From: Nanobdellota archaeon
GTDB lineage: Archaea > Nanobdellota > Nanobdellia > Woesearchaeales > SM23-78
Direction: 5' to 3'
DNA: 56,661 nucleotides
NCBI GenBank assembly: GCA_038046485.1
Contig: JBBSWA010000002.1
Location: 1-56,661 of the forward strand
Part shown: piece by piece, positions 1-56,661 of the stretch
Numbering within the stretch: position 1 is the first letter of the stretch
How the letters are laid out: each line of letters starts with the position of its first letter
Notes under the pieces: model-generated
Databases searched by the model: none
What the model was told of the DNA's origin: nothing
What the model saw: the letters and a program-made list of their open reading frames with translations, nothing else
Translations under genes and position numbers: made by a program

Positions 1-619
1 TCAATGTTTTTTGAATTTGTTCTCGAATGCGTATAATTTCGAATCTGTGTTTTGAGCAGTTTTCATTTAATACGAAAGTGATATGAAATTGGTTTTCCAC
101 TGTTTGGCGTACGGCCTTTCCAGCTTGTTCTGCAATCTCTAGCAAAGCTGCATAAACATTTCCAGGTTCATCATAAGAAACATTGGGGAAATTCTGATTC
201 AAGATGACTTGAAGGCGGTTTTTATTGCGTTCAAGATCCTGTGAGATTCGAAACAGCACTTGTTGATCGTATTGAGTAAGGGCTATAAAAAGTAGCTCTC
301 GTTGAGCTTCTTCTTCTCGTTGCAAATCTCCCATTGCAAGTTTAAAAAGTTGAATCCAGCGTAGAAGTGCTTGAAGTAAAAACTGTCCCGACTCCAGTTC
401 TGCAGGAGCTCTCTGGTAATCCACTAAATTCTTTTTCAGTTCATTCAGAAGTTGTTTACGATTTGCCAGGTTCTCTTCTTTTCTTGCATCCAATGATTTT
501 CGTTCATCATTTAACCGTGTATCGACCCCATCTAGCGCAGTGTTTAATTCATCCCTTGCTGTTTGAGCTCGAGTGGCTAAGTCTGCTGCAAAGGATCCAA
601 GTGCGGGGTGGTCTGCCAT
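1..619 (-). CDS. hypothetical coiled-coil protein, 3' end runs off the window (not in ORF track)
   Basis: Own translation of the - strand: ATG at 619-617 (MADHPALGSFAADLATRAQTARDELN...) stays open to position 2. It starts 10 nt downstream of the stop of 629..2293. Helical, charged, Q-rich; no family recognised. Confidence 0.5.
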   Translation of the reverse strand, partial: MADHPALGSFAADLATRAQTARDELNTALDGVDTRLNDERKSLDARKEENLANRKQLLNELKKNLVDYQRAPAELESGQFLLQALLRWIQLFKLAMGDLQREEEAQRELLFIALTQYDQQVLFRISQDLERNKNRLQVILNQNFPNVSYDEPGNVYAALLEIAEQAGKAVRQTVENQFHITFVLNENCSKHRFEIIRIREQIQKTL

Positions 620-628
620 GGGATAACC

Positions 629-2293
629 TTAAGGAGTGGCTCGGATCTGGCCGATGAGGGTTTGAGCATTGATGATGGCTTCTGAGGCTTGATAGGACAG
701 GTCTCGGATCCTACTTTCTCTTTGCATAAGCCTCGCTGCTTGTGTTTGAAGCGCACCGGCGAGTCTAGTGGCATTTTGCATGGAGCCTGTATTAATGGCG
801 TCGTTCAGCGCCGTTACTTCTCGGCTGAATCCTTGTGCTTCAGCCATCATGGTAGCATTTTCTTGTTCAGCTTGGGTTCGTAGAGTAGTCGCTACAGTTT
901 CCAATTGTTGTAATTCCTGCGCTTGCCGACCTCTGGGAGCCCTTCTGCCGAGAGTTCGAGCCAATTGGAGTCCTCTGATCTCAGAATCGTATTGCGTAAG
1001 CTCAGTCATAAGACTATTTACTGCGGCAGAAAACTGTTGTAAATTACTAATCTCTGTTGCTAGTGGAGAGATTAAATTCATCGCCGTTCGCGTGTCTGTC
1101 ACTCCCCCGGCAATTCCAAGGGCGCGGTTGATCTGATTCACTTTATCTACAACAGTGCCAGCTGTGTTCAGTGAGGCATTGACATGAGTTACTAATTGAT
1201 TAAAACTCCGGGTCTCTAAAAGAAGCAATCGCTGCTGTGCATCCAATTGTCGTTGAACTGTTGCTTGATCTTGTTGTTGCCGCAAAAGATTGGTTTGCGT
1301 GGTAGCTTGCATTTCGAGCATTCGTTGTCTTTGTTGTTCAATTTGGTCCGTAACACGTGCTTGTTCAAGGCGAACGCGTTCATTGTCCCAGTTTTGTGTG
1401 CGGGCTTCTTGTGCAATGGCTGCATTGGCTGTCCTAGTGGCCGTATCAATGCGTTCCTGAATAGTTTGATCGAACGTTTCTTGATTTTGGTTGATACGTG
1501 CTTGTCTTTCATCTCGAGTTAAGTGCTGATTGTCAGCGTCCGCATTGATCTGGTTGATTCTGCGTGTGTTTTCATGTTGGAGTTGAACAAGTCCTTGAGC
1601 GGATTGGTTTACAATAGCAGCTACTTGTGCATTTTGTTGTGTGGTTTCCGCAGCAAGACGATTGGTTTCTCGGCCTCGAATGGCTCCACCTGTGTTGTGG
1701 AAATCGGCTTGCATGCCTTCTCGTGCAACCACCGCAGCAGCTTCAGCCGTGGCGCGGTCTCCAGTTGCAGTCGCTTGAACGCTTCGTAGTCCGGCTTCGG
1801 CTCTGCGTGCCGTTTGTTCAGTTACGTTCGCATTGTGTTCAGCTTGACGCTGTCCTCGGTTGAGGATAAGCTCCCAAATGACGAAGACAATAAGTATGAG
1901 TAAGGCGACTACAGCAAGGATAGTAAGTGCGCCTTCACCAAGATCCGCAAGTAAATCTAGGTAACCTGGGGTGACTAAGCCTAGAATACCTAGGCCGATG
2001 CTAAATATGATACGTGCTGAACGGTTTCCTTCTTCTTTGAAAAAAGGAAGATAGTGGGATGCAGCGTAGACAATGCCGAATACGATACCAAAGGCACCGA
2101 AGACGGCAATCCACGCGCCTTTTCCATAGGTATTGGCAAACGTAGAGCTACTAAGGCCAAATATGCCCAAAAGGACTCTGTTCATCGTGTCAGGAAGATC
2201 AGCAGAAACAGGTTGAGCTAAAGCCATTAAGGATAAAATAGAAAATGGGAGGAAGCGTTCGATCTTTATTCTCATTAAGCCGCACCTTTTCAT
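629..2293 (-). CDS. membrane-anchored long coiled-coil protein (hypothetical)
   Basis: 554-aa ORF. The N-terminal ~150 aa hold several hydrophobic segments (ILSLMALAQPVSA, AWIAVFGAFGIVFGIVYA, IIFSIGLGILGLV, ILAVVALLILIVFVIW). The remaining ~400 aa are Q/A/T/R/N-rich helical sequence. TTTAAATA lies ~25 nt upstream of the ATG. Confidence 0.6.
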   Translation of the reverse strand: MKRCGLMRIKIERFLPFSILSLMALAQPVSADLPDTMNRVLLGIFGLSSSTFANTYGKGAWIAVFGAFGIVFGIVYAASHYLPFFKEEGNRSARIIFSIGLGILGLVTPGYLDLLADLGEGALTILAVVALLILIVFVIWELILNRGQRQAEHNANVTEQTARRAEAGLRSVQATATGDRATAEAAAVVAREGMQADFHNTGGAIRGRETNRLAAETTQQNAQVAAIVNQSAQGLVQLQHENTRRINQINADADNQHLTRDERQARINQNQETFDQTIQERIDTATRTANAAIAQEARTQNWDNERVRLEQARVTDQIEQQRQRMLEMQATTQTNLLRQQQDQATVQRQLDAQQRLLLLETRSFNQLVTHVNASLNTAGTVVDKVNQINRALGIAGGVTDTRTAMNLISPLATEISNLQQFSAAVNSLMTELTQYDSEIRGLQLARTLGRRAPRGRQAQELQQLETVATTLRTQAEQENATMMAEAQGFSREVTALNDAINTGSMQNATRLAGALQTQAARLMQRESRIRDLSYQASEAIINAQTLIGQIRATP

Positions 2294-2319
2294 CTCAATC
2301 CCCGCTTGCCTACTATTTA

Positions 2320-2347
2320 AAGGTTTCTATGGGTGTCGAGGAGAAAA
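2320..2347 (+). repeat. 28-nt direct repeat, copy 1 (AAGGTTTCTATGGGTGTCGAGGAGAAAA)
   Basis: Matches 2837..2864 at 27 of 28 positions. The two copies bracket ORF 2431..2838. Confidence 0.8.
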
Positions 2348-2430
2348 TAAACTCTTAAGGCAGGTGGCTTTGGGAACAACAGGATATTTTACTACTATTA
2401 AGGGAAAAATTTATAAATTATATCGCATTC

Positions 2431-2838
2431 ATGAGAATCATGGAACCTAAAACGGCAGAGAGGCTTGCAGCGGCGGTGCTCATTTCCGCTACATTAGGTG
2501 GGGCTGCATTAACCTATCACCAGTATCAGGCTAGGGCTTCTGCATCGGGTGCAGGGGAACCGTCAGGTCTTGAAGCTGCAGTGGGTCCTGTCACCTACCA
2601 TGTCTATGATGCTCATAAGGATAGAACAATTTTTGGCTATCACATCACAAATGAACAAGAGGAAAGAGACGGGGGAACACTCTATGCAATTCTGGGAAAT
2701 CAGCTGGGAGAGGTCAAGGCGGAGTGGTTGGTTCTCCCCAATGGGGAAATGCGATATATCGATAACGAACCATTGCCTGGACATAGAGGCGATAAAATTC
2801 CACCGATTCCAGATAATGCAGTAATCATCCCTGATTAA
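2431..2838 (+). CDS. small hypothetical protein with N-terminal hydrophobic anchor
   Basis: 135-aa ORF with N-terminal LAAAVLISATLGGAAL. TTTATAAATTATA lies ~15-25 nt upstream of the ATG. Confidence 0.5.
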   Translation: MRIMEPKTAERLAAAVLISATLGGAALTYHQYQARASASGAGEPSGLEAAVGPVTYHVYDAHKDRTIFGYHITNEQEERDGGTLYAILGNQLGEVKAEWLVLPNGEMRYIDNEPLPGHRGDKIPPIPDNAVIIPD

Positions 2839-2864
2839 GGTTTCTATGGGTCTCGAGGAGAAAA
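2837..2864 (+). repeat. 28-nt direct repeat, copy 2 (AAGGTTTCTATGGGTCTCGAGGAGAAAA)
   Basis: See 2320..2347. Begins inside the stop codon of ORF 2431..2838. Confidence 0.8.
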
Positions 2865-3046
2865 GAATTAATTGAAGGATTGTATAATGTTTTGTACAAC
2901 GGTACAAATTTAGTACGTCTTCACTTTAAGCCCGGGGATGCGTTGGAAGTGTTTAGCATTGCGGGTGACAAAGGTTGTGCAGCCCTTGGCAAGAAGGTTC
3001 ACCTAGAGGGGTTGCATTTATAAATCCCCTTCTTCTCCCAGAAAGC

Positions 3047-4057
3047 ATGGTAAAACCGCTTGATCCGGATTATAATCCATCTGATGAGGATATTTTGGGG
3101 GTCTATACCTCTCCAACGGAAGCATCACGGCCATTCGATGTCAATGACTTAACATTAACGCAGTCTCAGCTAACTGAAATCGCTGCAGAGGCAGCTGGAT
3201 TAATCTTCCCAGATTATGAAGCGGGCATAGATGGGGTTAAGGCCAGGAGCGTAATTCCTATGCTTGCATCTGCAAATAAAAAATCCTCTCATGAGATAGA
3301 AAGAATCGTGCAAAGTGTGGTTGCAAAGGGTGTACGAAAGCAAGTCGATGTGGTAGAAGATGCGGCGGCAGGTTTGCTGAAGGCACTTAAGGAGTGTGAA
3401 GAGGGTCTTGCTCCAGGTTCTACGACGAATTCAGCGTATATTATATCCAAACCCCTTTCAACTCAGCCTGGGGGAGTAACACAGATATTGTATACGACTA
3501 CTCACGAACTCGGAGTGGGATTATCTGTTTATGCAGTATTACAGATCCAGCAGGGAGGGGGGGGTGTTTTGGAAAGGGGAGTATTAAAAATCCAGCACCC
3601 GAGTGGGCAAATGAGCAAGAAAGCAGAACGAGCAGTGGGATTATCAAATACAGTTGCTTCTGCTTGGGCTGGATTAACAGGGCTTTTACGTTCGGATGCA
3701 TCCATAGCTACTAAAGTGCGCGAAACGGAAAAAAGAGGAGTACGGGTCCGTGCAGCTGCAAGTGCATATGCTCAGGCTGAGTTGAGAGATCATGACATGG
3801 CTGTTGTCAAGAGTAAATTTGAAGCGATTGTATATGGTTTACTTCCTGGCGAACCAGATGAGCGTGCCGTGACCCTTCCTGATCTTTTCCTTCTGGCAAC
3901 GAGTTGTGAAGGGATGTATAAGTCCCCAAGTTTTACAGTAACTGAACAACAGAGAGCAATGTGTTTTGTGCGCTATAAAGCAGTGCGTAATCTAGCTAGT
4001 AAAGTAGCCGAGCAACTTGAAGGGGCATTAAGACCAACAGGTTCAGATGAGATTTAG
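3047..4057 (+). CDS. hypothetical protein
   Basis: Track ORF is 2975..4057. I prefer ATG 3047 (MVKPLDPDYN...) because ATTTATAAAT (3016-3025) sits 22 nt upstream. No family recognised. Confidence 0.5.
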   Translation: MVKPLDPDYNPSDEDILGVYTSPTEASRPFDVNDLTLTQSQLTEIAAEAAGLIFPDYEAGIDGVKARSVIPMLASANKKSSHEIERIVQSVVAKGVRKQVDVVEDAAAGLLKALKECEEGLAPGSTTNSAYIISKPLSTQPGGVTQILYTTTHELGVGLSVYAVLQIQQGGGGVLERGVLKIQHPSGQMSKKAERAVGLSNTVASAWAGLTGLLRSDASIATKVRETEKRGVRVRAAASAYAQAELRDHDMAVVKSKFEAIVYGLLPGEPDERAVTLPDLFLLATSCEGMYKSPSFTVTEQQRAMCFVRYKAVRNLASKVAEQLEGALRPTGSDEI

Positions 4058-4069
4058 AAACCTTCTTTC

Positions 4070-4498
4070 TCACTTCGCCAAGAACGGTACGTACTGTTCA
4101 GCGAGGCTCTTCAAGAACCACTCCCATAGATAGGGAGAGACCATAACCAAAGCGCCAATAATTAAGACGTGGAATTTCTTTTCACCGACATTTCCGGCAA
4201 TGGCAGCAGCGCCGGCAATCTTGGCCATGGCAATGAGTCCAATCACAACGCGTACGCCAATTTCAATCCATTGGTTGGTGTGCCATCCAACTAAACTTAA
4301 GGCATAGCCCACGTTCATGCTGATGAAGATGAAGATCAACATGGTGGGAATTGCATGGATGCCGTGACTTAACCAGCCCAGTCCACGTTCGTCGGCGTGT
4401 ACAAAGATGAGTTCAACAATGCTTAAGACAATGCCCACCGCTAAGACAGGCATAAGAACAAATTGAGGTGCTGCGGCTGCAGCAGCAGAGACTGCCAT
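4070..4498 (-). CDS. small integral membrane protein (about 4 TM)
   Basis: 142-aa ORF, almost entirely hydrophobic helices. ATATTTAAAC TATA lies 24-33 nt upstream of the ATG. Confidence 0.6.
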   Translation of the reverse strand: MAVSAAAAAAPQFVLMPVLAVGIVLSIVELIFVHADERGLGWLSHGIHAIPTMLIFIFISMNVGYALSLVGWHTNQWIEIGVRVVIGLIAMAKIAGAAAIAGNVGEKKFHVLIIGALVMVSPYLWEWFLKSLAEQYVPFLAK

Positions 4499-4546
4499 AT
4501 TATTTCTTTCGTGCTAGGCCAATATTTAAACGTTTCTATTTCAAGT

Positions 4547-4677
4547 ATGTGCATAGCATCCTAAGGTTAAAATTCAATCAGTTCTATTTTATTGAAGAGC
4601 GTTGCGAGGGGTTGCTCCCTACGGGAACGCAGCTCCATCTAATATTCAGTCGAGAATTTTAAAGATGCTATGCACAT
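4547..4677 (+). repeat. long-hairpin element, copy 1 (MITE-like or structured-RNA-like)
   Basis: Outer arms ATGTGCATAGCATC / GATGCTATGCACAT, bulge CTAAGG, second helix TTAAAATTC / GAATTTTAA, core GAGGGGTTGCTCCCTACGGGAA. Flanked by the 10-nt direct repeat TCTATTTCAA (4535-4544 and 4678-4687). Confidence 0.8.
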
Positions 4678-4678
4678 T

Positions 4679-5146
4679 CTATTTCAATTGGTTTAGGCCC
4701 ATCCAAATCGTACGGTTGGTTGCAATAGCCTTTTCAAGTTTCTTTTCCAGATCTTGTAGAAAATCCAGGACTTGTTGGTCGCTTCCTAAATTAGGTTGGG
4801 TCATTTCTTGGCTTACGTCAGCTAAGGCAGTTTTCTGAGTATCCAATAAATTCATCAACGTGTTCAGAGGAGCCATAATATTGTTTAATTGAGTGCGAAT
4901 GCCTTCTTCTCGGGTTGCAAGACTCGCTACCATTCCTCCTTGCACAGGGAGTGCTTGGGTTATGTGCGCCTTAACAACGTTTTTTTCGTTATCATGTTGT
5001 TGTATAGCACCTTGAGGGGAACCAGGTGGAGGTGCTCTCCCTAGAACATTCGCAAATTGACTTCTTAAGCTGTTTACTTGGTTTTGGACACGAGTCATCT
5101 CTGTAATCAGTTTAGATTTCTCAACACTTAATTCTCCAATACGCAT
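4679..5146 (-). CDS. hypothetical coiled-coil protein
   Basis: 155-aa ORF with helical heptad-like sequence. TATA (RC GTTTAAATAAAT, 5166-5177) lies ~20-30 nt upstream of the ATG. Confidence 0.55.
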   Translation of the reverse strand: MRIGELSVEKSKLITEMTRVQNQVNSLRSQFANVLGRAPPPGSPQGAIQQHDNEKNVVKAHITQALPVQGGMVASLATREEGIRTQLNNIMAPLNTLMNLLDTQKTALADVSQEMTQPNLGSDQQVLDFLQDLEKKLEKAIATNRTIWMGLNQLK

Positions 5147-5264
5147 TTTTGTTTATTCACATCCCATTTATTTAAACTTGTCGTTTCACAGTATAGAATC
5201 AGGGTATAGAATAGAGTCTTACCGATAGAATAATTTAAATAGTGTGCATACAGGGGTGAAGGGT

Positions 5265-7091
5265 ATGGCAAGTTGGTTGAGCACAGCAGGTACCTTTGAT
5301 GCTTCAGGTCCTCTAGTGACTCTAATTCCAGCTGCATACCGTGCGGATGTAACGCTTTTCTTATGGGGTGGTTTGATTTTAGTCTTGCTCTCGGCTTATT
5401 TCAGTGTGCGTAAGATTGAGGAGAATTTAACCCGAGTAATGGGGTTGTACCTCTTCATAGGTTTGTTCTCGTATGCTCTAACTGGGCATCTATCGACAAC
5501 AATCTTTTTTGGAGGGATCATCGTAGTGATGCACTTCTTGAGTCGCTTGCGTGCTCGTCGTCAAGAGTTCGGCTCTGGCGAAGAGCAAGCACTGGCAGAT
5601 CGAGGAGCGGGAAGTCCGAAGGCAAGACAAAATATAGAAAGAGTAGTTCGGGTGGAGGAAGGGCTAGCTCAAGATCCAATTCCAGAAGTGGCTGCAATGG
5701 GTTTGGAAGGAGCGCGTGAAGCTGAGGAGGCGGAGGCAGAGTTATCAGTTGAGGGAGGCGCTGTTGTTCTTCCGGAAGCAGAGTTGGAATTGCTCGATCT
5801 GGGTCTAAAGGATGAGGTAAAAGTCATAGCGCATGAAGAACGTTTGAAGCAAATCGCCTCCGCAATAGCTGGGCTGCAGGAGCTTCCACAGACCGTGCAG
5901 GCTTCTATGGATCTTACGTTGGAGTTTCTTCATGAATTAGTCTTGGCGAGTGAAGGGGTTGTTGAATCTGAAAAAAGTGCAGATCAGGATCGATTAAGGG
6001 TAATATCAAAGATGGAAAAAGTGTTAGGGGCGCTGAAAAAAGCAGCTAGGCGAGCGCAAGCGTTCAAGAAGGAAGAGCAAGCCATTGAAGGTAAATTGGG
6101 GAAGTTGGGAAGTAAGAAGATTAGGGAGGTTTCTGAAGAGATAACAAAGAAAGAAAAGCGCTTGGATGCGTTAAAAGAAGATAAATCAGCCGGGCAAGAG
6201 TTGATCATCTCGTTGAGGCAAGAAATCAAAAGCTTTGGGGAGGGTTACGAGTCTCTTCAGAGAGCAGAAAGGGTTTTGTCTGGATTAAGGACGCAGTTGG
6301 GAAATTACTTGACCCAGACGAAAGAGCAGTTGGGTAAGATTGCGTCAACAGTAAATAACATAGGTTCAGTAGAAAAAACCCTGGGAGGGTTTGAAGCGCG
6401 GCAAGGTACGTTAAAGGAAAAATTAGCTAAGGAGCAGGGTAAGTTTGCAAGTGTAGTAGTGGACTTGGGCCATGATAAGTTGGAGGGCTTTTTGCAGCAA
6501 GTGGATGAGTTGGTTGTGCGCTCTAAAGAAGGCATGTCTAGCTTCTTTGATGCTTGGGTAGAATCCAAGAAGGCGTTGTTTACGCTCTGCATAAACCTGA
6601 AAAGTTTTTTGGAGCAGGTAACGGCTTTAGCGGCAGAAACGCATGGTTTAGAGTCGCTTTCTGCAGCGAGCGCAAAATTGCAGGATCAAGTGACAGAAGG
6701 CTTTGCTCAATTAGAGGGTTTAGCAGAGAAGCTGTTGGGTAATAATCCTGTGGTTGAAGCGGAGTTAGAGCAGATTACTCGCTTGTCCAAGCAAACAGAA
6801 GCACAGCTTTTGCAAGGGGTGGAAGTGGAAAACAACATGTTCGAGCGTACAATGAGCGAAGTGGAGCTAACACAAAAGCAGATCAACGCATTTCAAAAAG
6901 GGGTAGAAGAAGAGCTGCAAAGTTTGGAGCAAACAAAAAATCTGACGTTTAGCAGTTTGGACAAAATCATAAAGTTGGTCGCTGTAAAAACAGAGGAACT
7001 CAGCAGCGAGGTAACGCGCAGTGCAGCAGAATTATCAAGCGAAATGGCTTCTACTGCAGCAGAAGTGGGCGAAGCAAAAAAGGTGGCGTGA
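5265..7091 (+). CDS. membrane-anchored long coiled-coil protein (hypothetical)
   Basis: Track ORF starts 5244. ATG 5265 (MASWLSTAG...) lies ~25 nt after AATAATTTAAATAG. N-terminal hydrophobic segments are followed by ~480 aa of E/K/L/Q-rich helical sequence. Confidence 0.6.
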   Translation: MASWLSTAGTFDASGPLVTLIPAAYRADVTLFLWGGLILVLLSAYFSVRKIEENLTRVMGLYLFIGLFSYALTGHLSTTIFFGGIIVVMHFLSRLRARRQEFGSGEEQALADRGAGSPKARQNIERVVRVEEGLAQDPIPEVAAMGLEGAREAEEAEAELSVEGGAVVLPEAELELLDLGLKDEVKVIAHEERLKQIASAIAGLQELPQTVQASMDLTLEFLHELVLASEGVVESEKSADQDRLRVISKMEKVLGALKKAARRAQAFKKEEQAIEGKLGKLGSKKIREVSEEITKKEKRLDALKEDKSAGQELIISLRQEIKSFGEGYESLQRAERVLSGLRTQLGNYLTQTKEQLGKIASTVNNIGSVEKTLGGFEARQGTLKEKLAKEQGKFASVVVDLGHDKLEGFLQQVDELVVRSKEGMSSFFDAWVESKKALFTLCINLKSFLEQVTALAAETHGLESLSAASAKLQDQVTEGFAQLEGLAEKLLGNNPVVEAELEQITRLSKQTEAQLLQGVEVENNMFERTMSEVELTQKQINAFQKGVEEELQSLEQTKNLTFSSLDKIIKLVAVKTEELSSEVTRSAAELSSEMASTAAEVGEAKKVA

Positions 7092-7095
7092 TTCT

Positions 7096-8001
7096 ATGAA
7101 GTCAAAGCATCATAGTAAGGGTGTGATTTATGTCATAATTTCAACGCTTATGTTTGCGAGTTATGGTGTCTGGTCAAGATTTTTGGGGGATCTGGGGTTT
7201 GGAATCTTTTTTCAGGGATGGACGAGAGCTCTTCTTATGATTGCCATATTACTGCCTGTTCTGATCAAGCGCAAAGAACTGATTGTGATTGCAAAAAGGG
7301 ATTGGAAGTGGTTAGTTGTTTTCTTGGTGTTTACTTCCGGTACTCAAGTTCCTCTTTACTATGCATTCAACCATATGGATATTGGGACGACGTCATTGTT
7401 GTTTTTCGTCACGATGTTAATTACGATGTATGTGGTGGGTGTTATTTTCCTTAATGAAAAAATGAGCTGGGTCAAAGGAATTGCGTTTCTCTTGGCGTGT
7501 TTCGGCCTCTATTTTGTATTTTCCTTCTCTATGACGAAGTTCGCGTTGCTTGCTGCTCTAGCAGCAGTGCTCAACGGCGTTGCTAGTGGTGGAGAAGTGT
7601 CGTTTTCTAAAAAACTATCAGGAAGTTATTCTCCGTTGTATCTGGTTATATTAAGCCAAGCCATAATTGCCATCACGCATTTTCCATTTTCTCATTTATT
7701 CCAAGAGGTTCAATATGTGCCTGAGTTCAACATGACGTGGCTGTACATGGTTGCCTATGCCATTGCCGGCGTTCTTGGTTTTGGTTTGCTCATTGCTGGG
7801 CTGAAGTATCTGGAATCAAGTGTCGGCGGTTTGCTAGGATTGCTGGAGATCGTGTTCAGTGTCAGTTTCGGGATTCTGTTTTTCAGTGAGTTGCTCACGC
7901 TTCGCATAATCATCGGTGGTCTGATTATTATGTTAGCTGCTGCTTTACCACATATAGTTGAATTCCGTTTTGTAGAAAAATGGTTAAAAACACTAACCTA
8001 G
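7096..8001 (+). CDS. EamA/DMT-family transporter
   Basis: About 10 hydrophobic helices in two halves, typical of the drug/metabolite transporter fold. Start moved to ATG 7096 (MKSKHHSKG), just after the stop of the upstream gene. Confidence 0.65.
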   Translation: MKSKHHSKGVIYVIISTLMFASYGVWSRFLGDLGFGIFFQGWTRALLMIAILLPVLIKRKELIVIAKRDWKWLVVFLVFTSGTQVPLYYAFNHMDIGTTSLLFFVTMLITMYVVGVIFLNEKMSWVKGIAFLLACFGLYFVFSFSMTKFALLAALAAVLNGVASGGEVSFSKKLSGSYSPLYLVILSQAIIAITHFPFSHLFQEVQYVPEFNMTWLYMVAYAIAGVLGFGLLIAGLKYLESSVGGLLGLLEIVFSVSFGILFFSELLTLRIIIGGLIIMLAAALPHIVEFRFVEKWLKTLT

Positions 8002-8003
8002 AA

Positions 8004-8258
8004 TCACTCAATCTTTACTTTCTTTCCAAAGGCTTGTCCGGGCATGCCGGTTTCGAAGATGACACGTAAGGCGCCTTTGTTGCCGTGAGCGGAGGCAATC
8101 TTTCCAATCATGTCCTTTTTGCCTGTGTTATAGACCACTTTCTTACCCACGAGTTTCATGGCGTCCGCCCGCTTGGTCAAGCTATCGACTAGAACGATCA
8201 TTTGGTTCTCCGAACAGGTATGTCGGTTTCGGCAAAAGTTGTTGATGACGCCTTCCAT
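8004..8258 (-). CDS. rpl35ae: 50S ribosomal protein L35Ae (eL33)
   Basis: 84 aa. The C-terminal GKIASAHGNKGALRVIFETGMPGQAFGKKVKI matches the conserved L35Ae core (GKI..HG..G.VRA.F..GLPGQA.G). Confidence 0.85.
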   Translation of the reverse strand: MEGVINNFCRNRHTCSENQMIVLVDSLTKRADAMKLVGKKVVYNTGKKDMIGKIASAHGNKGALRVIFETGMPGQAFGKKVKIE

Positions 8259-8342
8259 AGAGAGTTCAGAGCTCTGGTTTATTTATAAAGCTTACGTCCT
8301 TCATTCGAAAAGTTTATATACATATACATATATACTAACAAA

Positions 8343-8555
8343 ATGGCTAAGCTCATCAATGTTTCCGACGATGTGTACAACACGTTGAAGGGTCTTAAAG
8401 GTAAGGAGAGTTATTCGGTAGTAATTAGACAACTTTTGCAGGGCCATTCAAACAAAGAAAAAGTATTGTCTTTTTTCGGCCGGGGTGGAGTGGATGCCAA
8501 AGCAGTAGCTGAACTTAAAGAAGGCTGGAAGAAATGGTCCGAAAAATATGTTTAG
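8343..8555 (+). CDS. VapB-like antitoxin
   Basis: 70-aa ORF overlapping the start of the downstream PIN gene by 22 nt. N-terminal MAKLINVSDDVYNTLKGLKG resembles archaeal PIN-associated antitoxins. Confidence 0.65.
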   Translation: MAKLINVSDDVYNTLKGLKGKESYSVVIRQLLQGHSNKEKVLSFFGRGGVDAKAVAELKEGWKKWSEKYV

Positions 8556-8911
8556 ATTCGGATGTCATCATTGCCTTATTGAATAAGGAGGCTACTCCAC
8601 AACAAGCCTTAGAGTCTTCTGATGCAATTTTATGCATAACAGCCATCAATGCATTTGAGATCTGGTATGGTAGAAAAAATGAAGAGACGGTGCATGAGCT
8701 TTTGGCATGGTTGGAGATCATTCCGATAAATGATACTGTTGTGCGTTTAGCAGCAGATATATTACGGGATTTAAAAAAACAAGGAGCGATTCTTGATTTT
8801 AAGGATCTATTTATTGCGGCAGCATGCATTGTGAATGACCTCGAGTTATTAACCTACAATCAGAAGCATTTTGTCCGTTTAAAGAAATATGGGTTGAAGT
8901 TAGTTGAGTAG
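8534..8911 (+). CDS. vapC: PIN-domain toxin VapC
   Basis: 125 aa. N-terminal LDSDVIIALL carries the first acidic residue; size and hydrophobic/acidic pattern are PIN-like; paired with a small upstream ORF. Confidence 0.75.
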   Translation: MVRKICLDSDVIIALLNKEATPQQALESSDAILCITAINAFEIWYGRKNEETVHELLAWLEIIPINDTVVRLAADILRDLKKQGAILDFKDLFIAAACIVNDLELLTYNQKHFVRLKKYGLKLVE

Positions 8912-8922
8912 TGAGTCAGAGG

Positions 8923-9321
8923 CTATCGTTCCCATTCATTAATATCTGGGTGGAAGTCGACTTGGTATTCAGGAATTCCAATAGAAATGCCATATTCCTT
9001 CGCCCGATCGTATTGCTCTTTGCTTGTTCGATCGATTTTAAAGACTTTATGGTGAAAGATAATATAATGGGTAGAGTCGTTTTTGTAGTCAGCATACCAA
9101 TCGCGTTTAGAATCTAAAGCCTCGCTCAATTCATGAGCAATACCATCAGCTTGTTCTTGAGGGATCTCGACCGTGTGCAGCGTCCACTGCTTCACCCATG
9201 GGGTTTTATGTCGTTCGGTTACAGCTTCAACCTTTGTCGAAACAATCTTGACCTTTTTAAGAACTTCACCGTGTTCCAGGCTTTCTTCAATGATAACTCC
9301 GGTGAAAGGTGGGGGTGTCAT
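8923..9321 (-). CDS. hypothetical protein
   Basis: 132-aa ORF in a tight operon-like position upstream of the GTPase gene. No family recognised. Confidence 0.5.
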   Translation of the reverse strand: MTPPPFTGVIIEESLEHGEVLKKVKIVSTKVEAVTERHKTPWVKQWTLHTVEIPQEQADGIAHELSEALDSKRDWYADYKNDSTHYIIFHHKVFKIDRTSKEQYDRAKEYGISIGIPEYQVDFHPDINEWER

Positions 9322-9344
9322 GGTGAATGCATCCGCTCTCGGTT

Positions 9345-10088
9345 TTATTTAATCTTTCCCGTCTGCCAGTCTTTAAGGATCATCTTGGAAGTTCGTTCAA
9401 TGTCCAGTTCAGCACCTTTCTTGAGCAGGTTCTTCTTTTTAGCAATAGCAAATAAAGTGTCTTCAAATTCAGAGCTTACTTCAACGCCATAGTGAGCTTC
9501 GATCTTGCCAGGGTACGTTTCCATGAATTCCATAATAACCACATCAGGGTTCGCGACTTGATTGAATTCCAGGGTGCCAATCAGGGCGTGTTTGTTGTCA
9601 TTCTTTTCTCGGTAAGGAACCACTCCTGGAGTGTCCAAAAACATGATACGGTTGTCCATTTTGACTCGTTGAACTCCCGTGGTAAATCCACTCACCGAAC
9701 TAGTGGGTGCAGCCTTTTTTCCTTTCAAGGCATTGATTAAGGAGGATTTGCCTACATTGGGATATCCAAGAACTCCCACAGTAAAGACTTCTTGATTTTT
9801 GTAGGCTCTTTGTCCTTCGATCAGGATGCGTTCTCGCAGTAACGTCGTACCGTGATGATCCTTAGCAGATACAAACACAGAAGGGTGTAAGGTGATTTGA
9901 TCCATGAGTTTCTTGTCCACCAAGTCGCATTTGGTGATCACATAAATCAAGGGTTTCTTGGCTTCGCGCACTTTATCTTCTACTTCAGCGTTTCGGGTTT
10001 CATCCATGAGCCGTGCATCCAGTAAAAGAAGCAGGATATCGGCTTGTTCAATCACGTTGTTGACAATCTTCCAGTAGCTACGTACCAT
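9345..10088 (-). CDS. circularly permuted GTPase (YlqF/RbgA/Nug1-like ribosome-biogenesis GTPase)
   Basis: Motif order is G4 (TKCD), then G1 (GYPNVGKSSLIN), then G3 (DTPG). That order is diagnostic of the cpGTPase family. Confidence 0.8.
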   Translation of the reverse strand: MVRSYWKIVNNVIEQADILLLLLDARLMDETRNAEVEDKVREAKKPLIYVITKCDLVDKKLMDQITLHPSVFVSAKDHHGTTLLRERILIEGQRAYKNQEVFTVGVLGYPNVGKSSLINALKGKKAAPTSSVSGFTTGVQRVKMDNRIMFLDTPGVVPYREKNDNKHALIGTLEFNQVANPDVVIMEFMETYPGKIEAHYGVEVSSEFEDTLFAIAKKKNLLKKGAELDIERTSKMILKDWQTGKIK

Positions 10089-10138
10089 GTTCTGAAGTAA
10101 GGGGGAGGGTATTATAAACTTGGTGTAGAATAAAGCGT

Positions 10139-10789
10139 CTAACCCTTGAGTAGTTTTTGGATTTCTAGACCCTTTCCTTTTTCGATTTCTTCAAGGCTGA
10201 GGCCGCAAAGTTCATGGGGAAATACGATCCATTGGTCGGTTGTATGGATAAAAAAATCAGGTTTTTGATCGGTCTGATTTCGGTGGGGTTTGAAGTATAC
10301 TGTGGCAATTCGAATTTCTTGAGGCATATGATTCTGCAAGCCTTTTTTTAGTGCATCCATCACTGCTTTCAAACTGAGGCCCGTCTCATAGACGTCGTCA
10401 ATCAATAAAACCCGATCATTGGAAGAGACTTTCTCGGTGATATAGCTTAGATTATGCACAGCAATTGTACGTTTCATCTCATCGATACCAGAATAGGCAC
10501 TGGTTCGAATGGCAATATGATCGGTTTTCACACCATGGTATTCTAGAAATTCTTGTACAGCGATTCCCACAGGGCTTCCACCTCTCCAGATTCCAACTAA
10601 GAAACTAGGCTTGAAGCCAGAATCCAGTATCTTTTTCCCGAGTAAGAATGAGTCTTTTAGCAGGCTATCTGCAGAAATATAGAGCTTGTCGCCCTTCTCT
10701 TTATTCTCCATAAAATGTGTAAGTTTACTAAGGCTTTTATTCTTTTCTGTATATTCGAGATAAATAATGCACTTGGGGTGAGAAGGCAT
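10139..10789 (-). CDS. purine phosphoribosyltransferase-family protein
   Basis: PRPP-binding motif VLLIDDVYETGLSL, and FLVGIWRGGSPVG typical of type I PRTases. An alternative start at ATG 10711 (MENKEKGD) is possible. Confidence 0.75.
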   Translation of the reverse strand: MPSHPKCIIYLEYTEKNKSLSKLTHFMENKEKGDKLYISADSLLKDSFLLGKKILDSGFKPSFLVGIWRGGSPVGIAVQEFLEYHGVKTDHIAIRTSAYSGIDEMKRTIAVHNLSYITEKVSSNDRVLLIDDVYETGLSLKAVMDALKKGLQNHMPQEIRIATVYFKPHRNQTDQKPDFFIHTTDQWIVFPHELCGLSLEEIEKGKGLEIQKLLKG

Positions 10790-10853
10790 TTCCGTAGTAA
10801 TAAATCTTCATTAGAGCAACCTTTAAATATTAGTTAGTATTAGACTAACTAAA

Positions 10854-11399
10854 ATGAAAAAGGAAGAATCGGTGCTGGAGTTGTTCTTTAATGAGCCAAC
10901 AAAGCACTGGCATTTTGAAGGCATCCTGAAATCAGCCAAAATCAGCCGCCCTCAAGCCGTGCAATGGATCAAAAAATTCATGCAAGAAGGGCTTGTTCAA
11001 CGCCTCAAACCTAGAGGAAAAATGCCCTATTACACAGGCAACTATGAACACCCATCTTATCGAACAAAAAAAAGGATTTACACTCTAAACCAGCTTTACA
11101 AGATAGGTTTCATCACTCATTTAATGACACTTCCTAAGGCCAAAAGCGTCATCCTCTTTGGTAGTTTCGCCCGGGCGGACTGGCACAGCGAAAGTGATAT
11201 TGATTTATTTGTATACGGCAATCCAGAAGGTCTAAATCAGTCTAAATACGAACGATTGCTCCACAGAGAAATCCAGCTTTTCAATGCACAAAGTCCAGAA
11301 GATCTTAAAAAAATGGGAATTCCACTGCTCTTAAACATTCTTAAAGGCCAAACCATAAAAGGAACTCCTGATTTCCTTGCGGTAAAGATCCATGCCTAG
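10854..11399 (+). CDS. MNT-type nucleotidyltransferase with N-terminal wHTH (antitoxin-like)
   Basis: ILFGSFARADWHSESDIDLFVY matches the GS..(x)n..DxD minimal nucleotidyltransferase motif. Overlaps the downstream HEPN gene by 8 nt. Confidence 0.75.
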   Translation: MKKEESVLELFFNEPTKHWHFEGILKSAKISRPQAVQWIKKFMQEGLVQRLKPRGKMPYYTGNYEHPSYRTKKRIYTLNQLYKIGFITHLMTLPKAKSVILFGSFARADWHSESDIDLFVYGNPEGLNQSKYERLLHREIQLFNAQSPEDLKKMGIPLLLNILKGQTIKGTPDFLAVKIHA

Positions 11400-11868
11400 A
11401 TATCAGAGTCTCCAAGAAGCCTATGAAAAATGCCAAAAAGAAGGCCTGCTGCGCTTCCAAGAAGAAATAGATACAGCTAAAATAAAGCACATGATAACGC
11501 TCTCCCAAGCAGATGTAGATGCTGCGAAGCAACTTTCTAAGAGCCTTCCCAAAGAAAGCATAGGGTGGAACACGATCTACAAGCTCCACTATGACGCTCT
11601 CCACAGTCTAACTGAGGCTTTCTTACGCTTCAATCGCATCAAGTCTAGCAATCATCAATGCCTTTTCGCCCATTTATGTCATGAACATCTTGAACTAGAG
11701 TTCAACTGGAATTTATTCGAAAAGATACGTACCCAACGCAATGGTATCCTCTATTACGGTACTCCCATCGCTTATGAAGACTGGAAAGCGATCGAACTTC
11801 AAGTGCAGCTCTACATCAAAACGTTAAGAGAGGCGATTGAGAAAAAGCTCGAGAAACTTGTTCTATAA
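11392..11868 (+). CDS. HEPN-domain protein (toxin-like partner of MNT)
   Basis: 158 aa, helical. IRTQRNGILYYG matches the R..RN...Y HEPN signature. Operonic with the nucleotidyltransferase gene. Confidence 0.7.
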   Translation: MPRYQSLQEAYEKCQKEGLLRFQEEIDTAKIKHMITLSQADVDAAKQLSKSLPKESIGWNTIYKLHYDALHSLTEAFLRFNRIKSSNHQCLFAHLCHEHLELEFNWNLFEKIRTQRNGILYYGTPIAYEDWKAIELQVQLYIKTLREAIEKKLEKLVL

Positions 11869-11877
11869 TAAATAAAG

Positions 11878-11999
11878 CGCCCGGGATGAGATTTGAACTC
11901 ATGCTCCCAGAGGGACGGGATTAGCAATCCCGCGCAATCTCCTGCTTTGGCAGATCCTTCGCACGATGCGCGCAAAGTACCAGGCTATGCGACCCGGGC
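11878..11999 (-). tRNA. tRNA-Ser(GCU) with a ~38-nt non-canonical intron between D-arm and anticodon stem
   Basis: Hand-folded. Acceptor GCCCGGG/CCCGGGC, discriminator G. D stem GCA/TGC. Anticodon stem CGGGA/TCCCG with loop TTGCTAA. Long variable arm CCCTCTGGG. T arm ATGAG-TTCAAAT-CTCAT. The extra 38 nt (CGCATCGTGCGAAGGATCTGCCAAAGCAGGAGATTGCG) lie near position 26/27. 122 - 38 = 84 nt mature. No encoded CCA. Confidence 0.8.
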
Positions 12000-12053
12000 A
12001 TAGGAGCGTAAAAACCGGTACAATTTATAAACATTTAGTGCCAAAGAGACCAG

Positions 12054-12614
12054 ATGAAGTTATTATTGGTGGATAATGGCTCACGCCTCTTAGAAGAATT
12101 GGAAGAATCTTTGCAGGAGCATGAGGTAAGCAAAGTAGCCTTTCAAGAGCTTACGAATGCAGCCGGGTTTGATGCGGTAATCTTGTCAGGAGGTAGCAGT
12201 CTTTCGGTGATGAAACATGAGGATGAGTATAAGCAAGAATTATCTTTGATTCGCCGTTCTTTAGTTCCGATGTTTGGGATTTGCTTGGGGTTTGAGCTGA
12301 TCAGTTACGCCTTTGGAGAGAAGCTATCCTGGCTAGAAGCTAAGCGTACAGGTGTAATGCGCGTAAAGAAATTGCTCAATGACCCGATCTTTAAAGGAGT
12401 AAGGAATTTAGATGGTTTTGAAGCCCATCGCTGGGGTGTTAAGAATGTAAGTAAGCTTATCCCGCTCGGAGTCTCAAAGGATGGCATTGAAATGGTCAGG
12501 CATCCAGAACGCCTAATATATGGGGTTCAGTTTCACCCAGAAATGTGGGGAGATCGCATCTCAGGCTACAAAGTACTCAATAACTTTTTAGACATCGTTA
12601 AGAAGAATGGGTAG
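12054..12614 (+). CDS. class I glutamine amidotransferase (GMP synthase subunit A-like)
   Basis: Catalytic GICLGFELI (nucleophile Cys) and GVQFHPE motifs. 186 aa, stand-alone GATase size. Confidence 0.75.
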   Translation: MKLLLVDNGSRLLEELEESLQEHEVSKVAFQELTNAAGFDAVILSGGSSLSVMKHEDEYKQELSLIRRSLVPMFGICLGFELISYAFGEKLSWLEAKRTGVMRVKKLLNDPIFKGVRNLDGFEAHRWGVKNVSKLIPLGVSKDGIEMVRHPERLIYGVQFHPEMWGDRISGYKVLNNFLDIVKKNG

Positions 12615-12619
12615 GGTTT

Positions 12620-13354
12620 CTATCGGTAACCACCATCAGCTACAATGGTTTGACTATTAACAAAGCTAGAGTCTGGTGTGGATAAAAATAAAGCAATGGT
12701 GGCGATTTCTTCAGGTTTTGCAAATTGGTGACTTGGAATTCTCTTTTTTTCTTGTTCAACATAATCTTTAGGCAGGTCTTTGTTCATGTCGGTATCAATC
12801 CACCCAGGTGCGATGTTGTTGACACGGATGTTTGGGGCAAGTTCTGAAGCAAGATTTCGAGTAAGGTTAATGACACCGGCTTTGCTTGCGTCATAGTCGG
12901 CTGAAGTAGGAGCAGTTGAGTTAATACCACAAGTAGAAGATATATTAACCATAGCAGATCCTTTAGGCATATGAGGAGCAGCATATTTAGCGCATAGAAA
13001 CATACCAATTAAATTCACATCCAAGGTTCGTCTCCATTCTTCCACCGTTTTTTCAAAGAGGGGCTTATCATAGACAAGGCCAGCATTATTGACTAGGACA
13101 TCAATTTTTCCAAATTCTTTCACGGTTTTTTCAACCATGGCTTTAACTTGTTTTTCATCTGCTACATCGGCTTGAACGAGCAATGTTTTACCGCCTTTTT
13201 TCTGAATTTCGTCCACGTCTTGCTTAGCGCCTTTCTCATCTTTTGCGTAATTAACCACAACGGAAGCACCTTCCTGAGAAAAGAGCAAAGCAATCGCTTT
13301 TCCAATGCCTCGAGAGCTACCGGTCACAAGGGCCACTTTGCCTTTTAATCTCAT
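12620..13354 (-). CDS. short-chain dehydrogenase/reductase (FabG-like)
   Basis: TGSSRGIG cofactor motif, NNAG, and the catalytic YDASK (YxxxK). Confidence 0.85.
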   Translation of the reverse strand: MRLKGKVALVTGSSRGIGKAIALLFSQEGASVVVNYAKDEKGAKQDVDEIQKKGGKTLLVQADVADEKQVKAMVEKTVKEFGKIDVLVNNAGLVYDKPLFEKTVEEWRRTLDVNLIGMFLCAKYAAPHMPKGSAMVNISSTCGINSTAPTSADYDASKAGVINLTRNLASELAPNIRVNNIAPGWIDTDMNKDLPKDYVEQEKKRIPSHQFAKPEEIATIALFLSTPDSSFVNSQTIVADGGYR

Positions 13355-13407
13355 GAATAAAAGAGATTTTCTTATATTATATAAAGGTTAACTATTTATA
13401 GGAGTAA

Positions 13408-13830
13408 GTGATCCCACAAATCATGTGTCTAGCTAAATTCAAAAAATACGAATCATACGCACCGTTGGTTCTACGTCTCTTCGCAGGTATTATATTTGTC
13501 TATGGTGGCTGGATGAAGCTTTTCATGATGGGACCTTCAGCTTTCGCAGGGATGCTTGCAGGTTGGCCTGTTCCTTTGTTCTGGGCTTGGCTTGTAAGCC
13601 TTGTTGAATTCCTAGGTGGTATCGCTTTGGTTGTAGGATTATTCGTTCGCTACGCAGCCTTCTTGTTGACCATCACTATGATTGTGGCAAGCATCATGAT
13701 GTTCATGATGCAGGGAATGATGGGTGTTACAGCACCTTTCTGGGGTATCGGGCTTTCCTTGGCTTTACTCTTTACAGGTGTTGGTAAATATTGGAATCTA
13801 GAAAGAAAGTGGTTTAAGAAAGAGTTCTAG
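13408..13830 (+). CDS. DoxX-family membrane protein
   Basis: 140 aa, four hydrophobic helices. LVLRLFAGIIFVYGGWMK resembles the DoxX N-terminal signature. Confidence 0.6.
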   Translation: MIPQIMCLAKFKKYESYAPLVLRLFAGIIFVYGGWMKLFMMGPSAFAGMLAGWPVPLFWAWLVSLVEFLGGIALVVGLFVRYAAFLLTITMIVASIMMFMMQGMMGVTAPFWGIGLSLALLFTGVGKYWNLERKWFKKEF

Positions 13831-13869
13831 GTCGATAATTATTTAAATATCTCTTGCTTAACGGTCTAT

Positions 13870-14016
13870 ATGAAACAAGAAACAGTTACAATTTCAAAGG
13901 AAAAGTATGGAAAGTTAAAGAAAAAGGCAGAGCTTGCAGATGATGCATTATCACAGATAAAAGCGAGTTTTGAGGATCTTAAGCATGGGCGTGTTCATCG
14001 AAGACTCCTCAAATAG
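13870..14016 (+). CDS. small antitoxin-like ORF (48 aa, not in ORF track)
   Basis: MKQETVTISKEKYGKLKKKAELADDALSQIKASFEDLKHGRVHRRLLK. TTATTTAAATAT TATA lies ~25 nt upstream of the ATG. Its 3' end overlaps the convergent RelE-like gene by 22 nt. Confidence 0.5.
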   Translation: MKQETVTISKEKYGKLKKKAELADDALSQIKASFEDLKHGRVHRRLLK

Positions 14017-14303
14017 TTAAGTAATTCTTTCATATTTTTTAGGACAAATTTTATGATCTCTTTTTGCTCTTTTTTAGGTGCATAAGTTAGGAAGAGGATC
14101 TTTTTTGGCTCTTCATCGATCAGATAATAGAGTCGTTTGTTGAGGTATTTCTTTTCTCGAAACCAGGAGAAATGCAGTATTTTTCCAGAAGGGGTTTCTT
14201 CTACATTTCTATGGGTCTGGTCAATCCAGTCTTTCTCATTTTGATCGGCTTTATCGTAGTGTTTCTTAAATGAGTCGGTTTCATAGATTTTGTAAGTCGG
14301 CAT
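13995..14303 (-). CDS. RelE/ParE-superfamily toxin-like protein
   Basis: 102 aa, basic. Layout resembles RelE-fold toxins (YKIYETDSFKKHYDK... RLYYLIDEE...ILFLTYAPKKEQ). Confidence 0.55.
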   Translation of the reverse strand: MPTYKIYETDSFKKHYDKADQNEKDWIDQTHRNVEETPSGKILHFSWFREKKYLNKRLYYLIDEEPKKILFLTYAPKKEQKEIIKFVLKNMKELLNYLRSLR

Positions 14304-14402
14304 TTAAGTGGGGGTAATATTTTGTTTTAAAACTTAGCTAACGGTTCCGTAACTATTCCGTAAAGTTCGCAAAAGTTACGCCCAATAAACACCCTCGGTA
14401 CT

Positions 14403-14765
14403 TTAAGCTGCTAATTGTCCAGTTAATTTAGCAAGAGCTTCTTCATCAGTCATGGGTGCCCATTGAAGATAGGTCGTGCCAGTTTCTCTTCTTATTATCA
14501 TTTTAGTAAGAAGTAGAGGATTTCCTTTGCGCTCATTAGGTAGATTTGTTTTAGCTTCTTCTAAGCTTGTAGATTTAGGATGGTCAGCGTTGAAAGCTCG
14601 TTGAGTTACAGAAATAGCCTCCTGTAAAGTTTGCAGGGCTTGTAGTACATTCCCTCCTCTAGGATAATCTGCAGGTCTGTCTCGATAAAGCCCGATAGCT
14701 GCGGGTAAACTTACCCCCAATAATCTTATGAATGATTCTACGGAAACTTCCACATTTTGAGTCAT
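14403..14765 (-). CDS. hypothetical protein
   Basis: 120-aa ORF. No family recognised. Confidence 0.45.
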   Translation of the reverse strand: MTQNVEVSVESFIRLLGVSLPAAIGLYRDRPADYPRGGNVLQALQTLQEAISVTQRAFNADHPKSTSLEEAKTNLPNERKGNPLLLTKMIIRRETGTTYLQWAPMTDEEALAKLTGQLAA

Positions 14766-14812
14766 GATATCACCTGTATAACCACTTCAAAGTAGAATTA
14801 ATAAAGTTTTCG

Positions 14813-15961
14813 TTAGTTCAAGAACTCAACTTGTACTTCTAAATGATCCCACGTCGGATATTCGGTAACAAGAGCGCACTTATTCTTCAATTCAGATCCA
14901 ATCTCTTGCAAGATCCAACCACCTGTCAACAACCGTAGTTTCTGGGGATCAATTTCAATTAATTCATCAGGAATGTCATACTTCTTTTGCAGTTGTTGTT
15001 TAAGCTTGCTTAATTTCAAGAGCATCGCTTGCTTTTCTTCAGAAGGAAGTGCTTTGATTTTGCTATAATAGCCCATGCACGGCTGTAAATCAAGGTAAAT
15101 TGCTCCTCGGGTGAGCATACCTTCATCATCCATCAAGTCATACTCTTTTTTCATGCGCTCTCCGCGTCGTTTTACGCGATTCGCATGCTGGATGGCATCT
15201 TTGGATTTGGCCGTGCAAAAGTGTGTCTTCAATCCAAGTTTAGCACTCAACTTGATCAAGTTCATGGCCGTTTCTTGGCTGCCAGTTACACCATAACTTT
15301 GCGAATCTTTACACTTAATCTTTCGTGTCAAAAAAGCTTCTTGCCAGGCCTTGTTGTCAGAGACTTCCAGTTCATTCAAGTTCAAGAAGTCTACTTTATC
15401 TTTAATGTAATGGATCAGTTTTGTAATGTTCTTTTCTTCACCAGGTAGTGCAGGGATTTCAACGCCCACTTTCCAGGGAAACTTGCGCGCTAACTTAATA
15501 CGGGGCCACCATTCATCATTGTCCAGGTAGGGGTGGAATCGGATCTCATCAAGTCCGCTTTCATATAAAATACGTAAGCGTTCCTCAGTCACAAGTTGCA
15601 GAGGAGTATACAAATGTACATGAAACTTCTTTCCAAAGTGTTCTTTCAGTAGGTACGTGTATTCAGCACATCTCTCGACCTTCGTAAGGGGGTCGCCCCC
15701 TGTTATTCCCGCGCCCATCGCCCCACTTTCCTCGGCCTCCTGAATCAATTCAGACTCAGAAAAAATGGGTCGTTCATTGGCATAGATCTTATCCATACGC
15801 ATCTTCTGATCTGAGACAGGGCAATACCAGCAATGCTGTCCACATAAACCCGTCACAAAAACAACGAGTTTCTGTCCTTTGACGCAGGACTGGCAGCCCT
15901 TGGCAATCTGTCCAGCACAGACATTGTGCCAGGCGGTCTTCTGAACAAGGAGTTGTTTCAT
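14813..15961 (-). CDS. radical SAM protein
   Basis: CGQHCWYCP matches the CxxxCxxC 4Fe-4S/SAM cluster motif. An additional N-terminal Cys cluster (CAGQIAKGCQSC) is present. 382 aa. Confidence 0.8.
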   Translation of the reverse strand: MKQLLVQKTAWHNVCAGQIAKGCQSCVKGQKLVVFVTGLCGQHCWYCPVSDQKMRMDKIYANERPIFSESELIQEAEESGAMGAGITGGDPLTKVERCAEYTYLLKEHFGKKFHVHLYTPLQLVTEERLRILYESGLDEIRFHPYLDNDEWWPRIKLARKFPWKVGVEIPALPGEEKNITKLIHYIKDKVDFLNLNELEVSDNKAWQEAFLTRKIKCKDSQSYGVTGSQETAMNLIKLSAKLGLKTHFCTAKSKDAIQHANRVKRRGERMKKEYDLMDDEGMLTRGAIYLDLQPCMGYYSKIKALPSEEKQAMLLKLSKLKQQLQKKYDIPDELIEIDPQKLRLLTGGWILQEIGSELKNKCALVTEYPTWDHLEVQVEFLN

Positions 15962-15993
15962 AGGATAAGGTATTAAAACTGGGTTTAAAAAGT

Positions 15994-16494
15994 CTATGCA
16001 GTAGGTTCAGGGAAGTCGTCTTTGTGAAGGACGAGGCCTCCAAAGTAGTGTTGCCGGAAAACAGGTTTTCCTTGATACAGAATGTGTTCAGTTCCTCTAA
16101 ATTCTCCAACCATTCCATGAATATCATTGAGGTATTCCCAATTGCCTTGTTTAAAATTCTTGGGACCTCAGAAGGGGTTGGATCGTTCAACTTGTTTTAA
16201 GGCTTCTTTGAGAAAGGTGAAGGTTTGTTTGGCAAAGGATCTGTTTCCATGGTATTCAGTTGACATGCCGCCATCGTAAGACATGGTCCATACGGGTTTT
16301 CCTTGAAAGCGCACAACTTCCTGGCCTGGAGCACGGTAATATCCAGCATAGCTATCATGATAATCCCAGTCGCCTTCTGCGTAGTGGAGTTCTCGAAAGC
16401 TGGGTCGTTCTGGTTCTACTTCAGCTCCTTCCGCAGCATAGGTACTTATTTTAGCTTTTAGAATAAAGTCAGTAAGTGCTTCGAGGTCGATCAT
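15994..16494 (-). pseudogene. DUF5680-family gene interrupted by one in-frame TGA (16168-16170)
   Basis: Track ORF 16168..16494 ends ...ALKQVERSNPF-TGA. The same frame continues GPKNFKQGNWEYLNDIHGMVGEFRGTEHILYQGKPVFRQHYFGGLV... to TAG at 15994. As I recall it, the family has PFRGP at this point, so TGA replaces an Arg codon (CGA). Confidence 0.65.
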
Positions 16495-16560
16495 GAGAAG
16501 AGTACCTTTGTCTTATTTATAAATCTGATAGGGTTTCACAAGAACAGTCGTTGATAGAAC

Positions 16561-16734
16561 AAAATTCTAAAGAATTTTGGACTACAGAGATTATTCAAAG
16601 GAATAATCTCTGATAGGAGCAAAATGGCAGATTTTGCTACTTCAGAAACTATTGCAAAAATAGTTTCTGGTAGGACGAAGTTCTCAAAAGAACTTCGGAC
16701 TTCAGAGATTATTCAAAGGAATAATCTCTGGTAG
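16561..16734. repeat. three tandem ~56-60 nt units, each a small hairpin plus an 11-bp hairpin
   Basis: Large hairpins: CAGAGATTATT-CAAAGG-AATAATCTCTG (twice) and CAGAAACTATT-GCAAAA-ATAGTTTCTG (compensated changes). Small hairpins: AAAATTCT/AGAATTTT, AGCAAAAT/ATTTTGCT, GAAGTTCT/AGAACTTC. The last unit overlaps the final codons of tatD. Confidence 0.75.
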
Positions 16735-17468
16735 TTCATCCACACATTATTCGCCACTTCTTCAGGATCCATCTTCTTGATCTCGGCAATCTTCTGAATC
16801 GTTCCTAGAATGTTGGCCGATTCATTTCGCTCACCAGGATTGGGTGCTAAGTGCGGTGCATCGGTTTCTGTCAAGATCTGTCCCAAAGGAATAATCTCAG
16901 CCATGAACTGAAATTGGCTAGAACGAGTAATATTTGTAGGCAGGCTAAAGTACCATCCATTCTTGATCGCCCGCTGCACGAGTGCTTTCTTCCCAGAAAA
17001 GCAATGCAGGTCGACTTTCTTTGCTCCCAACTGTTCCAACAATTCAATCGTCTCCAACTCAGCTTTGCGGGTGTGCACAATCACTGGCTTATCTAATTTC
17101 TTGGCTAATTCAACAATCTTCGTCAAAGCCTTTTTCATGTCTTCCATTCGTTCGGGTTTCTCAAACGCGTCCAGCCCCACTTCGCCAAACGCAATAAACT
17201 CTTGCTTCGCAATCCACTCAAGTTCTTGGTCAAACTCAGCTTCCGTAACTTCTACGGTGTGGGTTGGATAATATCCAAGTACAGGTTTAAAGATCGGATA
17301 CTTCTTGCACAGTTCGAGCACGCGCCGGTTACTCTCAGGGTTTACTCCATTGAGTAAAATCGCCTTCACACCGGCGTCTTCTGCTCTCTTCAACACTTCT
17401 TCCCGGTCCTTATCAAACTCAGGAAAGTCCATATGGCAGTGCACGTCTACGAGGATCATCATATTCAC
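16713..17468 (-). CDS. tatD: TatD-family metal-dependent hydrolase
   Basis: N-terminal VDVHCHMDF (HxH metal site) and the later conserved His/Glu/Asp pattern (HTRKA, DLHCFSG, ETDAP). Confidence 0.85.
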   Translation of the reverse strand: MNMMILVDVHCHMDFPEFDKDREEVLKRAEDAGVKAILLNGVNPESNRRVLELCKKYPIFKPVLGYYPTHTVEVTEAEFDQELEWIAKQEFIAFGEVGLDAFEKPERMEDMKKALTKIVELAKKLDKPVIVHTRKAELETIELLEQLGAKKVDLHCFSGKKALVQRAIKNGWYFSLPTNITRSSQFQFMAEIIPLGQILTETDAPHLAPNPGERNESANILGTIQKIAEIKKMDPEEVANNVWMNYQRLFL

Positions 17469-18251
17469 CGCTTATTTAGTACATGGTCTCGTACGAGTTT
17501 GACCAGTTTTTGATGTAAAAATCCATTGCTCACAATGTGACCTCGGATGTCTCGGTCATAGCGTTGTTCTTTTCCGAACAAGTCCGTTACTTTTCCGCCG
17601 GCTTCTTCCACAATGACCTTGACAGCGGCAGTGTCGTGCGCTTCATAGTGGGGGAAAACTGTGGCCTCAAATTGCCCTGTCGCGACAAGCGCAGCCATAT
17701 GGGTGATGGATCCTAAATTGAGGAGGTGAACATTCTTGTTTTCTAGAGCATGATAAAGGGGGGGGGAGGTTGTACCTTGCGAGTCCCCACCCATCCATTC
17801 CGATAAGAGCATGTTCCAGTTCTTTTTTAGGTGAAACCCTTATTTTCTTTCCATTTAGGGTAGCTCCTTTTCCTTGTTCGGCAAAGAAGGTTTTCCTGTG
17901 GAAGGGATCATAGACAACCCCCACGATAGGTTTCCCATGATGGGTTAAGGCAAGGGAAAAGACAGAAACAGGAATTCCGTGGGAGTAAGGAATAGTGCCA
18001 TCAATGGGGTCGCATACCCAGACATAGTCAGAGGAGTTGGATAAATGGCTTTCTTCCTCTCCAAGTACATCATGCATAGGAAAACGCCTTTTGACATTTT
18101 CGATAACTAATCTGTTTATGTCTAAATCAGCTTTTGTAACTGGGCTATGATCTTGTTTGTAGCTGTTCTTTACTCGGGAAGAAAAATACCTAAGCATGAT
18201 GCGGCCTACTTTTTTGGCCAGGTTAATTGCAAAGGGTTTATAGTTAGGCAT
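17465..18251 (-). pseudogene. inositol monophosphatase/FBPase-family gene split by a frameshift in a C9 homopolymer
   Basis: ORF 17667..18251 carries the N-terminal IMPase motifs (LGEEES, WVCDPIDGT). ORF 17465..17812 carries the C-terminal part (GSITHMAALVATGQFEA, HDTAAVKVIVEEAGG). The frames meet at the G9 run 17758-17766 (C9 on the coding strand, PPP codons). The joined product would be ~258 aa. Confidence 0.75.
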
Positions 18252-18349
18252 GGCATTGTAGAACGAATAATCTTCTTAAAGCTATCGTCAGAAACTCAAT
18301 AACAGCAATACTTATAAGTACTTATAGCTTCCTATAGCTAATTATAGCC

Positions 18350-18577
18350 ATGAACCTCACGACCATCCAGCTCAGGCAGGATACCAAGAAGAAGTTAGAG
18401 CAGAAAAAGCTCCATCCAAGGGAGAGCTATGACGCAGTTATCCAGAGAGCGTTAGATACGGATAATATTCTTAGTTTAGAGGAAGCTTTTCGTCAGAGTG
18501 ACCAAGTAAAATTGAAAAGGAAATACTCAACAGAAGAAGTGATCGCATTGACGCATGCGCATAGAAAGAGACCATGA
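18350..18577 (+). CDS. VapB-like antitoxin
   Basis: 75-aa ORF with an ATGA start/stop overlap with the downstream PIN gene. N-terminal TIQLRQDTKKKLEQKK is consistent with a DNA-binding antitoxin. Confidence 0.6.
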   Translation: MNLTTIQLRQDTKKKLEQKKLHPRESYDAVIQRALDTDNILSLEEAFRQSDQVKLKRKYSTEEVIALTHAHRKRP

Positions 18578-18945
18578 AGCCTTTTTTAGATGCAAATGTG
18601 TTGGTTAAGGCTTTTTTTGACAATAACGAACAAGATAGTTGTAAAAAAGTATTATGTGAAGAGTTTATTACGAATATGGTTTGTTTGGCAGAAGCACAAG
18701 AAGCTCTGGCAACCATTCTAAAGAATCAGGAGCAAGCTGCTTCTTGGATGAAGTCGGTTTTTAAAGCAAATGGGGTTATTGTGGATGTGGATAAAAATAC
18801 CTTATTTGAGTCGTTTAAGTACTTGGACCATCTCACAATATGGGATGCAATTCATTATGCAACGGCATTATTAAATAATTGTTCTGAAATAGTTTCTTAC
18901 GATAAAGATTTTGATGGTCTTAAGATCAAGCGGATGGAGCCTTAG
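18574..18945 (+). CDS. vapC: PIN-domain toxin VapC
   Basis: 123 aa. N-terminal FLDANVLVKAFF (first acidic residue), a later DAIHYATA segment, and C-terminal SYDKDF typical of PIN. Confidence 0.75.
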   Translation: MKPFLDANVLVKAFFDNNEQDSCKKVLCEEFITNMVCLAEAQEALATILKNQEQAASWMKSVFKANGVIVDVDKNTLFESFKYLDHLTIWDAIHYATALLNNCSEIVSYDKDFDGLKIKRMEP

Positions 18946-19739
18946 CGTAAAAAGAAGTAATAAGCCCCTACAATTACAGCCAAAGAAACCACATTAATCA
19001 AAAACCCTTTCTTCAGTTGTTCTTTGTTATCAATGCCCATGAAATAAGCAATGACTGCAATGGATAAAAATCCTCCGAGGTGTGCAAAGTGTCCGATGCC
19101 ATCTTCAGCAGGGTTCAAGACCCCAATAACATCTAAGTAAATGGTGAGCCACCCGACGATCATCACAGGCAAAGGAATGAGCAGTTCATACGTCAGGTAA
19201 AACGGATTCAAAAGAACCGCGCTCGCAACAAGTCCCATGATCGCTCCAGAAGCGCCAAGTCCTCCTGTATTGTCCACAATAAGAAAGAGGTGAATCAAGC
19301 TGGAAAAAACGCCGGAGAGGATCAAGGCACAAAAATAGAGAATCCCCATTTTTAGGCTTCCAATGTTGCGTTCAACCACTCTTCCAAAGATGAAGAGTGC
19401 AAGCATGTTGCCAAACAAATGAGACAAACTGGCATGCAGAAATCCGGCCGTAATCAAGGTATACGCGTGAGGTCCAAGTAAGTCTTTGGGGTAGTTAATC
19501 AGGCTACTCAGCAAGGCATCGTTAAAGAAGAGACTAACAATATATAGGACAATGTTCAACAGAATCAAAGTGATCGTAAGCTTGGCTTCAAATAAAAAAT
19601 CAAACACATCAATAAAGGGTTTGAAGAGGTCTTTCCATTCTTTGCGTTTAAAGAAAACTTGAATCAAGGTAATCGGAGTTAAGACCAAGTCAAGGATAAA
19701 CCTCCACAGGAATCTACTTTCGCTCTCAATTGGGGCCAT
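18942..19739 (-). CDS. rhomboid-family intramembrane serine protease
   Basis: HASLSHLFGNM (HxxxN), catalytic GASGAIMG, and FAHLGGF histidine motif on a multi-TM scaffold. Confidence 0.85.
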   Translation of the reverse strand: MAPIESESRFLWRFILDLVLTPITLIQVFFKRKEWKDLFKPFIDVFDFLFEAKLTITLILLNIVLYIVSLFFNDALLSSLINYPKDLLGPHAYTLITAGFLHASLSHLFGNMLALFIFGRVVERNIGSLKMGILYFCALILSGVFSSLIHLFLIVDNTGGLGASGAIMGLVASAVLLNPFYLTYELLIPLPVMIVGWLTIYLDVIGVLNPAEDGIGHFAHLGGFLSIAVIAYFMGIDNKEQLKKGFLINVVSLAVIVGAYYFFLR

Positions 19740-19782
19740 TCAACATCTAGACATAAAGGAGTATAAAAAGCTTAAGAATTAT

Positions 19783-19960
19783 ATTTGTTTAGCATCCTCA
19801 GGTCGAAATCCATTTAACATGCTATCACAATGCGTTGCGAGGGGTTGTGCTCAGAAACGAAGTTTCTGGCACGCCAGAAATCTTATGATTTCTGTGTGCA
19901 CCCTTCGGGAACGCAGCATCTATAACCGAACTTCAAGGATTTCGAAGATGCTAAACAAAT
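19783..19960 (+). repeat. long-hairpin element, copy 2 (with a 53-nt internal insertion)
   Basis: Arms ATTTGTTTAGCATC / GATGCTAAACAAAT, bulge CTCAGG, second helix TCGAAATCC / GGATTTCGA. The core GAGGGGTTG ... CCCTTCGGGAACGCAGC is interrupted at 19848-19900 by two CAGAAA-type hairpins. TAAGAAT lies on both flanks (19773-19779, 19963-19969). Confidence 0.8.
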
Positions 19961-19970
19961 GCTAAGAATC

Positions 19971-20351
19971 TCATTTCTCTGTAAACTTTCTAAACGTCTC
20001 GGCAATGTCAATCACGTATTTGCCTTCATCGAGTTTGACAATAAGAGGTGTTTTTTTCTTAAACAGATTAACCAAGTCAATCTCGTATTTGCCCGGTTCC
20101 GTAATGTTAATGGCTTCAAGATCTAAGATCACGGGCAGGCCTTCTTGGTACCCATCGCCGATGATTTCAAGAACATCCTCTTCAATTTGGTTTTTTTGCT
20201 CTTCGCTTAAATCCTGCAATGGAGGGGATAAGCCAGGCATTTTTTCTTTGCGGATGAAAAAGAACATACGATTTCCACAAACGCAGCCTTTGACGACTTC
20301 GCTGCCAGCTTCTCCGTACAGGTGTCCGCATTTGACGCATTGGTGGGGCAT
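19971..20351 (-). CDS. archaeal Zn-ribbon protein (DUF2072-like)
   Basis: N-terminal MPHQCVKCGHLY...KGCVCGNRMFFF is a CxxC...CxC zinc ribbon. It is the third gene of a GTPase / DUF2073-like / Zn-ribbon trio. Confidence 0.65.
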   Translation of the reverse strand: MPHQCVKCGHLYGEAGSEVVKGCVCGNRMFFFIRKEKMPGLSPPLQDLSEEQKNQIEEDVLEIIGDGYQEGLPVILDLEAINITEPGKYEIDLVNLFKKKTPLIVKLDEGKYVIDIAETFRKFTEK

Positions 20352-20353
20352 GG

Positions 20354-20731
20354 TTATCTCTTTTTGTGTTCATTCGTAAGCAATTGGATCTTATGAGGGT
20401 CTCTTTTGATTTCTTTTATAACATTTGCGGGGCCAATCACAGTAAATCCTTCACGGTTTCCCAATAACAGGTGAACTAATGTGTGACGTATTTTTTGCAA
20501 AAGCGCCTCGTTTTCAGGATGGGCTTCGAGGTAGCTGAGTTCAATGCCTTTAAACTTGTGGTTGATTCCTTCAAGGGTTTGTTCAAGGAGCGCAGTTTCT
20601 TCTTCAGTCTCAAGTTTTCCTTCGAGAAGAACAATCTTGTCTTGTTTGACAATGTCTAAGAGGTGGTGGATGCGTAAAGAAGTCTCTAAGGGTTCAACTT
20701 CAGAATAGGGAATAAATTGAAGAGTGAGCAT
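20354..20731 (-). CDS. conserved archaeal protein (DUF2073-like)
   Basis: 125 aa. LQFIPYSEVEPL...IVKQDKIVLLEGKLETEEETALLEQT resembles the family that accompanies the GTPase and Zn-ribbon genes in archaea. This rests on my recollection of the family, not a search. Confidence 0.55.
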   Translation of the reverse strand: MLTLQFIPYSEVEPLETSLRIHHLLDIVKQDKIVLLEGKLETEEETALLEQTLEGINHKFKGIELSYLEAHPENEALLQKIRHTLVHLLLGNREGFTVIGPANVIKEIKRDPHKIQLLTNEHKKR

Positions 20732-20733
20732 GG

Positions 20734-21363
20734 TTAAGAGGCAACCTCAAAAAGGGCTTTGTAGAGTTCGTCCATGTTTTTGCCGGTTTTTGCACTAATT
20801 CCAATGACATTGTATTGAGGAAAAGCCGTCTGAATTTTGCGCAGCTTGCTTTTTTTAAGATCGATTTTATTGGCAACAATAATCATGGGGATTTTTCTTG
20901 CTTCTAGGTTTCCAATTAAGGTGATATTCACTTGGCTGTAAGGGTCTAGTGTGCTGTCCATGACAACAATAACGGCATCCATATGGTCAAGCCATTTGAT
21001 GCTCTCGATGATGCCCTTGGTGGCTTCTTTTGCGCGTTGTTTGGCGTCTTTGGCTTTGATGCCATAGCGTAAAAAATCTTCATAATCGATGCGGGTCGCA
21101 ATACCTGGGGTGTCAGCAAGGTTCACACTGAGTTCCTTGCCTTCATAGGTAATGGTGATCTCTTCTTTGATTTGGATTTCGCGCGTTTCATGAGCGATGT
21201 TGCTCACAATCCCCAGTTCCTCGCCTGTCCAGTCTTTGCAAATGCGGTTCGCAAGGGTCGTCTTTCCTCCATTGGGAGGTCCATAAATGCCTAGTTTGAT
21301 GTGCCGTCGGCGTAAGAAGAGTTTTTTCAAAAAGCCATGGACTTGGCCAAAAAATGAGCTCAT
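20734..21363 (-). CDS. small GTP-binding protein
   Basis: G1 GPPNGGKTT, G3 DTPG, G4 NKID. 209 aa. Confidence 0.8.
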   Translation of the reverse strand: MSSFFGQVHGFLKKLFLRRRHIKLGIYGPPNGGKTTLANRICKDWTGEELGIVSNIAHETREIQIKEEITITYEGKELSVNLADTPGIATRIDYEDFLRYGIKAKDAKQRAKEATKGIIESIKWLDHMDAVIVVMDSTLDPYSQVNITLIGNLEARKIPMIIVANKIDLKKSKLRKIQTAFPQYNVIGISAKTGKNMDELYKALFEVAS

Positions 21364-21421
21364 AGAAGAGAGAAACCTAGTTTTGTGTATTTAAACGTTC
21401 CGAATTTCACAGAGTTTAGGT

Positions 21422-21829
21422 TTATCCGATGAAGGTAAGGTTAATCAGAGTGCCGACATTGGTGATCAAGTTTTTCCCTTGGGTGGGTTGTCCAAAGATA
21501 GGTTGGTTGAGGAAGTAAATAAACTGATTTTCTTTATAGGTTAAGACAAGGTCTTCTTGATCTTGCAGGGTGACGCTGTAGTTAAATCCGGCTAAGCTAT
21601 ACGGGAGTTCAAAGGTGCGTGAGTAGCCATCTCCAACAGTTTCGGCAAGGTCAGCTTCAGTAATGATGATGTCGGCGATTTCTTGCATCTTGGCCTGGTC
21701 ATTGAGGGTGATGACTTGGCCGGTGCGGGTGTGGAGCAATGCAGCAAATAAGGCCAAAATAAGAAACATAAACCCAACAAGGGTGATGAATTCAATCGTC
21801 GCCTGAGCCTGATTATATTTGTTTAGCAT
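21422..21829 (-). CDS. archaeal type IV pilin-like protein (class III signal peptide)
   Basis: The track ORF extends to 22012 through a repeat. Plausible start is ATG 21829-21827: MLNKYNQA/QATIEFITLVGFMFLILALFAAL (short leader, Q..IEF, hydrophobic helix). The ATG lies inside the left arm of hairpin element copy 3. Confidence 0.65.
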   Translation of the reverse strand: MLNKYNQAQATIEFITLVGFMFLILALFAALLHTRTGQVITLNDQAKMQEIADIIITEADLAETVGDGYSRTFELPYSLAGFNYSVTLQDQEDLVLTYKENQFIYFLNQPIFGQPTQGKNLITNVGTLINLTFIG

Positions 21830-21942
21830 CCTAAGGTGAAAACTCCTCCGATTAAGGTTTACGTTCGTTGTGGGGGTTGGCCCCTGCGGGGAAACAGAAC
21901 TTTGGAGAGAAACAGAAAGAGTTTTCAAGATGCTAAACAAAT
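21817..21942 (+). repeat. long-hairpin element, copy 3
   Basis: Arms ATTTGTTTAGCATC / GATGCTAAACAAAT, bulge CTAAGG, second helix TGAAAACTC / GAGTTTTCA, core GGGGTTGGCCCCTGCGGGG. Confidence 0.8.
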
Positions 21943-22018
21943 ACGTCTTATTTTTTAGTGCTCGAGCTCCAAAACAGAAATTTTGTGTTGTTTGAGCTCG
22001 AGAAGGGTTCATGGGGAG

Positions 22019-22444
22019 TTAGGTTTCAGCAAGGTAAACACTGTTTCCTTGACTGATGATCTTGATTTTAAAGGTTCCGGAATGAAAGCTGTTGCTGATA
22101 TTGGGGGTATACGGGGTTTGCAGGGGAATATCAGTAAAAAAGATGGCTTCACTCAGGCCCTTGTTGGTCTCAAAGGCGACGACAATTTCATTGTCACTGT
22201 TGACATAAAATTCCTTGCTGTTGGAGGGAAAATTAACTTCAAGGGTTGTCCAGCTATTTTTACCAAGGCTGTAGACGGCAATGATGTTGTTAATTAAGTC
22301 GCTGCCAATGCGGATGACTTGGCTGCTGGCAATTTGGTCAGTGGTTTGTCTTGCGCGCTCAAAGAGTAGAAGGCCTGCAGGGACCATAATCACTAAGATC
22401 ACGCCTAAGATCACTAGGTATTCAACAGAGACTTGGCCACGCAA
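22019..22444 (-). CDS. archaeal type IV pilin-like protein (class III signal peptide)
   Basis: TTG start preceded by GAGGTGA 7 nt upstream. (M)RGQVSVEYLVILGVILVIMVPAGLLLF is the canonical RGQ.S.EYL prepilin N-terminus. Confidence 0.75.
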   Translation of the reverse strand: MRGQVSVEYLVILGVILVIMVPAGLLLFERARQTTDQIASSQVIRIGSDLINNIIAVYSLGKNSWTTLEVNFPSNSKEFYVNSDNEIVVAFETNKGLSEAIFFTDIPLQTPYTPNISNSFHSGTFKIKIISQGNSVYLAET

Positions 22445-22487
22445 AACAGTTCACCTCTTAGTGATCTTAAGGAAGAAGTGCTTATAT

Positions 22488-22707
22488 AAAGATTTGGATT
22501 CAAACGTTCATAGGGAAAGAATCGGTTTTGTAGAAAGTGAGGTCTTGCCGCCTTATTGTGAGCATCCGTATATTGAATAGCTAAGCGCCAAGGGGGATCG
22601 CCCCATCTGGGGAGGGGCGCTTATCTAGTAAAAGGTTAAGATGCGAACGGGCTGCAAGACCAAGCGATAGCGAAACTTTCTACAAAGCCGAAAGAATCAA
22701 AATCTTT
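22488..22707 (+). ncRNA. ~220-nt extended hairpin, candidate structured RNA related to the hairpin-element family
   Basis: Nested complementary segments: AAAGATTTGGATTC/GAATCAAAATCTTT, CGGTTTTGTAGAAAGT/ACTTTCTACAAAGCCG (one T-G on the + strand), GGTCTTGC/GCAAGACC, GCATC/GATGC, TAGCTAAGCGCC/GGCGCTTATCTA. Apical core GGGGGATCGCCCCATCTGGGG. No ORF. Confidence 0.5.
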
Positions 22708-22734
22708 ATTAACCCTCTCGAGAAACCAAGCTCT

Positions 22735-23724
22735 ATGAAGATGTCTCGACGGGAGCGCCGTTTGCAGAGTCGTACAGAGCGCTTGGATAAGCTGCGTAAA
22801 GAGGTACATAAAGCCTATGTGGCTAAAGAGAGACACACACCAAAAGAGATCCAGTATAAAGGTCTTCTTAAGTTAATGCGTGATCATTACAAGCCCCTCA
22901 TGATAATTCCCTTGGCCATGTTAGTGTTCTCACTGGTCGTGATTTTAATGACGTATAGCGAAACAGGCTCTTTGATGTATAAAGGAGTTTCATTGCAAGG
23001 GGGTATTTCATTGACCATTCCGATGAAGGAGCAGGTGGATGTTCCGGCCTTGGAGTCTTTTTTGAGGACTCGCTTACCACAAAGTGATCTGGACATTCGC
23101 ATTCTTTCAGAAGCAGGGAAGCAAAAGGGTTTGCTTATAGATGCTTCGAATGTGAAAGAGGATATCTTCCTAGGGGCACTAAGAGAACGTATGACCTTAG
23201 GAGATTTTTCGATTGAAACCTTGGGTCCGTCCTTAGGTGATGCATTTTTTACACAGGCCTTGTGGGCCTTGGCAATTGCTTTTGCTTTGATGAGTCTGGT
23301 GGTATTCCTTTATTTTAGAACCTTGGTGCCTTCAGCGGCAGTGATTATAGCAGCGGTTTGTGATATGTTGTTTGCCTTAGCAGGAGTTAATCTCTTGGGA
23401 TTGAGGCTAAGTACAGCGGGTTTGGCTGCTTTTTTGATGTTGATTGGTTATTCAGTAGATACAGACATTTTGTTGACGGCTCGTGTGATGAAGAGTAAGG
23501 AAGGTTCTGTGTTCGACCGAGTAGTAAGCGCATTGAAGACAGGTTTCTTAATGAACATCGTGGCCTTGGCCACAACAATTGTAACTTTGATTTTCACGCA
23601 GTCACCGGTAATCATGCAGATCATGTGGGTGTTGCTCTTCGGGTTGATTGCGGACATCATCAATACATGGATTCAGAATGCAGGCATATTACGATATTAT
23701 TTAGAAAAAAAGGGTGTTCAGTAA
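22735..23724 (+). CDS. secF: protein-export membrane protein SecF
   Basis: C-terminal six-TM region with the SecF-type pattern (VVFLYFRT, LIGYSVDTDILL). Immediately followed by secD. Confidence 0.8.
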   Translation: MKMSRRERRLQSRTERLDKLRKEVHKAYVAKERHTPKEIQYKGLLKLMRDHYKPLMIIPLAMLVFSLVVILMTYSETGSLMYKGVSLQGGISLTIPMKEQVDVPALESFLRTRLPQSDLDIRILSEAGKQKGLLIDASNVKEDIFLGALRERMTLGDFSIETLGPSLGDAFFTQALWALAIAFALMSLVVFLYFRTLVPSAAVIIAAVCDMLFALAGVNLLGLRLSTAGLAAFLMLIGYSVDTDILLTARVMKSKEGSVFDRVVSALKTGFLMNIVALATTIVTLIFTQSPVIMQIMWVLLFGLIADIINTWIQNAGILRYYLEKKGVQ

Positions 23725-25318
23725 AATGGGAAAATTAAGAAAAATGTTTACCAACCTGAGGATCTTGATCTTAGTCATATTCTTGATTTTGGGTTTATTT
23801 GCCGTGTATCCCAATCCATGGAATGAGGGCCTCGCCATTCGCAACGTGGAAAAAAACAGTTCAGCTAGTTTGGCGGGAATAGAAAATCCAGCTCCGACTT
23901 CTACGCCGATGAGTCGCGAGCGCATCCTTGCGGTAAACAACAATCCAGTTACGGATGTAAATTCTTTTTACAGCATGCTTTCGGTTGTGCCGTCAAACGC
24001 TACAGTGACCTTGAAAACGAACAAAAACATATATCGCTTGGTAGCACGCCCCGTTATAAATGGTACCGTACAAGATTTTGGTTTGTCGGTGTATCCAGCT
24101 CCTCAGACGAACATCCGTAAAGGCTTGGACTTGCAAGGAGGAACCCGAGTCATTTTGCAGCCTGAAGGGGAAGTGACAAAAGAGGATTTAGATCTCGTAA
24201 TGGATAACATCAAGGAGCGCTTGAATGTGTATGGTTTAAGTGATATCGTGGTGCGTGCCATAACAGACCTGGCGGGCAAGAGCTATATCTTAGTGGAGAT
24301 TGCCGGCGCGAATCAGCAAGAAGTACGTGATCTATTGTCTAAGCAGGGTAAGTTCGAGGCCAAGGTAGGCAACACAACGGTTTTTAAAGGGGGTGGAGAC
24401 GTTACGTATGTATGTCGTTCCGCTGATTGTTCAGGCTTGGATCCCCAGGCGGGTTGCCAGCAGCAAGAGGGTGGATGGTATTGTAGTTTCCGTTTCTCGA
24501 TCAGTTTAACTCCAAAAGCGGCGCAGCATCAAGCGGATGCCACGCGGTTATTAACGGTTGTATCTTCTCCTTCAGGAAATTACCTGAGTGAAAAATTAAA
24601 TCTATTTTTGGATGATGAAGAAGTAGATGCACTAAACATCGGAGCAGAGTTGAAAGGTTCGCCAATGACTGAAATACAGATCAGTGGTTCGGGTAGTGGG
24701 GTCTCTCATCAAGAAGCCATTCAGAATACCTTGGATAGTATGAAGCGCCTGCAGACGATTTTGATTACCGGCAGTCTCCCAGTAAAGTTAAACATTGTGA
24801 AGATGGACAGTATCAGTCCCGTATTGGGTGAAGAGTTTTTGAAGAATGCTATATTAGTTTGCCTGTTGTCGGTATTAACCGTGAGCATTATATTGTTCAT
24901 TCGCTATAGGCGTTTTAGTGTCTCCATTCCAATTATCATTACAATGTTGTCTGAGGTTTTCTTGACATTAGCCCTTGCCGCGCTTATAGGGTGGAACATT
25001 GACCTCGCTTCCATTGCAGGTATCATTGTAGCCATCGGTACAGGTGTGGATGACCAGATCGTGATTGCGGATGAAACTTTATATAAGAAAAAACTAGAAG
25101 GCGAGGAAGAAGGTTCTTGGAAGGATAAGTTAAAGAGCGCATTTTTCATCATTTTCGCCGCTTATTTTACGCTCACAGCAGCCATGATTCCCTTGCTCTT
25201 TGCAGGTGCAGGTTTATTAAAAGGTTTCGCGATCACAACCATTCTTGCAGTAACCATCGGTGTTCTCATTACCCGCCCAGCCTACGCAGCCTTTATAGAA
25301 ATCTTGACGAAAGAATAA
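23714..25318 (+). CDS. secD: protein-export membrane protein SecD
   Basis: Periplasmic-domain motif GLDLQGGTRV and a C-terminal six-TM region (GTGVDDQIV). The start may be ATG 23726. Confidence 0.8.
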   Translation: MFSKMGKLRKMFTNLRILILVIFLILGLFAVYPNPWNEGLAIRNVEKNSSASLAGIENPAPTSTPMSRERILAVNNNPVTDVNSFYSMLSVVPSNATVTLKTNKNIYRLVARPVINGTVQDFGLSVYPAPQTNIRKGLDLQGGTRVILQPEGEVTKEDLDLVMDNIKERLNVYGLSDIVVRAITDLAGKSYILVEIAGANQQEVRDLLSKQGKFEAKVGNTTVFKGGGDVTYVCRSADCSGLDPQAGCQQQEGGWYCSFRFSISLTPKAAQHQADATRLLTVVSSPSGNYLSEKLNLFLDDEEVDALNIGAELKGSPMTEIQISGSGSGVSHQEAIQNTLDSMKRLQTILITGSLPVKLNIVKMDSISPVLGEEFLKNAILVCLLSVLTVSIILFIRYRRFSVSIPIIITMLSEVFLTLALAALIGWNIDLASIAGIIVAIGTGVDDQIVIADETLYKKKLEGEEEGSWKDKLKSAFFIIFAAYFTLTAAMIPLLFAGAGLLKGFAITTILAVTIGVLITRPAYAAFIEILTKE

Positions 25319-25355
25319 ATTCATCCTTAAGAATAGATTGGGATGTTTACTCCAA

Positions 25356-25997
25356 TTATAATGGTCTGCTTATATCAAATCGGATTTCAACATATCTCTT
25401 GGTAGACGAATTACTCAATGAATAAGAAAGTGTCCTGCCTGGCTCTATTGCGATTGCCCACACATGATGATCTGATCCGGGAATCATTCTAGAGGTCAAT
25501 GCATCTGCTGGAAATTCTTGCTTACTTTCTGTTCCATTGAGTGCGGAGGAGCCACCATATTGAGACCTACTCTCTTCTTGTCCATCCTCATACACGTGAA
25601 CATGCCTTAAGTCCAAGTGCGATCCCAGATTTCTTAAAACCCATGCCCTCGAATAATCATTCCCCACCTGCACAGAGACGTGAATTTCTTGACTATTGAA
25701 ATGAGAAACGTGGATAGTCATTTCTGATCCCGTTAATTTGTTCATATTGTCTTGAGTTACAACGCCGAGATAAGTCTGACTGCATAATTTCTCCAGTGAT
25801 TCCCAAAATTTATCTTTGCAGTCTGTAGAAGTAGAGATAGGCTTAGGTTCACGTGCATGTTGTCTAGTCAGAGAAGTCATGCACTCTGCTATGCTGTCAT
25901 TGCATGCATCTGTGTGCACTCCAATTGGTTTAGAGGCGCACGCAGTAAGTAAAGCAGTTAATCCAACAAGGGTTCTCGTTCTTCCGTTGAGACTCAT
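25356..25997 (-). CDS. putative lipoprotein/secreted protein
   Basis: The track ORF runs to 26123 across a tRNA gene. Plausible start is M43 (25997): MSLNGRTRTLVGLTALLTAC, a signal peptide with a lipobox-like LTAC. Confidence 0.5.
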   Translation of the reverse strand: MSLNGRTRTLVGLTALLTACASKPIGVHTDACNDSIAECMTSLTRQHAREPKPISTSTDCKDKFWESLEKLCSQTYLGVVTQDNMNKLTGSEMTIHVSHFNSQEIHVSVQVGNDYSRAWVLRNLGSHLDLRHVHVYEDGQEESRSQYGGSSALNGTESKQEFPADALTSRMIPGSDHHVWAIAIEPGRTLSYSLSNSSTKRYVEIRFDISRPL

Positions 25998-26042
25998 GAA
26001 AAAGTAGGATTGCGCTCCATTTAAATAATTAGTTAAAAAAAG

Positions 26043-26173
26043 TGGGCCCATCCGGACTTGAACCGGAGACCTTCTCCATATCAAAAACCAAGGTTTTTGG
26101 AACAAACCTATGGTTCGCGTCAAGGAGACGTCATATGCAGTGCGCTATGGCATAGCCACTAGACTATGGGCCC
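26043..26173 (-). tRNA. tRNA-Val(GAC) with two introns (about 19 nt in the D-loop region, about 39 nt at the canonical 37/38 site)
   Basis: Hand-folded. Acceptor GGGCCCA/TGGGCCC, discriminator A. D arm GTCT-AGTGGCTA-TGAC after removing GCCATAGCGCACTGCATAT (boundaries ambiguous by 1-3 nt). Anticodon stem TCTCC/GGAGA, loop TTGACG...T. Variable AGGTC. T arm TCCGG-TTCAAGT-CCGGA. 131 - 58 = 73 nt mature. Confidence 0.8.
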
Positions 26174-26227
26174 TCGTGTCGAGGTTGGGTCGCTTCTTTT
26201 TTAAAGCTTGCTACTTTCCAAGAAGGT

Positions 26228-26713
26228 ATGACCTATTACGACGACCTTGCAGCAGGCTATAATGAGCTCCATGGTGAAGAACAGGGGAAGAAGTTAAGGT
26301 TGATTGCAGAGCACCTTAAGGTTTCAGCAGAAGACTCCATCTTAGACATCGGCTGTGGGACAGGGCTTTCAGCCTCATTCTTTAAAGGCAAGATCACAGG
26401 AATTGATCCCTCTGAGGGACTCTTAAAGCAGTGTCCATTCCCTACAGTAAAGGGTACCGCCGAAAACCTGCCTTTTCCAGATCATAGTTTTGATCTTGTT
26501 TTATGCCTAACGGCCATTCATCATGCAGAAAACCTAGAAAAGGCGTTGATGGAAATGAAGCGAGTAGGTAAAAAGGATTGGGTGATTTCAGTGCTAAAAA
26601 AATCAGAGAAGCGCAAAAAGATTGAAGAATCACTTAAAACCCATTTTAAGGTGGTTGAGCAATTAGAAGAAGAAAAGGACGATATCTTCATCTTGCAGAG
26701 CAAAAATATATAA
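26228..26713 (+). CDS. class I SAM-dependent methyltransferase
   Basis: ILDIGCGTG SAM-binding motif I and a downstream FDLVLC motif. 161 aa. Confidence 0.8.
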   Translation: MTYYDDLAAGYNELHGEEQGKKLRLIAEHLKVSAEDSILDIGCGTGLSASFFKGKITGIDPSEGLLKQCPFPTVKGTAENLPFPDHSFDLVLCLTAIHHAENLEKALMEMKRVGKKDWVISVLKKSEKRKKIEESLKTHFKVVEQLEEEKDDIFILQSKNI

Positions 26714-26736
26714 AGGCTTTTGATCCAGAAAAGGAC

Positions 26737-27471
26737 ATGGATTGGCGCGATTATTTCAGTCTTTTTTTGAAGAGTTTTAATCCCCGTTCATACAAGTTCC
26801 TGGCCGATCGTTTTTTGAATGATGTAGTGAGGTATTGGTTTTTTTTGCTTGTTTTCTCGTTTGCGGTGATGCTCATTTTATTCATTCCCATCTTGGCAAC
26901 CTTAAGTTCGGACTTGCAGGAGAAGGCAAATCAAATCGATGATTTCTCAATGGATGGTCATATCACCTTGACAAAGCCATTAGTACTCATCCAGGATCCG
27001 TTGATTTTAATGGATTTTAACCGTACCTATCCGACCAATGAAAAGGTGCTGATTACCAAGGATTCGCTCTTTTTTAAGAAGTATTACTGGTTTGAATATG
27101 AGCAGGTGGTGTTTAGCGATATCAAGAATTTAAGAAATCCTGAGGCGATAGGGCTCATGGCCTTTGCGGCCTTGCTCATCATTCCTAGTTTGTTGCTCTT
27201 GGTATTCTTGGTGTTTCTGATTAAGGATAGCTTAATTGTATTGGTGATTGCTGCCTTGGGGTTTGCAGCAGCGTACCTGTTGAAATATCGAGTGTCGTTT
27301 GGTAAGAGTGTGAGGATAGCGATTTTTGCAGGAACCTTGCTTGTATTTTTGGAGTTTGCCTTGTTTCCTTTTTGGCGTTCATTCTGGATCCCCTTCTTGA
27401 TTTTTGTGATTTATTATGGAATGGCTATCGCTCAGGTAGGTGAGGAGAAGTTCGAGTCTAGACCCTTCTAA
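26737..27471 (+). CDS. integral membrane protein (hypothetical)
   Basis: 244-aa ORF with about 5 hydrophobic helices. No family recognised. Confidence 0.55.
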   Translation: MDWRDYFSLFLKSFNPRSYKFLADRFLNDVVRYWFFLLVFSFAVMLILFIPILATLSSDLQEKANQIDDFSMDGHITLTKPLVLIQDPLILMDFNRTYPTNEKVLITKDSLFFKKYYWFEYEQVVFSDIKNLRNPEAIGLMAFAALLIIPSLLLLVFLVFLIKDSLIVLVIAALGFAAAYLLKYRVSFGKSVRIAIFAGTLLVFLEFALFPFWRSFWIPFLIFVIYYGMAIAQVGEEKFESRPF

Positions 27472-27480
27472 TTTTTTCGT

Positions 27481-27607
27481 ATTTGTTTAGCATCATCAGG
27501 TCAAAACTCCCTTAGCAGAAACTTCAAGTTCGTCGATGGGGGATGCCCCCTACGGGGGAATAGAACTTTAGAAGTGAACATGAAGAGTTTTGAAGATGCT
27601 AAACAAA
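27481..27607 (+). repeat. long-hairpin element, copy 4
   Basis: Arms ATTTGTTTAGCATC / GATGCTAAACAAA, bulge ATCAGG, second helix TCAAAACTC / GAGTTTTGA, core GGGGGATGCCCCCTACGGGGG. The 14-nt direct repeat TTTTTCGTATTTGT occurs at 27473-27486 and 27612-27625. Confidence 0.8.
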
Positions 27608-27742
27608 CACATTTTTCGTATTTGTCAGAATATTTACGATCTTAGCGTTTTTTATCCGAATCAATAGGAATCTTTTCGGTTTTTTCTGGATCGCCTTTAT
27701 CAAGAACTTGTTTTTTCCATACCAGATCCGGTGAGGCGTGTC

Positions 27743-28624
27743 ATGAAAGAGAAGGATCTGAAACGACGTTTACAAGAAGCATTGAAGATGGATGGCTGGG
27801 ATCGATTTTGGTATTCAGTAATCAGGTTTTTCTCAAAGCAGTACCTTTCTGAGTATGGGTGGCTGTTGAAAGTACAAGATGCCTTGGATGGAAAAGAATC
27901 CCTTGATTTAACGATAGAGGATAAATGGAAGTTGGTGATAGAAGAGGGTCATGCTCACATTCAAGAGACAACAGCCATGCTTAGTCCTTTTTATGAGGCA
28001 AGAACACGGTTAGAAGAAGAGGCCAGCTACCTGGATTGCATCATTCGAGAAGAGCGTAAGGCAAGAGAGCATTGGAAAAGCGAGTCGCAGGAAGTGAAAA
28101 ATGAGCTTTCAAGAATGGAAGCCTTGGTTGAAACGCAATATTTTGGGTCTCAGGAATTAAACCACCTAACCATTTATCGAAGAAGACTGTTGGTACGAAA
28201 AAGCGAAGCGCTATTTGCAGGGGGGTTAAGTCAGCGACGGTTGATTCAGGCAACTGAGTTGAGGGGTAAGGTAGAAAGATTTTTGGCGTATACGCAAAGT
28301 CAAAGGTTAGCATATGAGTTAAGACGCAGCGATTTTGTAATGAATAAAGAATCGGCGTGTTTGGAGTATCAGTTAAGTTCTTTGGGGGGTACGCCTGCGT
28401 TAAGTAGCACAAAAACCTTGCAAAATGAGCGGCAAGGGGCACAAGAAAAATCAGCAGTGCAGATGGAAGATGCTGTGGAGTCTGCTTCGTTTGTTTTAGA
28501 AAATCCATTAGAGTGGTATAAGGAAGAAGACTTGAAAAAATCAAGGGGTGTATTGGAAGAGTTTGAGCGTGACCTGTCTGATGTGTTAAGACAAGATCAA
28601 GAGGAGGTACGGAGTAGACCATGA
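27743..28624 (+). CDS. hypothetical charged helical protein (orphan operon gene 1)
   Basis: Track ORF starts at GTG 27731. ATG 27743 is preceded by GGTGAGG. The stop overlaps the next start (ATGA). Confidence 0.55.
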   Translation: MKEKDLKRRLQEALKMDGWDRFWYSVIRFFSKQYLSEYGWLLKVQDALDGKESLDLTIEDKWKLVIEEGHAHIQETTAMLSPFYEARTRLEEEASYLDCIIREERKAREHWKSESQEVKNELSRMEALVETQYFGSQELNHLTIYRRRLLVRKSEALFAGGLSQRRLIQATELRGKVERFLAYTQSQRLAYELRRSDFVMNKESACLEYQLSSLGGTPALSSTKTLQNERQGAQEKSAVQMEDAVESASFVLENPLEWYKEEDLKKSRGVLEEFERDLSDVLRQDQEEVRSRP

Positions 28625-29283
28625 GTACGAATAGCGGACAAGAGTTAGAGTTTAGATTGCAAAGGTTGTATGAGAAGAAGTCTTCAGGGGATGTGCTAGA
28701 AACTGCATCCGGTTCTTTGCCAGATCTGAGGCAGTTACAGGAGGCATGGGCTGATTTGGATAATCCTGCATTGTACCCTCCAAAATTACAGGATCAAGAG
28801 CGGCTAAGAACGGCGTACGAAGCCTATGAAGTGTACGGGCGGATCATAAAAGTAATCGAATCTTGTTTGGAGAAAGAAGTAAGTCGATTAGAACCCATTT
28901 TACTCATGCAGCAAAAGGATCTTCCTAAAGAATCAGAAGAACTAGAGCGCGGGTACATGCTTGCAAAAGAGTTACGTCTGACTGGGGTGGCATACCGATT
29001 TCAAGTTTTGTTAGAGGATGCGCATGCAGGACAGCATGGCTCTCATCCGATCCAAAAAGAAGGAGGTGTGCGTTTAGAAGGGCTGCATGAGCGCTTTAAA
29101 GGATTGATCAAGAAGGCATTTGAAGCACATACAATATATTCTAAGAAAAAAGCCTATCTTGGATTACTCGAAAAAACGCAGACTTTGAAAAGAGCGTATG
29201 AACAAATCGGGTGTTCAGTTTGGGGATCACATTGTGGGGGTTTGGTTAAATTAGTGGAGAGAAGGTTAGGGAGGAAGGTGTGA
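28621..29283 (+). CDS. hypothetical protein (orphan operon gene 2)
   Basis: 220-aa ORF, translationally coupled on both sides. No family recognised. Confidence 0.55.
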   Translation: MSTNSGQELEFRLQRLYEKKSSGDVLETASGSLPDLRQLQEAWADLDNPALYPPKLQDQERLRTAYEAYEVYGRIIKVIESCLEKEVSRLEPILLMQQKDLPKESEELERGYMLAKELRLTGVAYRFQVLLEDAHAGQHGSHPIQKEGGVRLEGLHERFKGLIKKAFEAHTIYSKKKAYLGLLEKTQTLKRAYEQIGCSVWGSHCGGLVKLVERRLGRKV

Positions 29284-29987
29284 AAGAAATACTCGATCTG
29301 GAATATCGTGTGGGGTGGGATGGCAAGGGCTATTGGGAAACTCCACGTTCAAGATATGAGCGCTGCTATAAGCAAGGGTATCAAGGGTATATTTGGATGC
29401 AAGGTAAATATTCAGAAGTTAAAAACTGGGTAAAGTGTAAGGTTTCTTCTTTGTACGAAGGTTTGTTAAGGTACATACAGGTTGGAAAAAAAGAAAAACC
29501 ATCCGAACCTATTTCTTACGAAAAGTCTTCATCATTGGAGGAAAAATTAGTCGAAGAAGGAGATCAGGCATATACCTTGTTGCCTCCAGCTCATGAGCGT
29601 TTATTGCTATCTCTTGGAAGGGTTGAAGAAAACAAAGGAACTAAAGAAAAGAAAAAAGAGAACCTGGGGACAAAGGAGACCCAGGAGACGTTAAAGAAGG
29701 GTCAAGACCTTTACTCCTCGTCTGGGGGGCTTGATTTGGAGCAAAGAGGGTGTAGGTATGAGGAAAAGGAAAGTAAGCCCCAATCCGTAGATAATCCTTA
29801 CATTCCGGGCATCATCGGGGATGGTTTGGCAGGGGCGCGTTTACTGTATTTTGAAGCCTTTTGCATGGGGAAAAGAATAAAAGAGCGTTGGTGGAACCCT
29901 CAAAGAAGGGAAGTTTATCGTCGAGAAAAGAAACAGTTGGTGGGTTTAGGGTATTGGGGCCTGCAACGAAGTTTATTTACAGCGTAA
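29280..29987 (+). CDS. hypothetical protein (orphan operon gene 3)
   Basis: 235-aa ORF. Its GTG start overlaps the upstream stop (GTGTGA). W/Y/G-rich ends and a K/E-rich middle. Confidence 0.5.
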   Translation: MKEILDLEYRVGWDGKGYWETPRSRYERCYKQGYQGYIWMQGKYSEVKNWVKCKVSSLYEGLLRYIQVGKKEKPSEPISYEKSSSLEEKLVEEGDQAYTLLPPAHERLLLSLGRVEENKGTKEKKKENLGTKETQETLKKGQDLYSSSGGLDLEQRGCRYEEKESKPQSVDNPYIPGIIGDGLAGARLLYFEAFCMGKRIKERWWNPQRREVYRREKKQLVGLGYWGLQRSLFTA

Positions 29988-30136
29988 GTGTAGAAAAGAC
30001 TACACTATAACCAAAAACTATATAAAGGTTAATTCCCAGAATAGAAGAATTCCAGTAGGGGGGTTTACCGGACTATTAGTTCAGTGGTGTAAAGCTATAC
30101 ACTGACGTCTCTCGTAAGAGACTTGGGGGGGTTAAA

Positions 30137-30682
30137 ATGGAAAAACAAATGCCTGAGTTAAAGTTAACTAGACAGAAATCTACAAAGTCCCTCATCACGA
30201 ATGTCGTGACCGAGCTCGTAGGAGAGGAAGCTATGCCCATTGTGCAGTACTTGCAGGGCAAGAAGAACATTTCTGAGTTTATCATTGCAGAAGAATTGGA
30301 CTTGGAGATCCACAAGACCCGTAATACCTTGTATAAGCTTTTGGAGCAGAACATCGTAACCTTCAAGCGCAAAAAGGATAAAATTAAGGGTTGGTATATC
30401 TGTTATTGGGATTTCAATGAACATAACATTTCTCATCTCTCGGAGAAGATCCGTGTGGATAAGATCAAGAAGTTGAGTGAGCGTTTGGAGCGTGAGGTGG
30501 ATAACATGTTTTACATGTGCCGAACCGCCTGTGTGCGGATGGATTTCGAGAAGAGTATGGATTTCAACTTTAAATGCCCGGAATGCGGCGAAATCATGCA
30601 AGAGCAGGATAATCAAAGAACCATTCAGTTCTTGCGCGAACGCATTGGCGAATTAGAAATCAACAAACCAAGCGTAAGATAA
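30137..30682 (+). CDS. tfe: transcription factor E (TFE alpha / TFIIE-alpha homolog)
   Basis: N-terminal winged-helix region plus a C-terminal zinc ribbon (CRTAC...CPECGEIM). The 181-aa size is typical. Confidence 0.8.
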   Translation: MEKQMPELKLTRQKSTKSLITNVVTELVGEEAMPIVQYLQGKKNISEFIIAEELDLEIHKTRNTLYKLLEQNIVTFKRKKDKIKGWYICYWDFNEHNISHLSEKIRVDKIKKLSERLEREVDNMFYMCRTACVRMDFEKSMDFNFKCPECGEIMQEQDNQRTIQFLRERIGELEINKPSVR

Positions 30683-30810
30683 GAACAAGTGGCTTGGTTT
30701 GTGATCCTCAATTCCGAAGGAATTGGGATCCCAGCAAACTTTGTTTGCTGAGGAGTCCAAAAAAGCGGTGCTTTTTTGTGGATTAAGAAGGCTATGTAAG
30801 CCTTTTTTCT

Positions 30811-31236
30811 TTATTTTTTCTTTATAGTTGCTAAGTAGAGTTGTGAGCAGAGGCTTCCTTTCTCAGCAGCTTCATGCAGAGCTTCTGGCAGAGCCCATTT
30901 CCATTGAATAAATTGTGTGACTTCGTTTATAGGCTGAGGAACACTCGGCTGTCCTTTTATAATTTCAATTTCGTATTCTTTCATATGAAGAAGGAAAGTA
31001 TTCCGTTGAATTTCTCCTTCATTGATGAGCTTTATAATTTGGAGTTGTACGCCAAGCTTTTCGCGTCCAGCGCGGAGCACAGCCTCTTCATAGTTTTCGT
31101 TTTCTTTTAGGCTTCCGGCAGGCAGTCCCCACACTCCCGGCAAGTTTTCGTCGTCAAATGGGCGCTGTACGACAAGGATCTTGGTTCGATCTGGATTGTA
31201 AATCACAAATGCGACAGCGTTCTTGATGGGTTTCAT
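30811..31236 (-). CDS. NUDIX hydrolase
   Basis: Nudix-box-like GSLKENENYEEAVLRAGREKLGV. 141 aa. Confidence 0.75.
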   Translation of the reverse strand: MKPIKNAVAFVIYNPDRTKILVVQRPFDDENLPGVWGLPAGSLKENENYEEAVLRAGREKLGVQLQIIKLINEGEIQRNTFLLHMKEYEIEIIKGQPSVPQPINEVTQFIQWKWALPEALHEAAEKGSLCSQLYLATIKKK

Positions 31237-31268
31237 TCAGTTCAGAAACAATCGTTCATTATATAAAT

Positions 31269-31436
31269 TCATCCAATCTCGTCAAAAACGCCAATGGCAT
31301 GTTGGCAGGGTCTTTTGTCCAAGCTGCACCGATCGACACAGCAGCCTAAATGAACTGTGCTTTTATGATGCCCGCAAATAACAACAGTTTTGGTGTTCTC
31401 GTCGTGATGATTCTGGCAGATGCCGCATTGACTCAT
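31269..31436 (-). CDS. small Cys/His-rich protein (55 aa, not in ORF track)
   Basis: Own translation: MSQCGICQNHHDENTKTVVICGHHKSTVHLGCCVDRCSLDKRPCQHAIGVFDEIG (8 Cys, 7 His). AATTTAAAAAAG TATA lies ~20-28 nt upstream of the ATG. Confidence 0.45.
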   Translation of the reverse strand: MSQCGICQNHHDENTKTVVICGHHKSTVHLGCCVDRCSLDKRPCQHAIGVFDEIG

Positions 31437-31507
31437 TTAACACTCACTTCTCTTTTTTAAATTCTTGGCAAAGCAACTATTTAAAGCTATCTTTATCTCG
31501 TTGAACC

Positions 31508-32224
31508 ATGAAGCCGTATAAGGTAAATGAGGGCATCGAAATCATCGACCTAACCCTATATCTAAAAAAGCACAAAACCATCATCATCGGAGACTTGCAC
31601 ATTGGTATGGAAGAGGCCTTGAATACAAAAGGCGTTTTAATTCCTCGGTTTCAGTTCAAGGAACTCTTGGATCGTCTAGACAAAATCTTGAAGGTTGCAA
31701 AGCCAAAGAAGATCATTCTAATCGGGGATGTCAAGCATGAGTTCGGGGTCATCACTGAAACCGAATGGCGCAACATCGTGCGTCTCATAGATTTTCTCAA
31801 GGAAAAAGCAGAGCTTCAGATTATTAAAGGAAATCACGATGCCATTGTACTACCGATTGCAAAGAAACGAGGTATTCCCGTTTCCGATCATATTGTTCTA
31901 GGAGATTTCTACCTGTGTCATGGTCATAAGCTCCCGACAGACAAAGCATTCAAAGAAGCCAAAACAGTCATCATGGGTCATGAGCATCCAGCAATCGGCC
32001 TTCAAGACGGTCCTCGCCGAGAGACTTACAAGTGTTTTCTCGTTGGAAAGTACAAGCACAAGAACCTCATTGTTCTCCCCAGCCTCAGCACGTTGAGCGA
32101 AGGCACCGACGTCACCAAGGAACAGTTCCTCAGCCCATTAATCAAGAACATCGGTGATTTCAAGTTCTACATCGTCGCAGATAAAGTCTATGAGTTTGGT
32201 AAAGTGAAGGATGTGATGGAATGA
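31508..32224 (+). CDS. metallophosphoesterase (archaeal SbcD-related/MJ0037-like)
   Basis: Calcineurin-like motifs GDLHIG, GDVKHE, GNHD, GHEH. Confidence 0.8.
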   Translation: MKPYKVNEGIEIIDLTLYLKKHKTIIIGDLHIGMEEALNTKGVLIPRFQFKELLDRLDKILKVAKPKKIILIGDVKHEFGVITETEWRNIVRLIDFLKEKAELQIIKGNHDAIVLPIAKKRGIPVSDHIVLGDFYLCHGHKLPTDKAFKEAKTVIMGHEHPAIGLQDGPRRETYKCFLVGKYKHKNLIVLPSLSTLSEGTDVTKEQFLSPLIKNIGDFKFYIVADKVYEFGKVKDVME

Positions 32225-32305
32225 AGGATGTGATAATTTAACAGACCCAACTGACATATTAAGAGGAAAAGATAGTTTTAAAAATGTGGTTGATATACTC
32301 TTCCT

Positions 32306-33061
32306 ATGCATGCTATTGTTAGGAAACCAGGCCATAATTTTGCGGGAGGAATAACGACCTCAAATTTAGGAACTCAAGATTATAATAAAGCATTAAAACA
32401 GCATGAAGATTACTGTAAGGTTTTGGAAAGCTGTGGGATAAAAGTGTTTGTGTTAGATGCTGATCTTAAATATCCAGATGGGTGCTTTGTTGAAGATACA
32501 GCGATTGTTACAGAACAATATGCGATTATAACAAGACTCGGCCATTCTACTAGGCAAGGAGAGGAAGAGAAGATAGTTGAAATTCTATCTAATTACAGAA
32601 AGATCGTATATATACAATCGCCAGCCACACTAGATGGTGGGGACATTTTGAGGGTCGATAAACATTTTTATATTGGGCTATCAAAAAGAACAAATAGGGA
32701 AGGAGCAAAGCAACTTACAACGATTCTATCTAAAGAAGGTTATACTGCATCAACTGTCCCTGTAAAAACAGTGCTTCATCTAAAAACAGGGGTTACTTCT
32801 ATCGGGATGAACAACCTTCTGTGTATAGAAGAGTTTCAAAAAAGACCTGAGTTCAAATCATTCAACGTTATACCTATTAGTAAAGATGAAGAATATAGTG
32901 CGAATTGTCTCGTCGTTAAAGAATGGCTTCTAATGCCAAAGGGTTTTACTAGAACAAGAAGCAAATTAAAAGGATTAGGTTATAATATTACTGAAATAGA
33001 AATGGGAGAATTTGCAAAGATGGATGGGGGATTGACTTGCCTATCCTTGTTATTCTCATAA
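32306..33061 (+). CDS. dimethylarginine dimethylaminohydrolase / amidinotransferase-family protein
   Basis: 251 aa with GGDILRV, HLKT and the C-terminal GGLTCLS (catalytic Cys), typical of the DDAH/arginine deiminase superfamily. Confidence 0.7.
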   Translation: MHAIVRKPGHNFAGGITTSNLGTQDYNKALKQHEDYCKVLESCGIKVFVLDADLKYPDGCFVEDTAIVTEQYAIITRLGHSTRQGEEEKIVEILSNYRKIVYIQSPATLDGGDILRVDKHFYIGLSKRTNREGAKQLTTILSKEGYTASTVPVKTVLHLKTGVTSIGMNNLLCIEEFQKRPEFKSFNVIPISKDEEYSANCLVVKEWLLMPKGFTRTRSKLKGLGYNITEIEMGEFAKMDGGLTCLSLLFS

Positions 33062-33065
33062 ATCT

Positions 33066-33608
33066 TCACAACTTCCCAATTACTGTCTTCTCACTAATAA
33101 TCGCTGAATTCCCAGAAGGGTCTTCTAGAATAAATTTGCAGTTTTCTTGCCCCCACATGATGCGGGTCATCTTCTTAAGGATGTTCTTTGCCTTCTTGCG
33201 GTCTTCCTCTTCTTCTGCAGTGTCGCGTAAGACTTCGACTTGTTTCTTAATTCTATTTAACACACCTTCAATATTGGTCACATATCCATTCGAAAATTCA
33301 CCGGGTTCAATCGATCCAATGTGGGGAATCTTCACCGTAGCATCCGCACTTTTCACAACACGGATCTTCATGTCTTCTTCTTTAGTAATCTCAAATGTAT
33401 ACTTGCTTGGCGTTCGTTTTTCTTCCGGCTCTACATCTGCTTTGTGGTAGCCGCATCCAGAGCAATCCATCCCGAAAAGGTGGCAGTTGCCAAAGTAAGG
33501 TACTTCGCGCACAGCCTCAGTCAAAGTCAATTTCTTTTCATTGCAGAAGGGGCAGAGTTCATTTTCAATGACTTCAACAGCTTCTTCTGCTTTCTTCTTT
33601 TCAGCCAT
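33066..33608 (-). CDS. ZPR1-type zinc finger protein
   Basis: CPFC...(x)...CSGCGYH four-Cys ZPR1 zinc finger followed by the ZPR1 beta-domain. The 180-aa size fits archaeal ZPR1-related proteins. Confidence 0.75.
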   Translation of the reverse strand: MAEKKKAEEAVEVIENELCPFCNEKKLTLTEAVREVPYFGNCHLFGMDCSGCGYHKADVEPEEKRTPSKYTFEITKEEDMKIRVVKSADATVKIPHIGSIEPGEFSNGYVTNIEGVLNRIKKQVEVLRDTAEEEEDRKKAKNILKKMTRIMWGQENCKFILEDPSGNSAIISEKTVIGKL

Positions 33609-33663
33609 ACTCCCTCAAAAGAAAACATGTTTTAAAAAGCTTATGGTAAGAGTTAGAATTTAA

Positions 33664-34095
33664 TCATTCTTCGCCGAGTTCATCCTTCATGCCAGGGGCT
33701 TGAGGCTGTCCTTTGGCCGCCGCAGGTCCTTGTCGGTAAATCTCAGCAAAGCTAGGTACAATGACCACATAGTCATCGCCAAAGCCGGCAATGTCGCCTT
33801 CAATGGCGTCGGTTGTTTTTTTGAGTTTATTGATGGCTCGTTTGAGTTCAATGAGATCTTTGTCTTTTAAGGGTCGAATATTGATCAAGGCAACAGTATA
33901 TCCCTCTCTTAATACATCTAGAATGGGTTTGACATCGGTGAAGTCTTCTACGACAAAGGGGCGGACAACGACTTTGCTTCCACCCTGACGGGGGTTTTCT
34001 CCTTCTCCGCTAATCTCTACATAATCGTCACTGGGCGCTACGCCTTCTTCTTCATAGTCATTTTTTCTGAATTTTTTGAAGAAAGAAAAGCTCAT
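33664..34095 (-). CDS. sepF: cell division protein SepF
   Basis: C-terminal SepF/DUF552 core VVVRPFVVEDFTDVKPILDVLREGYTVALINIRPL...IAGFGDDYVVIVP. Confidence 0.8.
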   Translation of the reverse strand: MSFSFFKKFRKNDYEEEGVAPSDDYVEISGEGENPRQGGSKVVVRPFVVEDFTDVKPILDVLREGYTVALINIRPLKDKDLIELKRAINKLKKTTDAIEGDIAGFGDDYVVIVPSFAEIYRQGPAAAKGQPQAPGMKDELGEE

Positions 34096-34245
34096 ATAGT
34101 TAGCCTCCAGCCACGGTGCGTTTCACGTCCTTCAAGTATATAAAGCTTTTGGTGGAAAAGTGTTCTTTTTCCGTCTAATGGGCATGAAATCAGGGGTTTG
34201 GAGGCTTGGGGAAAAATTTAAATAGCCGTGCGGGTACCTAAAAAT

Positions 34246-35262
34246 ATGAAGTATGGCTGGATAGTGATAGCACTCTTTCTATTTCATGTAGCGGTAGTGG
34301 CCGCAGAGGATGCAGAGAACATATCCAGTATATTTGTAAAATATGTGACAGCTGAAGAGTTAGGAATAGATGGGCTCTCACCTGAAAAGTTGGTGGTTTC
34401 AAAGCTAGGAGATACGGTTAAGGTGTATTCATTTTCAATTGGCTCAGATGTACAAAAGGCACTAGAGGGGATTAAGGAAGAGGCGTTAAAGCAGCGTCTT
34501 TCTTTGGTGAAAGAGGATGTAGATAAGAAAAAGTGGGTAAGTTTACCGATCTCCCAGCAAGTGGATATTTATCAGATCTCAACGATTTATGCGAATATCG
34601 ATAAGAAGGCGTTTAGGAGTAGGGTTCGCTTAACGGTAACTTCACCAGATAATTATAAAGCAGTTAAGATTGTGCAGGTATATCCGGATGGGGAGGATAT
34701 CAGTGCAGCCGATTTTATATTTAACCCAGACGATAAACCCGTTGTTTTTAAGACAAGAGATCCTATGCTTGAATGGAATATTCCGCTCGTCTCTCCAGGT
34801 CAGGTAATCAAGTTGGAGTACTATGTAAAGGATATTTTGACGAATGCGAACCTGCTCATTTTGGCTTTTGGGGAGTTGTACAGTTCAGCGGAGCCTTTAC
34901 CAGAGGTGAATGAGTCAGCGGTAACACCCAGCCCAGAAAACGATTCAGTCCCCGTTACAAATGTAAGTTCAAATGTCACAGCACTCCCAGTGAATACAGA
35001 GACAAAATTCTCAACCGCGTTTTTGCTTACGGTATTAAGCATCCTTGCCTTGGTTTCGGTTGTGATTGCCATTTTCCATTTTGAGTTGAAGGAAAAGGCC
35101 GTTGCAGAAAAAAGAAAGTTTTCTGAGAACTTAGATAATTATGTGAAGACCAGTTTACAGATGGGGGCAGATCCAAAGACTTTGCGTCAGGCCTTAAGCG
35201 CAGCAGGTTGGGATCCTCAGATGGTGGATCGTTTGATTGAGCATCATACAAAGAAGCATTGA
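34246..35262 (+). CDS. surface-exposed membrane-anchored protein (hypothetical)
   Basis: Track ORF starts at GTG 34228. ATG 34246 lies 21 nt after AAATTTAAATAG. N-terminal signal (WIVIALFLFHVAVVAA), C-terminal TM (FLLTVLSILALVSVVIAIF) and a short cytoplasmic tail. Confidence 0.55.
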   Translation: MKYGWIVIALFLFHVAVVAAEDAENISSIFVKYVTAEELGIDGLSPEKLVVSKLGDTVKVYSFSIGSDVQKALEGIKEEALKQRLSLVKEDVDKKKWVSLPISQQVDIYQISTIYANIDKKAFRSRVRLTVTSPDNYKAVKIVQVYPDGEDISAADFIFNPDDKPVVFKTRDPMLEWNIPLVSPGQVIKLEYYVKDILTNANLLILAFGELYSSAEPLPEVNESAVTPSPENDSVPVTNVSSNVTALPVNTETKFSTAFLLTVLSILALVSVVIAIFHFELKEKAVAEKRKFSENLDNYVKTSLQMGADPKTLRQALSAAGWDPQMVDRLIEHHTKKH

Positions 35263-35340
35263 TAGTGGGTTTAAGCTCATTTTTCTAGGAAGATTTATAA
35301 ACAGATTAACTATCACTAAGTAGTGATTTTAGGAGATAGG

Positions 35341-35868
35341 ATGGCAACACTACAGTTAGTTCATTCGGGGCATGGATTGATATATCCCTATCGAAAGGTC
35401 GTTTTATATGAAAGTAATCCCTCCTCAACTCAGGCAGGAGCAGGTGAGATAAAAGCGATTATAACCCACCAAGGGGTAGAAGAGATATCCCCAACAACAG
35501 TTCCTTTAAAGGAGTCGGTATTGACAGTTGCCTATTGGGGGCAATTAGACCCCGCAGGTTTTGTTGTGCTTCCTTCAGGACAAGGAAGGACTTCATTGGA
35601 AAACAGAGTTTTTTTGATTGGGGAACACGTGGCTAGGCAACCGTTAAATAATCTAAGAATTCCTCCTATGTTTACTCGAGATGATATTAGCGGAATGCTT
35701 AGCACATCTCTTATCGCAAGGGTGGATGTTTATTGGACTCAAGGTGGGGCAGAACAGGTTTTATACGAAACAAGAACGATGGATAGTGACACTAGACGTT
35801 CACGATTAAGATCCCTTGCGCAAGATCCAGAATGCCTTGCAGGAAGTAGTTTAATTAGTGTGCTCTGA
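35341..35868 (+). CDS. hypothetical protein
   Basis: ATG 35341 is preceded by AGGAG. No TM and no recognised motif. Confidence 0.5.
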   Translation: MATLQLVHSGHGLIYPYRKVVLYESNPSSTQAGAGEIKAIITHQGVEEISPTTVPLKESVLTVAYWGQLDPAGFVVLPSGQGRTSLENRVFLIGEHVARQPLNNLRIPPMFTRDDISGMLSTSLIARVDVYWTQGGAEQVLYETRTMDSDTRRSRLRSLAQDPECLAGSSLISVL

Positions 35869-35881
35869 AGTTAGTTCTTCT

Positions 35882-36577
35882 CTAAGCAGTAGAAGCTTGT
35901 AGTTGTGTGAAAGAAGCAATCCGCTCAACAAAGTTTTCCCAGGTAGCAATTAAGTTTTCAGTCATAGCTTTGGTTTCATTTTCTTGAATGGTTTTTATCA
36001 ACTTAATGGCTGCTTTAATCTTGCTGATAGGAGCTGCCATCTTAGGGTCTTGTACATTTAATCGGCTTAAGTCTATGTCTTGAAGAGGGGTAGTATTAGC
36101 TGCTTCCTGGTAGGCCTCAAGATAATCTATAATTAATCTTTGTAATTTTTCCATACAGCTTAAGACAAGTTTCCATATTCTTATCTCAAGAAGAGCATGT
36201 TGAAAGTATCGGTGAACCTGGTTAGCAATCACTTTTTTGACATCAAAGGTGGTGTTGAGTAAGGAACTGGCTTCGCTATCAAAAAAATCTTTTTCTAGTC
36301 GGGCAATGCCTTCTTCAATACTTGTTTTGAGTCCAGGGAGATTTTTTATCCAAGCTCCATATTCATCTTGTGATACTACGCTTAGGAGGAGATCTGCCCA
36401 GGTTCCTCGTTCATGTACCTGATCACTGAAACGGCTTCGGACATCAGATGAGGGTTGGATGAGGTCTATGCCTGCTGCGCCTGAGCGAACACGTGCTTCC
36501 CTGCCAGCTTCTTGAGTTGTCCGTCGATTAGCAAGCTGGAGAATTTTGTCATTTTGTATAGTCCAAGCATTTACCAT
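35882..36577 (-). CDS. hypothetical helical protein
   Basis: 231-aa ORF divergent from the GGDEF gene. No family recognised. Confidence 0.5.
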   Translation of the reverse strand: MVNAWTIQNDKILQLANRRTTQEAGREARVRSGAAGIDLIQPSSDVRSRFSDQVHERGTWADLLLSVVSQDEYGAWIKNLPGLKTSIEEGIARLEKDFFDSEASSLLNTTFDVKKVIANQVHRYFQHALLEIRIWKLVLSCMEKLQRLIIDYLEAYQEAANTTPLQDIDLSRLNVQDPKMAAPISKIKAAIKLIKTIQENETKAMTENLIATWENFVERIASFTQLQASTA

Positions 36578-36706
36578 CCATTTTCCCTTCAGTCTACAAC
36601 CTATTTAAACCCTTCGCTCTGGAGCAGCCCACCTTATATTAATTATAGTCACTTAATAGTAGTTAAGAAGCGAAATGTTTATAAAGGGCAGCGTCTAAAT
36701 CAGAGG

Positions 36707-37909
36707 ATGACTAATCGAGAAAGCCCTCTTGAAAGCTTAGTAACGCACGCCTCGGTGGGTGCTGTTCAAAAACCTCTACGAGAGCTTGCGGCGCAGATCT
36801 TTCGAGGGCTTCATACACAATTTCCAGGCAGGAGCGTTGCTAGAGATGATATTAGATATGCGCTGGTATTGTTGGATCATCCAAATTCTACAAATCTTTA
36901 TGTGGCAGAAGCCGCAGGGTTTCGGGATCGGCATTATGATGATCCATTAAACGTATTAGAAACGCTTGCAGGGCAAGCCATTTTGAATAATACTCCTCAA
37001 TGTTTAGAAACAATTAATGGGCAATCTCCATTTCATCATTTAGCGGGCGAAAGACGGGCAAAAAGTGCTTTAGCCATTCCGTTACGTAACTTGAAGGATA
37101 AAGTGGTAGGAGCCGTAGTGGTGGAAGAAGTGGAGTCTGAAACGGCACAGGATGAACGACCCTTCCCATTTAATTCGGCGGCAATAGACAATATCATGAA
37201 CATTATTCCAGGATATGCAAGTGGTTTAGATTATTTCACCCAAGCTACGATCGATCCAGTAACAGGAGTTTTGAGCCGAAGGCGTTTAGATGAAGTAATG
37301 GCACAAACCTACGAGTCAGCAAAGAGAAGTAAGCGGCCTTATAGTATTATTATGTTGGATGTAGATAAATTTAAAGATTATAATGACACACATGGTCACC
37401 CAGCAGGAGATGAAGTTCTACATTTTATTGGGGATATTATCAAAGAGCATTTCCGCGGGAAAGCTGCTGGGGGAAGATACGGTGGGGAAGAATATGCTAT
37501 TCCAAGAGATATACCTATAGAAAATGCATTAATGGAAGCAGAAACCCTTAGACGAAAAATTGAGTCCGAAAGCAAGAGAGAAAAACTGAATGGAGGTATA
37601 ACCGCTACTTTTGGGGTAGCCTGTGATCCTACACCTTCAGGAACAGATTATTTAGAAGAAGCAAAGCGAGTTTTAGGTGATGCAGATAAAGCAATGTATG
37701 CAGGTAAGGGAAAATGGGTTTTCACCAGGGGACCAAATGGGTTGTGGGGGCCAGAAACTTCTGGACAGAAAAACAGGGTTATGTTTAAGCCGTTACAGGG
37801 CGCACGTATACATCATACAAGGCAGCGGTTTGTTTTAGATAAAGTAGGCGAAGGAGAGTTTAAGCAGATCCCCTCAGAAGCAGAAACCTACGGATTATAT
37901 AAACTCTAA
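36707..37909 (+). CDS. GAF-GGDEF protein (putative diguanylate/dinucleotide cyclase)
   Basis: GAF-like N-terminal half (YVAEAAGF...[22 protein letters not shown]). GGDEF domain with [22 protein letters not shown] and the active-site-type RYGGEEYAI. No RxxD I-site 5 residues upstream. Start ATG 36707 follows ATGTTTATAAAGG. Confidence 0.85.
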
Positions 37910-39429
37910 TTTTTCAATCCAGTATAACTTTTTTTTATATTCATTTCTTGACTTGTTTTCTTCACAAACACATCAAACAACGGAACTTTAATCGGCGTTG
38001 CAAAGCGTGCAAAGTTACTCGTAATAATTGCTTCACCTTTATCCAAAGCCGCAATGCTCCTTCCATCCGTACTCAGATCTTGACTCGCACTATCAATCAC
38101 AGCCTGTCTTTCCGGTGCCATCTCAATGCCAAGAATGATCTTCGTGTTAATATTGGCCAAGATCTCTCGAGGAATCAAAGAAGGTAACTGTGTAATCGCC
38201 GTCAATCCCACTTGAAACTTCCTTCCCTCACGGGCAATCGTTGCAAATACGTTAGGTCCGCTTTCAAGCACTTCTTTTCCAAGGACGCGAGGTGCTTCTT
38301 CAAGAACAATGGAAACAACCGGTTTATCTTTGAGACTGCCTTGATTCTTATAATATTTGTACTTCCCCAAGATTTCCGTAGCAAGGATCGAGCCAATAAG
38401 GATTTCAGTACTGCTACTCAATCCGCTCGTATCAATAACTACCGTATGTGCTTTTTCAAGTTCGTTTAAAGTATCGGCAACCGTTGTCTCTCCACCTTGG
38501 AGTTGGAAGGCTCCATTACAAAATAGTTGGTTATTGTTAAATTCTAAGTCTAGGATTTGGGAAAATCTTCTTCGTACAACAGCAATGCTTCCTTCATTGA
38601 ATGGATTTTTTCCATTGGAATCGGCAAGGGTTTTTCCGATCATGGCAGCTTCAATCCATCCTTCTCCATAGAGGCGGTAATAAGCGGTTAGGGCTTCTTT
38701 TTGGGGCCCACTCCATTCGGCAGAGCCATCAAAATGATGAGGTCTTAAAATTTTCAAGTTAAAGCGTAACGTTCTCCCGCCGGCCGGCGGGCTCCGGCTG
38801 TAATAAGCCAATCTCTCTTTCTTCGGATGATTCTTCAATCGTTCATAGTATTCATCATGTGGATCGAGCACAAGCAAGGCACAGTAGTCCTTGTCGAGAG
38901 TATCCCATAGAACAACGCTCATTAAATTACTTTTTCCCTTCCCAGTCGTAGCCGGGATCAAGACGTGGTGGCTAAAGACTTCTCGCCCGTCTAAGTAAAT
39001 GGGAAAATCAAGCTCTTTAGAGCCCGATCGCAATTGACCGATAAATAAAGGATTTTTAGGCTGGGTCAAAAATGAGAGATCTTCTGCAGTAACGTCGCGC
39101 ACCAAGCTAAAGAACGTAGGGAGTACTTTGCAGCTGCGGGCTTGGTTTTCTTGGATGAAAACAAGTGTTTTGAGCATCGCTAAACTATAGTTGCGCAGTT
39201 CTGGCTCCATAAAATCCAAGGTACCGCCTTGTTCGAGCATCATTCCAGAGACCAGTTCAAGGTTTTCTTCGCTGATTTGGCTGCCATACTGTAAGTCAAA
39301 GGCTTGAAGAAGTACTTTTCCAGAGCTGTTCTCGGCAATAAACAATTCACCTAGCTCTGCTTCTTTTCCTTGCTTCACCCGCATCAGGATCTCGCCAAAC
39401 TTCCCCGTGACAACTTGACCGCGTACCAT
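37906..39429 (-). CDS. HerA-like (DUF87/COG0433) ATPase
   Basis: N-terminal barrel-like region, Walker [12 protein letters not shown], Walker [12 protein letters not shown]-terminal LEEAPRV...[17 protein letters not shown]. Its 3' end overlaps the GGDEF gene by 4 nt (convergent). Confidence 0.8.
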
Positions 39430-39506
39430 GCTGTTCGAGAACCCTCTATCCTATATAAAAATGACGTTTAGGAAAAGCTTTTAAAAGCCAATAGCTTCCT
39501 AGCCTC

Positions 39507-39659
39507 ATGCAAACAATAACCCTTCCCAAGATCAAGTTTGAGCGTATGGAGCTCGAGTTAAAGACCTTACGAGAGACTCGCCTATACAAGCGCTTGTTGG
39601 AATTTAACCAGAACGTGTTGAAAGGCAAAGTATACACAAGGAAAGACTTAGGTTTCTGA
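39507..39659 (+). CDS. small antitoxin-like ORF (50 aa, not in ORF track)
   Basis: MQTITLPKIKFERMELELKTLRETRLYKRLLEFNQNVLKGKVYTRKDLGF. TTTTAAAAG lies ~25 nt upstream. Its 3' end overlaps the convergent RelE-like gene by 12 nt. Confidence 0.5.
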   Translation: MQTITLPKIKFERMELELKTLRETRLYKRLLEFNQNVLKGKVYTRKDLGF

Positions 39660-39965
39660 AGCTTTTGTTTTTATTTTTTGAATGGTTTTTCGTTGTTTAA
39701 GAGCACTAGTTTTCATCTCAAATTCAAAAACCTTAATCTGGTTGCTCTTCTCTAGAACTTGGTAATAGAGTCGAAGTGGTGGTCGTATGTTCTTGACTTC
39801 ATAGAGAAAAAGTTGGGAATCCAGAAGTTCTCCGGCCAAAGGACCTTTTTCTTCGACCTTGTCGAACATCTTCCGAAGAATTTCTTTTACTTCTTTGTTT
39901 TTGCCAGCTTTCTTCAGTTGTTTAAAGACAACTTTATCGAAGATAAGTTCGTAGTTTTTATTCAC
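39648..39965 (-). CDS. RelE/ParE-superfamily toxin-like protein
   Basis: 105 aa, basic. YELIFDKVVFKQLKK...LFLYEVKNIRPPLRLYYQV...IKVFEFEMK shows a RelE-like strand pattern and shares the RLYY motif with 13995..14303. Confidence 0.55.
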   Translation of the reverse strand: MNKNYELIFDKVVFKQLKKAGKNKEVKEILRKMFDKVEEKGPLAGELLDSQLFLYEVKNIRPPLRLYYQVLEKSNQIKVFEFEMKTSALKQRKTIQKIKTKASET

Positions 39966-40002
39966 AGGATGGAGAAGTTTGTTAGGTATTATAAAATTGC
40001 CG

Positions 40003-40575
40003 TTAGAAAAACGCCCGATACAAATTCAAATACACACTAAACCCATCAAAACCTGGGATCGGCAGTAAGTTGAAGATCAGTAAGAACTTGTTAATATGTC
40101 CAAGAAGCAACAGGAAAAATCGGATAGTGTGGGGTATCTTCTTACCGCTGTTTAAGGCAATCTTAGATCCGCCCCAAAGGAGCAGGTGCCAGATAGGTCC
40201 AGCAAGGGCGATAAAGGCCATCTGTAAATGGGTTCCCCCGTTGCCGATAGAAACATAACCTGGAATAAAGAAGATCAAGCCGGTATTCAATAACTTCAAG
40301 ACAATGCCAAACAACAGCCAAGTATAGGCAGCATGAAACGTCGCACTCAAGCCATAGGCCATCGCAACAAACTTATGTCCCATTTCGTGCAGAATCACAG
40401 AAGGTGCTGTGACAGCACAGGCAAACCAGAAGTCTTGCCAGCGAAATCCCTGAAATTGTTGAAAGTACTTCTCAGTAATGCGTCGGGGGTGTTGAGGAAA
40501 GGCATCCATAAAGATGTAGCCCAGAGCAAGGGACATGATCAGCACGTCGATGAGTTCGCTAAAGGTAAACAACAT
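40003..40575 (-). CDS. M50-like (site-2 protease family) membrane metalloprotease
   Basis: HEMGHKF (HExxH) in a TM helix, plus NLLPIPGFDG (the LDG motif of M50 peptidases). Confidence 0.65.
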   Translation of the reverse strand: MLFTFSELIDVLIMSLALGYIFMDAFPQHPRRITEKYFQQFQGFRWQDFWFACAVTAPSVILHEMGHKFVAMAYGLSATFHAAYTWLLFGIVLKLLNTGLIFFIPGYVSIGNGGTHLQMAFIALAGPIWHLLLWGGSKIALNSGKKIPHTIRFFLLLLGHINKFLLIFNLLPIPGFDGFSVYLNLYRAFF

Positions 40576-40707
40576 AGTATGCCAGAAACCGATTTGTTTT
40601 TTAAAGTTTATTAAAATATAACTGATTAGAGACGAAATTCAATAAGGTGTTGGAGATATACAACCTAGCACAACAATGTATATAAAGTTCTTCCTTCAGT
40701 GCGAGGT

Positions 40708-42291
40708 ATGCACAAGACTAAGTTTATTGTAACCACAGGTGGGGTTGTATCGGGTTTAGGCAAGGGTGTGACAACTGCGAGTATAGGTTCTTTGTTTGCC
40801 TCTGAATACAACGTAGTCCCGATTAAGTGTGATGGTTATCTCAATGTAGATCCAGGAACCATGAGTCCATTTCAGCATGGCGAAGTCTTCGTACTCGATG
40901 ATAAGGGTGAGGTCGATATGGACTTTGGCCATTACGAGCGTTTCTTAGATATTGATTGTCAAGGCGAATGGAATTTAACTCTAGGGAAGATATTTGAAAG
41001 AGTCATCAATAAAGAACGTCGAGGAGACTATCTGGGGGGGACAGTTCAACTCATACCTCACGTAACAAATTTTATTAAATCTTGGTGGAAGCAAATTTAC
41101 GATCGATCGAAGGCTGATCTAGTTTTGATAGAAATTGGTGGCACAGTTGGAGATATGGAAAATAATCTGTATATTGAAGCGGCAAGACAATTAAAAAAAG
41201 AAGTGGGTCTTGAAAACATTGTTTATGTTCATTTAACCTATGTGCCAATTCTCGAAAATGTAGGTGAGCCCAAGAGCAAACCGACGCAGCAGAGCGTGCA
41301 GTTATTAAGAGAGCGTGGCATTGTCCCAGATATCATTATTGCTAGAAGTTCCGCTCCATTGCCTCGTGGTTTGGAAGAAAAGATAGCATTGTTTTGTGAT
41401 GTGGATCAAGAGGCAGTCATCAGTGGCTTGGACTTAGACAGCATTTACAAAGTTCCAAGAAGTTATGCAGATCAAGGGCTTCTTAAGATTCTTAGTGAAC
41501 GATTAGGATTGCCTGTTCAGACTCCTCGCTTTTTTGATATAAAAAAGCCTGACGAAGCCATTAACTTAGCTATCTGTGGAAAATACACTAATTTACGAGA
41601 TGCATACGCAAGCATTTCACACGCCCTTGAACATTGTGAGCACGCATTGGGAGTGAAGTCGGATGTTAAATGGTTAGAAACCAGCGAGGATAATGATTTA
41701 GAAGAATCACTCGCAGGAGTAAATGCAGTAATCGTGCCAGGTGGTTTTGGTAGCCGAGGGACAGAGGGCAAGATAAGAGTCATTGAGTATTGCCGTGAGA
41801 ACAACATTCCATTTTTAGGTATCTGTTATGGTATGCAGCTTGCAGTCATCGAATATGCCAGGCACATTCTTGGATTAGCAGATGCAAACAGTGCAGAAAT
41901 CAACCCAGATACTTCTGAACCGGTTGTGTGCCTACTCCCTGAACAATTCAAGGTACATGCATTAGGAGGCACCATGCGGCTGGGAGGTCATGATGTTCAT
42001 ATCAGACCGAATACGGAGACAAGAGCCCTAGTTGGGGAAGATGTTATCCGCAGAAGATTCAGGCATCGCTGGGAAGTGAATCCGGAATATGTGCCTAGAT
42101 TGGAAGGAAAGGGGCTGGTCTTTTCAGCGTACACACCAGATAGAGAGATTATGCAGGCCATTGAGCTTCCAGGGCATCCTTATTTTGTAGGGACTCAATT
42201 CCATCCAGAGTTAACTTCCCGCCCGAGAAGGCCCGATCCTCATTTTTTAGGGCTCATCAAGGCTGCGGTTAAGCATAAAAATAATTCTTGA
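40708..42291 (+). CDS. pyrG: CTP synthase
   Basis: N-terminal KFIVTTGGVVSGLGKG, C-terminal GATase GICYGMQ and the FHPE-type motif. Track start GTG 40699; ATG 40708 preferred. Confidence 0.95.
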   Translation: MHKTKFIVTTGGVVSGLGKGVTTASIGSLFASEYNVVPIKCDGYLNVDPGTMSPFQHGEVFVLDDKGEVDMDFGHYERFLDIDCQGEWNLTLGKIFERVINKERRGDYLGGTVQLIPHVTNFIKSWWKQIYDRSKADLVLIEIGGTVGDMENNLYIEAARQLKKEVGLENIVYVHLTYVPILENVGEPKSKPTQQSVQLLRERGIVPDIIIARSSAPLPRGLEEKIALFCDVDQEAVISGLDLDSIYKVPRSYADQGLLKILSERLGLPVQTPRFFDIKKPDEAINLAICGKYTNLRDAYASISHALEHCEHALGVKSDVKWLETSEDNDLEESLAGVNAVIVPGGFGSRGTEGKIRVIEYCRENNIPFLGICYGMQLAVIEYARHILGLADANSAEINPDTSEPVVCLLPEQFKVHALGGTMRLGGHDVHIRPNTETRALVGEDVIRRRFRHRWEVNPEYVPRLEGKGLVFSAYTPDREIMQAIELPGHPYFVGTQFHPELTSRPRRPDPHFLGLIKAAVKHKNNS

Positions 42292-42369
42292 GTAGCGATA
42301 AAGTTTTTTATAGAATAATCCTGTCCTAGTTCATGTTCTCCGGGACAAAGGGGTGAAGTCCTTATTTTT

Positions 42370-42924
42370 TTATTTTCCCTTCTTTATAGCCTTCATCCAG
42401 TTTGCCGGTACGTTTTCAACCTGGATCATTCCATCGAGCGGATCGTCCAAGTCCCATAGGGTAAGGGTGGTAATGGTAACAAGGAAGCTGGTTCCAAAAA
42501 CAAGGACAAAGGCAAGGACAATGTTAGTATAATAAAAAAGGTAGAAAGCAGTAATGGCCATAATTCCGGTGATGGCATGGGTGATGCGCACGCTGAACGC
42601 AATCATTTTAGGGGCTTCGGCCTTGAATTTTTCAAAGTTCTTGCTTCGTACAGCAGAATCGGTTTTCTTCCATTCTTCGTCCGCTCTCATTAAGAGGAAG
42701 GCGCTGAAGAATAGCCAACCGACAAACATGTTGAGGGCGTAGGTATTGATGAGGCTTTCGTGGCTTTTGAATTCGATAGGGGTTTGGGGATGGATGATAT
42801 ACCATAAGAGTAAGAACGACAAAAGGCCAAAGAGGATGGGGTATAGGAAGAAGGTGAAGTAATTGTTGGGGAGTTTCATAAAGGGAAGGGACAATTTCGA
42901 GTTTATATAGTCTTTCCTTATCAA
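42370..42924 (-). CDS. integral membrane protein (hypothetical)
   Basis: 184-aa ORF with 4 hydrophobic helices. Confidence 0.5.
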   Translation of the reverse strand: MIRKDYINSKLSLPFMKLPNNYFTFFLYPILFGLLSFLLLWYIIHPQTPIEFKSHESLINTYALNMFVGWLFFSAFLLMRADEEWKKTDSAVRSKNFEKFKAEAPKMIAFSVRITHAITGIMAITAFYLFYYTNIVLAFVLVFGTSFLVTITTLTLWDLDDPLDGMIQVENVPANWMKAIKKGK

Positions 42925-42937
42925 ACAGGGTTTTTTT

Positions 42938-42950
42938 CCATTCTAGAATA
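42938..42950 (+). promoter_or_regulatory. CCATTCTAGAATA motif, site 1 (upstream of gap)
   Basis: Exact 13-mer containing the 10-bp palindrome ATTCTAGAAT. It lies 10 nt upstream of the TTTTTAAAGA TATA box; the gap ATG is at 42991. Confidence 0.6.
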
Positions 42951-42990
42951 GTAATAAACGTTTTTAAAGAAGGTTAGGAAGAAAAGAGAA

Positions 42991-43986
42991 ATGGTTCGTA
43001 TTGCAATCAATGGCTTTGGCCGTATCGGGCGAATGGTGTACCGTGTTGCCTTGGAGCAAAAGGCTCCCATTGAGCTTGTTGCGATCAATGACTTAACAGA
43101 TACCAAGACCTTAGCGCACTTATTCAAGTATGATTCGGTGCATGGGAAGTTAAAGGATCTAGAAGTTTCTTGTACACCGGATAGCTTGATTATTGGGGGT
43201 AAGACGGTAAAGGTTACAGCTGAAAAAGACCCTGAAAAATTGCCTTGGAAGGCGTTAGGTGTGGATGTAGTCGTGGAGTGTACTGGGCGGTTTACGGATC
43301 GAGAAGGTGCTTCAAAGCATCTAAAGGCAGGGGCAAAGAAAGTGCTCATCAGTGCTCCAGCAAAAGATCCAGATTTTGCGATTCTAAAAGGGGTGAATGA
43401 GCACCTTTATGATAAAGCAAAGCATCACATCATTAGTAATGAGTCCTGTACAACAAATTGTTTTGCTCCGATTGTAAAAGTGGTTCATGATAATTTTAAG
43501 GTGCGCCGGGGTTACATGGTAACTGCGCATGCTTATACAGCGGATCAAGTCATCCACGATACTCCTCATAAAGATCTGCGTCGGGCTCGTGCAGCAAATG
43601 TCTCCATTGTTCCAACGACCAGCGGTTCAGACATCGCAACCGGTGAAGTCATCCCTGAGTTACATGGTAAGTTGCATACAATGGCCATGCGTGTTCCGGT
43701 AATTGATGGCAGTGTCATCTACTTTATTGCAGAGGTAGAGAAGCAAACAACGCGGGATGAGGTCAATGCCTTGTTCAAGAATGTAGCTCAATATAATCTA
43801 AAGGGGATCATTCAGTATTGTGAAGACCCTATTGTAAGTGTAGATATCATTGGAAACCCTCATTCGTCCATCTTTGACTCTTTACTTACGGAAGTCGATG
43901 GAGACCTGATTAAGATTGTGGCCTGGTACGACAATGAATGGGGTTATTCAAGCCGAATGGTCGATGTCTTACAGTTGTTAGTGTAG
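42991..43986 (+). CDS. gap: glyceraldehyde-3-phosphate dehydrogenase, class I (bacterial/eukaryotic type)
   Basis: INGFGRIGR NAD motif and the catalytic SNESCTTNC. 331 aa. Confidence 0.95.
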   Translation: MVRIAINGFGRIGRMVYRVALEQKAPIELVAINDLTDTKTLAHLFKYDSVHGKLKDLEVSCTPDSLIIGGKTVKVTAEKDPEKLPWKALGVDVVVECTGRFTDREGASKHLKAGAKKVLISAPAKDPDFAILKGVNEHLYDKAKHHIISNESCTTNCFAPIVKVVHDNFKVRRGYMVTAHAYTADQVIHDTPHKDLRRARAANVSIVPTTSGSDIATGEVIPELHGKLHTMAMRVPVIDGSVIYFIAEVEKQTTRDEVNALFKNVAQYNLKGIIQYCEDPIVSVDIIGNPHSSIFDSLLTEVDGDLIKIVAWYDNEWGYSSRMVDVLQLLV

Positions 43987-44034
43987 TTTAGCCTAGTACG
44001 ATACCTTTTTATACAATCAATTCTAAGAGTTAAC

Positions 44035-45210
44035 ATGCGTACCATCGAGGGGGTAAACATTGAGGGAAAGCGGGTGCTCGTTCGCTGCGGTTTCGACATT
44101 CCAATGGATGAGCAAGGGAACATTCTAGATGATAAGCGCATCAAAGAATCATTGCCAACCATCCAATACTTATCCAGTAAGAAGGCAAGAATTATTTTGA
44201 TGGGGCATAATGGTCGTCCAAAAGGAAAAGTGATTTCCAATTTAAGCATGGACCCTATAGCAAAAAGGTTAAGTTCACTTTTGCAGCGTCCCGTTTTAAA
44301 GCTGAATGATTGTGTTGGATCTCAAGTGGAGTCCAAGGTGCGGCAAATGGCTCCAGGGGATATCATCTTGTTGGAGAATCTTCGTTTTCATGCCGAGGAG
44401 CAGAATAGCGATTTAAGCTTTGCACGGCAGCTCGCAAGCCTAGCCGATCTCTTTGTACAGGATGCATACAACAATGCGCACCATAGCGATGTAAGCATGG
44501 TCTTGATTCCAAAATTTATTCCTTCGTATGCCGGTCTAAGTCTAGCCAAAGAGTTGAAGTACATGCAACAATTAACCCTGAATCCAAATCGCCCATACCT
44601 CGCAATCATTGGTGGTGCGAAAGGAGAGAAGTTGCCGGTCATCAAAAACCTATTGAACAAAGTAGATAAAATAATCATTGGCGGGGTCATAGCCAATACC
44701 CTACTCAAAGCAAAAGGAGTGGATATTGCAAAGTCTAAGTTCGATCCAGAAACATTAGAAGTCGCAAAGGAGTTCATGGACAATGAAAAAATCCTTTTGC
44801 CAGTCGATGTTTTAGTGGGGGATAAGTGGGATGTCAATACAGAAGCGCAGGTTGCGGATTTGAACACCATCCCTAAGAGTTCCATGATCTTAGATATCGG
44901 GCCTCAAACCATCGTAGAATACAAGGCGTTGTTGCAAACGGCAAAGACAATAGTGTGGTGTGGTCCAATTGGAGCATTTGAGCTACCTGAGTTCAGGGCA
45001 GGAACCAAAGCCCTCGCGGAATGTCTCGCCTCTCTAAAAGCAACCACCATCATCGGTGGTGGAGACAGTGCCGATGCCATCGATCAGTTTGGCCTTGCCG
45101 ATAAGATGACCCATGTCAGCGTTGGAGGCGGTGCCACCTTAGCTGTTCTAGAAGGAAAAGAACTTCCAGCCATAAAGGCCTTGGAAGAGAGTGAGAAGGT
45201 GTTTGGTTAA
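44035..45210 (+). CDS. pgk: phosphoglycerate kinase
   Basis: RCGFDIPMD N-terminal motif, HNGRPKG, and C-terminal GGGDSA...VSVGGGA. Confidence 0.95.
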   Translation: MRTIEGVNIEGKRVLVRCGFDIPMDEQGNILDDKRIKESLPTIQYLSSKKARIILMGHNGRPKGKVISNLSMDPIAKRLSSLLQRPVLKLNDCVGSQVESKVRQMAPGDIILLENLRFHAEEQNSDLSFARQLASLADLFVQDAYNNAHHSDVSMVLIPKFIPSYAGLSLAKELKYMQQLTLNPNRPYLAIIGGAKGEKLPVIKNLLNKVDKIIIGGVIANTLLKAKGVDIAKSKFDPETLEVAKEFMDNEKILLPVDVLVGDKWDVNTEAQVADLNTIPKSSMILDIGPQTIVEYKALLQTAKTIVWCGPIGAFELPEFRAGTKALAECLASLKATTIIGGGDSADAIDQFGLADKMTHVSVGGGATLAVLEGKELPAIKALEESEKVFG

Positions 45211-45247
45211 ATAACAAAGCTTCATCAAAAAATAAAAAGTCGGAAAA

Positions 45248-45664
45248 CTACAAGGGTTTAGTTCCCAGGTATTCAAAAAACCGTAATAAATATCCATCTG
45301 GGTCTTGCACCAAAAATTGCTTGTGTCCAACTTGAACATCGTTCTCTCTATACCATTTTTCTTCAGGTTCTAAGAAAAGTGTAACACCTTTTTTTCTCAA
45401 TTTTTGAAGTAAGGGTTCAATACTTTTAACTTCGATTTGAAAGTTAATCCCTCGGCCAAGTGGATATTCAAACTCTCCTGTTTTCCATGTGCGGCCTTTG
45501 CCAACCTGGTCAATCATAATTTGAGCTTTTCCAAGAGAAAGAAATGCAAATCCCTCATCAAGTCTTTGATATTCAATGGAAAACCCAAGTATCTTAGTAT
45601 AAAAGGCTATAGTCTTTCCAAAGTTTGTAATACTAAGTTCTGGAACCAAAGGGTTGGACTTCAT
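45248..45664 (-). CDS. VOC/glyoxalase-bleomycin resistance family protein
   Basis: 138 aa with a paired beta-alpha-beta-beta-beta module pattern (FYTKILGF..., DPDGYLLRFFE). Confidence 0.7.
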   Translation of the reverse strand: MKSNPLVPELSITNFGKTIAFYTKILGFSIEYQRLDEGFAFLSLGKAQIMIDQVGKGRTWKTGEFEYPLGRGINFQIEVKSIEPLLQKLRKKGVTLFLEPEEKWYRENDVQVGHKQFLVQDPDGYLLRFFEYLGTKPL

Positions 45665-45706
45665 AAGGTATGAGATACGGTCGAGAGTATATAAATATAC
45701 ACGCTA

Positions 45707-46177
45707 TCAACCCCACAAGCCTTTAACAGGTTCATAAGGAGTCGGATAAAGTTTTTTAATAGTATATTTTTCTATTTTTGGAAAAATCCAACTCTTTTTT
45801 TGCTGTATATATTGAATTAAAATAACGGTTGTAGTGGGCATCCCAAATTCCCAAATAAGATGTCTACAGGTGCCACAAGGGGGCGTACTCTTTTTTTGTA
45901 TTCTTGGAACAGGGTCTGCAATGACAACGGAGGTTATCCTTGATTTATAAGATTCTTTCAAGACCATATTGGTTATAGCGTGTCTTTCTCCGCAAACCGT
46001 AGCATGGTTAATATTGGGTTCAAAACAAGCGCCGTCATAGACCTTTCCACTATCTGACATGATAAAGGCATATAATGTATCGATGCCCCCATTGGCTTTA
46101 CGTATCTTATTATAAGTGACGATTGACCTTTCTGCATGTTCAATTAATCTTTTTTCACTCAAAGTAAATTTTGTCAT
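45707..46177 (-). CDS. cdd: cytidine/deoxycytidylate deaminase-family protein
   Basis: Zinc motifs CGERHAI (C/HAE-type) and PCGTCRH. Confidence 0.75.
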   Translation of the reverse strand: MTKFTLSEKRLIEHAERSIVTYNKIRKANGGIDTLYAFIMSDSGKVYDGACFEPNINHATVCGERHAITNMVLKESYKSRITSVVIADPVPRIQKKSTPPCGTCRHLIWEFGMPTTTVILIQYIQQKKSWIFPKIEKYTIKKLYPTPYEPVKGLWG

Positions 46178-46222
46178 GGATTAAGCATATTTTAGAGAGA
46201 TTATTAATGTTTCTATTCTTCT

Positions 46223-46498
46223 TTAGGTAAACCCCCCTAATCCAACAACCACCTTGTAAATAAAGTAAGCAATCGCTATATAAGTTAGAAAGCCATGAAC
46301 GCCCATGAGCATGAGGAGCATGTAGATCCCAACAGCCACGTCAAACAAGTTCATGAGGCTGCCTTGCCAGATAAGAGCTTTAAGCCATAAGTAACCGACG
46401 CAATACAGAACCCAGTGGGTAGGAAAAGTAGAGAATTGCAGGAATAAAAGGGCGATGGCGCACCAGACATCCAAAAGCATCAATACAAATCCAAGCAT
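46223..46498 (-). CDS. small membrane protein
   Basis: 91-aa ORF with three hydrophobic helices. Confidence 0.5.
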   Translation of the reverse strand: MLGFVLMLLDVWCAIALLFLQFSTFPTHWVLYCVGYLWLKALIWQGSLMNLFDVAVGIYMLLMLMGVHGFLTYIAIAYFIYKVVVGLGGFT

Positions 46499-46508
46499 CG
46501 TACCTCAT

Positions 46509-47054
46509 CTAGGCTCTACTATCCCAGTACTTCTCAATAATTCCATCTTGTTGGTTCTGGTAGCGGCCCATGATAAAAAGGGTGTCGGAGAGGCGGTTTA
46601 AATACTTAAGGGGCAAGAGACTTACTCTTCCTTCGCTCATGAGCGCAGTAAGGCTGCGCTCGGCTCTTCGGCAGACCGTCCGAGCCAATTGGAGCTGCGC
46701 AGCAGGCAAGCTCCCTCCAGGTAAGATAAAGTTTTCAAGTACAGGAAGTGCAGGAAGTAAATGTACTTCGACTTCTTCAAGGGCATCGATATGTCTTGGT
46801 TCAATTGTGGGGCCTTCATTAGGCTTGGCTAGTTCACTTCCTAGATGGAAGAGGGTGTTTTGAATCTCTTGCAGTGATCTAGAAATTTCAGGGCAAGGTT
46901 TTAGAGAAAGAACCACCCCCAGTATAGAGTTGAGTTCATCCACTTGTCCAATAGATTCAATACGAAGAGAATCCTTTTTGATTTTTTCCCCATTACCTAG
47001 GCTGGTTTCTCCAGTATCTCCTGTGCGGGTTGTGACAAGGGTGATAGGGGGCAT
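46509..47054 (-). CDS. pduO: ATP:cob(I)alamin adenosyltransferase, PduO type
   Basis: TRTGDTGETSL N-terminal signature. The track ORF extends to 47156, overlapping nrdJ. ATG 47054 sits 1 nt after the nrdJ stop. Confidence 0.8.
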   Translation of the reverse strand: MPPITLVTTRTGDTGETSLGNGEKIKKDSLRIESIGQVDELNSILGVVLSLKPCPEISRSLQEIQNTLFHLGSELAKPNEGPTIEPRHIDALEEVEVHLLPALPVLENFILPGGSLPAAQLQLARTVCRRAERSLTALMSEGRVSLLPLKYLNRLSDTLFIMGRYQNQQDGIIEKYWDSRA

Positions 47055-47055
47055 G

Positions 47056-49638
47056 TTAGCTGCATTCACTGTGCCCGCAGTCAAAGCATGTTGGGCCACT
47101 GCATCCGCTAAGCATCTCAACATTGTTGCTGTAGCATTTTGGGCAGTAGAGGGCAACGTGAACCTCGTTCAAGTCAGCACCATCCAACTTTTGCAGTTCC
47201 TTTTGCTGTTTTATCGGTGCAGTTAAAACTTGTTGTCCTTGGCTATCTTTGAGTTTTCCCGTCTTGATTAAATGGTCTCGCAAGGCTTTGGATAGGGCAT
47301 GTGGGATGCTATCAATGCGTTTCTGTCCAAATCCGTAGGGTTTATCGCCTTTGATGCTATTAAGGTGTTTAAGGATGATGGCAGGGTCTCCACCAAGGCC
47401 TAGATACTTACTAACTAAGATGCTAAGCGCAGTGGTCAAACCACTGATCTCAGTTCCCGTAGGAGAAATATTGGCAAAGATCTTAGTGGGTCCAAACTCA
47501 TCGTAGTTGATGTGTACATGTAAAGGTCCATATCCAGTTGGAATCTCGTAGTACATGCTACTTTCTCCCATGCTGGTGTTTCTTCGTTCATGTCTAATTT
47601 CTTGGACACCTTTAACTTCCTTGGATTCTTCGCTTTTTTTCTCTTGAAGGTTGAGTACTTGAACGCTCTTGCTACCATCACGATATACTGTAACACCTTT
47701 GCAGCCAAGGCTATACGAAAGATTGTAGACTTCTTCCACGTCTTTAGCGAGGGCTTCGTTTCTCATGTTGACGGTTTTTGAAACAGCGTTGTCTGTGTAT
47801 TTTTGGAAGGCTGCTTGAATACGTACATGATCCAATGGGCTTAGGTCGTGGCTGGTTTGGAATAGCTGTTGGATAGATTCAGGGATCTCAGGTATGCCCA
47901 TGACGGCTTTGTGGTTGGCTTCAATCTTGTTCCAAAGGTTTACAGGTTCAACACCAAAGTAGTTGTGTTCTTCCGCTATTTTTTTAAAGTAGGGGTTAAT
48001 CTCATAGAACGTATCTTTTTCTTTAGGTTTTGTCCCTGCTTTTAAGGCGTCAACACCTGCGGCATTGTACCGTACATAAACAATGGCAAAGAAGGGCTCA
48101 ATGCCGCTTCCTTGTAATCCTGCGGTAATGGCAATGGTTCCAGTAGGGGCAATGGTGGTTCGGGCGCAATTGCGGGGTTTGTATTCTTCACTTCGGAAGT
48201 ACTTTCCATTTTTATCAAAGATGCTGTTTTTGAAATTAGGGAAGATGCCGCGGTCTTTCGCAAGCCACTCGGAGGCTTCCATGGCTGAATCATTTACGAA
48301 CTTCATGGCTTGTTCTGCTTTTTCCAGAGCTTGAGGCGAGTTGTAGGGGAGCCTCATTTGTACCAGGCTTTCCGCCCATCCCATAACACCTAGGCCAATG
48401 CGTCGGTTTCCTTTGCTGATTTCTTCGATTTCAGGTAAGGGGTAATTGTTGACGGTGATGACATTGTCTAGGAAGTGAACGCTGGTAAAGACGCATTCCT
48501 TTAGTTTTTCCCAGTCAAAGTCTCTTTTTTGTTCATCAATAAACTTAGATAAATTAATACTGCCCAAGTTGCAGGGCTCAAACGGAAGCAAGGGCTGTTC
48601 GCCGCAAGGGTTGGTGCTTTCAATCATGCCTAAGTGAGGTGTTGCATTGGCGTTTGAGTTGTTGATGCGGTCAATGAAGATGATTCCAGGGTCTCCAGTT
48701 TCCCAAGCGCCTTGAACCATTTTATTAAAGACGTCTTTTGCGTTTAATTTACCGGTTACTTGGTTTGTGTGGGGATTGATGAGGTCATACTCAGCATTGT
48801 TTTTGATGGCACCCATGAACGTATCATCCACGGTAACAGAGATGTTAAAATTTTCAAGTACGCCTGGTTTTTTCTTGGCATCAATGAACTTAAGAATGTC
48901 CGGATGGTCATATCGCATGATGCCCATGTTGGCTCCTCTTCGAGTGCCTCCTTGGCGAACAACATAGGTGCTCACATCAAACAGGTTCATAAAGGATAGG
49001 GGTCCAGAGGCAACGCCGTGCGTCGAGAGGACGTCATCGTTTTCAGGGCGTAGGCTGCTAAAGCTAAATCCAGTTCCTCCGCCACTTTTATGGATAATAG
49101 CCATGTTTTTGACTGCACTGTAGATCCCTTCGATGCTGTCAGGTACAGGGAGTACATAGCATGCGCTGAGTTGCTGCAGCTCTCGGCCTGCATTCATAAG
49201 CGTGGGTGAATTGGGTAAGAATTCCCAATTAGAGAGGAGCTGATAAAACTTAGCTTCAGTTTTGGCAACGCGTGCAGCGCCAGGTGTGTCTTGATCGGCA
49301 AGGGCATAAAGGTTGCTCATGAATTTTTTAAAGTTCATCTGACGTTGTTTGTAATCAAGAACACCATGGTGAAGGAGCACCAGTTCAGAAGTCTGGCCAG
49401 GAGCGGTTTCAATTTTTTGTACCTTATGCTGGACATCTTTAAAGACGTGGATACGGTCTACGCTTGTTTCATAAAGAAGTTCGCCAAGGGCTATATTTTT
49501 GCAGATAAGACGTAGCCAAGCTTCGACAGAGGGGGAGTTCTTTAGGTATTTGTCACGGATGACCTTTTCTTGATTTTCAGTTACGGGTACTTTTTGAGTG
49601 TATAATCCTTCACTTTCAGAAATACTTAAGGTTTTCAT
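47056..49638 (-). CDS. nrdJ: adenosylcobalamin-dependent (class II) ribonucleotide reductase
   Basis: 860 aa. Active-site TNPCGEQPLLPFEPCNLGSINL and a C-terminal Cys-rich tail (CPKC...CFDCGHSEC). Followed by a B12 adenosyltransferase gene. Confidence 0.9.
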   Translation of the reverse strand: MKTLSISESEGLYTQKVPVTENQEKVIRDKYLKNSPSVEAWLRLICKNIALGELLYETSVDRIHVFKDVQHKVQKIETAPGQTSELVLLHHGVLDYKQRQMNFKKFMSNLYALADQDTPGAARVAKTEAKFYQLLSNWEFLPNSPTLMNAGRELQQLSACYVLPVPDSIEGIYSAVKNMAIIHKSGGGTGFSFSSLRPENDDVLSTHGVASGPLSFMNLFDVSTYVVRQGGTRRGANMGIMRYDHPDILKFIDAKKKPGVLENFNISVTVDDTFMGAIKNNAEYDLINPHTNQVTGKLNAKDVFNKMVQGAWETGDPGIIFIDRINNSNANATPHLGMIESTNPCGEQPLLPFEPCNLGSINLSKFIDEQKRDFDWEKLKECVFTSVHFLDNVITVNNYPLPEIEEISKGNRRIGLGVMGWAESLVQMRLPYNSPQALEKAEQAMKFVNDSAMEASEWLAKDRGIFPNFKNSIFDKNGKYFRSEEYKPRNCARTTIAPTGTIAITAGLQGSGIEPFFAIVYVRYNAAGVDALKAGTKPKEKDTFYEINPYFKKIAEEHNYFGVEPVNLWNKIEANHKAVMGIPEIPESIQQLFQTSHDLSPLDHVRIQAAFQKYTDNAVSKTVNMRNEALAKDVEEVYNLSYSLGCKGVTVYRDGSKSVQVLNLQEKKSEESKEVKGVQEIRHERRNTSMGESSMYYEIPTGYGPLHVHINYDEFGPTKIFANISPTGTEISGLTTALSILVSKYLGLGGDPAIILKHLNSIKGDKPYGFGQKRIDSIPHALSKALRDHLIKTGKLKDSQGQQVLTAPIKQQKELQKLDGADLNEVHVALYCPKCYSNNVEMLSGCSGPTCFDCGHSECS

Positions 49639-50126
49639 GAGCGTTCCCTCCTTCTCTTACCATTTTTTTGACCACTATTTTTTTTGACCATGAGACTTTT
49701 AAGTTCGTTTTGGAACGAGCTTAAATCAGTAAACTCTCGATATACACTGGCAAATCGCACATAAGCGACTTGATCAAGGCGTTTAAGGCTTTTCATGACC
49801 TCTTCGCCGATGTCATGGCTGCTGATTTCGCTTTTGCCCTTGTTGCGCAGTTTGGTTTCGATTTCATCTACAGCCTGTTCAATGCGTTCTTGGCTAATGG
49901 GTCTTTTCTCACAGGCTTTAACAAAACCATTTTTGACTTTAGTTCGGTCGAACGCCGTTCGACTCCCATTTTTTTTGATAACCATCAGGTTCAATTCAAC
50001 GCGTTCGTACGTGGTGAATCGTTTTTCGCACCGTAGGCACTCACGCCTTCGCCGTGTAACCTCTTCATCGGCCTCACGCGTTTCAGTAACTTTGGTATCG
50101 GGGTTTGCACAAAAGGGACACTGCAT
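49635..50126 (-). CDS. nrdR: transcriptional repressor NrdR
   Basis: MQCPFCANPDTKVTETR...CLRCEKRFTTYE zinc ribbon plus an ATP-cone. ATGA overlap with nrdJ. Confidence 0.9.
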   Translation of the reverse strand: MQCPFCANPDTKVTETREADEEVTRRRRECLRCEKRFTTYERVELNLMVIKKNGSRTAFDRTKVKNGFVKACEKRPISQERIEQAVDEIETKLRNKGKSEISSHDIGEEVMKSLKRLDQVAYVRFASVYREFTDLSSFQNELKSLMVKKNSGQKNGKRRRERS

Positions 50127-50149
50127 TCAAAATCCTCCAAAGGCGCTGT

Positions 50150-50165
50150 ACACTACATATGGTGT
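50150..50165. promoter_or_regulatory. NrdR box 1 (ACACTACATATGGTGT)
   Basis: Matches 14 of 16 positions of the published NrdR-box consensus acaCwAtATaTwGtgt. It lies 24 nt upstream of the nrdR ATG. Confidence 0.7.
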
Positions 50166-50181
50166 TTATTGTGGCCTATCG

Positions 50182-50197
50182 ACGCAACAAGTAGTGT
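50182..50197. promoter_or_regulatory. NrdR box 2 (ACGCAACAAGTAGTGT), weaker
   Basis: Matches 12 of 16 positions. Its start is 32 bp from box 1, the usual tandem spacing of about three helical turns. Confidence 0.5.
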
Positions 50198-50315
50198 CCG
50201 GACCTTTTTCTTTAAATGGTTTGTGGTTGTGTAAAATATAGGTTTTGGGAAGGGATGAGGATGTCATATGGTGGGCAATCTACTTTTTGTGAGAGCTAAG
50301 TGATAAATTGCTGGG

Positions 50316-50328
50316 CCATTCTAGAATA
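50316..50328 (+). promoter_or_regulatory. CCATTCTAGAATA motif, site 2
   Basis: Exact 13-mer ~22 nt upstream of the GCTTATATATC TATA box of gene 50380..50871. Confidence 0.6.
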
Positions 50329-50379
50329 CCACTGGACCGGTAGCCATAAAGCTTATATATCTCTAAATGTTCTGAATCG

Positions 50380-50871
50380 ATGCGTATGAAACGACTCGTA
50401 AATGTTTCGCAAGAGGTGGGCAATTTAGGCGACCAGTTAGAAATTCTATCTGAATTGGTGATAACTCAGCCGGTTAAAGCATTGAAGCGGCTCTCTACAT
50501 TCACAGAGCTTCTACTCCCAAAGTATAAAAGAAAATTCAAGGATGGCTTGCTCGATGAACAAGAAAAAGCCTTGTTACAAGAAGAGTGGGAAGAAGAGCG
50601 CATCATCGTCGAGGATCTAGAAGAGCATCTGCGCCTAATCTTAGAAGACATCGATGTGGAGTTCAATAACAACCGAAATCTGATGAAGAACATTTTGATG
50701 GCTTATCATAAAGAAGCTAAGTATAATTTCGGGAATCGCATCGTGCAACTCTCAGATCTGATCGCAGGAAGCTTTCAAAGCGGTTTAAGCAAGGAACACA
50801 TCCGTACCGTTCTAGAGTTTGTCAACTTCGAACTGCATAAAACAAGCCAAGTCATCGGGAATGATTACTAG
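50380..50871 (+). CDS. hypothetical helical protein
   Basis: 163-aa ORF. No family recognised. Confidence 0.5.
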   Translation: MRMKRLVNVSQEVGNLGDQLEILSELVITQPVKALKRLSTFTELLLPKYKRKFKDGLLDEQEKALLQEEWEEERIIVEDLEEHLRLILEDIDVEFNNNRNLMKNILMAYHKEAKYNFGNRIVQLSDLIAGSFQSGLSKEHIRTVLEFVNFELHKTSQVIGNDY

Positions 50872-50875
50872 GTTA

Positions 50876-50888
50876 CCATTCTAGAATA
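50876..50888 (+). promoter_or_regulatory. CCATTCTAGAATA motif, site 3
   Basis: Exact 13-mer ~5 nt upstream of the CATATTTATAGG TATA box of gene 50926..52722. Confidence 0.6.
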
Positions 50889-50925
50889 AAAACATATTTA
50901 TAGGGGGTATAGAATTCTTTAGTTC

Positions 50926-52722
50926 ATGTCGTTAGAAAGGGTACTTGGCCATTGTCTTGCTTCTCAGGGAATTCGTCAATGGGTGGAGCAAGGAAAAATA
51001 ATCGTGCCTTCCATGCAGAAAGGACAGATACAACCTTCTTCTTTTGAGCCAGTCATTGGCGATGAGATTTTTATTTTAGATACAGAAGATGCAGGTCTTT
51101 TCAGACCACAAGCAAATGAGTCCATCTACAGAACTTTGCTTAAGTTACCAGGGCGTAAACGTCAAAGAATTCAGCTGCGCAAGGGGTTTGAACTCAAACG
51201 GGGATATACCTATATCGCTCCTCTTTCGTTAAAACTAAATTTGACAGAAAATGAAGTAGTGAGATCTTCTCCCAAAAGCAGCATTGGAAGAGTATTTTTG
51301 CAGACAAGAATGATGGCAGATTACAATCAGGGTTTTGAAGAAATACAAGGGAGAGAGGGTAAATCGCTGGACTCTTGGTTGCTCATTCAACCTCGTGCAT
51401 TTAATGTAGTGATTGCACCAGGGTTGTCTCTCAATCAGATAAGGTTTATGAATGGTTTGGATGCAAAACTTTCCGCCTCAGAAATTAAAGAGGAAATCGG
51501 GCAAAATCCTATTTTGTATACAAAAACAAGAGAGGGAGAAGTGGTTCCAGCGCAGCATTACATTACAGATGGGTTAAGGATCCACCTGGGTTTATCAGGC
51601 ATACATACAAATGGGATTGTGGGCTTAAGAGCGAGAAGAAATCCAGCAGCCATTGATTTGCGACTAAAAGAAGCCTATAAGGCAGAAGAATTCTTTGAGC
51701 CTCTTGTGCACAAGGAAGGGCGAATTGTGATAGACAGTTTAATGCAATACTACTTAATCGCTTCGCATGAAATATTAAAAATTCCAGCTCACCTAAACAG
51801 CGAATTAAGGCGATATTCCACTATAGGACTTGTGGGTCCTTTGGACTTTGCCGGTTTCATTGATAATGGTTTTGAAGGAGATTTAGTATTTGAGATTAGG
51901 TCTGATGAAATGTCTAATATGGAGTTAACAGATGGGATGCCAGTTAGCTACTTAGATTTTTTCAGAACCCCTGTTCCAGAGAAACTTTATGGTGCTGAAA
52001 TTGGTTCCAGTTATCAAGGTCAAACAGGAGTTAAGCCAGCTAAATACTTTGGACCCTTTGACTTCAAATTCGCAGCAAAAAACTATAAAAAATTAGATAG
52101 GGAAGTATTGGTTCAGGATGCAAGAGTGTTGCAAAGTCATAGGAAACAATCGGTTGGATTCGAGTGGATGGATGGTGCACAAGCAGAGACTCTTTTTGGG
52201 GATATTAACGGCGGGTTCTTCCAATCCAGGTATGATTGTGAGTATGATCCTGCTCTTCTTCAACTCCTCCCATATGTGGTGGTGTTCGGTCCGGATAAAA
52301 CAGTGTATTCTTATGTAAGAGCTGAGAATATTCAGGATTATGGAGAGGAGCGACTGTTTGGGAAGCATTCTATCGGTTTAGGAGGTCATATTGCTAGGGA
52401 GGATGCTCCAGATTATATCATGACTTGTCTAAATCGAGAGGCTTTTAGAGAAGAGGTCTCTATGGAAGGGACATATTCAGAGCCTAAGTTCTTAGGAACG
52501 TTGTTTCAATCGGACACGCCAGTAGATCAGGTTCATTTGGGTTTGATTTTTGCTGTGCACACAAAAGGAAGGGCTAGACAGAAAGAGTCTTCTATTGTTT
52601 CAGGTGAGATGAGGTCTATGGATGAACTGGTTAAGGATCCGAATCGCGATAGAAAATATGAAACTTGGAGCAGAGTCTTAATATCTCACTTGCCTCAATT
52701 GTACGAAAGGTCTCTTTCTTAG
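50926..52722 (+). CDS. DCD-type 2'-deoxycytidine 5'-triphosphate deaminase fused to a C-terminal Nudix-like domain
   Basis: The N-terminal ~390 aa resemble the long DCD family (GIRQWVEQGKI...QIQPSSFEPVIGDEIF, double dCTP-deaminase-like halves). The C-terminal ~200 aa carry a degenerate Nudix box, GGHIAREDAPDYIMTCLNREAFREEV. Confidence 0.6.
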   Translation: MSLERVLGHCLASQGIRQWVEQGKIIVPSMQKGQIQPSSFEPVIGDEIFILDTEDAGLFRPQANESIYRTLLKLPGRKRQRIQLRKGFELKRGYTYIAPLSLKLNLTENEVVRSSPKSSIGRVFLQTRMMADYNQGFEEIQGREGKSLDSWLLIQPRAFNVVIAPGLSLNQIRFMNGLDAKLSASEIKEEIGQNPILYTKTREGEVVPAQHYITDGLRIHLGLSGIHTNGIVGLRARRNPAAIDLRLKEAYKAEEFFEPLVHKEGRIVIDSLMQYYLIASHEILKIPAHLNSELRRYSTIGLVGPLDFAGFIDNGFEGDLVFEIRSDEMSNMELTDGMPVSYLDFFRTPVPEKLYGAEIGSSYQGQTGVKPAKYFGPFDFKFAAKNYKKLDREVLVQDARVLQSHRKQSVGFEWMDGAQAETLFGDINGGFFQSRYDCEYDPALLQLLPYVVVFGPDKTVYSYVRAENIQDYGEERLFGKHSIGLGGHIAREDAPDYIMTCLNREAFREEVSMEGTYSEPKFLGTLFQSDTPVDQVHLGLIFAVHTKGRARQKESSIVSGEMRSMDELVKDPNRDRKYETWSRVLISHLPQLYERSLS

Positions 52723-52865
52723 GTTGTATCAAGCTAGTAGTGCCTTAAGAACAATGTCCTAAGAAAAAGGTTACATATAATTATGTATAATTTATGTATA
52801 ATTCTTTCAAGACAAGGTTTTCAAAAAAGAAAAGGATAAGAAAAAAAGAAATAAGTTGTTTGGTT

Positions 52866-53438
52866 TTATCCAAACAATTGAGCGGCTAGGCCAACTACGC
52901 CTACACTGTTTCGCTTGTTCACAAAGCGCTTATCAGATCTACTCGGTCCGAAGATCCAAGCAGCCATACCCATAACACCTTCTACTTTTTCATAGAGAGT
53001 GGCGGTTTCTAAGCGTAAGGGGAACAATCGTCCAGCCATTCCAACAACACCGATGGCGTTGGTGATTTCAGCTGGCGTGTAAAACGCTTCTTCGCTGGTA
53101 ATGCCTGGGATTTGTCCTTCTTCAATTAATCGTAAGCCCTCATTCTCTCGAAGAGAAGCTAGAGTATTGGATTGAACAAAGTTGGCTGCGCCAGGATTGT
53201 TGTACTCATTGTTGTATCGCAAGAAGTACGGGTTAGTGCCTATTTGAGGCATAACTCGTTCAGCACTGTAAATGGTGGGCGAAATAGATCGAGTAGAATC
53301 TTCCATAAAAAAGCTAGGTAGGTTCTTTCGAGATAATCCGTCGTATACACTTACGACTCCGTATTCTCCGTCTTGGGCTAGAGCAAAGACGCTCCCAATT
53401 AAAAGCCCCATTAACATTATTAGCAGTCGGTTCTTCAT
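52866..53438 (-). CDS. secreted hypothetical protein
   Basis: Signal peptide MKNRLLIMLMGLLIGSVFALA. The C-terminal half repeats the motif GVVGMAGRLFP / GVMGMAAWIFGP / GVVGLAAQLFG. Confidence 0.55.
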   Translation of the reverse strand: MKNRLLIMLMGLLIGSVFALAQDGEYGVVSVYDGLSRKNLPSFFMEDSTRSISPTIYSAERVMPQIGTNPYFLRYNNEYNNPGAANFVQSNTLASLRENEGLRLIEEGQIPGITSEEAFYTPAEITNAIGVVGMAGRLFPLRLETATLYEKVEGVMGMAAWIFGPSRSDKRFVNKRNSVGVVGLAAQLFG

Positions 53439-53637
53439 TATTCACCCCTCCGAAAGGTTTTTTGGATGGTTATCGTCGTGTTGTGATCTCCTTATATTTA
53501 AACTTTTCCTTTGCCTATCTCTGGTTTCTATATATAGGTTCTCTGTGAAGGAAATCCAACAATGGCTTGAGAAGTGGCTTTGTTTTTAAAGCTTTCTATT
53601 ACCTTGAAAGGGAAAGTTCAAATTAATAAAAAAATGT

Positions 53638-54849
53638 TTACGGATCGCTGTAGATCCACTGGTTTTTAGGTCCTCGAATCTCAGGATTGAAGGCAAAGTT
53701 AGGGTTGGGGGCAAAGTTTTCAAAGCCTCCAATGAATCCGCCTCGGTTTCGTAGTTCCATGGGTCCAGGGATAAAACCAAATCGATCTCGGTTTTCCATA
53801 GGTCCTGGGTTGAATCCGCTTCGGTCTCGAATCTCCATGGGTCCAGGGATAAATCCTCCTCGGTTTCTGGTTTCATCAGGTCCAGGGATAAATCCGCCTC
53901 GGTTTCTGGTTTCATCAGGTCCAGGGATAAATCCGCCTCGGTTTCGAGTTTCTTCGGGTCCAGGGGCAAAGCCGCCTCGGTTTCGGGTTTCTTCTTGGCC
54001 TGGGTTGAATCCGCCTCGATTGCGGGTTTCCATGGCTCCAGAGGTGAATCCGCCTCGGTTTCGTGTTTCCATAGCGCCCGTGTTGAATTCTCGTTGACCA
54101 TTTCGTAGTTCGCTGCCCGGTAGGAAGTCAATGCGGGGGTTGCGTACTTCTAGGCTGTTGACAAAGGCACCTTTGTAGCAGGGTTGAATGCCTGCTCCGC
54201 CTTGTCCTCCTCCAACATCAGCAAAGAGTCGGTGGTGGCCTTGTCGGTATTGAAATTGCTCAGCTAAAGGAAGTTGGTTGAATCGTTCAGCAGAGATAGG
54301 ATCAACAGATTCATAGTAGTCGTTGAAGGTTTGTGTTTCATCGTCAACGTGAGTGTAATCTTTGTATTGATTGGTATTATGGTGGATATCTTGACTGTAT
54401 TCAATGTCATTATACCACGTGGCAGGATCTACTGTGGTGTGTTCTTCACTGTATTCCTTAACTGTGGTGCTTGGGTCGTGTTCAATGAGGACATCTTGAT
54501 GGTCAAGGGCGTATTGGGGGTTGTCAAAGTGATTGGGGTTGGAAAATACGATGGCTGCTTCTTTATAGCTTCGAACTTGGCTTTGAGCCCCGTTATCACA
54601 GTAGCCTTGGTAAGTAGTGCTTGGATAGGAGCTAATAGCTCCATTGAGGTAGCTTACAGCAGGGGAAGTAGCTGCAGTATAAGGCTCAGTAAATCCGTAT
54701 CGCGGAAGGCCATAGGCTCCACCTTGTGCAAATCCTTGTCCCATGCCGCCTTGGCCGCCTTGAACAGGGGGATAAGGATCTATATGGGCAAAGCTAAGGG
54801 TAGCTAAAACAAGGAAGATTCCAAGGTAGACTAATCTCTTAGCGTGCAT
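53638..54849 (-). CDS. secreted protein with about 9-10 tandem 13-aa ETRNRGGFxPGPx repeats
   Basis: Signal peptide MHAKRLVYLGIFLVLATLSFA. A G/Q/Y/N/D-rich middle region, then repeats at aa ~246-376. Confidence 0.65.
   Translation of the reverse strand: MHAKRLVYLGIFLVLATLSFAHIDPYPPVQGGQGGMGQGFAQGGAYGLPRYGFTEPYTAATSPAVSYLNGAISSYPSTTYQGYCDNGAQSQVRSYKEAAIVFSNPNHFDNPQYALDHQDVLIEHDPSTTVKEYSEEHTTVDPATWYNDIEYSQDIHHNTNQYKDYTHVDDETQTFNDYYESVDPISAERFNQLPLAEQFQYRQGHHRLFADVGGGQGGAGIQPCYKGAFVNSLEVRNPRIDFLPGSELRNGQREFNTGAMETRNRGGFTSGAMETRNRGGFNPGQEETRNRGGFAPGPEETRNRGGFIPGPDETRNRGGFIPGPDETRNRGGFIPGPMEIRDRSGFNPGPMENRDRFGFIPGPMELRNRGGFIGGFENFAPNPNFAFNPEIRGPKNQWIYSDP
53722..54114. repeat. 39-bp tandem repeat array (coding)
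   Basis: Adjacent units are near-identical, e.g. CCAGGGATAAATCCGCCTCGGTTTCTGGTTTCATCAGGT twice in a row around 53882-53959. It keeps all frames open, which produces shadow ORFs. Confidence 0.85.
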
Positions 54850-55031
54850 AGAAGAGGTTTGAGCTGAAATACTATTTAAATCTTTCGTTTTTAGTTACTA
54901 TAAAGTGATAAATTACAGCCTTTTCTTCACTAACAAAAATTTCGTGGGTTTGAAGCCCCATACGTTAGCACAAAATTTTTGGGAGTTCCAAAAATCCGCT
55001 TGCAGAAGCGAGGAGCGTAAAGTCACGGGCT

Positions 55032-55373
55032 TTAGCCCGTGGATAGTTTTGAGTGGCGGATTTTTGTTACATACGGCATCCGCATATACTCTTTACAAAC
55101 TCCGCAGGTATACACAACTTTGTGCTGGGTCAATCGCACTCGACAGTTTACACCAGGCATTAAGTAAGAATGGCACTTCTTGCAGAATCTTCGTTTATAC
55201 TCGTGTGGCATCTGAACCCGAGCCTTCATCGCAATCTTCCGAGCAAGCTCTACATAACGATTCGAGAGTTCAGGTCGCTTCTTGAACTGCTCTTCAGCCT
55301 CCAAAAATAAGGTATGAATACGGTCCACTGCCAGTTTTTTCTTTTCTTTCGGATCCTTGAATTTCTTGGGCAT
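55032..55373 (-). CDS. rnp4: RNase P protein component 4 (Rpp21/Rpr2)
   Basis: RIHTLFLEAEEQFKKRPELSNRYVELARKIAMK plus the zinc ribbon FCKKCHSYL...YTCGVCKEY. Start moved to ATG 55373 (MPKKFKD). Confidence 0.8.
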   Translation of the reverse strand: MPKKFKDPKEKKKLAVDRIHTLFLEAEEQFKKRPELSNRYVELARKIAMKARVQMPHEYKRRFCKKCHSYLMPGVNCRVRLTQHKVVYTCGVCKEYMRMPYVTKIRHSKLSTG

Positions 55374-55524
55374 TCTTAAACAAAGATCAGCCAGGCATAA
55401 AAAGCTTATGAAAAAGCACATAAATCGCCGACCGGTCAGGGAGGCGCTCTGTACGTTATGTCTTTCTGTACGTTATGTTTTTTAGTCTCTAAATACATAT
55501 AAACCTAAAAGCATATCCAAACAG

Positions 55525-56151
55525 ATGCAAATCCTCAATTTAGACATCGATCGCTTGAACCATGCTGCCTTCAAGATCAAGGGCAGCCAGACAATATATA
55601 TAGATCCATTTCACATCAAGGAAGGTTTAGAACCTGCGGATATCCTTCTGATCAGTCATGAGCATTTCGATCATTGCAGTCCAGAGGACATAAAAAAGAT
55701 TGCCAATGAAAACACGACCTTAGTCACCGTCGCCGATAACCTGAGCAAGCTCCACAATCTAAAACTAAAAGAAGTCTTGCTCGTAGAACCTGGGAAAACG
55801 ATTACCATCGGAAGCGCCAAGATCGAAGCCGTTCCTGCGTACAACACCAACAAGCATTTCCATCCCAAAGATAATTGCTGGGTGGGTTTCATTGTAGAGA
55901 TGGACGGCAACCGTGTCTATCATGGTGGCGACACCGACTTCATCCCAGAAATGGCTTCTTTCAAGACGGACATCGCTCTCTTGCCCGTATCCGGAACCTA
56001 CGTGATGACAGCCGAGGAAGCCGTACAAGCCATCGCTGCCATCAAACCAAAAATTGCCATTCCTATGCATTATGGGGACATCATCGGTACCGTAGCCGAT
56101 GCAGAAAGATTCAAGGAATTAGTCAAAGGCTGTGAAGTAAGGATTTTATGA
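55525..56151 (+). CDS. MBL-fold metal-dependent hydrolase (UPF0173-like)
   Basis: SHEHFDH (HxHxDH) metallo-beta-lactamase motif and later His/Asp ligands. 208 aa. Confidence 0.8.
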   Translation: MQILNLDIDRLNHAAFKIKGSQTIYIDPFHIKEGLEPADILLISHEHFDHCSPEDIKKIANENTTLVTVADNLSKLHNLKLKEVLLVEPGKTITIGSAKIEAVPAYNTNKHFHPKDNCWVGFIVEMDGNRVYHGGDTDFIPEMASFKTDIALLPVSGTYVMTAEEAVQAIAAIKPKIAIPMHYGDIIGTVADAERFKELVKGCEVRIL

Positions 56152-56460
56152 TTTCTTACTCGCTGTCAACATCACCGCAATCTGTTCTCCATCCACTTCC
56201 GCACTGTGCACCGTATTCTTCAGGAATTCAATGCGATCACCGGGGTTCAATACAAACCTCTCTTTACCAATAACAAACCTCATTCTTCCTTTGACCATGA
56301 CCCGTACCTCATCGTAAGGATGGCTGTGGTCTGGATACGCGTCCCCGGGGTTGGAAGTGAATAAGTTAGGATCCAATCCTTCTGCGATGAGTTCTTTTTC
56401 AAGTAAACCTAGCGTGGGTTTTCCAGTGCGTTTCCATCGGGTGACTTTAACCTTTTGCAT
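56146..56460 (-). CDS. cupin-domain protein
   Basis: GDAYPDHSHPYDEVRVMVKG ... PGDRIEFLKNTVHSAE matches the two cupin motifs. Confidence 0.7.
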   Translation of the reverse strand: MQKVKVTRWKRTGKPTLGLLEKELIAEGLDPNLFTSNPGDAYPDHSHPYDEVRVMVKGRMRFVIGKERFVLNPGDRIEFLKNTVHSAEVDGEQIAVMLTASKKS

Positions 56461-56510
56461 GAGTATCTGTAAGGATTAGCTTTATATATAGCTTTTTGTT
56501 ATAAGCGCTT

Positions 56511-56661
56511 ATGGGTTACAATACAGCTCCTTCAGGGTATCAAGTCCAGCAACCGCTCTACCAGGTGCAAAACTATGTCGGTCGTCCAAGGCAGAAAAAG
56601 TGGGTCTCCGGAACCTGTACTTGCATGAAACAAGGAGCTTGTAGGGGTACGTGTCTTCCTA
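56511..56661 (+). CDS. hypothetical protein, 5' fragment running off the window
   Basis: ATG 56511 lies 20 nt after CTTTATATATAG. Translation is MGYNTAPSGYQVQQPLYQVQNYVGRPRQKKWVSGTCTCMKQGACRGTC..., open to the window end. Confidence 0.35.
   Translation, partial: MGYNTAPSGYQVQQPLYQVQNYVGRPRQKKWVSGTCTCMKQGACRGTCLP

Follow-up and report, generated by a model that had tools for sequence, protein, structure and literature searches.

Repeated hairpins of a Nanobdellota archaeon are probably non-coding MITEs of the archaeal IS66 lineage with covarying inner helices

Classical IS66 elements carry TnpA/TnpB accessory genes and, to our knowledge, the mechanism of IS66-family transposases is still poorly characterised. 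ISDge4 (PMC12898284), from the single-transposase, ISBst12-like group of this family, is bounded by GTAACTGCTCAGCA and shows a direct repeat of 8 bp. In archaea, the accessible part of a prokaryotic MITE-Tracker census (NAR 2024) ranks a Woesearchaeal genome among the densest, at 105 MITEs per Mb, a density consistent with the abundance of hairpin MITEs described here; the census is a catalogue, and that part of it gives no structure, covariation or partner transposase (PMC11602168).

The window, the whole stretch of 56,661 nucleotides (56.7 kb) analysed here, holds five dispersed copies of a long hairpin element on the + strand. An earlier note on this DNA had described a family of four; all four were found again in the same places, on the same strand and with the described hairpin, and a covariance model built from homologues recovered them together with a fifth, divergent copy that had been missed and that folds in the same way. 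The limits of copies 1-4, defined by terminal GTA...TAC and by target-site duplications, and those of copy 5 are as follows.

4545-4679, + strand: copy 1, a probable hairpin MITE of 135 bp
4545-4566, + strand: left terminal inverted repeat (TIR) of copy 1 and inner box, GTATGTGCATAGCATC followed by CTAAGG
4567-4575 with 4654-4662, + strand: helix P2 of copy 1, its apex at 4607-4627
4663 and 4664-4679, + strand: single A, then right TIR of copy 1
4537-4544 (left) and 4680-4687 (right): target-site duplication of copy 1, TATTTCAA, an 8-bp direct repeat without mismatch that adjoins the element at each end
19781-19962, + strand: copy 2, a probable hairpin MITE of 182 bp
19773-19780 and 19963-19970: target-site duplication of copy 2, TAAGAATT and TAAGAATC, 7/8 identical
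21815-21944, + strand: copy 3, a probable hairpin MITE of 130 bp, 111.7 bits in the covariance model
21807-21814 and 21945-21952: decayed target-site duplication of copy 3, GCCTGATT and GTCTTATT, 6/8 identical
22524-22689, + strand: copy 5, a divergent single-module element of 166 bp with ends GGTTTTGTAGAAAG...CTTTCTACAAAGCC
22515-22523 and 22690-22698: 9-nt direct repeat flanking copy 5, GAAAGAATC
27479-27610, + strand: copy 4, a probable hairpin MITE of 132 bp, 119.4 bits and E 2.9e-26 in the covariance model
27471-27478 and 27611-27618: target-site duplication of copy 4, ATTTTTTC and ATTTTTCG, identical except for a 1-nt deletion

Copies 1-4 share one architecture, comprising an outer helix of 14-16 bp, a 6-nt bulge on the 5' side (CTAAGG, CTCAGG, CTAAGG and ATCAGG, respectively) facing one unpaired A, and a second helix of 9 bp; internal loops then lead to an apex of the form G-run/C-run/G-run. 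The window elements span 130-182 bp, nearly all of it taken up by the helices and loops of the hairpin, and they have no coding capacity of their own. Fold z-scores range from -4.7 to -7.9, and none of 200 shuffles folded equally well (copy 1, -47.3 kcal/mol, z -6.5; copy 2, -68.8 kcal/mol, z -7.9). In the covariance model, the compact copies 1, 3 and 4 score 112-124 bits with E-values of 1e-24 to 1e-27 (copy 1, 123.9 bits, E 2.5e-27); copy 2, matched in both arms, reaches 40.4 bits, and copy 5 is matched over 22536-22666 (28.5 bits, E 8e-5). The apex of copy 2 is enlarged by two additional small hairpins at about 19848-19899, and similar apical expansions are seen in relatives 146-190 nt long; the GTAGAAAG...CTTTCTAC ends of copy 5 recur in two relatives, L092 and L115:586-716. 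Copy 3 lies in frame within a called 196-aa ORF (21422-22012, - strand), an exception to the earlier description of every copy as intergenic. Beyond the window, DPANN genomes (Woesearchaeota/Nanoarchaeota) yielded over 130 copies of the same hairpin with its asymmetric bulge, in many species and with many copies per genome, extending the architecture that had been noted for four. A pattern scan returned more than 116 loci, nearly all of them in DPANN genome bins among the matches listed, where at least 16 belong to bin DeMMO3_35.

The boundaries of the copies are those of mobile DNA. An 8-bp direct repeat (at most one mismatch) abuts the inverted termini in 53 of 136 testable copies, perfectly so in 39, and 46 of these 53 have GTA...TAC ends; shuffled flank pairings, used as a control, seldom attain 8 bp. 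The duplicated targets have a G+C content of 26%, indicating insertion into AT-rich sequence, and duplications or their remnants are present at all five window copies. Family TIRs are 16 bp long (GTAT(T/G)TG..TAGCATC and GATGCTA..CA(A/C)ATAC). Given the GTA...TAC ends and the 8-bp target-site duplications, the elements are mobile. In a comparison of filled and empty sites, the copy 2 locus was filled in all 11 contigs carrying it, with no empty site among them. Across the family, the elements show almost no preferred orientation towards the genes beside them (35 sense, 26 antisense, 21 divergent and 8 convergent), and these genes point in both directions. Neighbouring copies are co-oriented beyond expectation (20 versus 5), an excess that the IS66-MITE model does not predict.

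A candidate partner comes from the same aquifer, where a sister population, not this genome, carries an autonomous IS of 1564 bp with GTAA ends (L262:1641-3204). Its repeats, GTAATACTTCAGTATTCTGAAG and GTAATACTTCAGTAACCTGAAG, are accompanied by the perfect 8-bp duplication GCATTTAA; a further IS copy, L271, shows the 8-bp duplication TTCCAACC. The 443-aa ORF of the L262 IS scores 206 bits against NCBIfam NF033517 (IS66 family transposase, cutoff 180) and 93.8 bits against Pfam PF03050, and the first ORF, ahead of the transposase, matches DUF2080. Fourteen loci are related to this IS, almost all within DPANN bins, including two transposase fragments in the hairpin-MITE-rich bins DeMMO3_35 and CAZIEE01, and in one bin no fewer than 10 contig ends fall within an IS of the L262 type. 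Compared ungapped with the IS consensus, the first 22 nt of the MITE agree with the left repeat at 15 of 22 positions and with the right repeat at 16 of 22, and with the right repeat of another copy, L273, at 18; the window copies match the latter at 15-17 of 22 positions, against a background mean of 8.3. These 22 nt comprise the 5' strand of the outer helix and the conserved 6-nt bulge. The best match is 18/22, and no autonomous IS was found with a repeat identical to the window ends GTATTTGTTTAGCATC or GTATGTGCATAGCATC. Window copies start with GTAT, ATAT or GG; the IS and longer module-bearing elements start with GTAA. Longer relatives form intermediates: those of about 165 bp contain one hairpin module and those of about 300 bp two inverted modules, in each case enclosed by repeats identical to those of the IS (GTAATACTTCA..CTGAAG) and by 8-bp duplications without mismatch. 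The fold-back module itself is absent from the autonomous IS copies examined. Within the 56.7-kb window, a Pfam scan of 40 ORFs revealed no recognisable transposase, in agreement with the earlier note.

The repeated hairpins are most probably small non-coding MITEs belonging to an IS66 lineage of archaea, and the enzyme that moves them is very probably an IS66-family transposase. The earlier note had held that these are not transposase-recognised repeats, and that an autonomous IS with terminal repeats matching the arms would make them ordinary MITEs. The first view is not supported, given the 8-bp duplications, the GTA...TAC termini and the match of the left 22 nt to the repeat of an IS66-family IS; the second is broadly borne out, as such an IS does exist in sister populations, with repeats that match at 15-18 of 22 positions and not exactly. 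The window elements are no new RNA class: their kind is an ordinary one, although the inner hairpin is maintained by matched changes in its two arms.

Under this explanation, the left end is a 22-nt IS66-type terminal repeat, composed of GTAT(T/G)TG..TAGCATC and the inner box NTNAGG, of which the right end repeats, inverted, only the outer 16 nt. Because only these 16 nt recur, the inner box is left unpaired in the folded strand and forms the asymmetric bulge seen in every copy. The two ends enclose a fold-back module of about 95 nt, made up of helices P2-P4 and the G-run/C-run/G-run apex. An IS66-family transposase acting in trans is predicted to cut at the GTA...TAC termini, and the element would be pasted into a staggered 8-bp cut. 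Internal pairing may be kept since a folded single strand or DNA cruciform favours mobilisation or persistence. That role we infer, as a DDE transposase binding double-stranded DNA ends offers no evident reason for compensatory change in inner helices and diverse P2 sequences coexist within single genomes. It is possible, although we consider it unlikely, that the module takes part in transposition in cis, with IS66-family transposases acting on, or being strongly helped by, a folded single strand or cruciform in which the two ends are paired; the compensatory changes in the MITEs would then document the folding requirement like a mutagenesis experiment done by nature. In a variant reading, the transposon may carry the module as a decoy, or as a regulatory RNA or DNA, with the DUF2080 protein or the transposase as the target to be titrated.

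Pairing covaries strongly across the family. In the family alignment, 92.9% of cells are paired, compared with 37.5-45% when partners are slid, and cells changed on both sides number 636, compared with 182 in shuffles. The covariation score is 0.449 versus 0.144 in shuffles, none of 500 being as high, and 0.066-0.130 in slid controls, which bears out the earlier claim that the helices, inner ones included, covary. Single positions show up to four pair types, and single genomes hold many different P2 sequences side by side. The two alternative apical hairpins described before are confirmed, each at -3 kcal/mol or below in 90 of 108 copies. Mismatches in P1-P4 amount to 78 G·T and 101 A·C, or about 75 and 68 without the doubtful column pair 59-107. 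Covariation of the helices, together with asymmetries that are conserved in over 100 copies spread across many species, indicates that intrastrand pairing is under selection or subject to biased repair. The earlier proposal of selection on a folded nucleic acid is partly supported, as far as pairing and asymmetries are concerned, and is weakened in its RNA version. As both strands behave alike, DNA is judged more likely than RNA to be the folded molecule. Compensatory upkeep of the inner helices is real.

Pairing could also reflect how copies arise or are repaired, with no selection on folding: either every subfamily began when one arm was copied by snap-back synthesis, or the DNA is extruded as a hairpin or cruciform and repair of its mismatches homogenises the arms. 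Intrastrand templated repair is known for palindromic DNA, and equal G·T and A·C frequencies are what a strand-blind DNA process predicts. Snap-back birth, however, would give perfect palindromes, whereas every subfamily keeps the same asymmetries (a P1/P2 junction with 6 nt on one side and 1 nt on the other, internal loops of unequal size, and an apex that lies off centre), and repair homogenisation still needs a hairpin in vivo and so overlaps with the MITE explanation more than it replaces it. We regard this account as rather improbable.

Somewhat less probable still is a family of structured non-coding RNAs that function as RNA, for example in regulating the transposase or the host, and ride on, or were captured by, a transposon, their helices being maintained for RNA folding. 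Strong covariation in four helices, conserved unpaired nucleotides and a switch-like apex with two alternative hairpins would suit such a family. The module is, moreover, portable, occurring in several different transposon frames, and the autonomous IS lacks it, so it is not required at the transposase's own ends. Functional RNAs, however, accept G·U far more readily than A·C, and no such bias is seen; the earlier argument for the + strand, which drew on T-G mismatches in copies 1 and 2, does not hold family-wide. The + and - strands of the window elements fold about equally well, orientation to flanking genes is nearly random, and reading the conserved element by eye revealed no promoter feature. 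An Rfam scan of the window at gathering thresholds returned no family, and a permissive scan gave only a chance match of 28.6 bits to the plant miRNA hairpin MIR5512, whose gathering threshold is 139. The lack of a G·U bias, of an Rfam family and of a fixed gene orientation weakens the + strand RNA reading.

Single-stranded DNA recombination sites read by a tyrosine or HUH enzyme (integron attC, or IS200/IS605 or REP/RAYT ends) resemble the elements in their imperfect hairpins (57-180 nt), conserved extrahelical bases and structure conserved above sequence, and would suit the single orientation of the window copies and the co-orientation of neighbours, but are highly improbable, since attC recombination and IS200/IS605 transposition yield neither target duplications nor terminal inverted repeats, and the fixed 8-bp duplications and inverted termini found here already contradict them. 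The attC sites themselves, which form co-oriented arrays beside intI, have RYYYAAC/GTTRRRY cores and lack GTA...TAC repeats, were rejected: the R''/R' cores are absent (nearest, in copies 1-4, are GCTAAAC and GTTTAGC, each one position off), the duplications are present, flanking genes face both ways and thus form no cassette array, and the window showed no gene for an integrase, TnpA-Y1 or RAYT.

Among known systems, the MITE reading places the window elements closest to the IS66 family, and within it to the ISBst12-like group that includes ISDge4, with which they share GTA(A/T) ends and an 8-bp duplication (9 bp in copy 5). The DPANN IS has a transposase assigned to NF033517/PF03050, and the left 22 nt of the MITEs agree with the repeats of that IS at 15-18 of 22 positions. 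Whereas the family usually begins with GTAA, window copies begin with GTAT or ATAT; they contain a conserved fold-back module that the recovered DPANN IS lacks, and this archaeal IS, unlike classical IS66, carries a DUF2080 ORF before its transposase. By architecture, and with no claim of sequence similarity, the elements can also be likened to bacterial hairpin repeats (ERIC/IRU, Correia/NEMIS, RUP and Rickettsia palindromic elements), which are similarly 100-170 bp long, non-coding, mostly intergenic, multi-copy and folded over their full length; copy 3, in frame inside an ORF, recalls the Rickettsia elements, of which an occasional copy sits likewise. They differ from these bacterial MITE-like repeats in their DPANN host, in the transposase family predicted to move them, and in a modular hairpin that occurs once or twice in longer elements.

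All four hairpin elements of the earlier note were found as it had described them, with their outer helix, a 6-nt bulge on the 5' side that faces a lone A, a second helix of 9 bp and the G-run/C-run/G-run apex. When 108 non-redundant copies were aligned and used for a covariance model, the model recovered a fifth, divergent copy (match at 22536-22666, +); copies 1, 3 and 4 scored 112-124 bits for the + strand versus only 32-39 bits for the - strand. The copies in the window and their flanking duplications are:

4545-4679 (+): copy 1, hairpin element; duplication left TATTTCAA, right TATTTCAA, perfect
19781-19962 (+): copy 2, hairpin element; left TAAGAATT, right TAAGAATC, 7/8
21815-21944 (+): copy 3, hairpin element; left GCCTGATT, right GTCTTATT, 6/8
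27479-27610 (+): copy 4, hairpin element; left ATTTTTTC, right ATTTTTCG, one 1-nt indel
22524-22689 (+): copy 5, 166-bp divergent single-module element absent from the earlier list, ends GGTTTTGTAGAAAG...CTTTCTACAAAGCC; left GAAAGAATC, right GAAAGAATC, perfect, 9 nt

Copies 1-4 align end to end except for a ~50-nt apical insertion in copy 2, and each forms a single long hairpin (-43 to -69 kcal/mol; z -4.7 to -7.9) that 0/200 shuffles matched; the reverse strand folds about equally well. Scanning one genome per species with a pattern of positions common to the four copies (TAGCATCNTNAGGT, 80-110 nt, AAGATGCTA) gave more than 116 loci among the matches listed, nearly all in Woesearchaeota/Nanoarchaeota (DPANN) bins and frequently several per bin; two matches, in Duncaniella and Pedobacter, were due to chance. 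Viral contigs contained no match to the hairpin module, and 12 matches to the terminal repeat there were chance occurrences within coding sequence. We found no description of this hairpin family in the literature; a published census already notes a very high density of miniature inverted-repeat elements (MITEs) in a Woesearchaeal genome (PMC11602168).

The ends identify the elements as mobile. Canonical termini, 5'-GTAT(T/G)TG...CA(A/C)ATAC-3', are directly abutted by identical 8-bp direct repeats. In 53 of 136 testable copies, inverted termini are abutted by an 8-bp repeat that has no mismatch or one; 39 of these repeats are perfect, and 46 of the 53 copies have GTA...TAC ends. The duplications have a G+C content of 26%, and when left and right flanks of different copies were paired as a control, 8 bp was seldom reached. 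Duplications of a constant 8 bp next to inverted termini are the hallmark of a DDE-type cut-and-insert reaction and exclude attC-like and IS200/IS605-like mechanisms. No empty site was found among 11 contigs carrying the copy-2 locus.

Between these ends, pairing is deeply conserved. Five helices covary very strongly in the 108-copy alignment: P1 (columns 7-22 with 143-158), P2 (29-37 with 133-141), P3 (60-65 with 102-106), P4 (70-72 with 99-101) and an apical helix (87-89 with 95-97). A single position can hold up to four Watson-Crick pair types (columns 61/105: AU 33, CG 31, UA 26, GC 11). Overall, 92.9% of cells are paired, versus 37.5-45% after a shift of the 3' partners by 1-3 columns; both-side changes occupy 636 cells versus 182 ± 17 in shuffles, and the covariation score of 0.449 (0.144 shuffled) was reached by 0/500 shuffles, bearing out the proposal that the helices covary between copies. 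The search pattern itself fixed seven P1 pairs, one P2 pair and parts of the bulge, which is the only reason why these do not vary; the bulge consensus NTNA(G/A)G also holds outside that pattern, in copies found later by the covariance model. The two alternative apical hairpins and the inner-helix register suggested earlier were likewise upheld: the C-run can pair with either G-run, both alternatives reaching -3 kcal/mol or lower in 90/108 copies, column 73 covaries with 87 as 97 does, and mutual information favours 60-63/103-106 plus 70-72/99-101 over the register GCGTC/GACGC. By eye, the G·A/A·G positions of a K-turn/L7Ae-type motif misfit the bulge on both strands, and variants with an AAAG bulge lack the consistent complementarity needed for the bulge (AAGG) to form a pseudoknot with the internal loop on the 3' side (CCUU). 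In some variants, 146-258 nt long, two or three additional small hairpins take the place of the apex (copy 2 and, in other genomes or metagenome contigs, L062, L043, L090, L010, L074 and L084). The apex of copy 2 (19848-19899) carries the mini-hairpins CAGAAAC-GAA-GTTTCTG and CAGAAATC-TTAT-GATTTCTG; neither has a further copy in the window or the loci, which speaks against a repeated mini-hairpin family as the origin of the insertion.

What keeps the helices paired appears to lie at the level of DNA. RNA from the + strand would be expected to accept G·U much more readily than A·C, and the earlier note had taken a T-G mismatch as a + strand signature. Across the family this did not hold, with 78 G·T versus 101 A·C mismatches in P1-P4 (~75 versus 68 if the doubtful pair 59-107 is set aside). 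The elements point either way with respect to neighbouring ORFs (35 sense and 26 antisense; a further 21 sit between divergent genes and 8 between convergent ones), and the one permissive Rfam match, to a plant miRNA hairpin, is due to chance. Together with folding on both strands, these observations favour a DNA-level cause, a folded single strand or cruciform that matters for mobilization or persistence, with repair within the hairpin possibly reinforcing the pairing. Recognition of the P2 sequence by a transposase is unlikely, since a single genome contains many different P2 sequences, each compensated on its own, and a purely snap-back palindrome birth is rejected because every subfamily retains the same asymmetries. 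Any reason for the upkeep of the inner helices is one that we infer. A suggested new class of structured RNA gives way to a MITE family with a probable transposase family, exact ends and a target duplication.

None of the 116 listed loci contains a transposase-like gene, and searching them for a partner through solo ends, convergent module pairs 2-3.6 kb apart and recurrent ORF clusters returned only housekeeping genes. The lead to the partner insertion sequence (IS) came from two loci, L008 and L116, whose ~300-bp elements have two inverted hairpin modules, 22-bp repeats GTAA(T/C)ACTTCA..A...TGAAG and perfect 8-bp duplications. Scanning for this repeat showed that it bounds a large superfamily of non-autonomous DPANN elements:

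Forms of the superfamily
repeat plus one module: ~165 bp
repeat plus two modules: ~300 bp
repeat plus unrelated non-coding cargo: 86-1161 bp
little beyond two repeats: 55 bp

Cargo or two-repeat forms with the IS66-type repeat and an 8-bp duplication occur at L156, L159, L164, L181, L193, L209, L215, L224 and L228, and this combination around unrelated cargos points to a large and diverse MITE superfamily. Two candidates beside IS-type repeats were set aside: a 518-aa ORF at L232, which has neither a Pfam match nor a partner repeat, and the 1161-bp element at L193, which is non-coding. Many contig ends break off just inside the repeat, at least 10 of them in bin H41-bin204_1 with one common sequence, and one end of this type, read inward, is an ORF with its stop codon inside the repeat. 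Metagenome contigs were scanned with the back-translated last residues of this ORF plus the repeat, yielding a complete, autonomous element:

L262:1641-3204: IS copy, 1564 bp; repeats GTAATACTTCAGTATTCTGAAG and GTAATACTTCAGTAACCTGAAG; perfect duplication GCATTTAA
45-aa ORF: DUF2080 'putative transposon-encoded protein', 30.1 bits
443-aa ORF: NCBIfam NF033517 (IS66 family transposase), 206 bits (cutoff 180); Pfam DDE_Tnp_IS66, 93.8 bits

This architecture is kept across fourteen related loci, which show 55-80% identity or are short fragments and nearly all belong to DPANN bins; most are IS-sized contigs, and two are transposase fragments in bins rich in hairpin MITEs. No IS copy contains the hairpin module; the sole model match in these loci (L269:111-238) is upstream of the IS by ~1 kb. 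A palindrome of 8-9 bp, GTAGCTAC-ATT-GTAGCTAC (L262:1700-1729 and the same position in L269-L280), is present in all IS copies; it abuts the ATG of the DUF2080 ORF, covaries to GTAGTTAC/GTAACTAC and looks like an operator or translation-control hairpin. In L262, GTACTTGTTTAGCTAC is identical to the MITE terminus GTATTTGTTTAGCATC at 13/16 positions.

In the first 22 nt of the MITE, GTATTTGTTTAGCATC forms the 5' strand of P1 and CTAAGG the bulge. This stretch can be aligned gap-free with the IS repeats, matching the left-repeat consensus GTAATACTTTAGCTTTCTGAAG at 15/22 positions, the right-repeat consensus at 16/22 and the right repeat of L273, GTATTACTTTAGCATCCTGAAG, at 18/22 (window copies, 15-17/22); GTA-initiated 22-mers drawn at random from the same set of loci have a mean of 8.3. 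Of these 22 nt, the right end of the MITE retains the outer 16 alone, so that, as read from these alignments, the asymmetric bulge conserved in the family is the CTGAAG-like inner box belonging to a repeat of IS66 type and kept at one end only. An IS with repeats identical to the ends of the window copies was not found in our scans.

As the earlier note had said, the window itself has no transposase among the 40 ORFs scanned (16 without any Pfam match); it also has no tRNA and no Rfam match at gathering score. It derives from Hainich aquifer metagenomes and is archaeal, coding for OapB/OapC, class III signal peptide proteins and TFIIE-alpha. Genes for the origin-associated proteins OapC (19971-20351, -) and OapB (20354-20731, -; from gene calls on identical contigs) adjoin copy 2, so a replication origin may be near. 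A 400-aa protein (36707-37909, +) has a clear GGDEF diguanylate-cyclase domain (99 bits); to our knowledge, such domains are uncommon in archaea. Elsewhere, L003:1100-1300, G+C-rich and structured-looking, lies downstream of a truncated MITE half and might be a small RNA gene, for example SRP RNA.

Copy 5 occupies the gap between an ORF ending at 22444 (-) and one starting at 22735 (+). Copy 3 overlaps a called 196-aa ORF (21422-22012, -), to which it and its duplication add 138 nt, in frame and stop-free. The segment downstream of this insert begins MLNKYNQAQATIEF, resembling a signal peptide of class III (pilin type), and its ATG comes from GATGCTA of the MITE end; copy 3 may thus have lengthened or re-started a pilin-like gene. 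All five window copies are co-oriented, and when all multi-copy loci are pooled with the window, hairpin MITEs next to each other on a contig share orientation in 20 cases versus 5 (p = 0.004; 16 versus 5 without the window). Replication-strand bias does not account for this (local GC skew by element strand averages -0.003, p = 0.7), and no link to transcription was seen against flanking-gene direction.

The feature is real and was well described, but is ordinary in kind: probably a new family of MITEs that belongs, along with related composite forms, to an archaeal lineage of IS66. Its unusual remainder is the depth of compensatory conservation in a fold-back module absent from the parent IS. 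Recognizing these repeats, a visible share of roughly 1-Mb DPANN genomes, aids annotation, as they break assemblies and inflate ORF calls such as that over copy 3. The more than 130 copies with four covarying helices also form a natural dataset on a DDE-transposon derivative whose intrastrand pairing extends far past its terminal repeats; if pairing is necessary for mobilization, this would bear on how IS66-family elements transpose. Among known systems, the 22-bp repeats of the L008 and L116 elements resemble the published repeats of ISDge4, an IS66-family element with GTAACTGCTCAGCA ends and an 8-bp repeat (PMC12898284).

Follow-up and report, generated by a model that had tools for sequence, protein, structure and literature searches.

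A probable sensor diguanylate cyclase native to a Woesearchaeal archaeon evolves rapidly behind a conserved promoter

Until 2026, c-di-GMP signalling was regarded as bacterial. GGDEF proteins encoded in archaeal MAGs have been suspected as contaminants (PMC5847659), and reviews state of c-di-GMP that no archaeon has ever been found or measured to contain it (PMC10249747). Activity has now been shown for a few archaeal proteins by Sidorov et al. (2026, Mol Microbiol, PMC13725321): archaeal GGDEF proteins, including DPANN-MAG and GAF-GGDEF types, had cyclase activity in Salmonella and E. coli assays. The same study termed the occurrence of archaeal GGDEFs "occasional", not multi-copy, and it left open their frequency, the phosphodiesterases and the receptors. 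GGDEF genes in the lineage considered here were already reported in 2026; what the protein described below, P0001, adds is a fast-evolving protein behind a frozen promoter.

P0001 is a 400-residue protein with the architecture GAF / linker helix / GGDEF. It is encoded in a window of 56,661 nucleotides, the whole stretch of contig JBBSWA010000002.1 that was analysed, from a groundwater Woesearchaeal (DPANN) archaeon. We consider it likely that P0001 is a native, cytoplasmic sensor diguanylate cyclase of this organism, with c-di-GMP as its inferred product. The features of the locus, in window coordinates, are listed here.

35341..35868, + strand: orf175, an orphan gene of 175 aa with no family match
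35882..36577, - strand: orf231, an orphan gene of 231 aa, divergent from the cyclase gene, with no family match
36578..36706, no strand: divergent control region of the cyclase gene and orf231, with TATA boxes and a conserved 22-nt box
36707..37909, + strand: gene for the predicted GAF-GGDEF sensor diguanylate cyclase P0001, 400 aa (Pfam, TIGR00254, AF2, Foldseek)
36764..37156, + strand: N-terminal GAF-like sensor domain, ~aa 20-150 (GAF_2 in homologue P0003; alignment A4; model against 4zmu and 5llw; pLDDT 45-90)
37175..37249, + strand: long linker helix joining sensor to cyclase, aa 157-181 (DSSP on the AF2 model)
37250..37789, + strand: GGDEF catalytic domain, aa 182-361 (alignments A1 and A4; PDB sequence alignments to GcbC, 3IGN and WspR)
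37712..37771, + strand: family-specific beta-hairpin insertion, aa 336-355 (KGKW..W..), in 4/4 family members
37790..37906, + strand: C-terminal tail of aa 362-400, predicted to form two strands (373-376 and 393-398; pLDDT 85-91, AF2)
37906..39429, - strand: HerA-like (DUF87) ATPase (DUF87, 80 bits), a convergent neighbour judged not to be part of the unit

Like the DPANN GGDEFs of Sidorov et al. 2026, which comprise GAF-, REC- and stand-alone types, P0001 has a predicted GAF sensor, an intact GG(D/E)E motif, no Hypr Ser and archaeal flanking genes and, also in line with that study's description, the sister genus of its host carries short stand-alone GGDEFs. Unlike the proteins in that set, P0001 is without the I-site Asp and has a family-specific hairpin and tail, and it lies outside the set that was tested. 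Its predicted two-domain architecture is that of the GAF-GGDEF diguanylate cyclase Dcsbis (PA2771, Pseudomonas aeruginosa, 4zmu), and in Foldseek 343-366 columns of the P0001 model can be aligned to this structure (E=8e-15); unlike this bacterial protein, with which it shares ~19-20% identity, P0001 is archaeal and carries the extra hairpin and tail. The catalytic domain resembles those of WspR, PleD and GcbC (3bre, 3i5b, 1w25 and 5euh; E 1e-19 to 2e-11, TM 0.8-0.88), and the DxD..K..ND..GD and RxGGEE motifs are common to all four proteins. WspR, PleD and GcbC are product-inhibited via RxxD and have REC or other sensors, whereas P0001 has RGKA at this site and a predicted GAF sensor.

By sequence, P0001 is a GGDEF protein whose catalytic and guanine-specifying residues are intact. 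Pfam GGDEF (PF00990) matches residues 180-334 with E=2.3e-28 and 99.4 bits against a cut-off of 23.8 bits, and NCBIfam TIGR00254 scores 115.3 bits against 37.4, bearing out the original prediction of a complete domain; the motifs quoted there, RYGGEEY among them, are present. The active-site hairpin is R257-Y-G259-G-E-E-Y263, with GGEEY (259-263) at nt 37481-37495, so that the fifth position of the GG(D/E)EF motif is Tyr, not Phe. Within the four-member family both glycines and E262 are invariant and the third motif position varies between E and D. The metal- and phosphate-binding residues D218, D220, K223, R257 and K334 are invariant in an alignment of 53 sequences (A1) and in the family alignment (A4), as are N226 and D235 (GD-EVL), which specify guanine. 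We take the PleD equivalents to be D327, K332, R366 and K442 for the former group and N335 and D344 for the latter. All of these residues match the consensus of the 53 homologues and are retained even in a congener with only 26-28% identity (A4, four members). The AF2 model has a pLDDT of 81 overall and 90-98 across the GGDEF domain, which matches isolated GGDEF domains in Foldseek with TM 0.8-0.88 (on target) and aligns in sequence to solved active cyclases from the PDB. The start codon, ATG 36707, is backed by a 64%-identical orthologue that aligns from residue 1 and by an upstream TATA box.

Outside the active site P0001 departs from typical cyclases in several respects. The inhibitory RxxD site is absent, as had been noticed from the start: the I-site, which normally reads RxxD five residues ahead of the GGDEF motif, is broken, with R250-G-K-A253 and no Asp, although R and D are kept in at least 90% of the 53 aligned homologues. 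The Asp is also absent from P0002 (RGKA) and P0003 (FPDR). The GAF-like sensor proposed ahead of the GGDEF domain lies below Pfam significance in P0001 itself, where hmmscan gave no GAF match (PF13185 / PF01590) at E<=0.01 and a precomputed GAF_2 match is faint, but it is supported by homologue P0003, which passes Pfam GAF_2 (35.5 bits against a cut-off of 28.6), and by the AF2 model. In Foldseek this model matches two structures across 340-410 columns, the GAF-GGDEF protein Dcsbis (4zmu) and the phytochrome-cyclase 5llw, with low pLDDT in parts of the GAF region. By analogy with WspR, DgcB and DgcR, the linker helix may act as a dimeric stalk. An extension at the C-terminus exists as first described, but not at its proposed length of ~60 aa, since residues 336-355 are an inserted hairpin and the true tail measures ~40 aa (362-400). 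The hairpin, with predicted strands at 338-341 and 347-349 (pLDDT ~90, AF2), is inserted ahead of the canonical last GGDEF strand (KNRV, 355-358). All four family members have a tail, of which L377 is the sole invariant residue; good conservation is confined to the pair P0001 and P0002.

The control region between the cyclase gene and orf231 has archaeal promoter elements in both directions. The TATA box of the cyclase gene (TTTATAAA, 36678-36685) lies 21 nt upstream of ATG 36707, that of orf231 (TATTTAAA) is found at 36602-36609, and a conserved 22-nt box (CCTTATATTAATTATAGTCACT) occupies 36632-36653. The mRNAs of both genes look leaderless or near-leaderless, and sigma-70-like sites are fewer than expected by chance. 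The region is single-copy in the genome; ~75 nt of it are nearly invariant in three congeners, and its 81% identity to congener G002 is the highest value across the locus. For an RNA element in this conserved intergenic region there was no Rfam match and no covariation, and the fold is weak. Behind this conserved promoter the protein diverges fast. In three congeners the cyclase gene keeps its position beside the HerA, M50, CTP synthase and GAPDH genes, and the protein is down to 26-28% identity, compared with 82-91% for the neighbours; its dN is 0.84, compared with 0.07-0.13 for neighbour genes. Because dS is saturated (2.3-3.5) in this comparison of three genomes, only dN ratios are usable and positive selection cannot be demonstrated.

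Searches of the whole genome (~1.5 Mb, 90% complete) turned up a pair of cyclase genes and a single EAL-like gene, and no known receptor. As originally predicted, no EAL, HD-GYP or PilZ partner is present within the window. A six-frame Pfam search of the genome returned no EAL and no HD-GYP; a synteny-guided search recovered a divergent stand-alone EAL-like ORF of ~260 aa at positions 29750-30532 of contig C73. Since the six-frame search had missed this gene, census figures for EAL, HD-GYP and PilZ are lower bounds. The C73 protein matches Pfam EAL with E=9e-7 and 28.9 bits, below the cut-off of 31.3 (its orthologue scores 48 bits), and keeps the ELL..R, N, ExxE, DD, K, AEG and Q motifs. Its structural model is poor (pLDDT 62), the top 50 Foldseek matches are all EAL domains, and the loop-6 motif DFG(T/A)GYSS is not recognisable in it. 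Identity to the only detected orthologue is 39-40%, against 86% for the adjacent ABCE1. Like the stand-alone EALs PA3825-EAL (4y9o) and YahA/PdeL (4kie), the C73 protein is a single domain of ~260 aa with ExL..R, N, ExxE, DD, K and E(G); unlike them, it scores under the Pfam gathering threshold, has an unrecognisable loop-6 and comes from an archaeal host. Sidorov et al. 2026 left phosphodiesterases open, and this genome offers a divergent EAL-like candidate.

HMMs built from relatives' genes detected neither HD-GYP nor PilZ in the organism's own genome, and PilZ was found in 0/18 genomes of its family and 1/41 relatives (a lower bound). The genome-wide search for partners thus yielded the candidate EAL-like gene and a second GGDEF gene, encoding a REC-GGDEF protein, and neither HD-GYP nor PilZ. 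Rfam gave no match in the window, and a search for the c-di-GMP-I riboswitch (RF01051) found nothing in 41 genomes, where the controls were likewise silent and the result is accordingly uninformative. No RNA-seq run holds the cyclase gene.

From these residues and architectures we infer c-di-GMP synthesis, coupling of the GAF domain to the cyclase and EAL-mediated degradation, with P0001 most likely making c-di-GMP. We envision a scenario in which the N-terminal GAF domain senses a small ligand and the long helix (aa 157-181) couples this sensor to the GGDEF domain, probably in a dimer, so that two GTP-loaded GGDEF domains would condense 2 GTP into c-di-GMP. Because the inhibitory RxxD has been lost, classical product feedback would not operate. 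Degradation of the messenger would be the task of the divergent, stand-alone EAL-like protein encoded on C73 in the same genome. Transcription of the cyclase gene would depend on an archaeal TATA box of its own and yield a near-leaderless mRNA; the box lies within a strongly conserved control region of ~110 bp that the gene would have in common with the divergent orf231.

Alternatively, P0001 could have no catalytic activity and make no nucleotide messenger, serving as a GGDEF scaffold or adaptor through protein-protein contacts, perhaps with the co-regulated orf231. The motif is GGEEY instead of GGEEF in P0001 and GGDEL in a congener; the extreme divergence in dN could mean relaxed constraint; the genome yielded no canonical receptor; and Sidorov et al. 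saw catalysis-independent phenotypes of archaeal GGDEF proteins. However, Y, L and I are common at the fifth position among the GGDEF genes of this lineage, and degenerate GGDEF receptors rely on the I-site, which is broken in P0001. In addition, all metal-, phosphate- and guanine-binding residues have remained invariant through the divergence, a signature of selection on catalysis. We therefore regard a silent P0001 as unlikely.

Both orf231 and orf175 are orphans, as first reported: neither has a family match, and orf231 has no homologue among 5.8 billion (5.8e9) proteins and one weak 48-aa match among 1.84e9 representatives. In G002 the positional counterpart of orf231 has 257 aa and a common patch of only 29 aa at a marginal E=0.005, and that of orf175 has 131 aa with no significant similarity. 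The idea that the orphans are conserved together with the cyclase in relatives thus holds for size, order and orientation in this one congener and fails for their sequences, which are unrecognisable there. The HerA-like ATPase does converge on the cyclase gene, overlapping its 3' end by 4 nt, but it does not belong to the module in which the original prediction had placed it. It is 83-87% identical in congeners and 60-65% identical across >100 Woesearchaeota/Nanoarchaeota proteins, and in the sister genus it does not adjoin GGDEF genes; as a core gene of the lineage it was ruled out as a functional partner. Known anti-phage defence systems, HerA-based ones included, were likewise rejected, with HerA a core gene and no PADLOC match for the cyclase, orf175 or orf231. 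In genome G001 an IS lies directly upstream of the cyclase gene and a restriction-modification/IS insertion is next door.

One could picture the three fast-evolving genes, orf175, orf231 and GAF-GGDEF, as a module for conflict or for the host interface, with the cyclase making an alarm signal that serves virus defence or symbiont-host recognition. G002 keeps the layout and a promoter 81% identical while the sequences diverge beyond recognition, the EAL-like gene has likewise drifted relative to ABCE1 beside it, and the insertions in G001 would suit such a setting. Against this stand the lack of a PADLOC defence match for the cyclase or the orphans, the absence of an effector-like domain, saturated dS, which leaves positive selection beyond demonstration, and a comparison of three genomes in which the orphans may not be real partners. 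On balance we find such a module doubtful, and quite improbable as an explanation of the locus.

In Hypr GGDEFs, which are cGAMP synthases, Ser or Thr replaces the guanine-specifying Asp of the xxGD motif. P0001 has Asp at this position (D235), for which reason the earlier suggestion of Hypr-type cGAMP synthesis was abandoned. That P0001 is a Hypr-type or promiscuous GGDEF making cGAMP, c-di-AMP or linear products is very unlikely: GGDEFs with altered specificity do exist (Hallberg et al. 2016), but D235 and N226 are both invariant in this family, Hypr enzymes have Ser in place of the former, and this Ser occurs in 0/20 of the archaeal GGDEFs examined by Sidorov et al.

The preferred reading of P0001 as a sensor cyclase includes its native archaeal residence, which is directly observed. 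The contig is archaeal and not chimeric, on the evidence of marker genes, independent assemblies and native composition: it carries archaeal TFE, SecF/SecD, SepF and ZPR1, with archaeal markers on both sides of the cyclase gene; contigs 22 kb and 26 kb long, assembled from different runs, cover 33000-41000 and show no more than 1 mismatch; and GC content is 0.428, compared with 0.426 for the genome, with tetranucleotide use inside the genome's range. A mobile element was considered as well and rejected, no flanking repeats being found. Bacterial contamination, a chimeric bin join or a very recent transfer, as might be suspected from the bacterial origin of the best matches to the full domain beyond the small family (30-38% identity) and from the worry of Galperin et al. 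2018 over MAG-borne GGDEFs, is extremely improbable and already effectively refuted, given that 9 contigs carry the identical protein with its gene order unchanged and that separate single-run assemblies spanning the locus come from three samples, next to the flanking archaeal markers, the native composition, the archaeal promoter and a gene that is orthologous and syntenic in three species.

GGDEF genes are present throughout this lineage. They were initially held to be very rare in archaeal genomes, which is wrong here: GGDEF scores above the Pfam cut-off in 31/41 close relatives, in 127/251 genomes of the same order and in 89/201 of the phylum; a single genome can have as many as 6 matches. 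Where Sidorov et al. 2026 wrote of "occasional" occurrence, about half of the order's genomes have a GGDEF, often in 2-6 copies. A tree of GGDEF domains with 149 rows resolves only the small clade of P0001, P0002 and P0003 (96% support); it contains no bacterial sister to that clade, and archaeal sequences are spread over the tree, at least 3 origins being forced. HMM searches and phylogeny accordingly resolved no bacterial donor. With native composition, a position held in three congeners and no donor in the tree, the proposed acquisition from bacteria cannot be demonstrated.

Altogether the locus adds a clean, assembly-verified native example to the archaeal GGDEF proteins described so far. 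The census adds that GGDEF occurs in about half of order- and phylum-level genomes, often in several copies, and the C73 gene provides, within one small genome, a first candidate for an EAL partner. A more speculative view, to which we give little weight, is that the c-di-GMP genes of the genus (the GAF-GGDEF gene with its co-regulated orphan, and the EAL-like gene) serve as a sensing module that diversifies rapidly where the symbiont meets its host or viruses, not as a housekeeping lifestyle switch. If this were true, the promoter/operator and the catalytic chemistry would be conserved while sensor and partner surfaces change at ~6-12x the rate of the neighbours and, since PilZ and HD-GYP are undetected and the riboswitch search is uninformative, the signal would act via a new kind of receptor. 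With two cyclases, one EAL-like gene and no known receptor in ~1.5 Mb, this genome thus offers a compact system in which to look for an archaeal receptor of c-di-GMP.

P0001 is a GGDEF protein bearing the residues of a diguanylate cyclase, and its gene resides natively in this archaeal genome. The features of the locus are as follows.

30137-30682: transcription factor E
35341-35868 (+): orphan gene orf175
35882-36577 (-): orphan gene orf231
36632-36653 (within 36600-36711): 22-nt box CCTTATATTAATTATAGTCACT, between two divergent TATA boxes
36678-36685: archaeal TATA box TTTATAAA
36707-37909 (+): cyclase gene, GAF-GGDEF, open frame of 400 codons
37906-39429 (-): HerA-like ATPase gene
40699-42291 (+): CTP synthase gene

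Archaeal-type SecF/SecD, SepF and ZPR1 likewise lie on the contig, and the closest named relatives of the HerA-like neighbour are Candidatus Woesearchaeota, Nanoarchaeota and Nanoarchaeia. An identical cyclase protein occurs on 9 contigs with gene order unchanged, and contigs of 22.4 and 26.3 kb from separate single-run groundwater assemblies span positions 33000-41000 without a joint, each showing no more than 1 mismatch. The genome (1.53 Mb) is 89.9% complete with 0.34% contamination. GC content is 0.428 at the locus and 0.426 genome-wide, tetranucleotide use of the cyclase island falls at an unremarkable 18th percentile among genome windows, and tetranucleotide correlation with the genome reaches r=0.99 for this contig (C2) and r=0.98 for a second contig, C73. 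The TATA box is canonical in form and, since it stands only 21 nt 5' of the cyclase ATG, we predict a leaderless mRNA; sigma-70-like sites are rarer than chance. On these archaeal markers, separate assemblies, native composition and archaeal promoter we reject contamination, chimerism and recent transfer; a chimeric contig was among the conditions that would have refuted the original prediction.

The GGDEF domain is complete, as had been proposed. Pfam places it at residues 180-334 (E=2.3e-28; 99.4 bits, cut-off 23.8), NCBIfam TIGR00254 scores 115 bits, and both motifs on which the proposal rested are found. The first contains D218, D220, K223, N226 and D235, and by the PleD register (D327, K332, N335, D344) these residues would bind metal/phosphate and the guanine base; the second, RYGGEEY, is the active-site hairpin. 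Across an alignment with 53 homologues the catalytic motif positions are invariant or nearly so, and the domain is readily alignable with the solved active cyclases GcbC (5euh), 3ign and WspR. The inhibitory RxxD motif (I-site) was also correctly described as missing: its position reads R250-G-K-A253 where at least 90% of the 53 aligned homologues have R..D, and judging from this alignment the site is lost. The AlphaFold2 model (pLDDT 81, pTM 0.72) comprises an alpha/beta sensor domain (residues ~20-150), a long helix (157-181) and the GGDEF domain followed by a small beta extension. Foldseek matches the full-length model to the GAF-GGDEF cyclase Dcsbis (4zmu) and a phytochrome-linked cyclase (5llw), and its catalytic half to WspR, GcbC, DgcB and PleD. 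These full-length matches support a GAF-like sensor, as does a significant GAF_2 domain in the relative P0003 (35.5 bits; 38% identical to the cyclase), although hmmscan gives no significant GAF match in P0001 itself. The supposed C-terminal extension of ~60 residues does include a true tail, but one of ~40 residues; residues 336-355 form a hairpin inserted ahead of the canonical last strand (KNRV). Insertion and tail are common to all 4 known family members.

GGDEF domains had been presumed very rare in archaeal genomes. Counting genomes with matches over the Pfam cut-off, we find them in 31 of the 41 nearest relatives, 16 of 18 in the same family, 127 of 251 in the order (105 of 191 genera, closed genomes included, with at most 6 matches per genome) and 89 of 201 high-quality genomes of the phylum, at least 17 of them from other orders, so the premise of rarity fails for this phylum. 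In the sister genus (L114-L125), a stand-alone GGDEF gene of 190-230 aa keeps a fixed position between AlaX-like and HisRS genes in 7 genomes, which indicates vertical inheritance. Fifth-position motif variants (GGEEL, GGEEI, GGDEI, GGDEY) are frequent in the lineage. Two genes from this stand-alone GGDEF, the sister genus conserves a secreted SLT_2 lytic transglycosylase (L115:6093-7055 (+), Pfam E=9e-46; counterparts on L114, L118, L122 and L123). Finding this murein-cleaving type of enzyme in an archaeon could point to partners or prey among bacteria. The bacterial donor expected from phylogeny did not emerge: a tree built on 149 GGDEF domains, of which 40 are archaeal, 29 metagenomic and 80 drawn from named bacterial genomes, disperses the archaeal sequences over several places, supports only the clade of P0001, P0002 and P0003 (96%) and yields no bacterial sister.

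Two further genes of this genome, both on C73, may bear on c-di-GMP signalling.

C73:25220-26305 = L147:5221-6306 (+): REC-GGDEF, the second GGDEF gene, with RWGGEEF and an intact RVND I-site
C73:29750-30532 = L147:9751-10536 (+): stand-alone EAL-like gene, 261 aa, located by synteny with the congener G002

The REC-GGDEF gene was sought in the two congeners and not detected. Where the phospho-acceptor of its receiver is expected, the sequence is DLVLLSLNL, with Ser apparently in place of the acceptor Asp, perhaps making this a pseudo-receiver. A six-frame Pfam search of the 41 relatives, whose counts are lower bounds, placed EAL over the cut-off in 2, PilZ in 1 and HD-GYP (as HD_5) in 13, none of the last in the same family; outside it, HD-GYP tends to accompany GGDEF, occurring in 11 of 15 genomes with that domain and in 2 of 8 without it (Fisher p=0.04). 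In the present genome this search gave no EAL, HD-GYP or PilZ over the cut-off, and profiles built from relatives' genes found no HD-GYP or PilZ. The EAL match of G002, traced by synteny, led to the C73 gene that the six-frame search had missed; it adjoins ABCE1, 3.4 kb downstream of REC-GGDEF. Pfam EAL spans its product end to end (E=9e-7) at 28.9 bits, slightly below the 31.3 cut-off, and scores 48 bits on the G002 orthologue; both proteins keep YELL(L/V)R, Asn, ExxE, DD, Lys, AEG and Gln. Its AlphaFold2 model is poor (pLDDT 62), and the best 50 Foldseek matches are all EAL domains. Match, motifs and fold make it a candidate c-di-GMP phosphodiesterase, encoded outside the window, for which the original note of no visible EAL, HD-GYP or PilZ partner holds.

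The cyclase, both orphans and the converging HerA-like ATPase had been proposed to form one module. The ATPase does not belong to it. Its identity is 83-87% in the two congeners and 60-65% in more than 100 Woesearchaeota/Nanoarchaeota proteins, and in the sister genus it does not adjoin GGDEF genes; this marks it as a core gene that simply borders the cyclase gene. For orf231 and orf175, family models, defence models and sequence searches gave no relatives. In G002 the slot between orf344 and HerA holds a 131-aa (+) ORF, a 257-aa (-) ORF and a 431-aa GAF-GGDEF gene (GGDEL), so that the layout is shared, but orphan similarity is at most a 29-aa patch (E=0.005). In the other congener, G001, a DDE/rve-type transposase (IS) fragment (L083:1-285) replaces the upstream part, on that side of the control region which faces orf231; 142 nt separate its end from the cyclase gene downstream, and at this fragment the contig stops. 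HerA and the M50 peptidase enclose a variable spot (39430-40002 versus L083:3145-7840), with a RelE-like 105-aa ORF here and an MvaI/BcnI-type restriction enzyme, an N4/N6 methyltransferase, a MazE-like gene and an IS (DDE_Tnp_IS240) in G001. With just 62% identity to the copies of both congeners (530 versus 547 aa), the CTP synthase stands out from adjacent genes at 82-91%, which suggests replacement or accelerated change of a housekeeping gene in one lineage.

The cyclase has diverged much further than its neighbours. Because dS is saturated, we compare dN alone and make no dN/dS claim. Against G001 the cyclase is 64-66% identical (dN 0.26; HerA 0.10), and against G002 26-28% (dN 0.84), where HerA, M50, orf184 and GAPDH are 82-91% identical (dN 0.07-0.13 for HerA, M50 and GAPDH). 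Despite this divergence the catalytic residues are all invariant. Between this genome and G002 no DNA similarity is detectable over orf175, orf231 or the cyclase coding sequence, whereas identity reaches 81%, the maximum of the locus, in the 110-nt control region that separates orf231 from the cyclase gene. Over the last ~75 nt of this region the three species hardly differ. This part takes in the 22-nt box, a candidate operator that is nearly invariant although the genes on either side of it are hyper-divergent. The element is single-copy in the genome and showed no RNA-family match and no covariation. The EAL-like gene displays the same contrast (39% identity versus 86% for ABCE1, this genome against G002).

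We infer that P0001 would act as a GAF-regulated diguanylate cyclase in which the GAF domain signals its ligand state through helix 157-181, which by analogy with WspR, DgcB or DgcR presumably forms a dimeric stalk. This relay would align two GGDEF domains, each loaded with GTP, so that they make c-di-GMP, free of I-site feedback; the product would be degraded by the EAL-like protein and its output would run via a receptor. What the analysis shows is the identity of the domain, its residues and its native residence, while catalysis, coupling and turnover are deduced. The original observation is confirmed, and its interpretation supported only in part.

Galperin et al. 2018 (PMC5847659) knew of one archaeal GGDEF and suspected those borne on MAGs to be contamination, and a 2023 review (PMC10249747) gave c-di-GMP as undetected in archaea. 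Sidorov et al. 2026 (PMC13725321) showed that GGDEF proteins from archaeal isolates and from MAGs, mainly DPANN, are active as diguanylate cyclases; GAF-, REC- and stand-alone types were among them, and none had the serine of Hypr (cGAMP-making) enzymes. That paper describes such genes as occasional in archaea and present in single copy, and does not settle which phosphodiesterases and receptors go with them. The present gene belongs to this already known archaeal kind. What we add is a verified locus, a census, an EAL-like candidate and a contrast between promoter and coding sequence, which in our reading means that regulation and chemistry stay conserved as the sensor and partner surfaces diversify.
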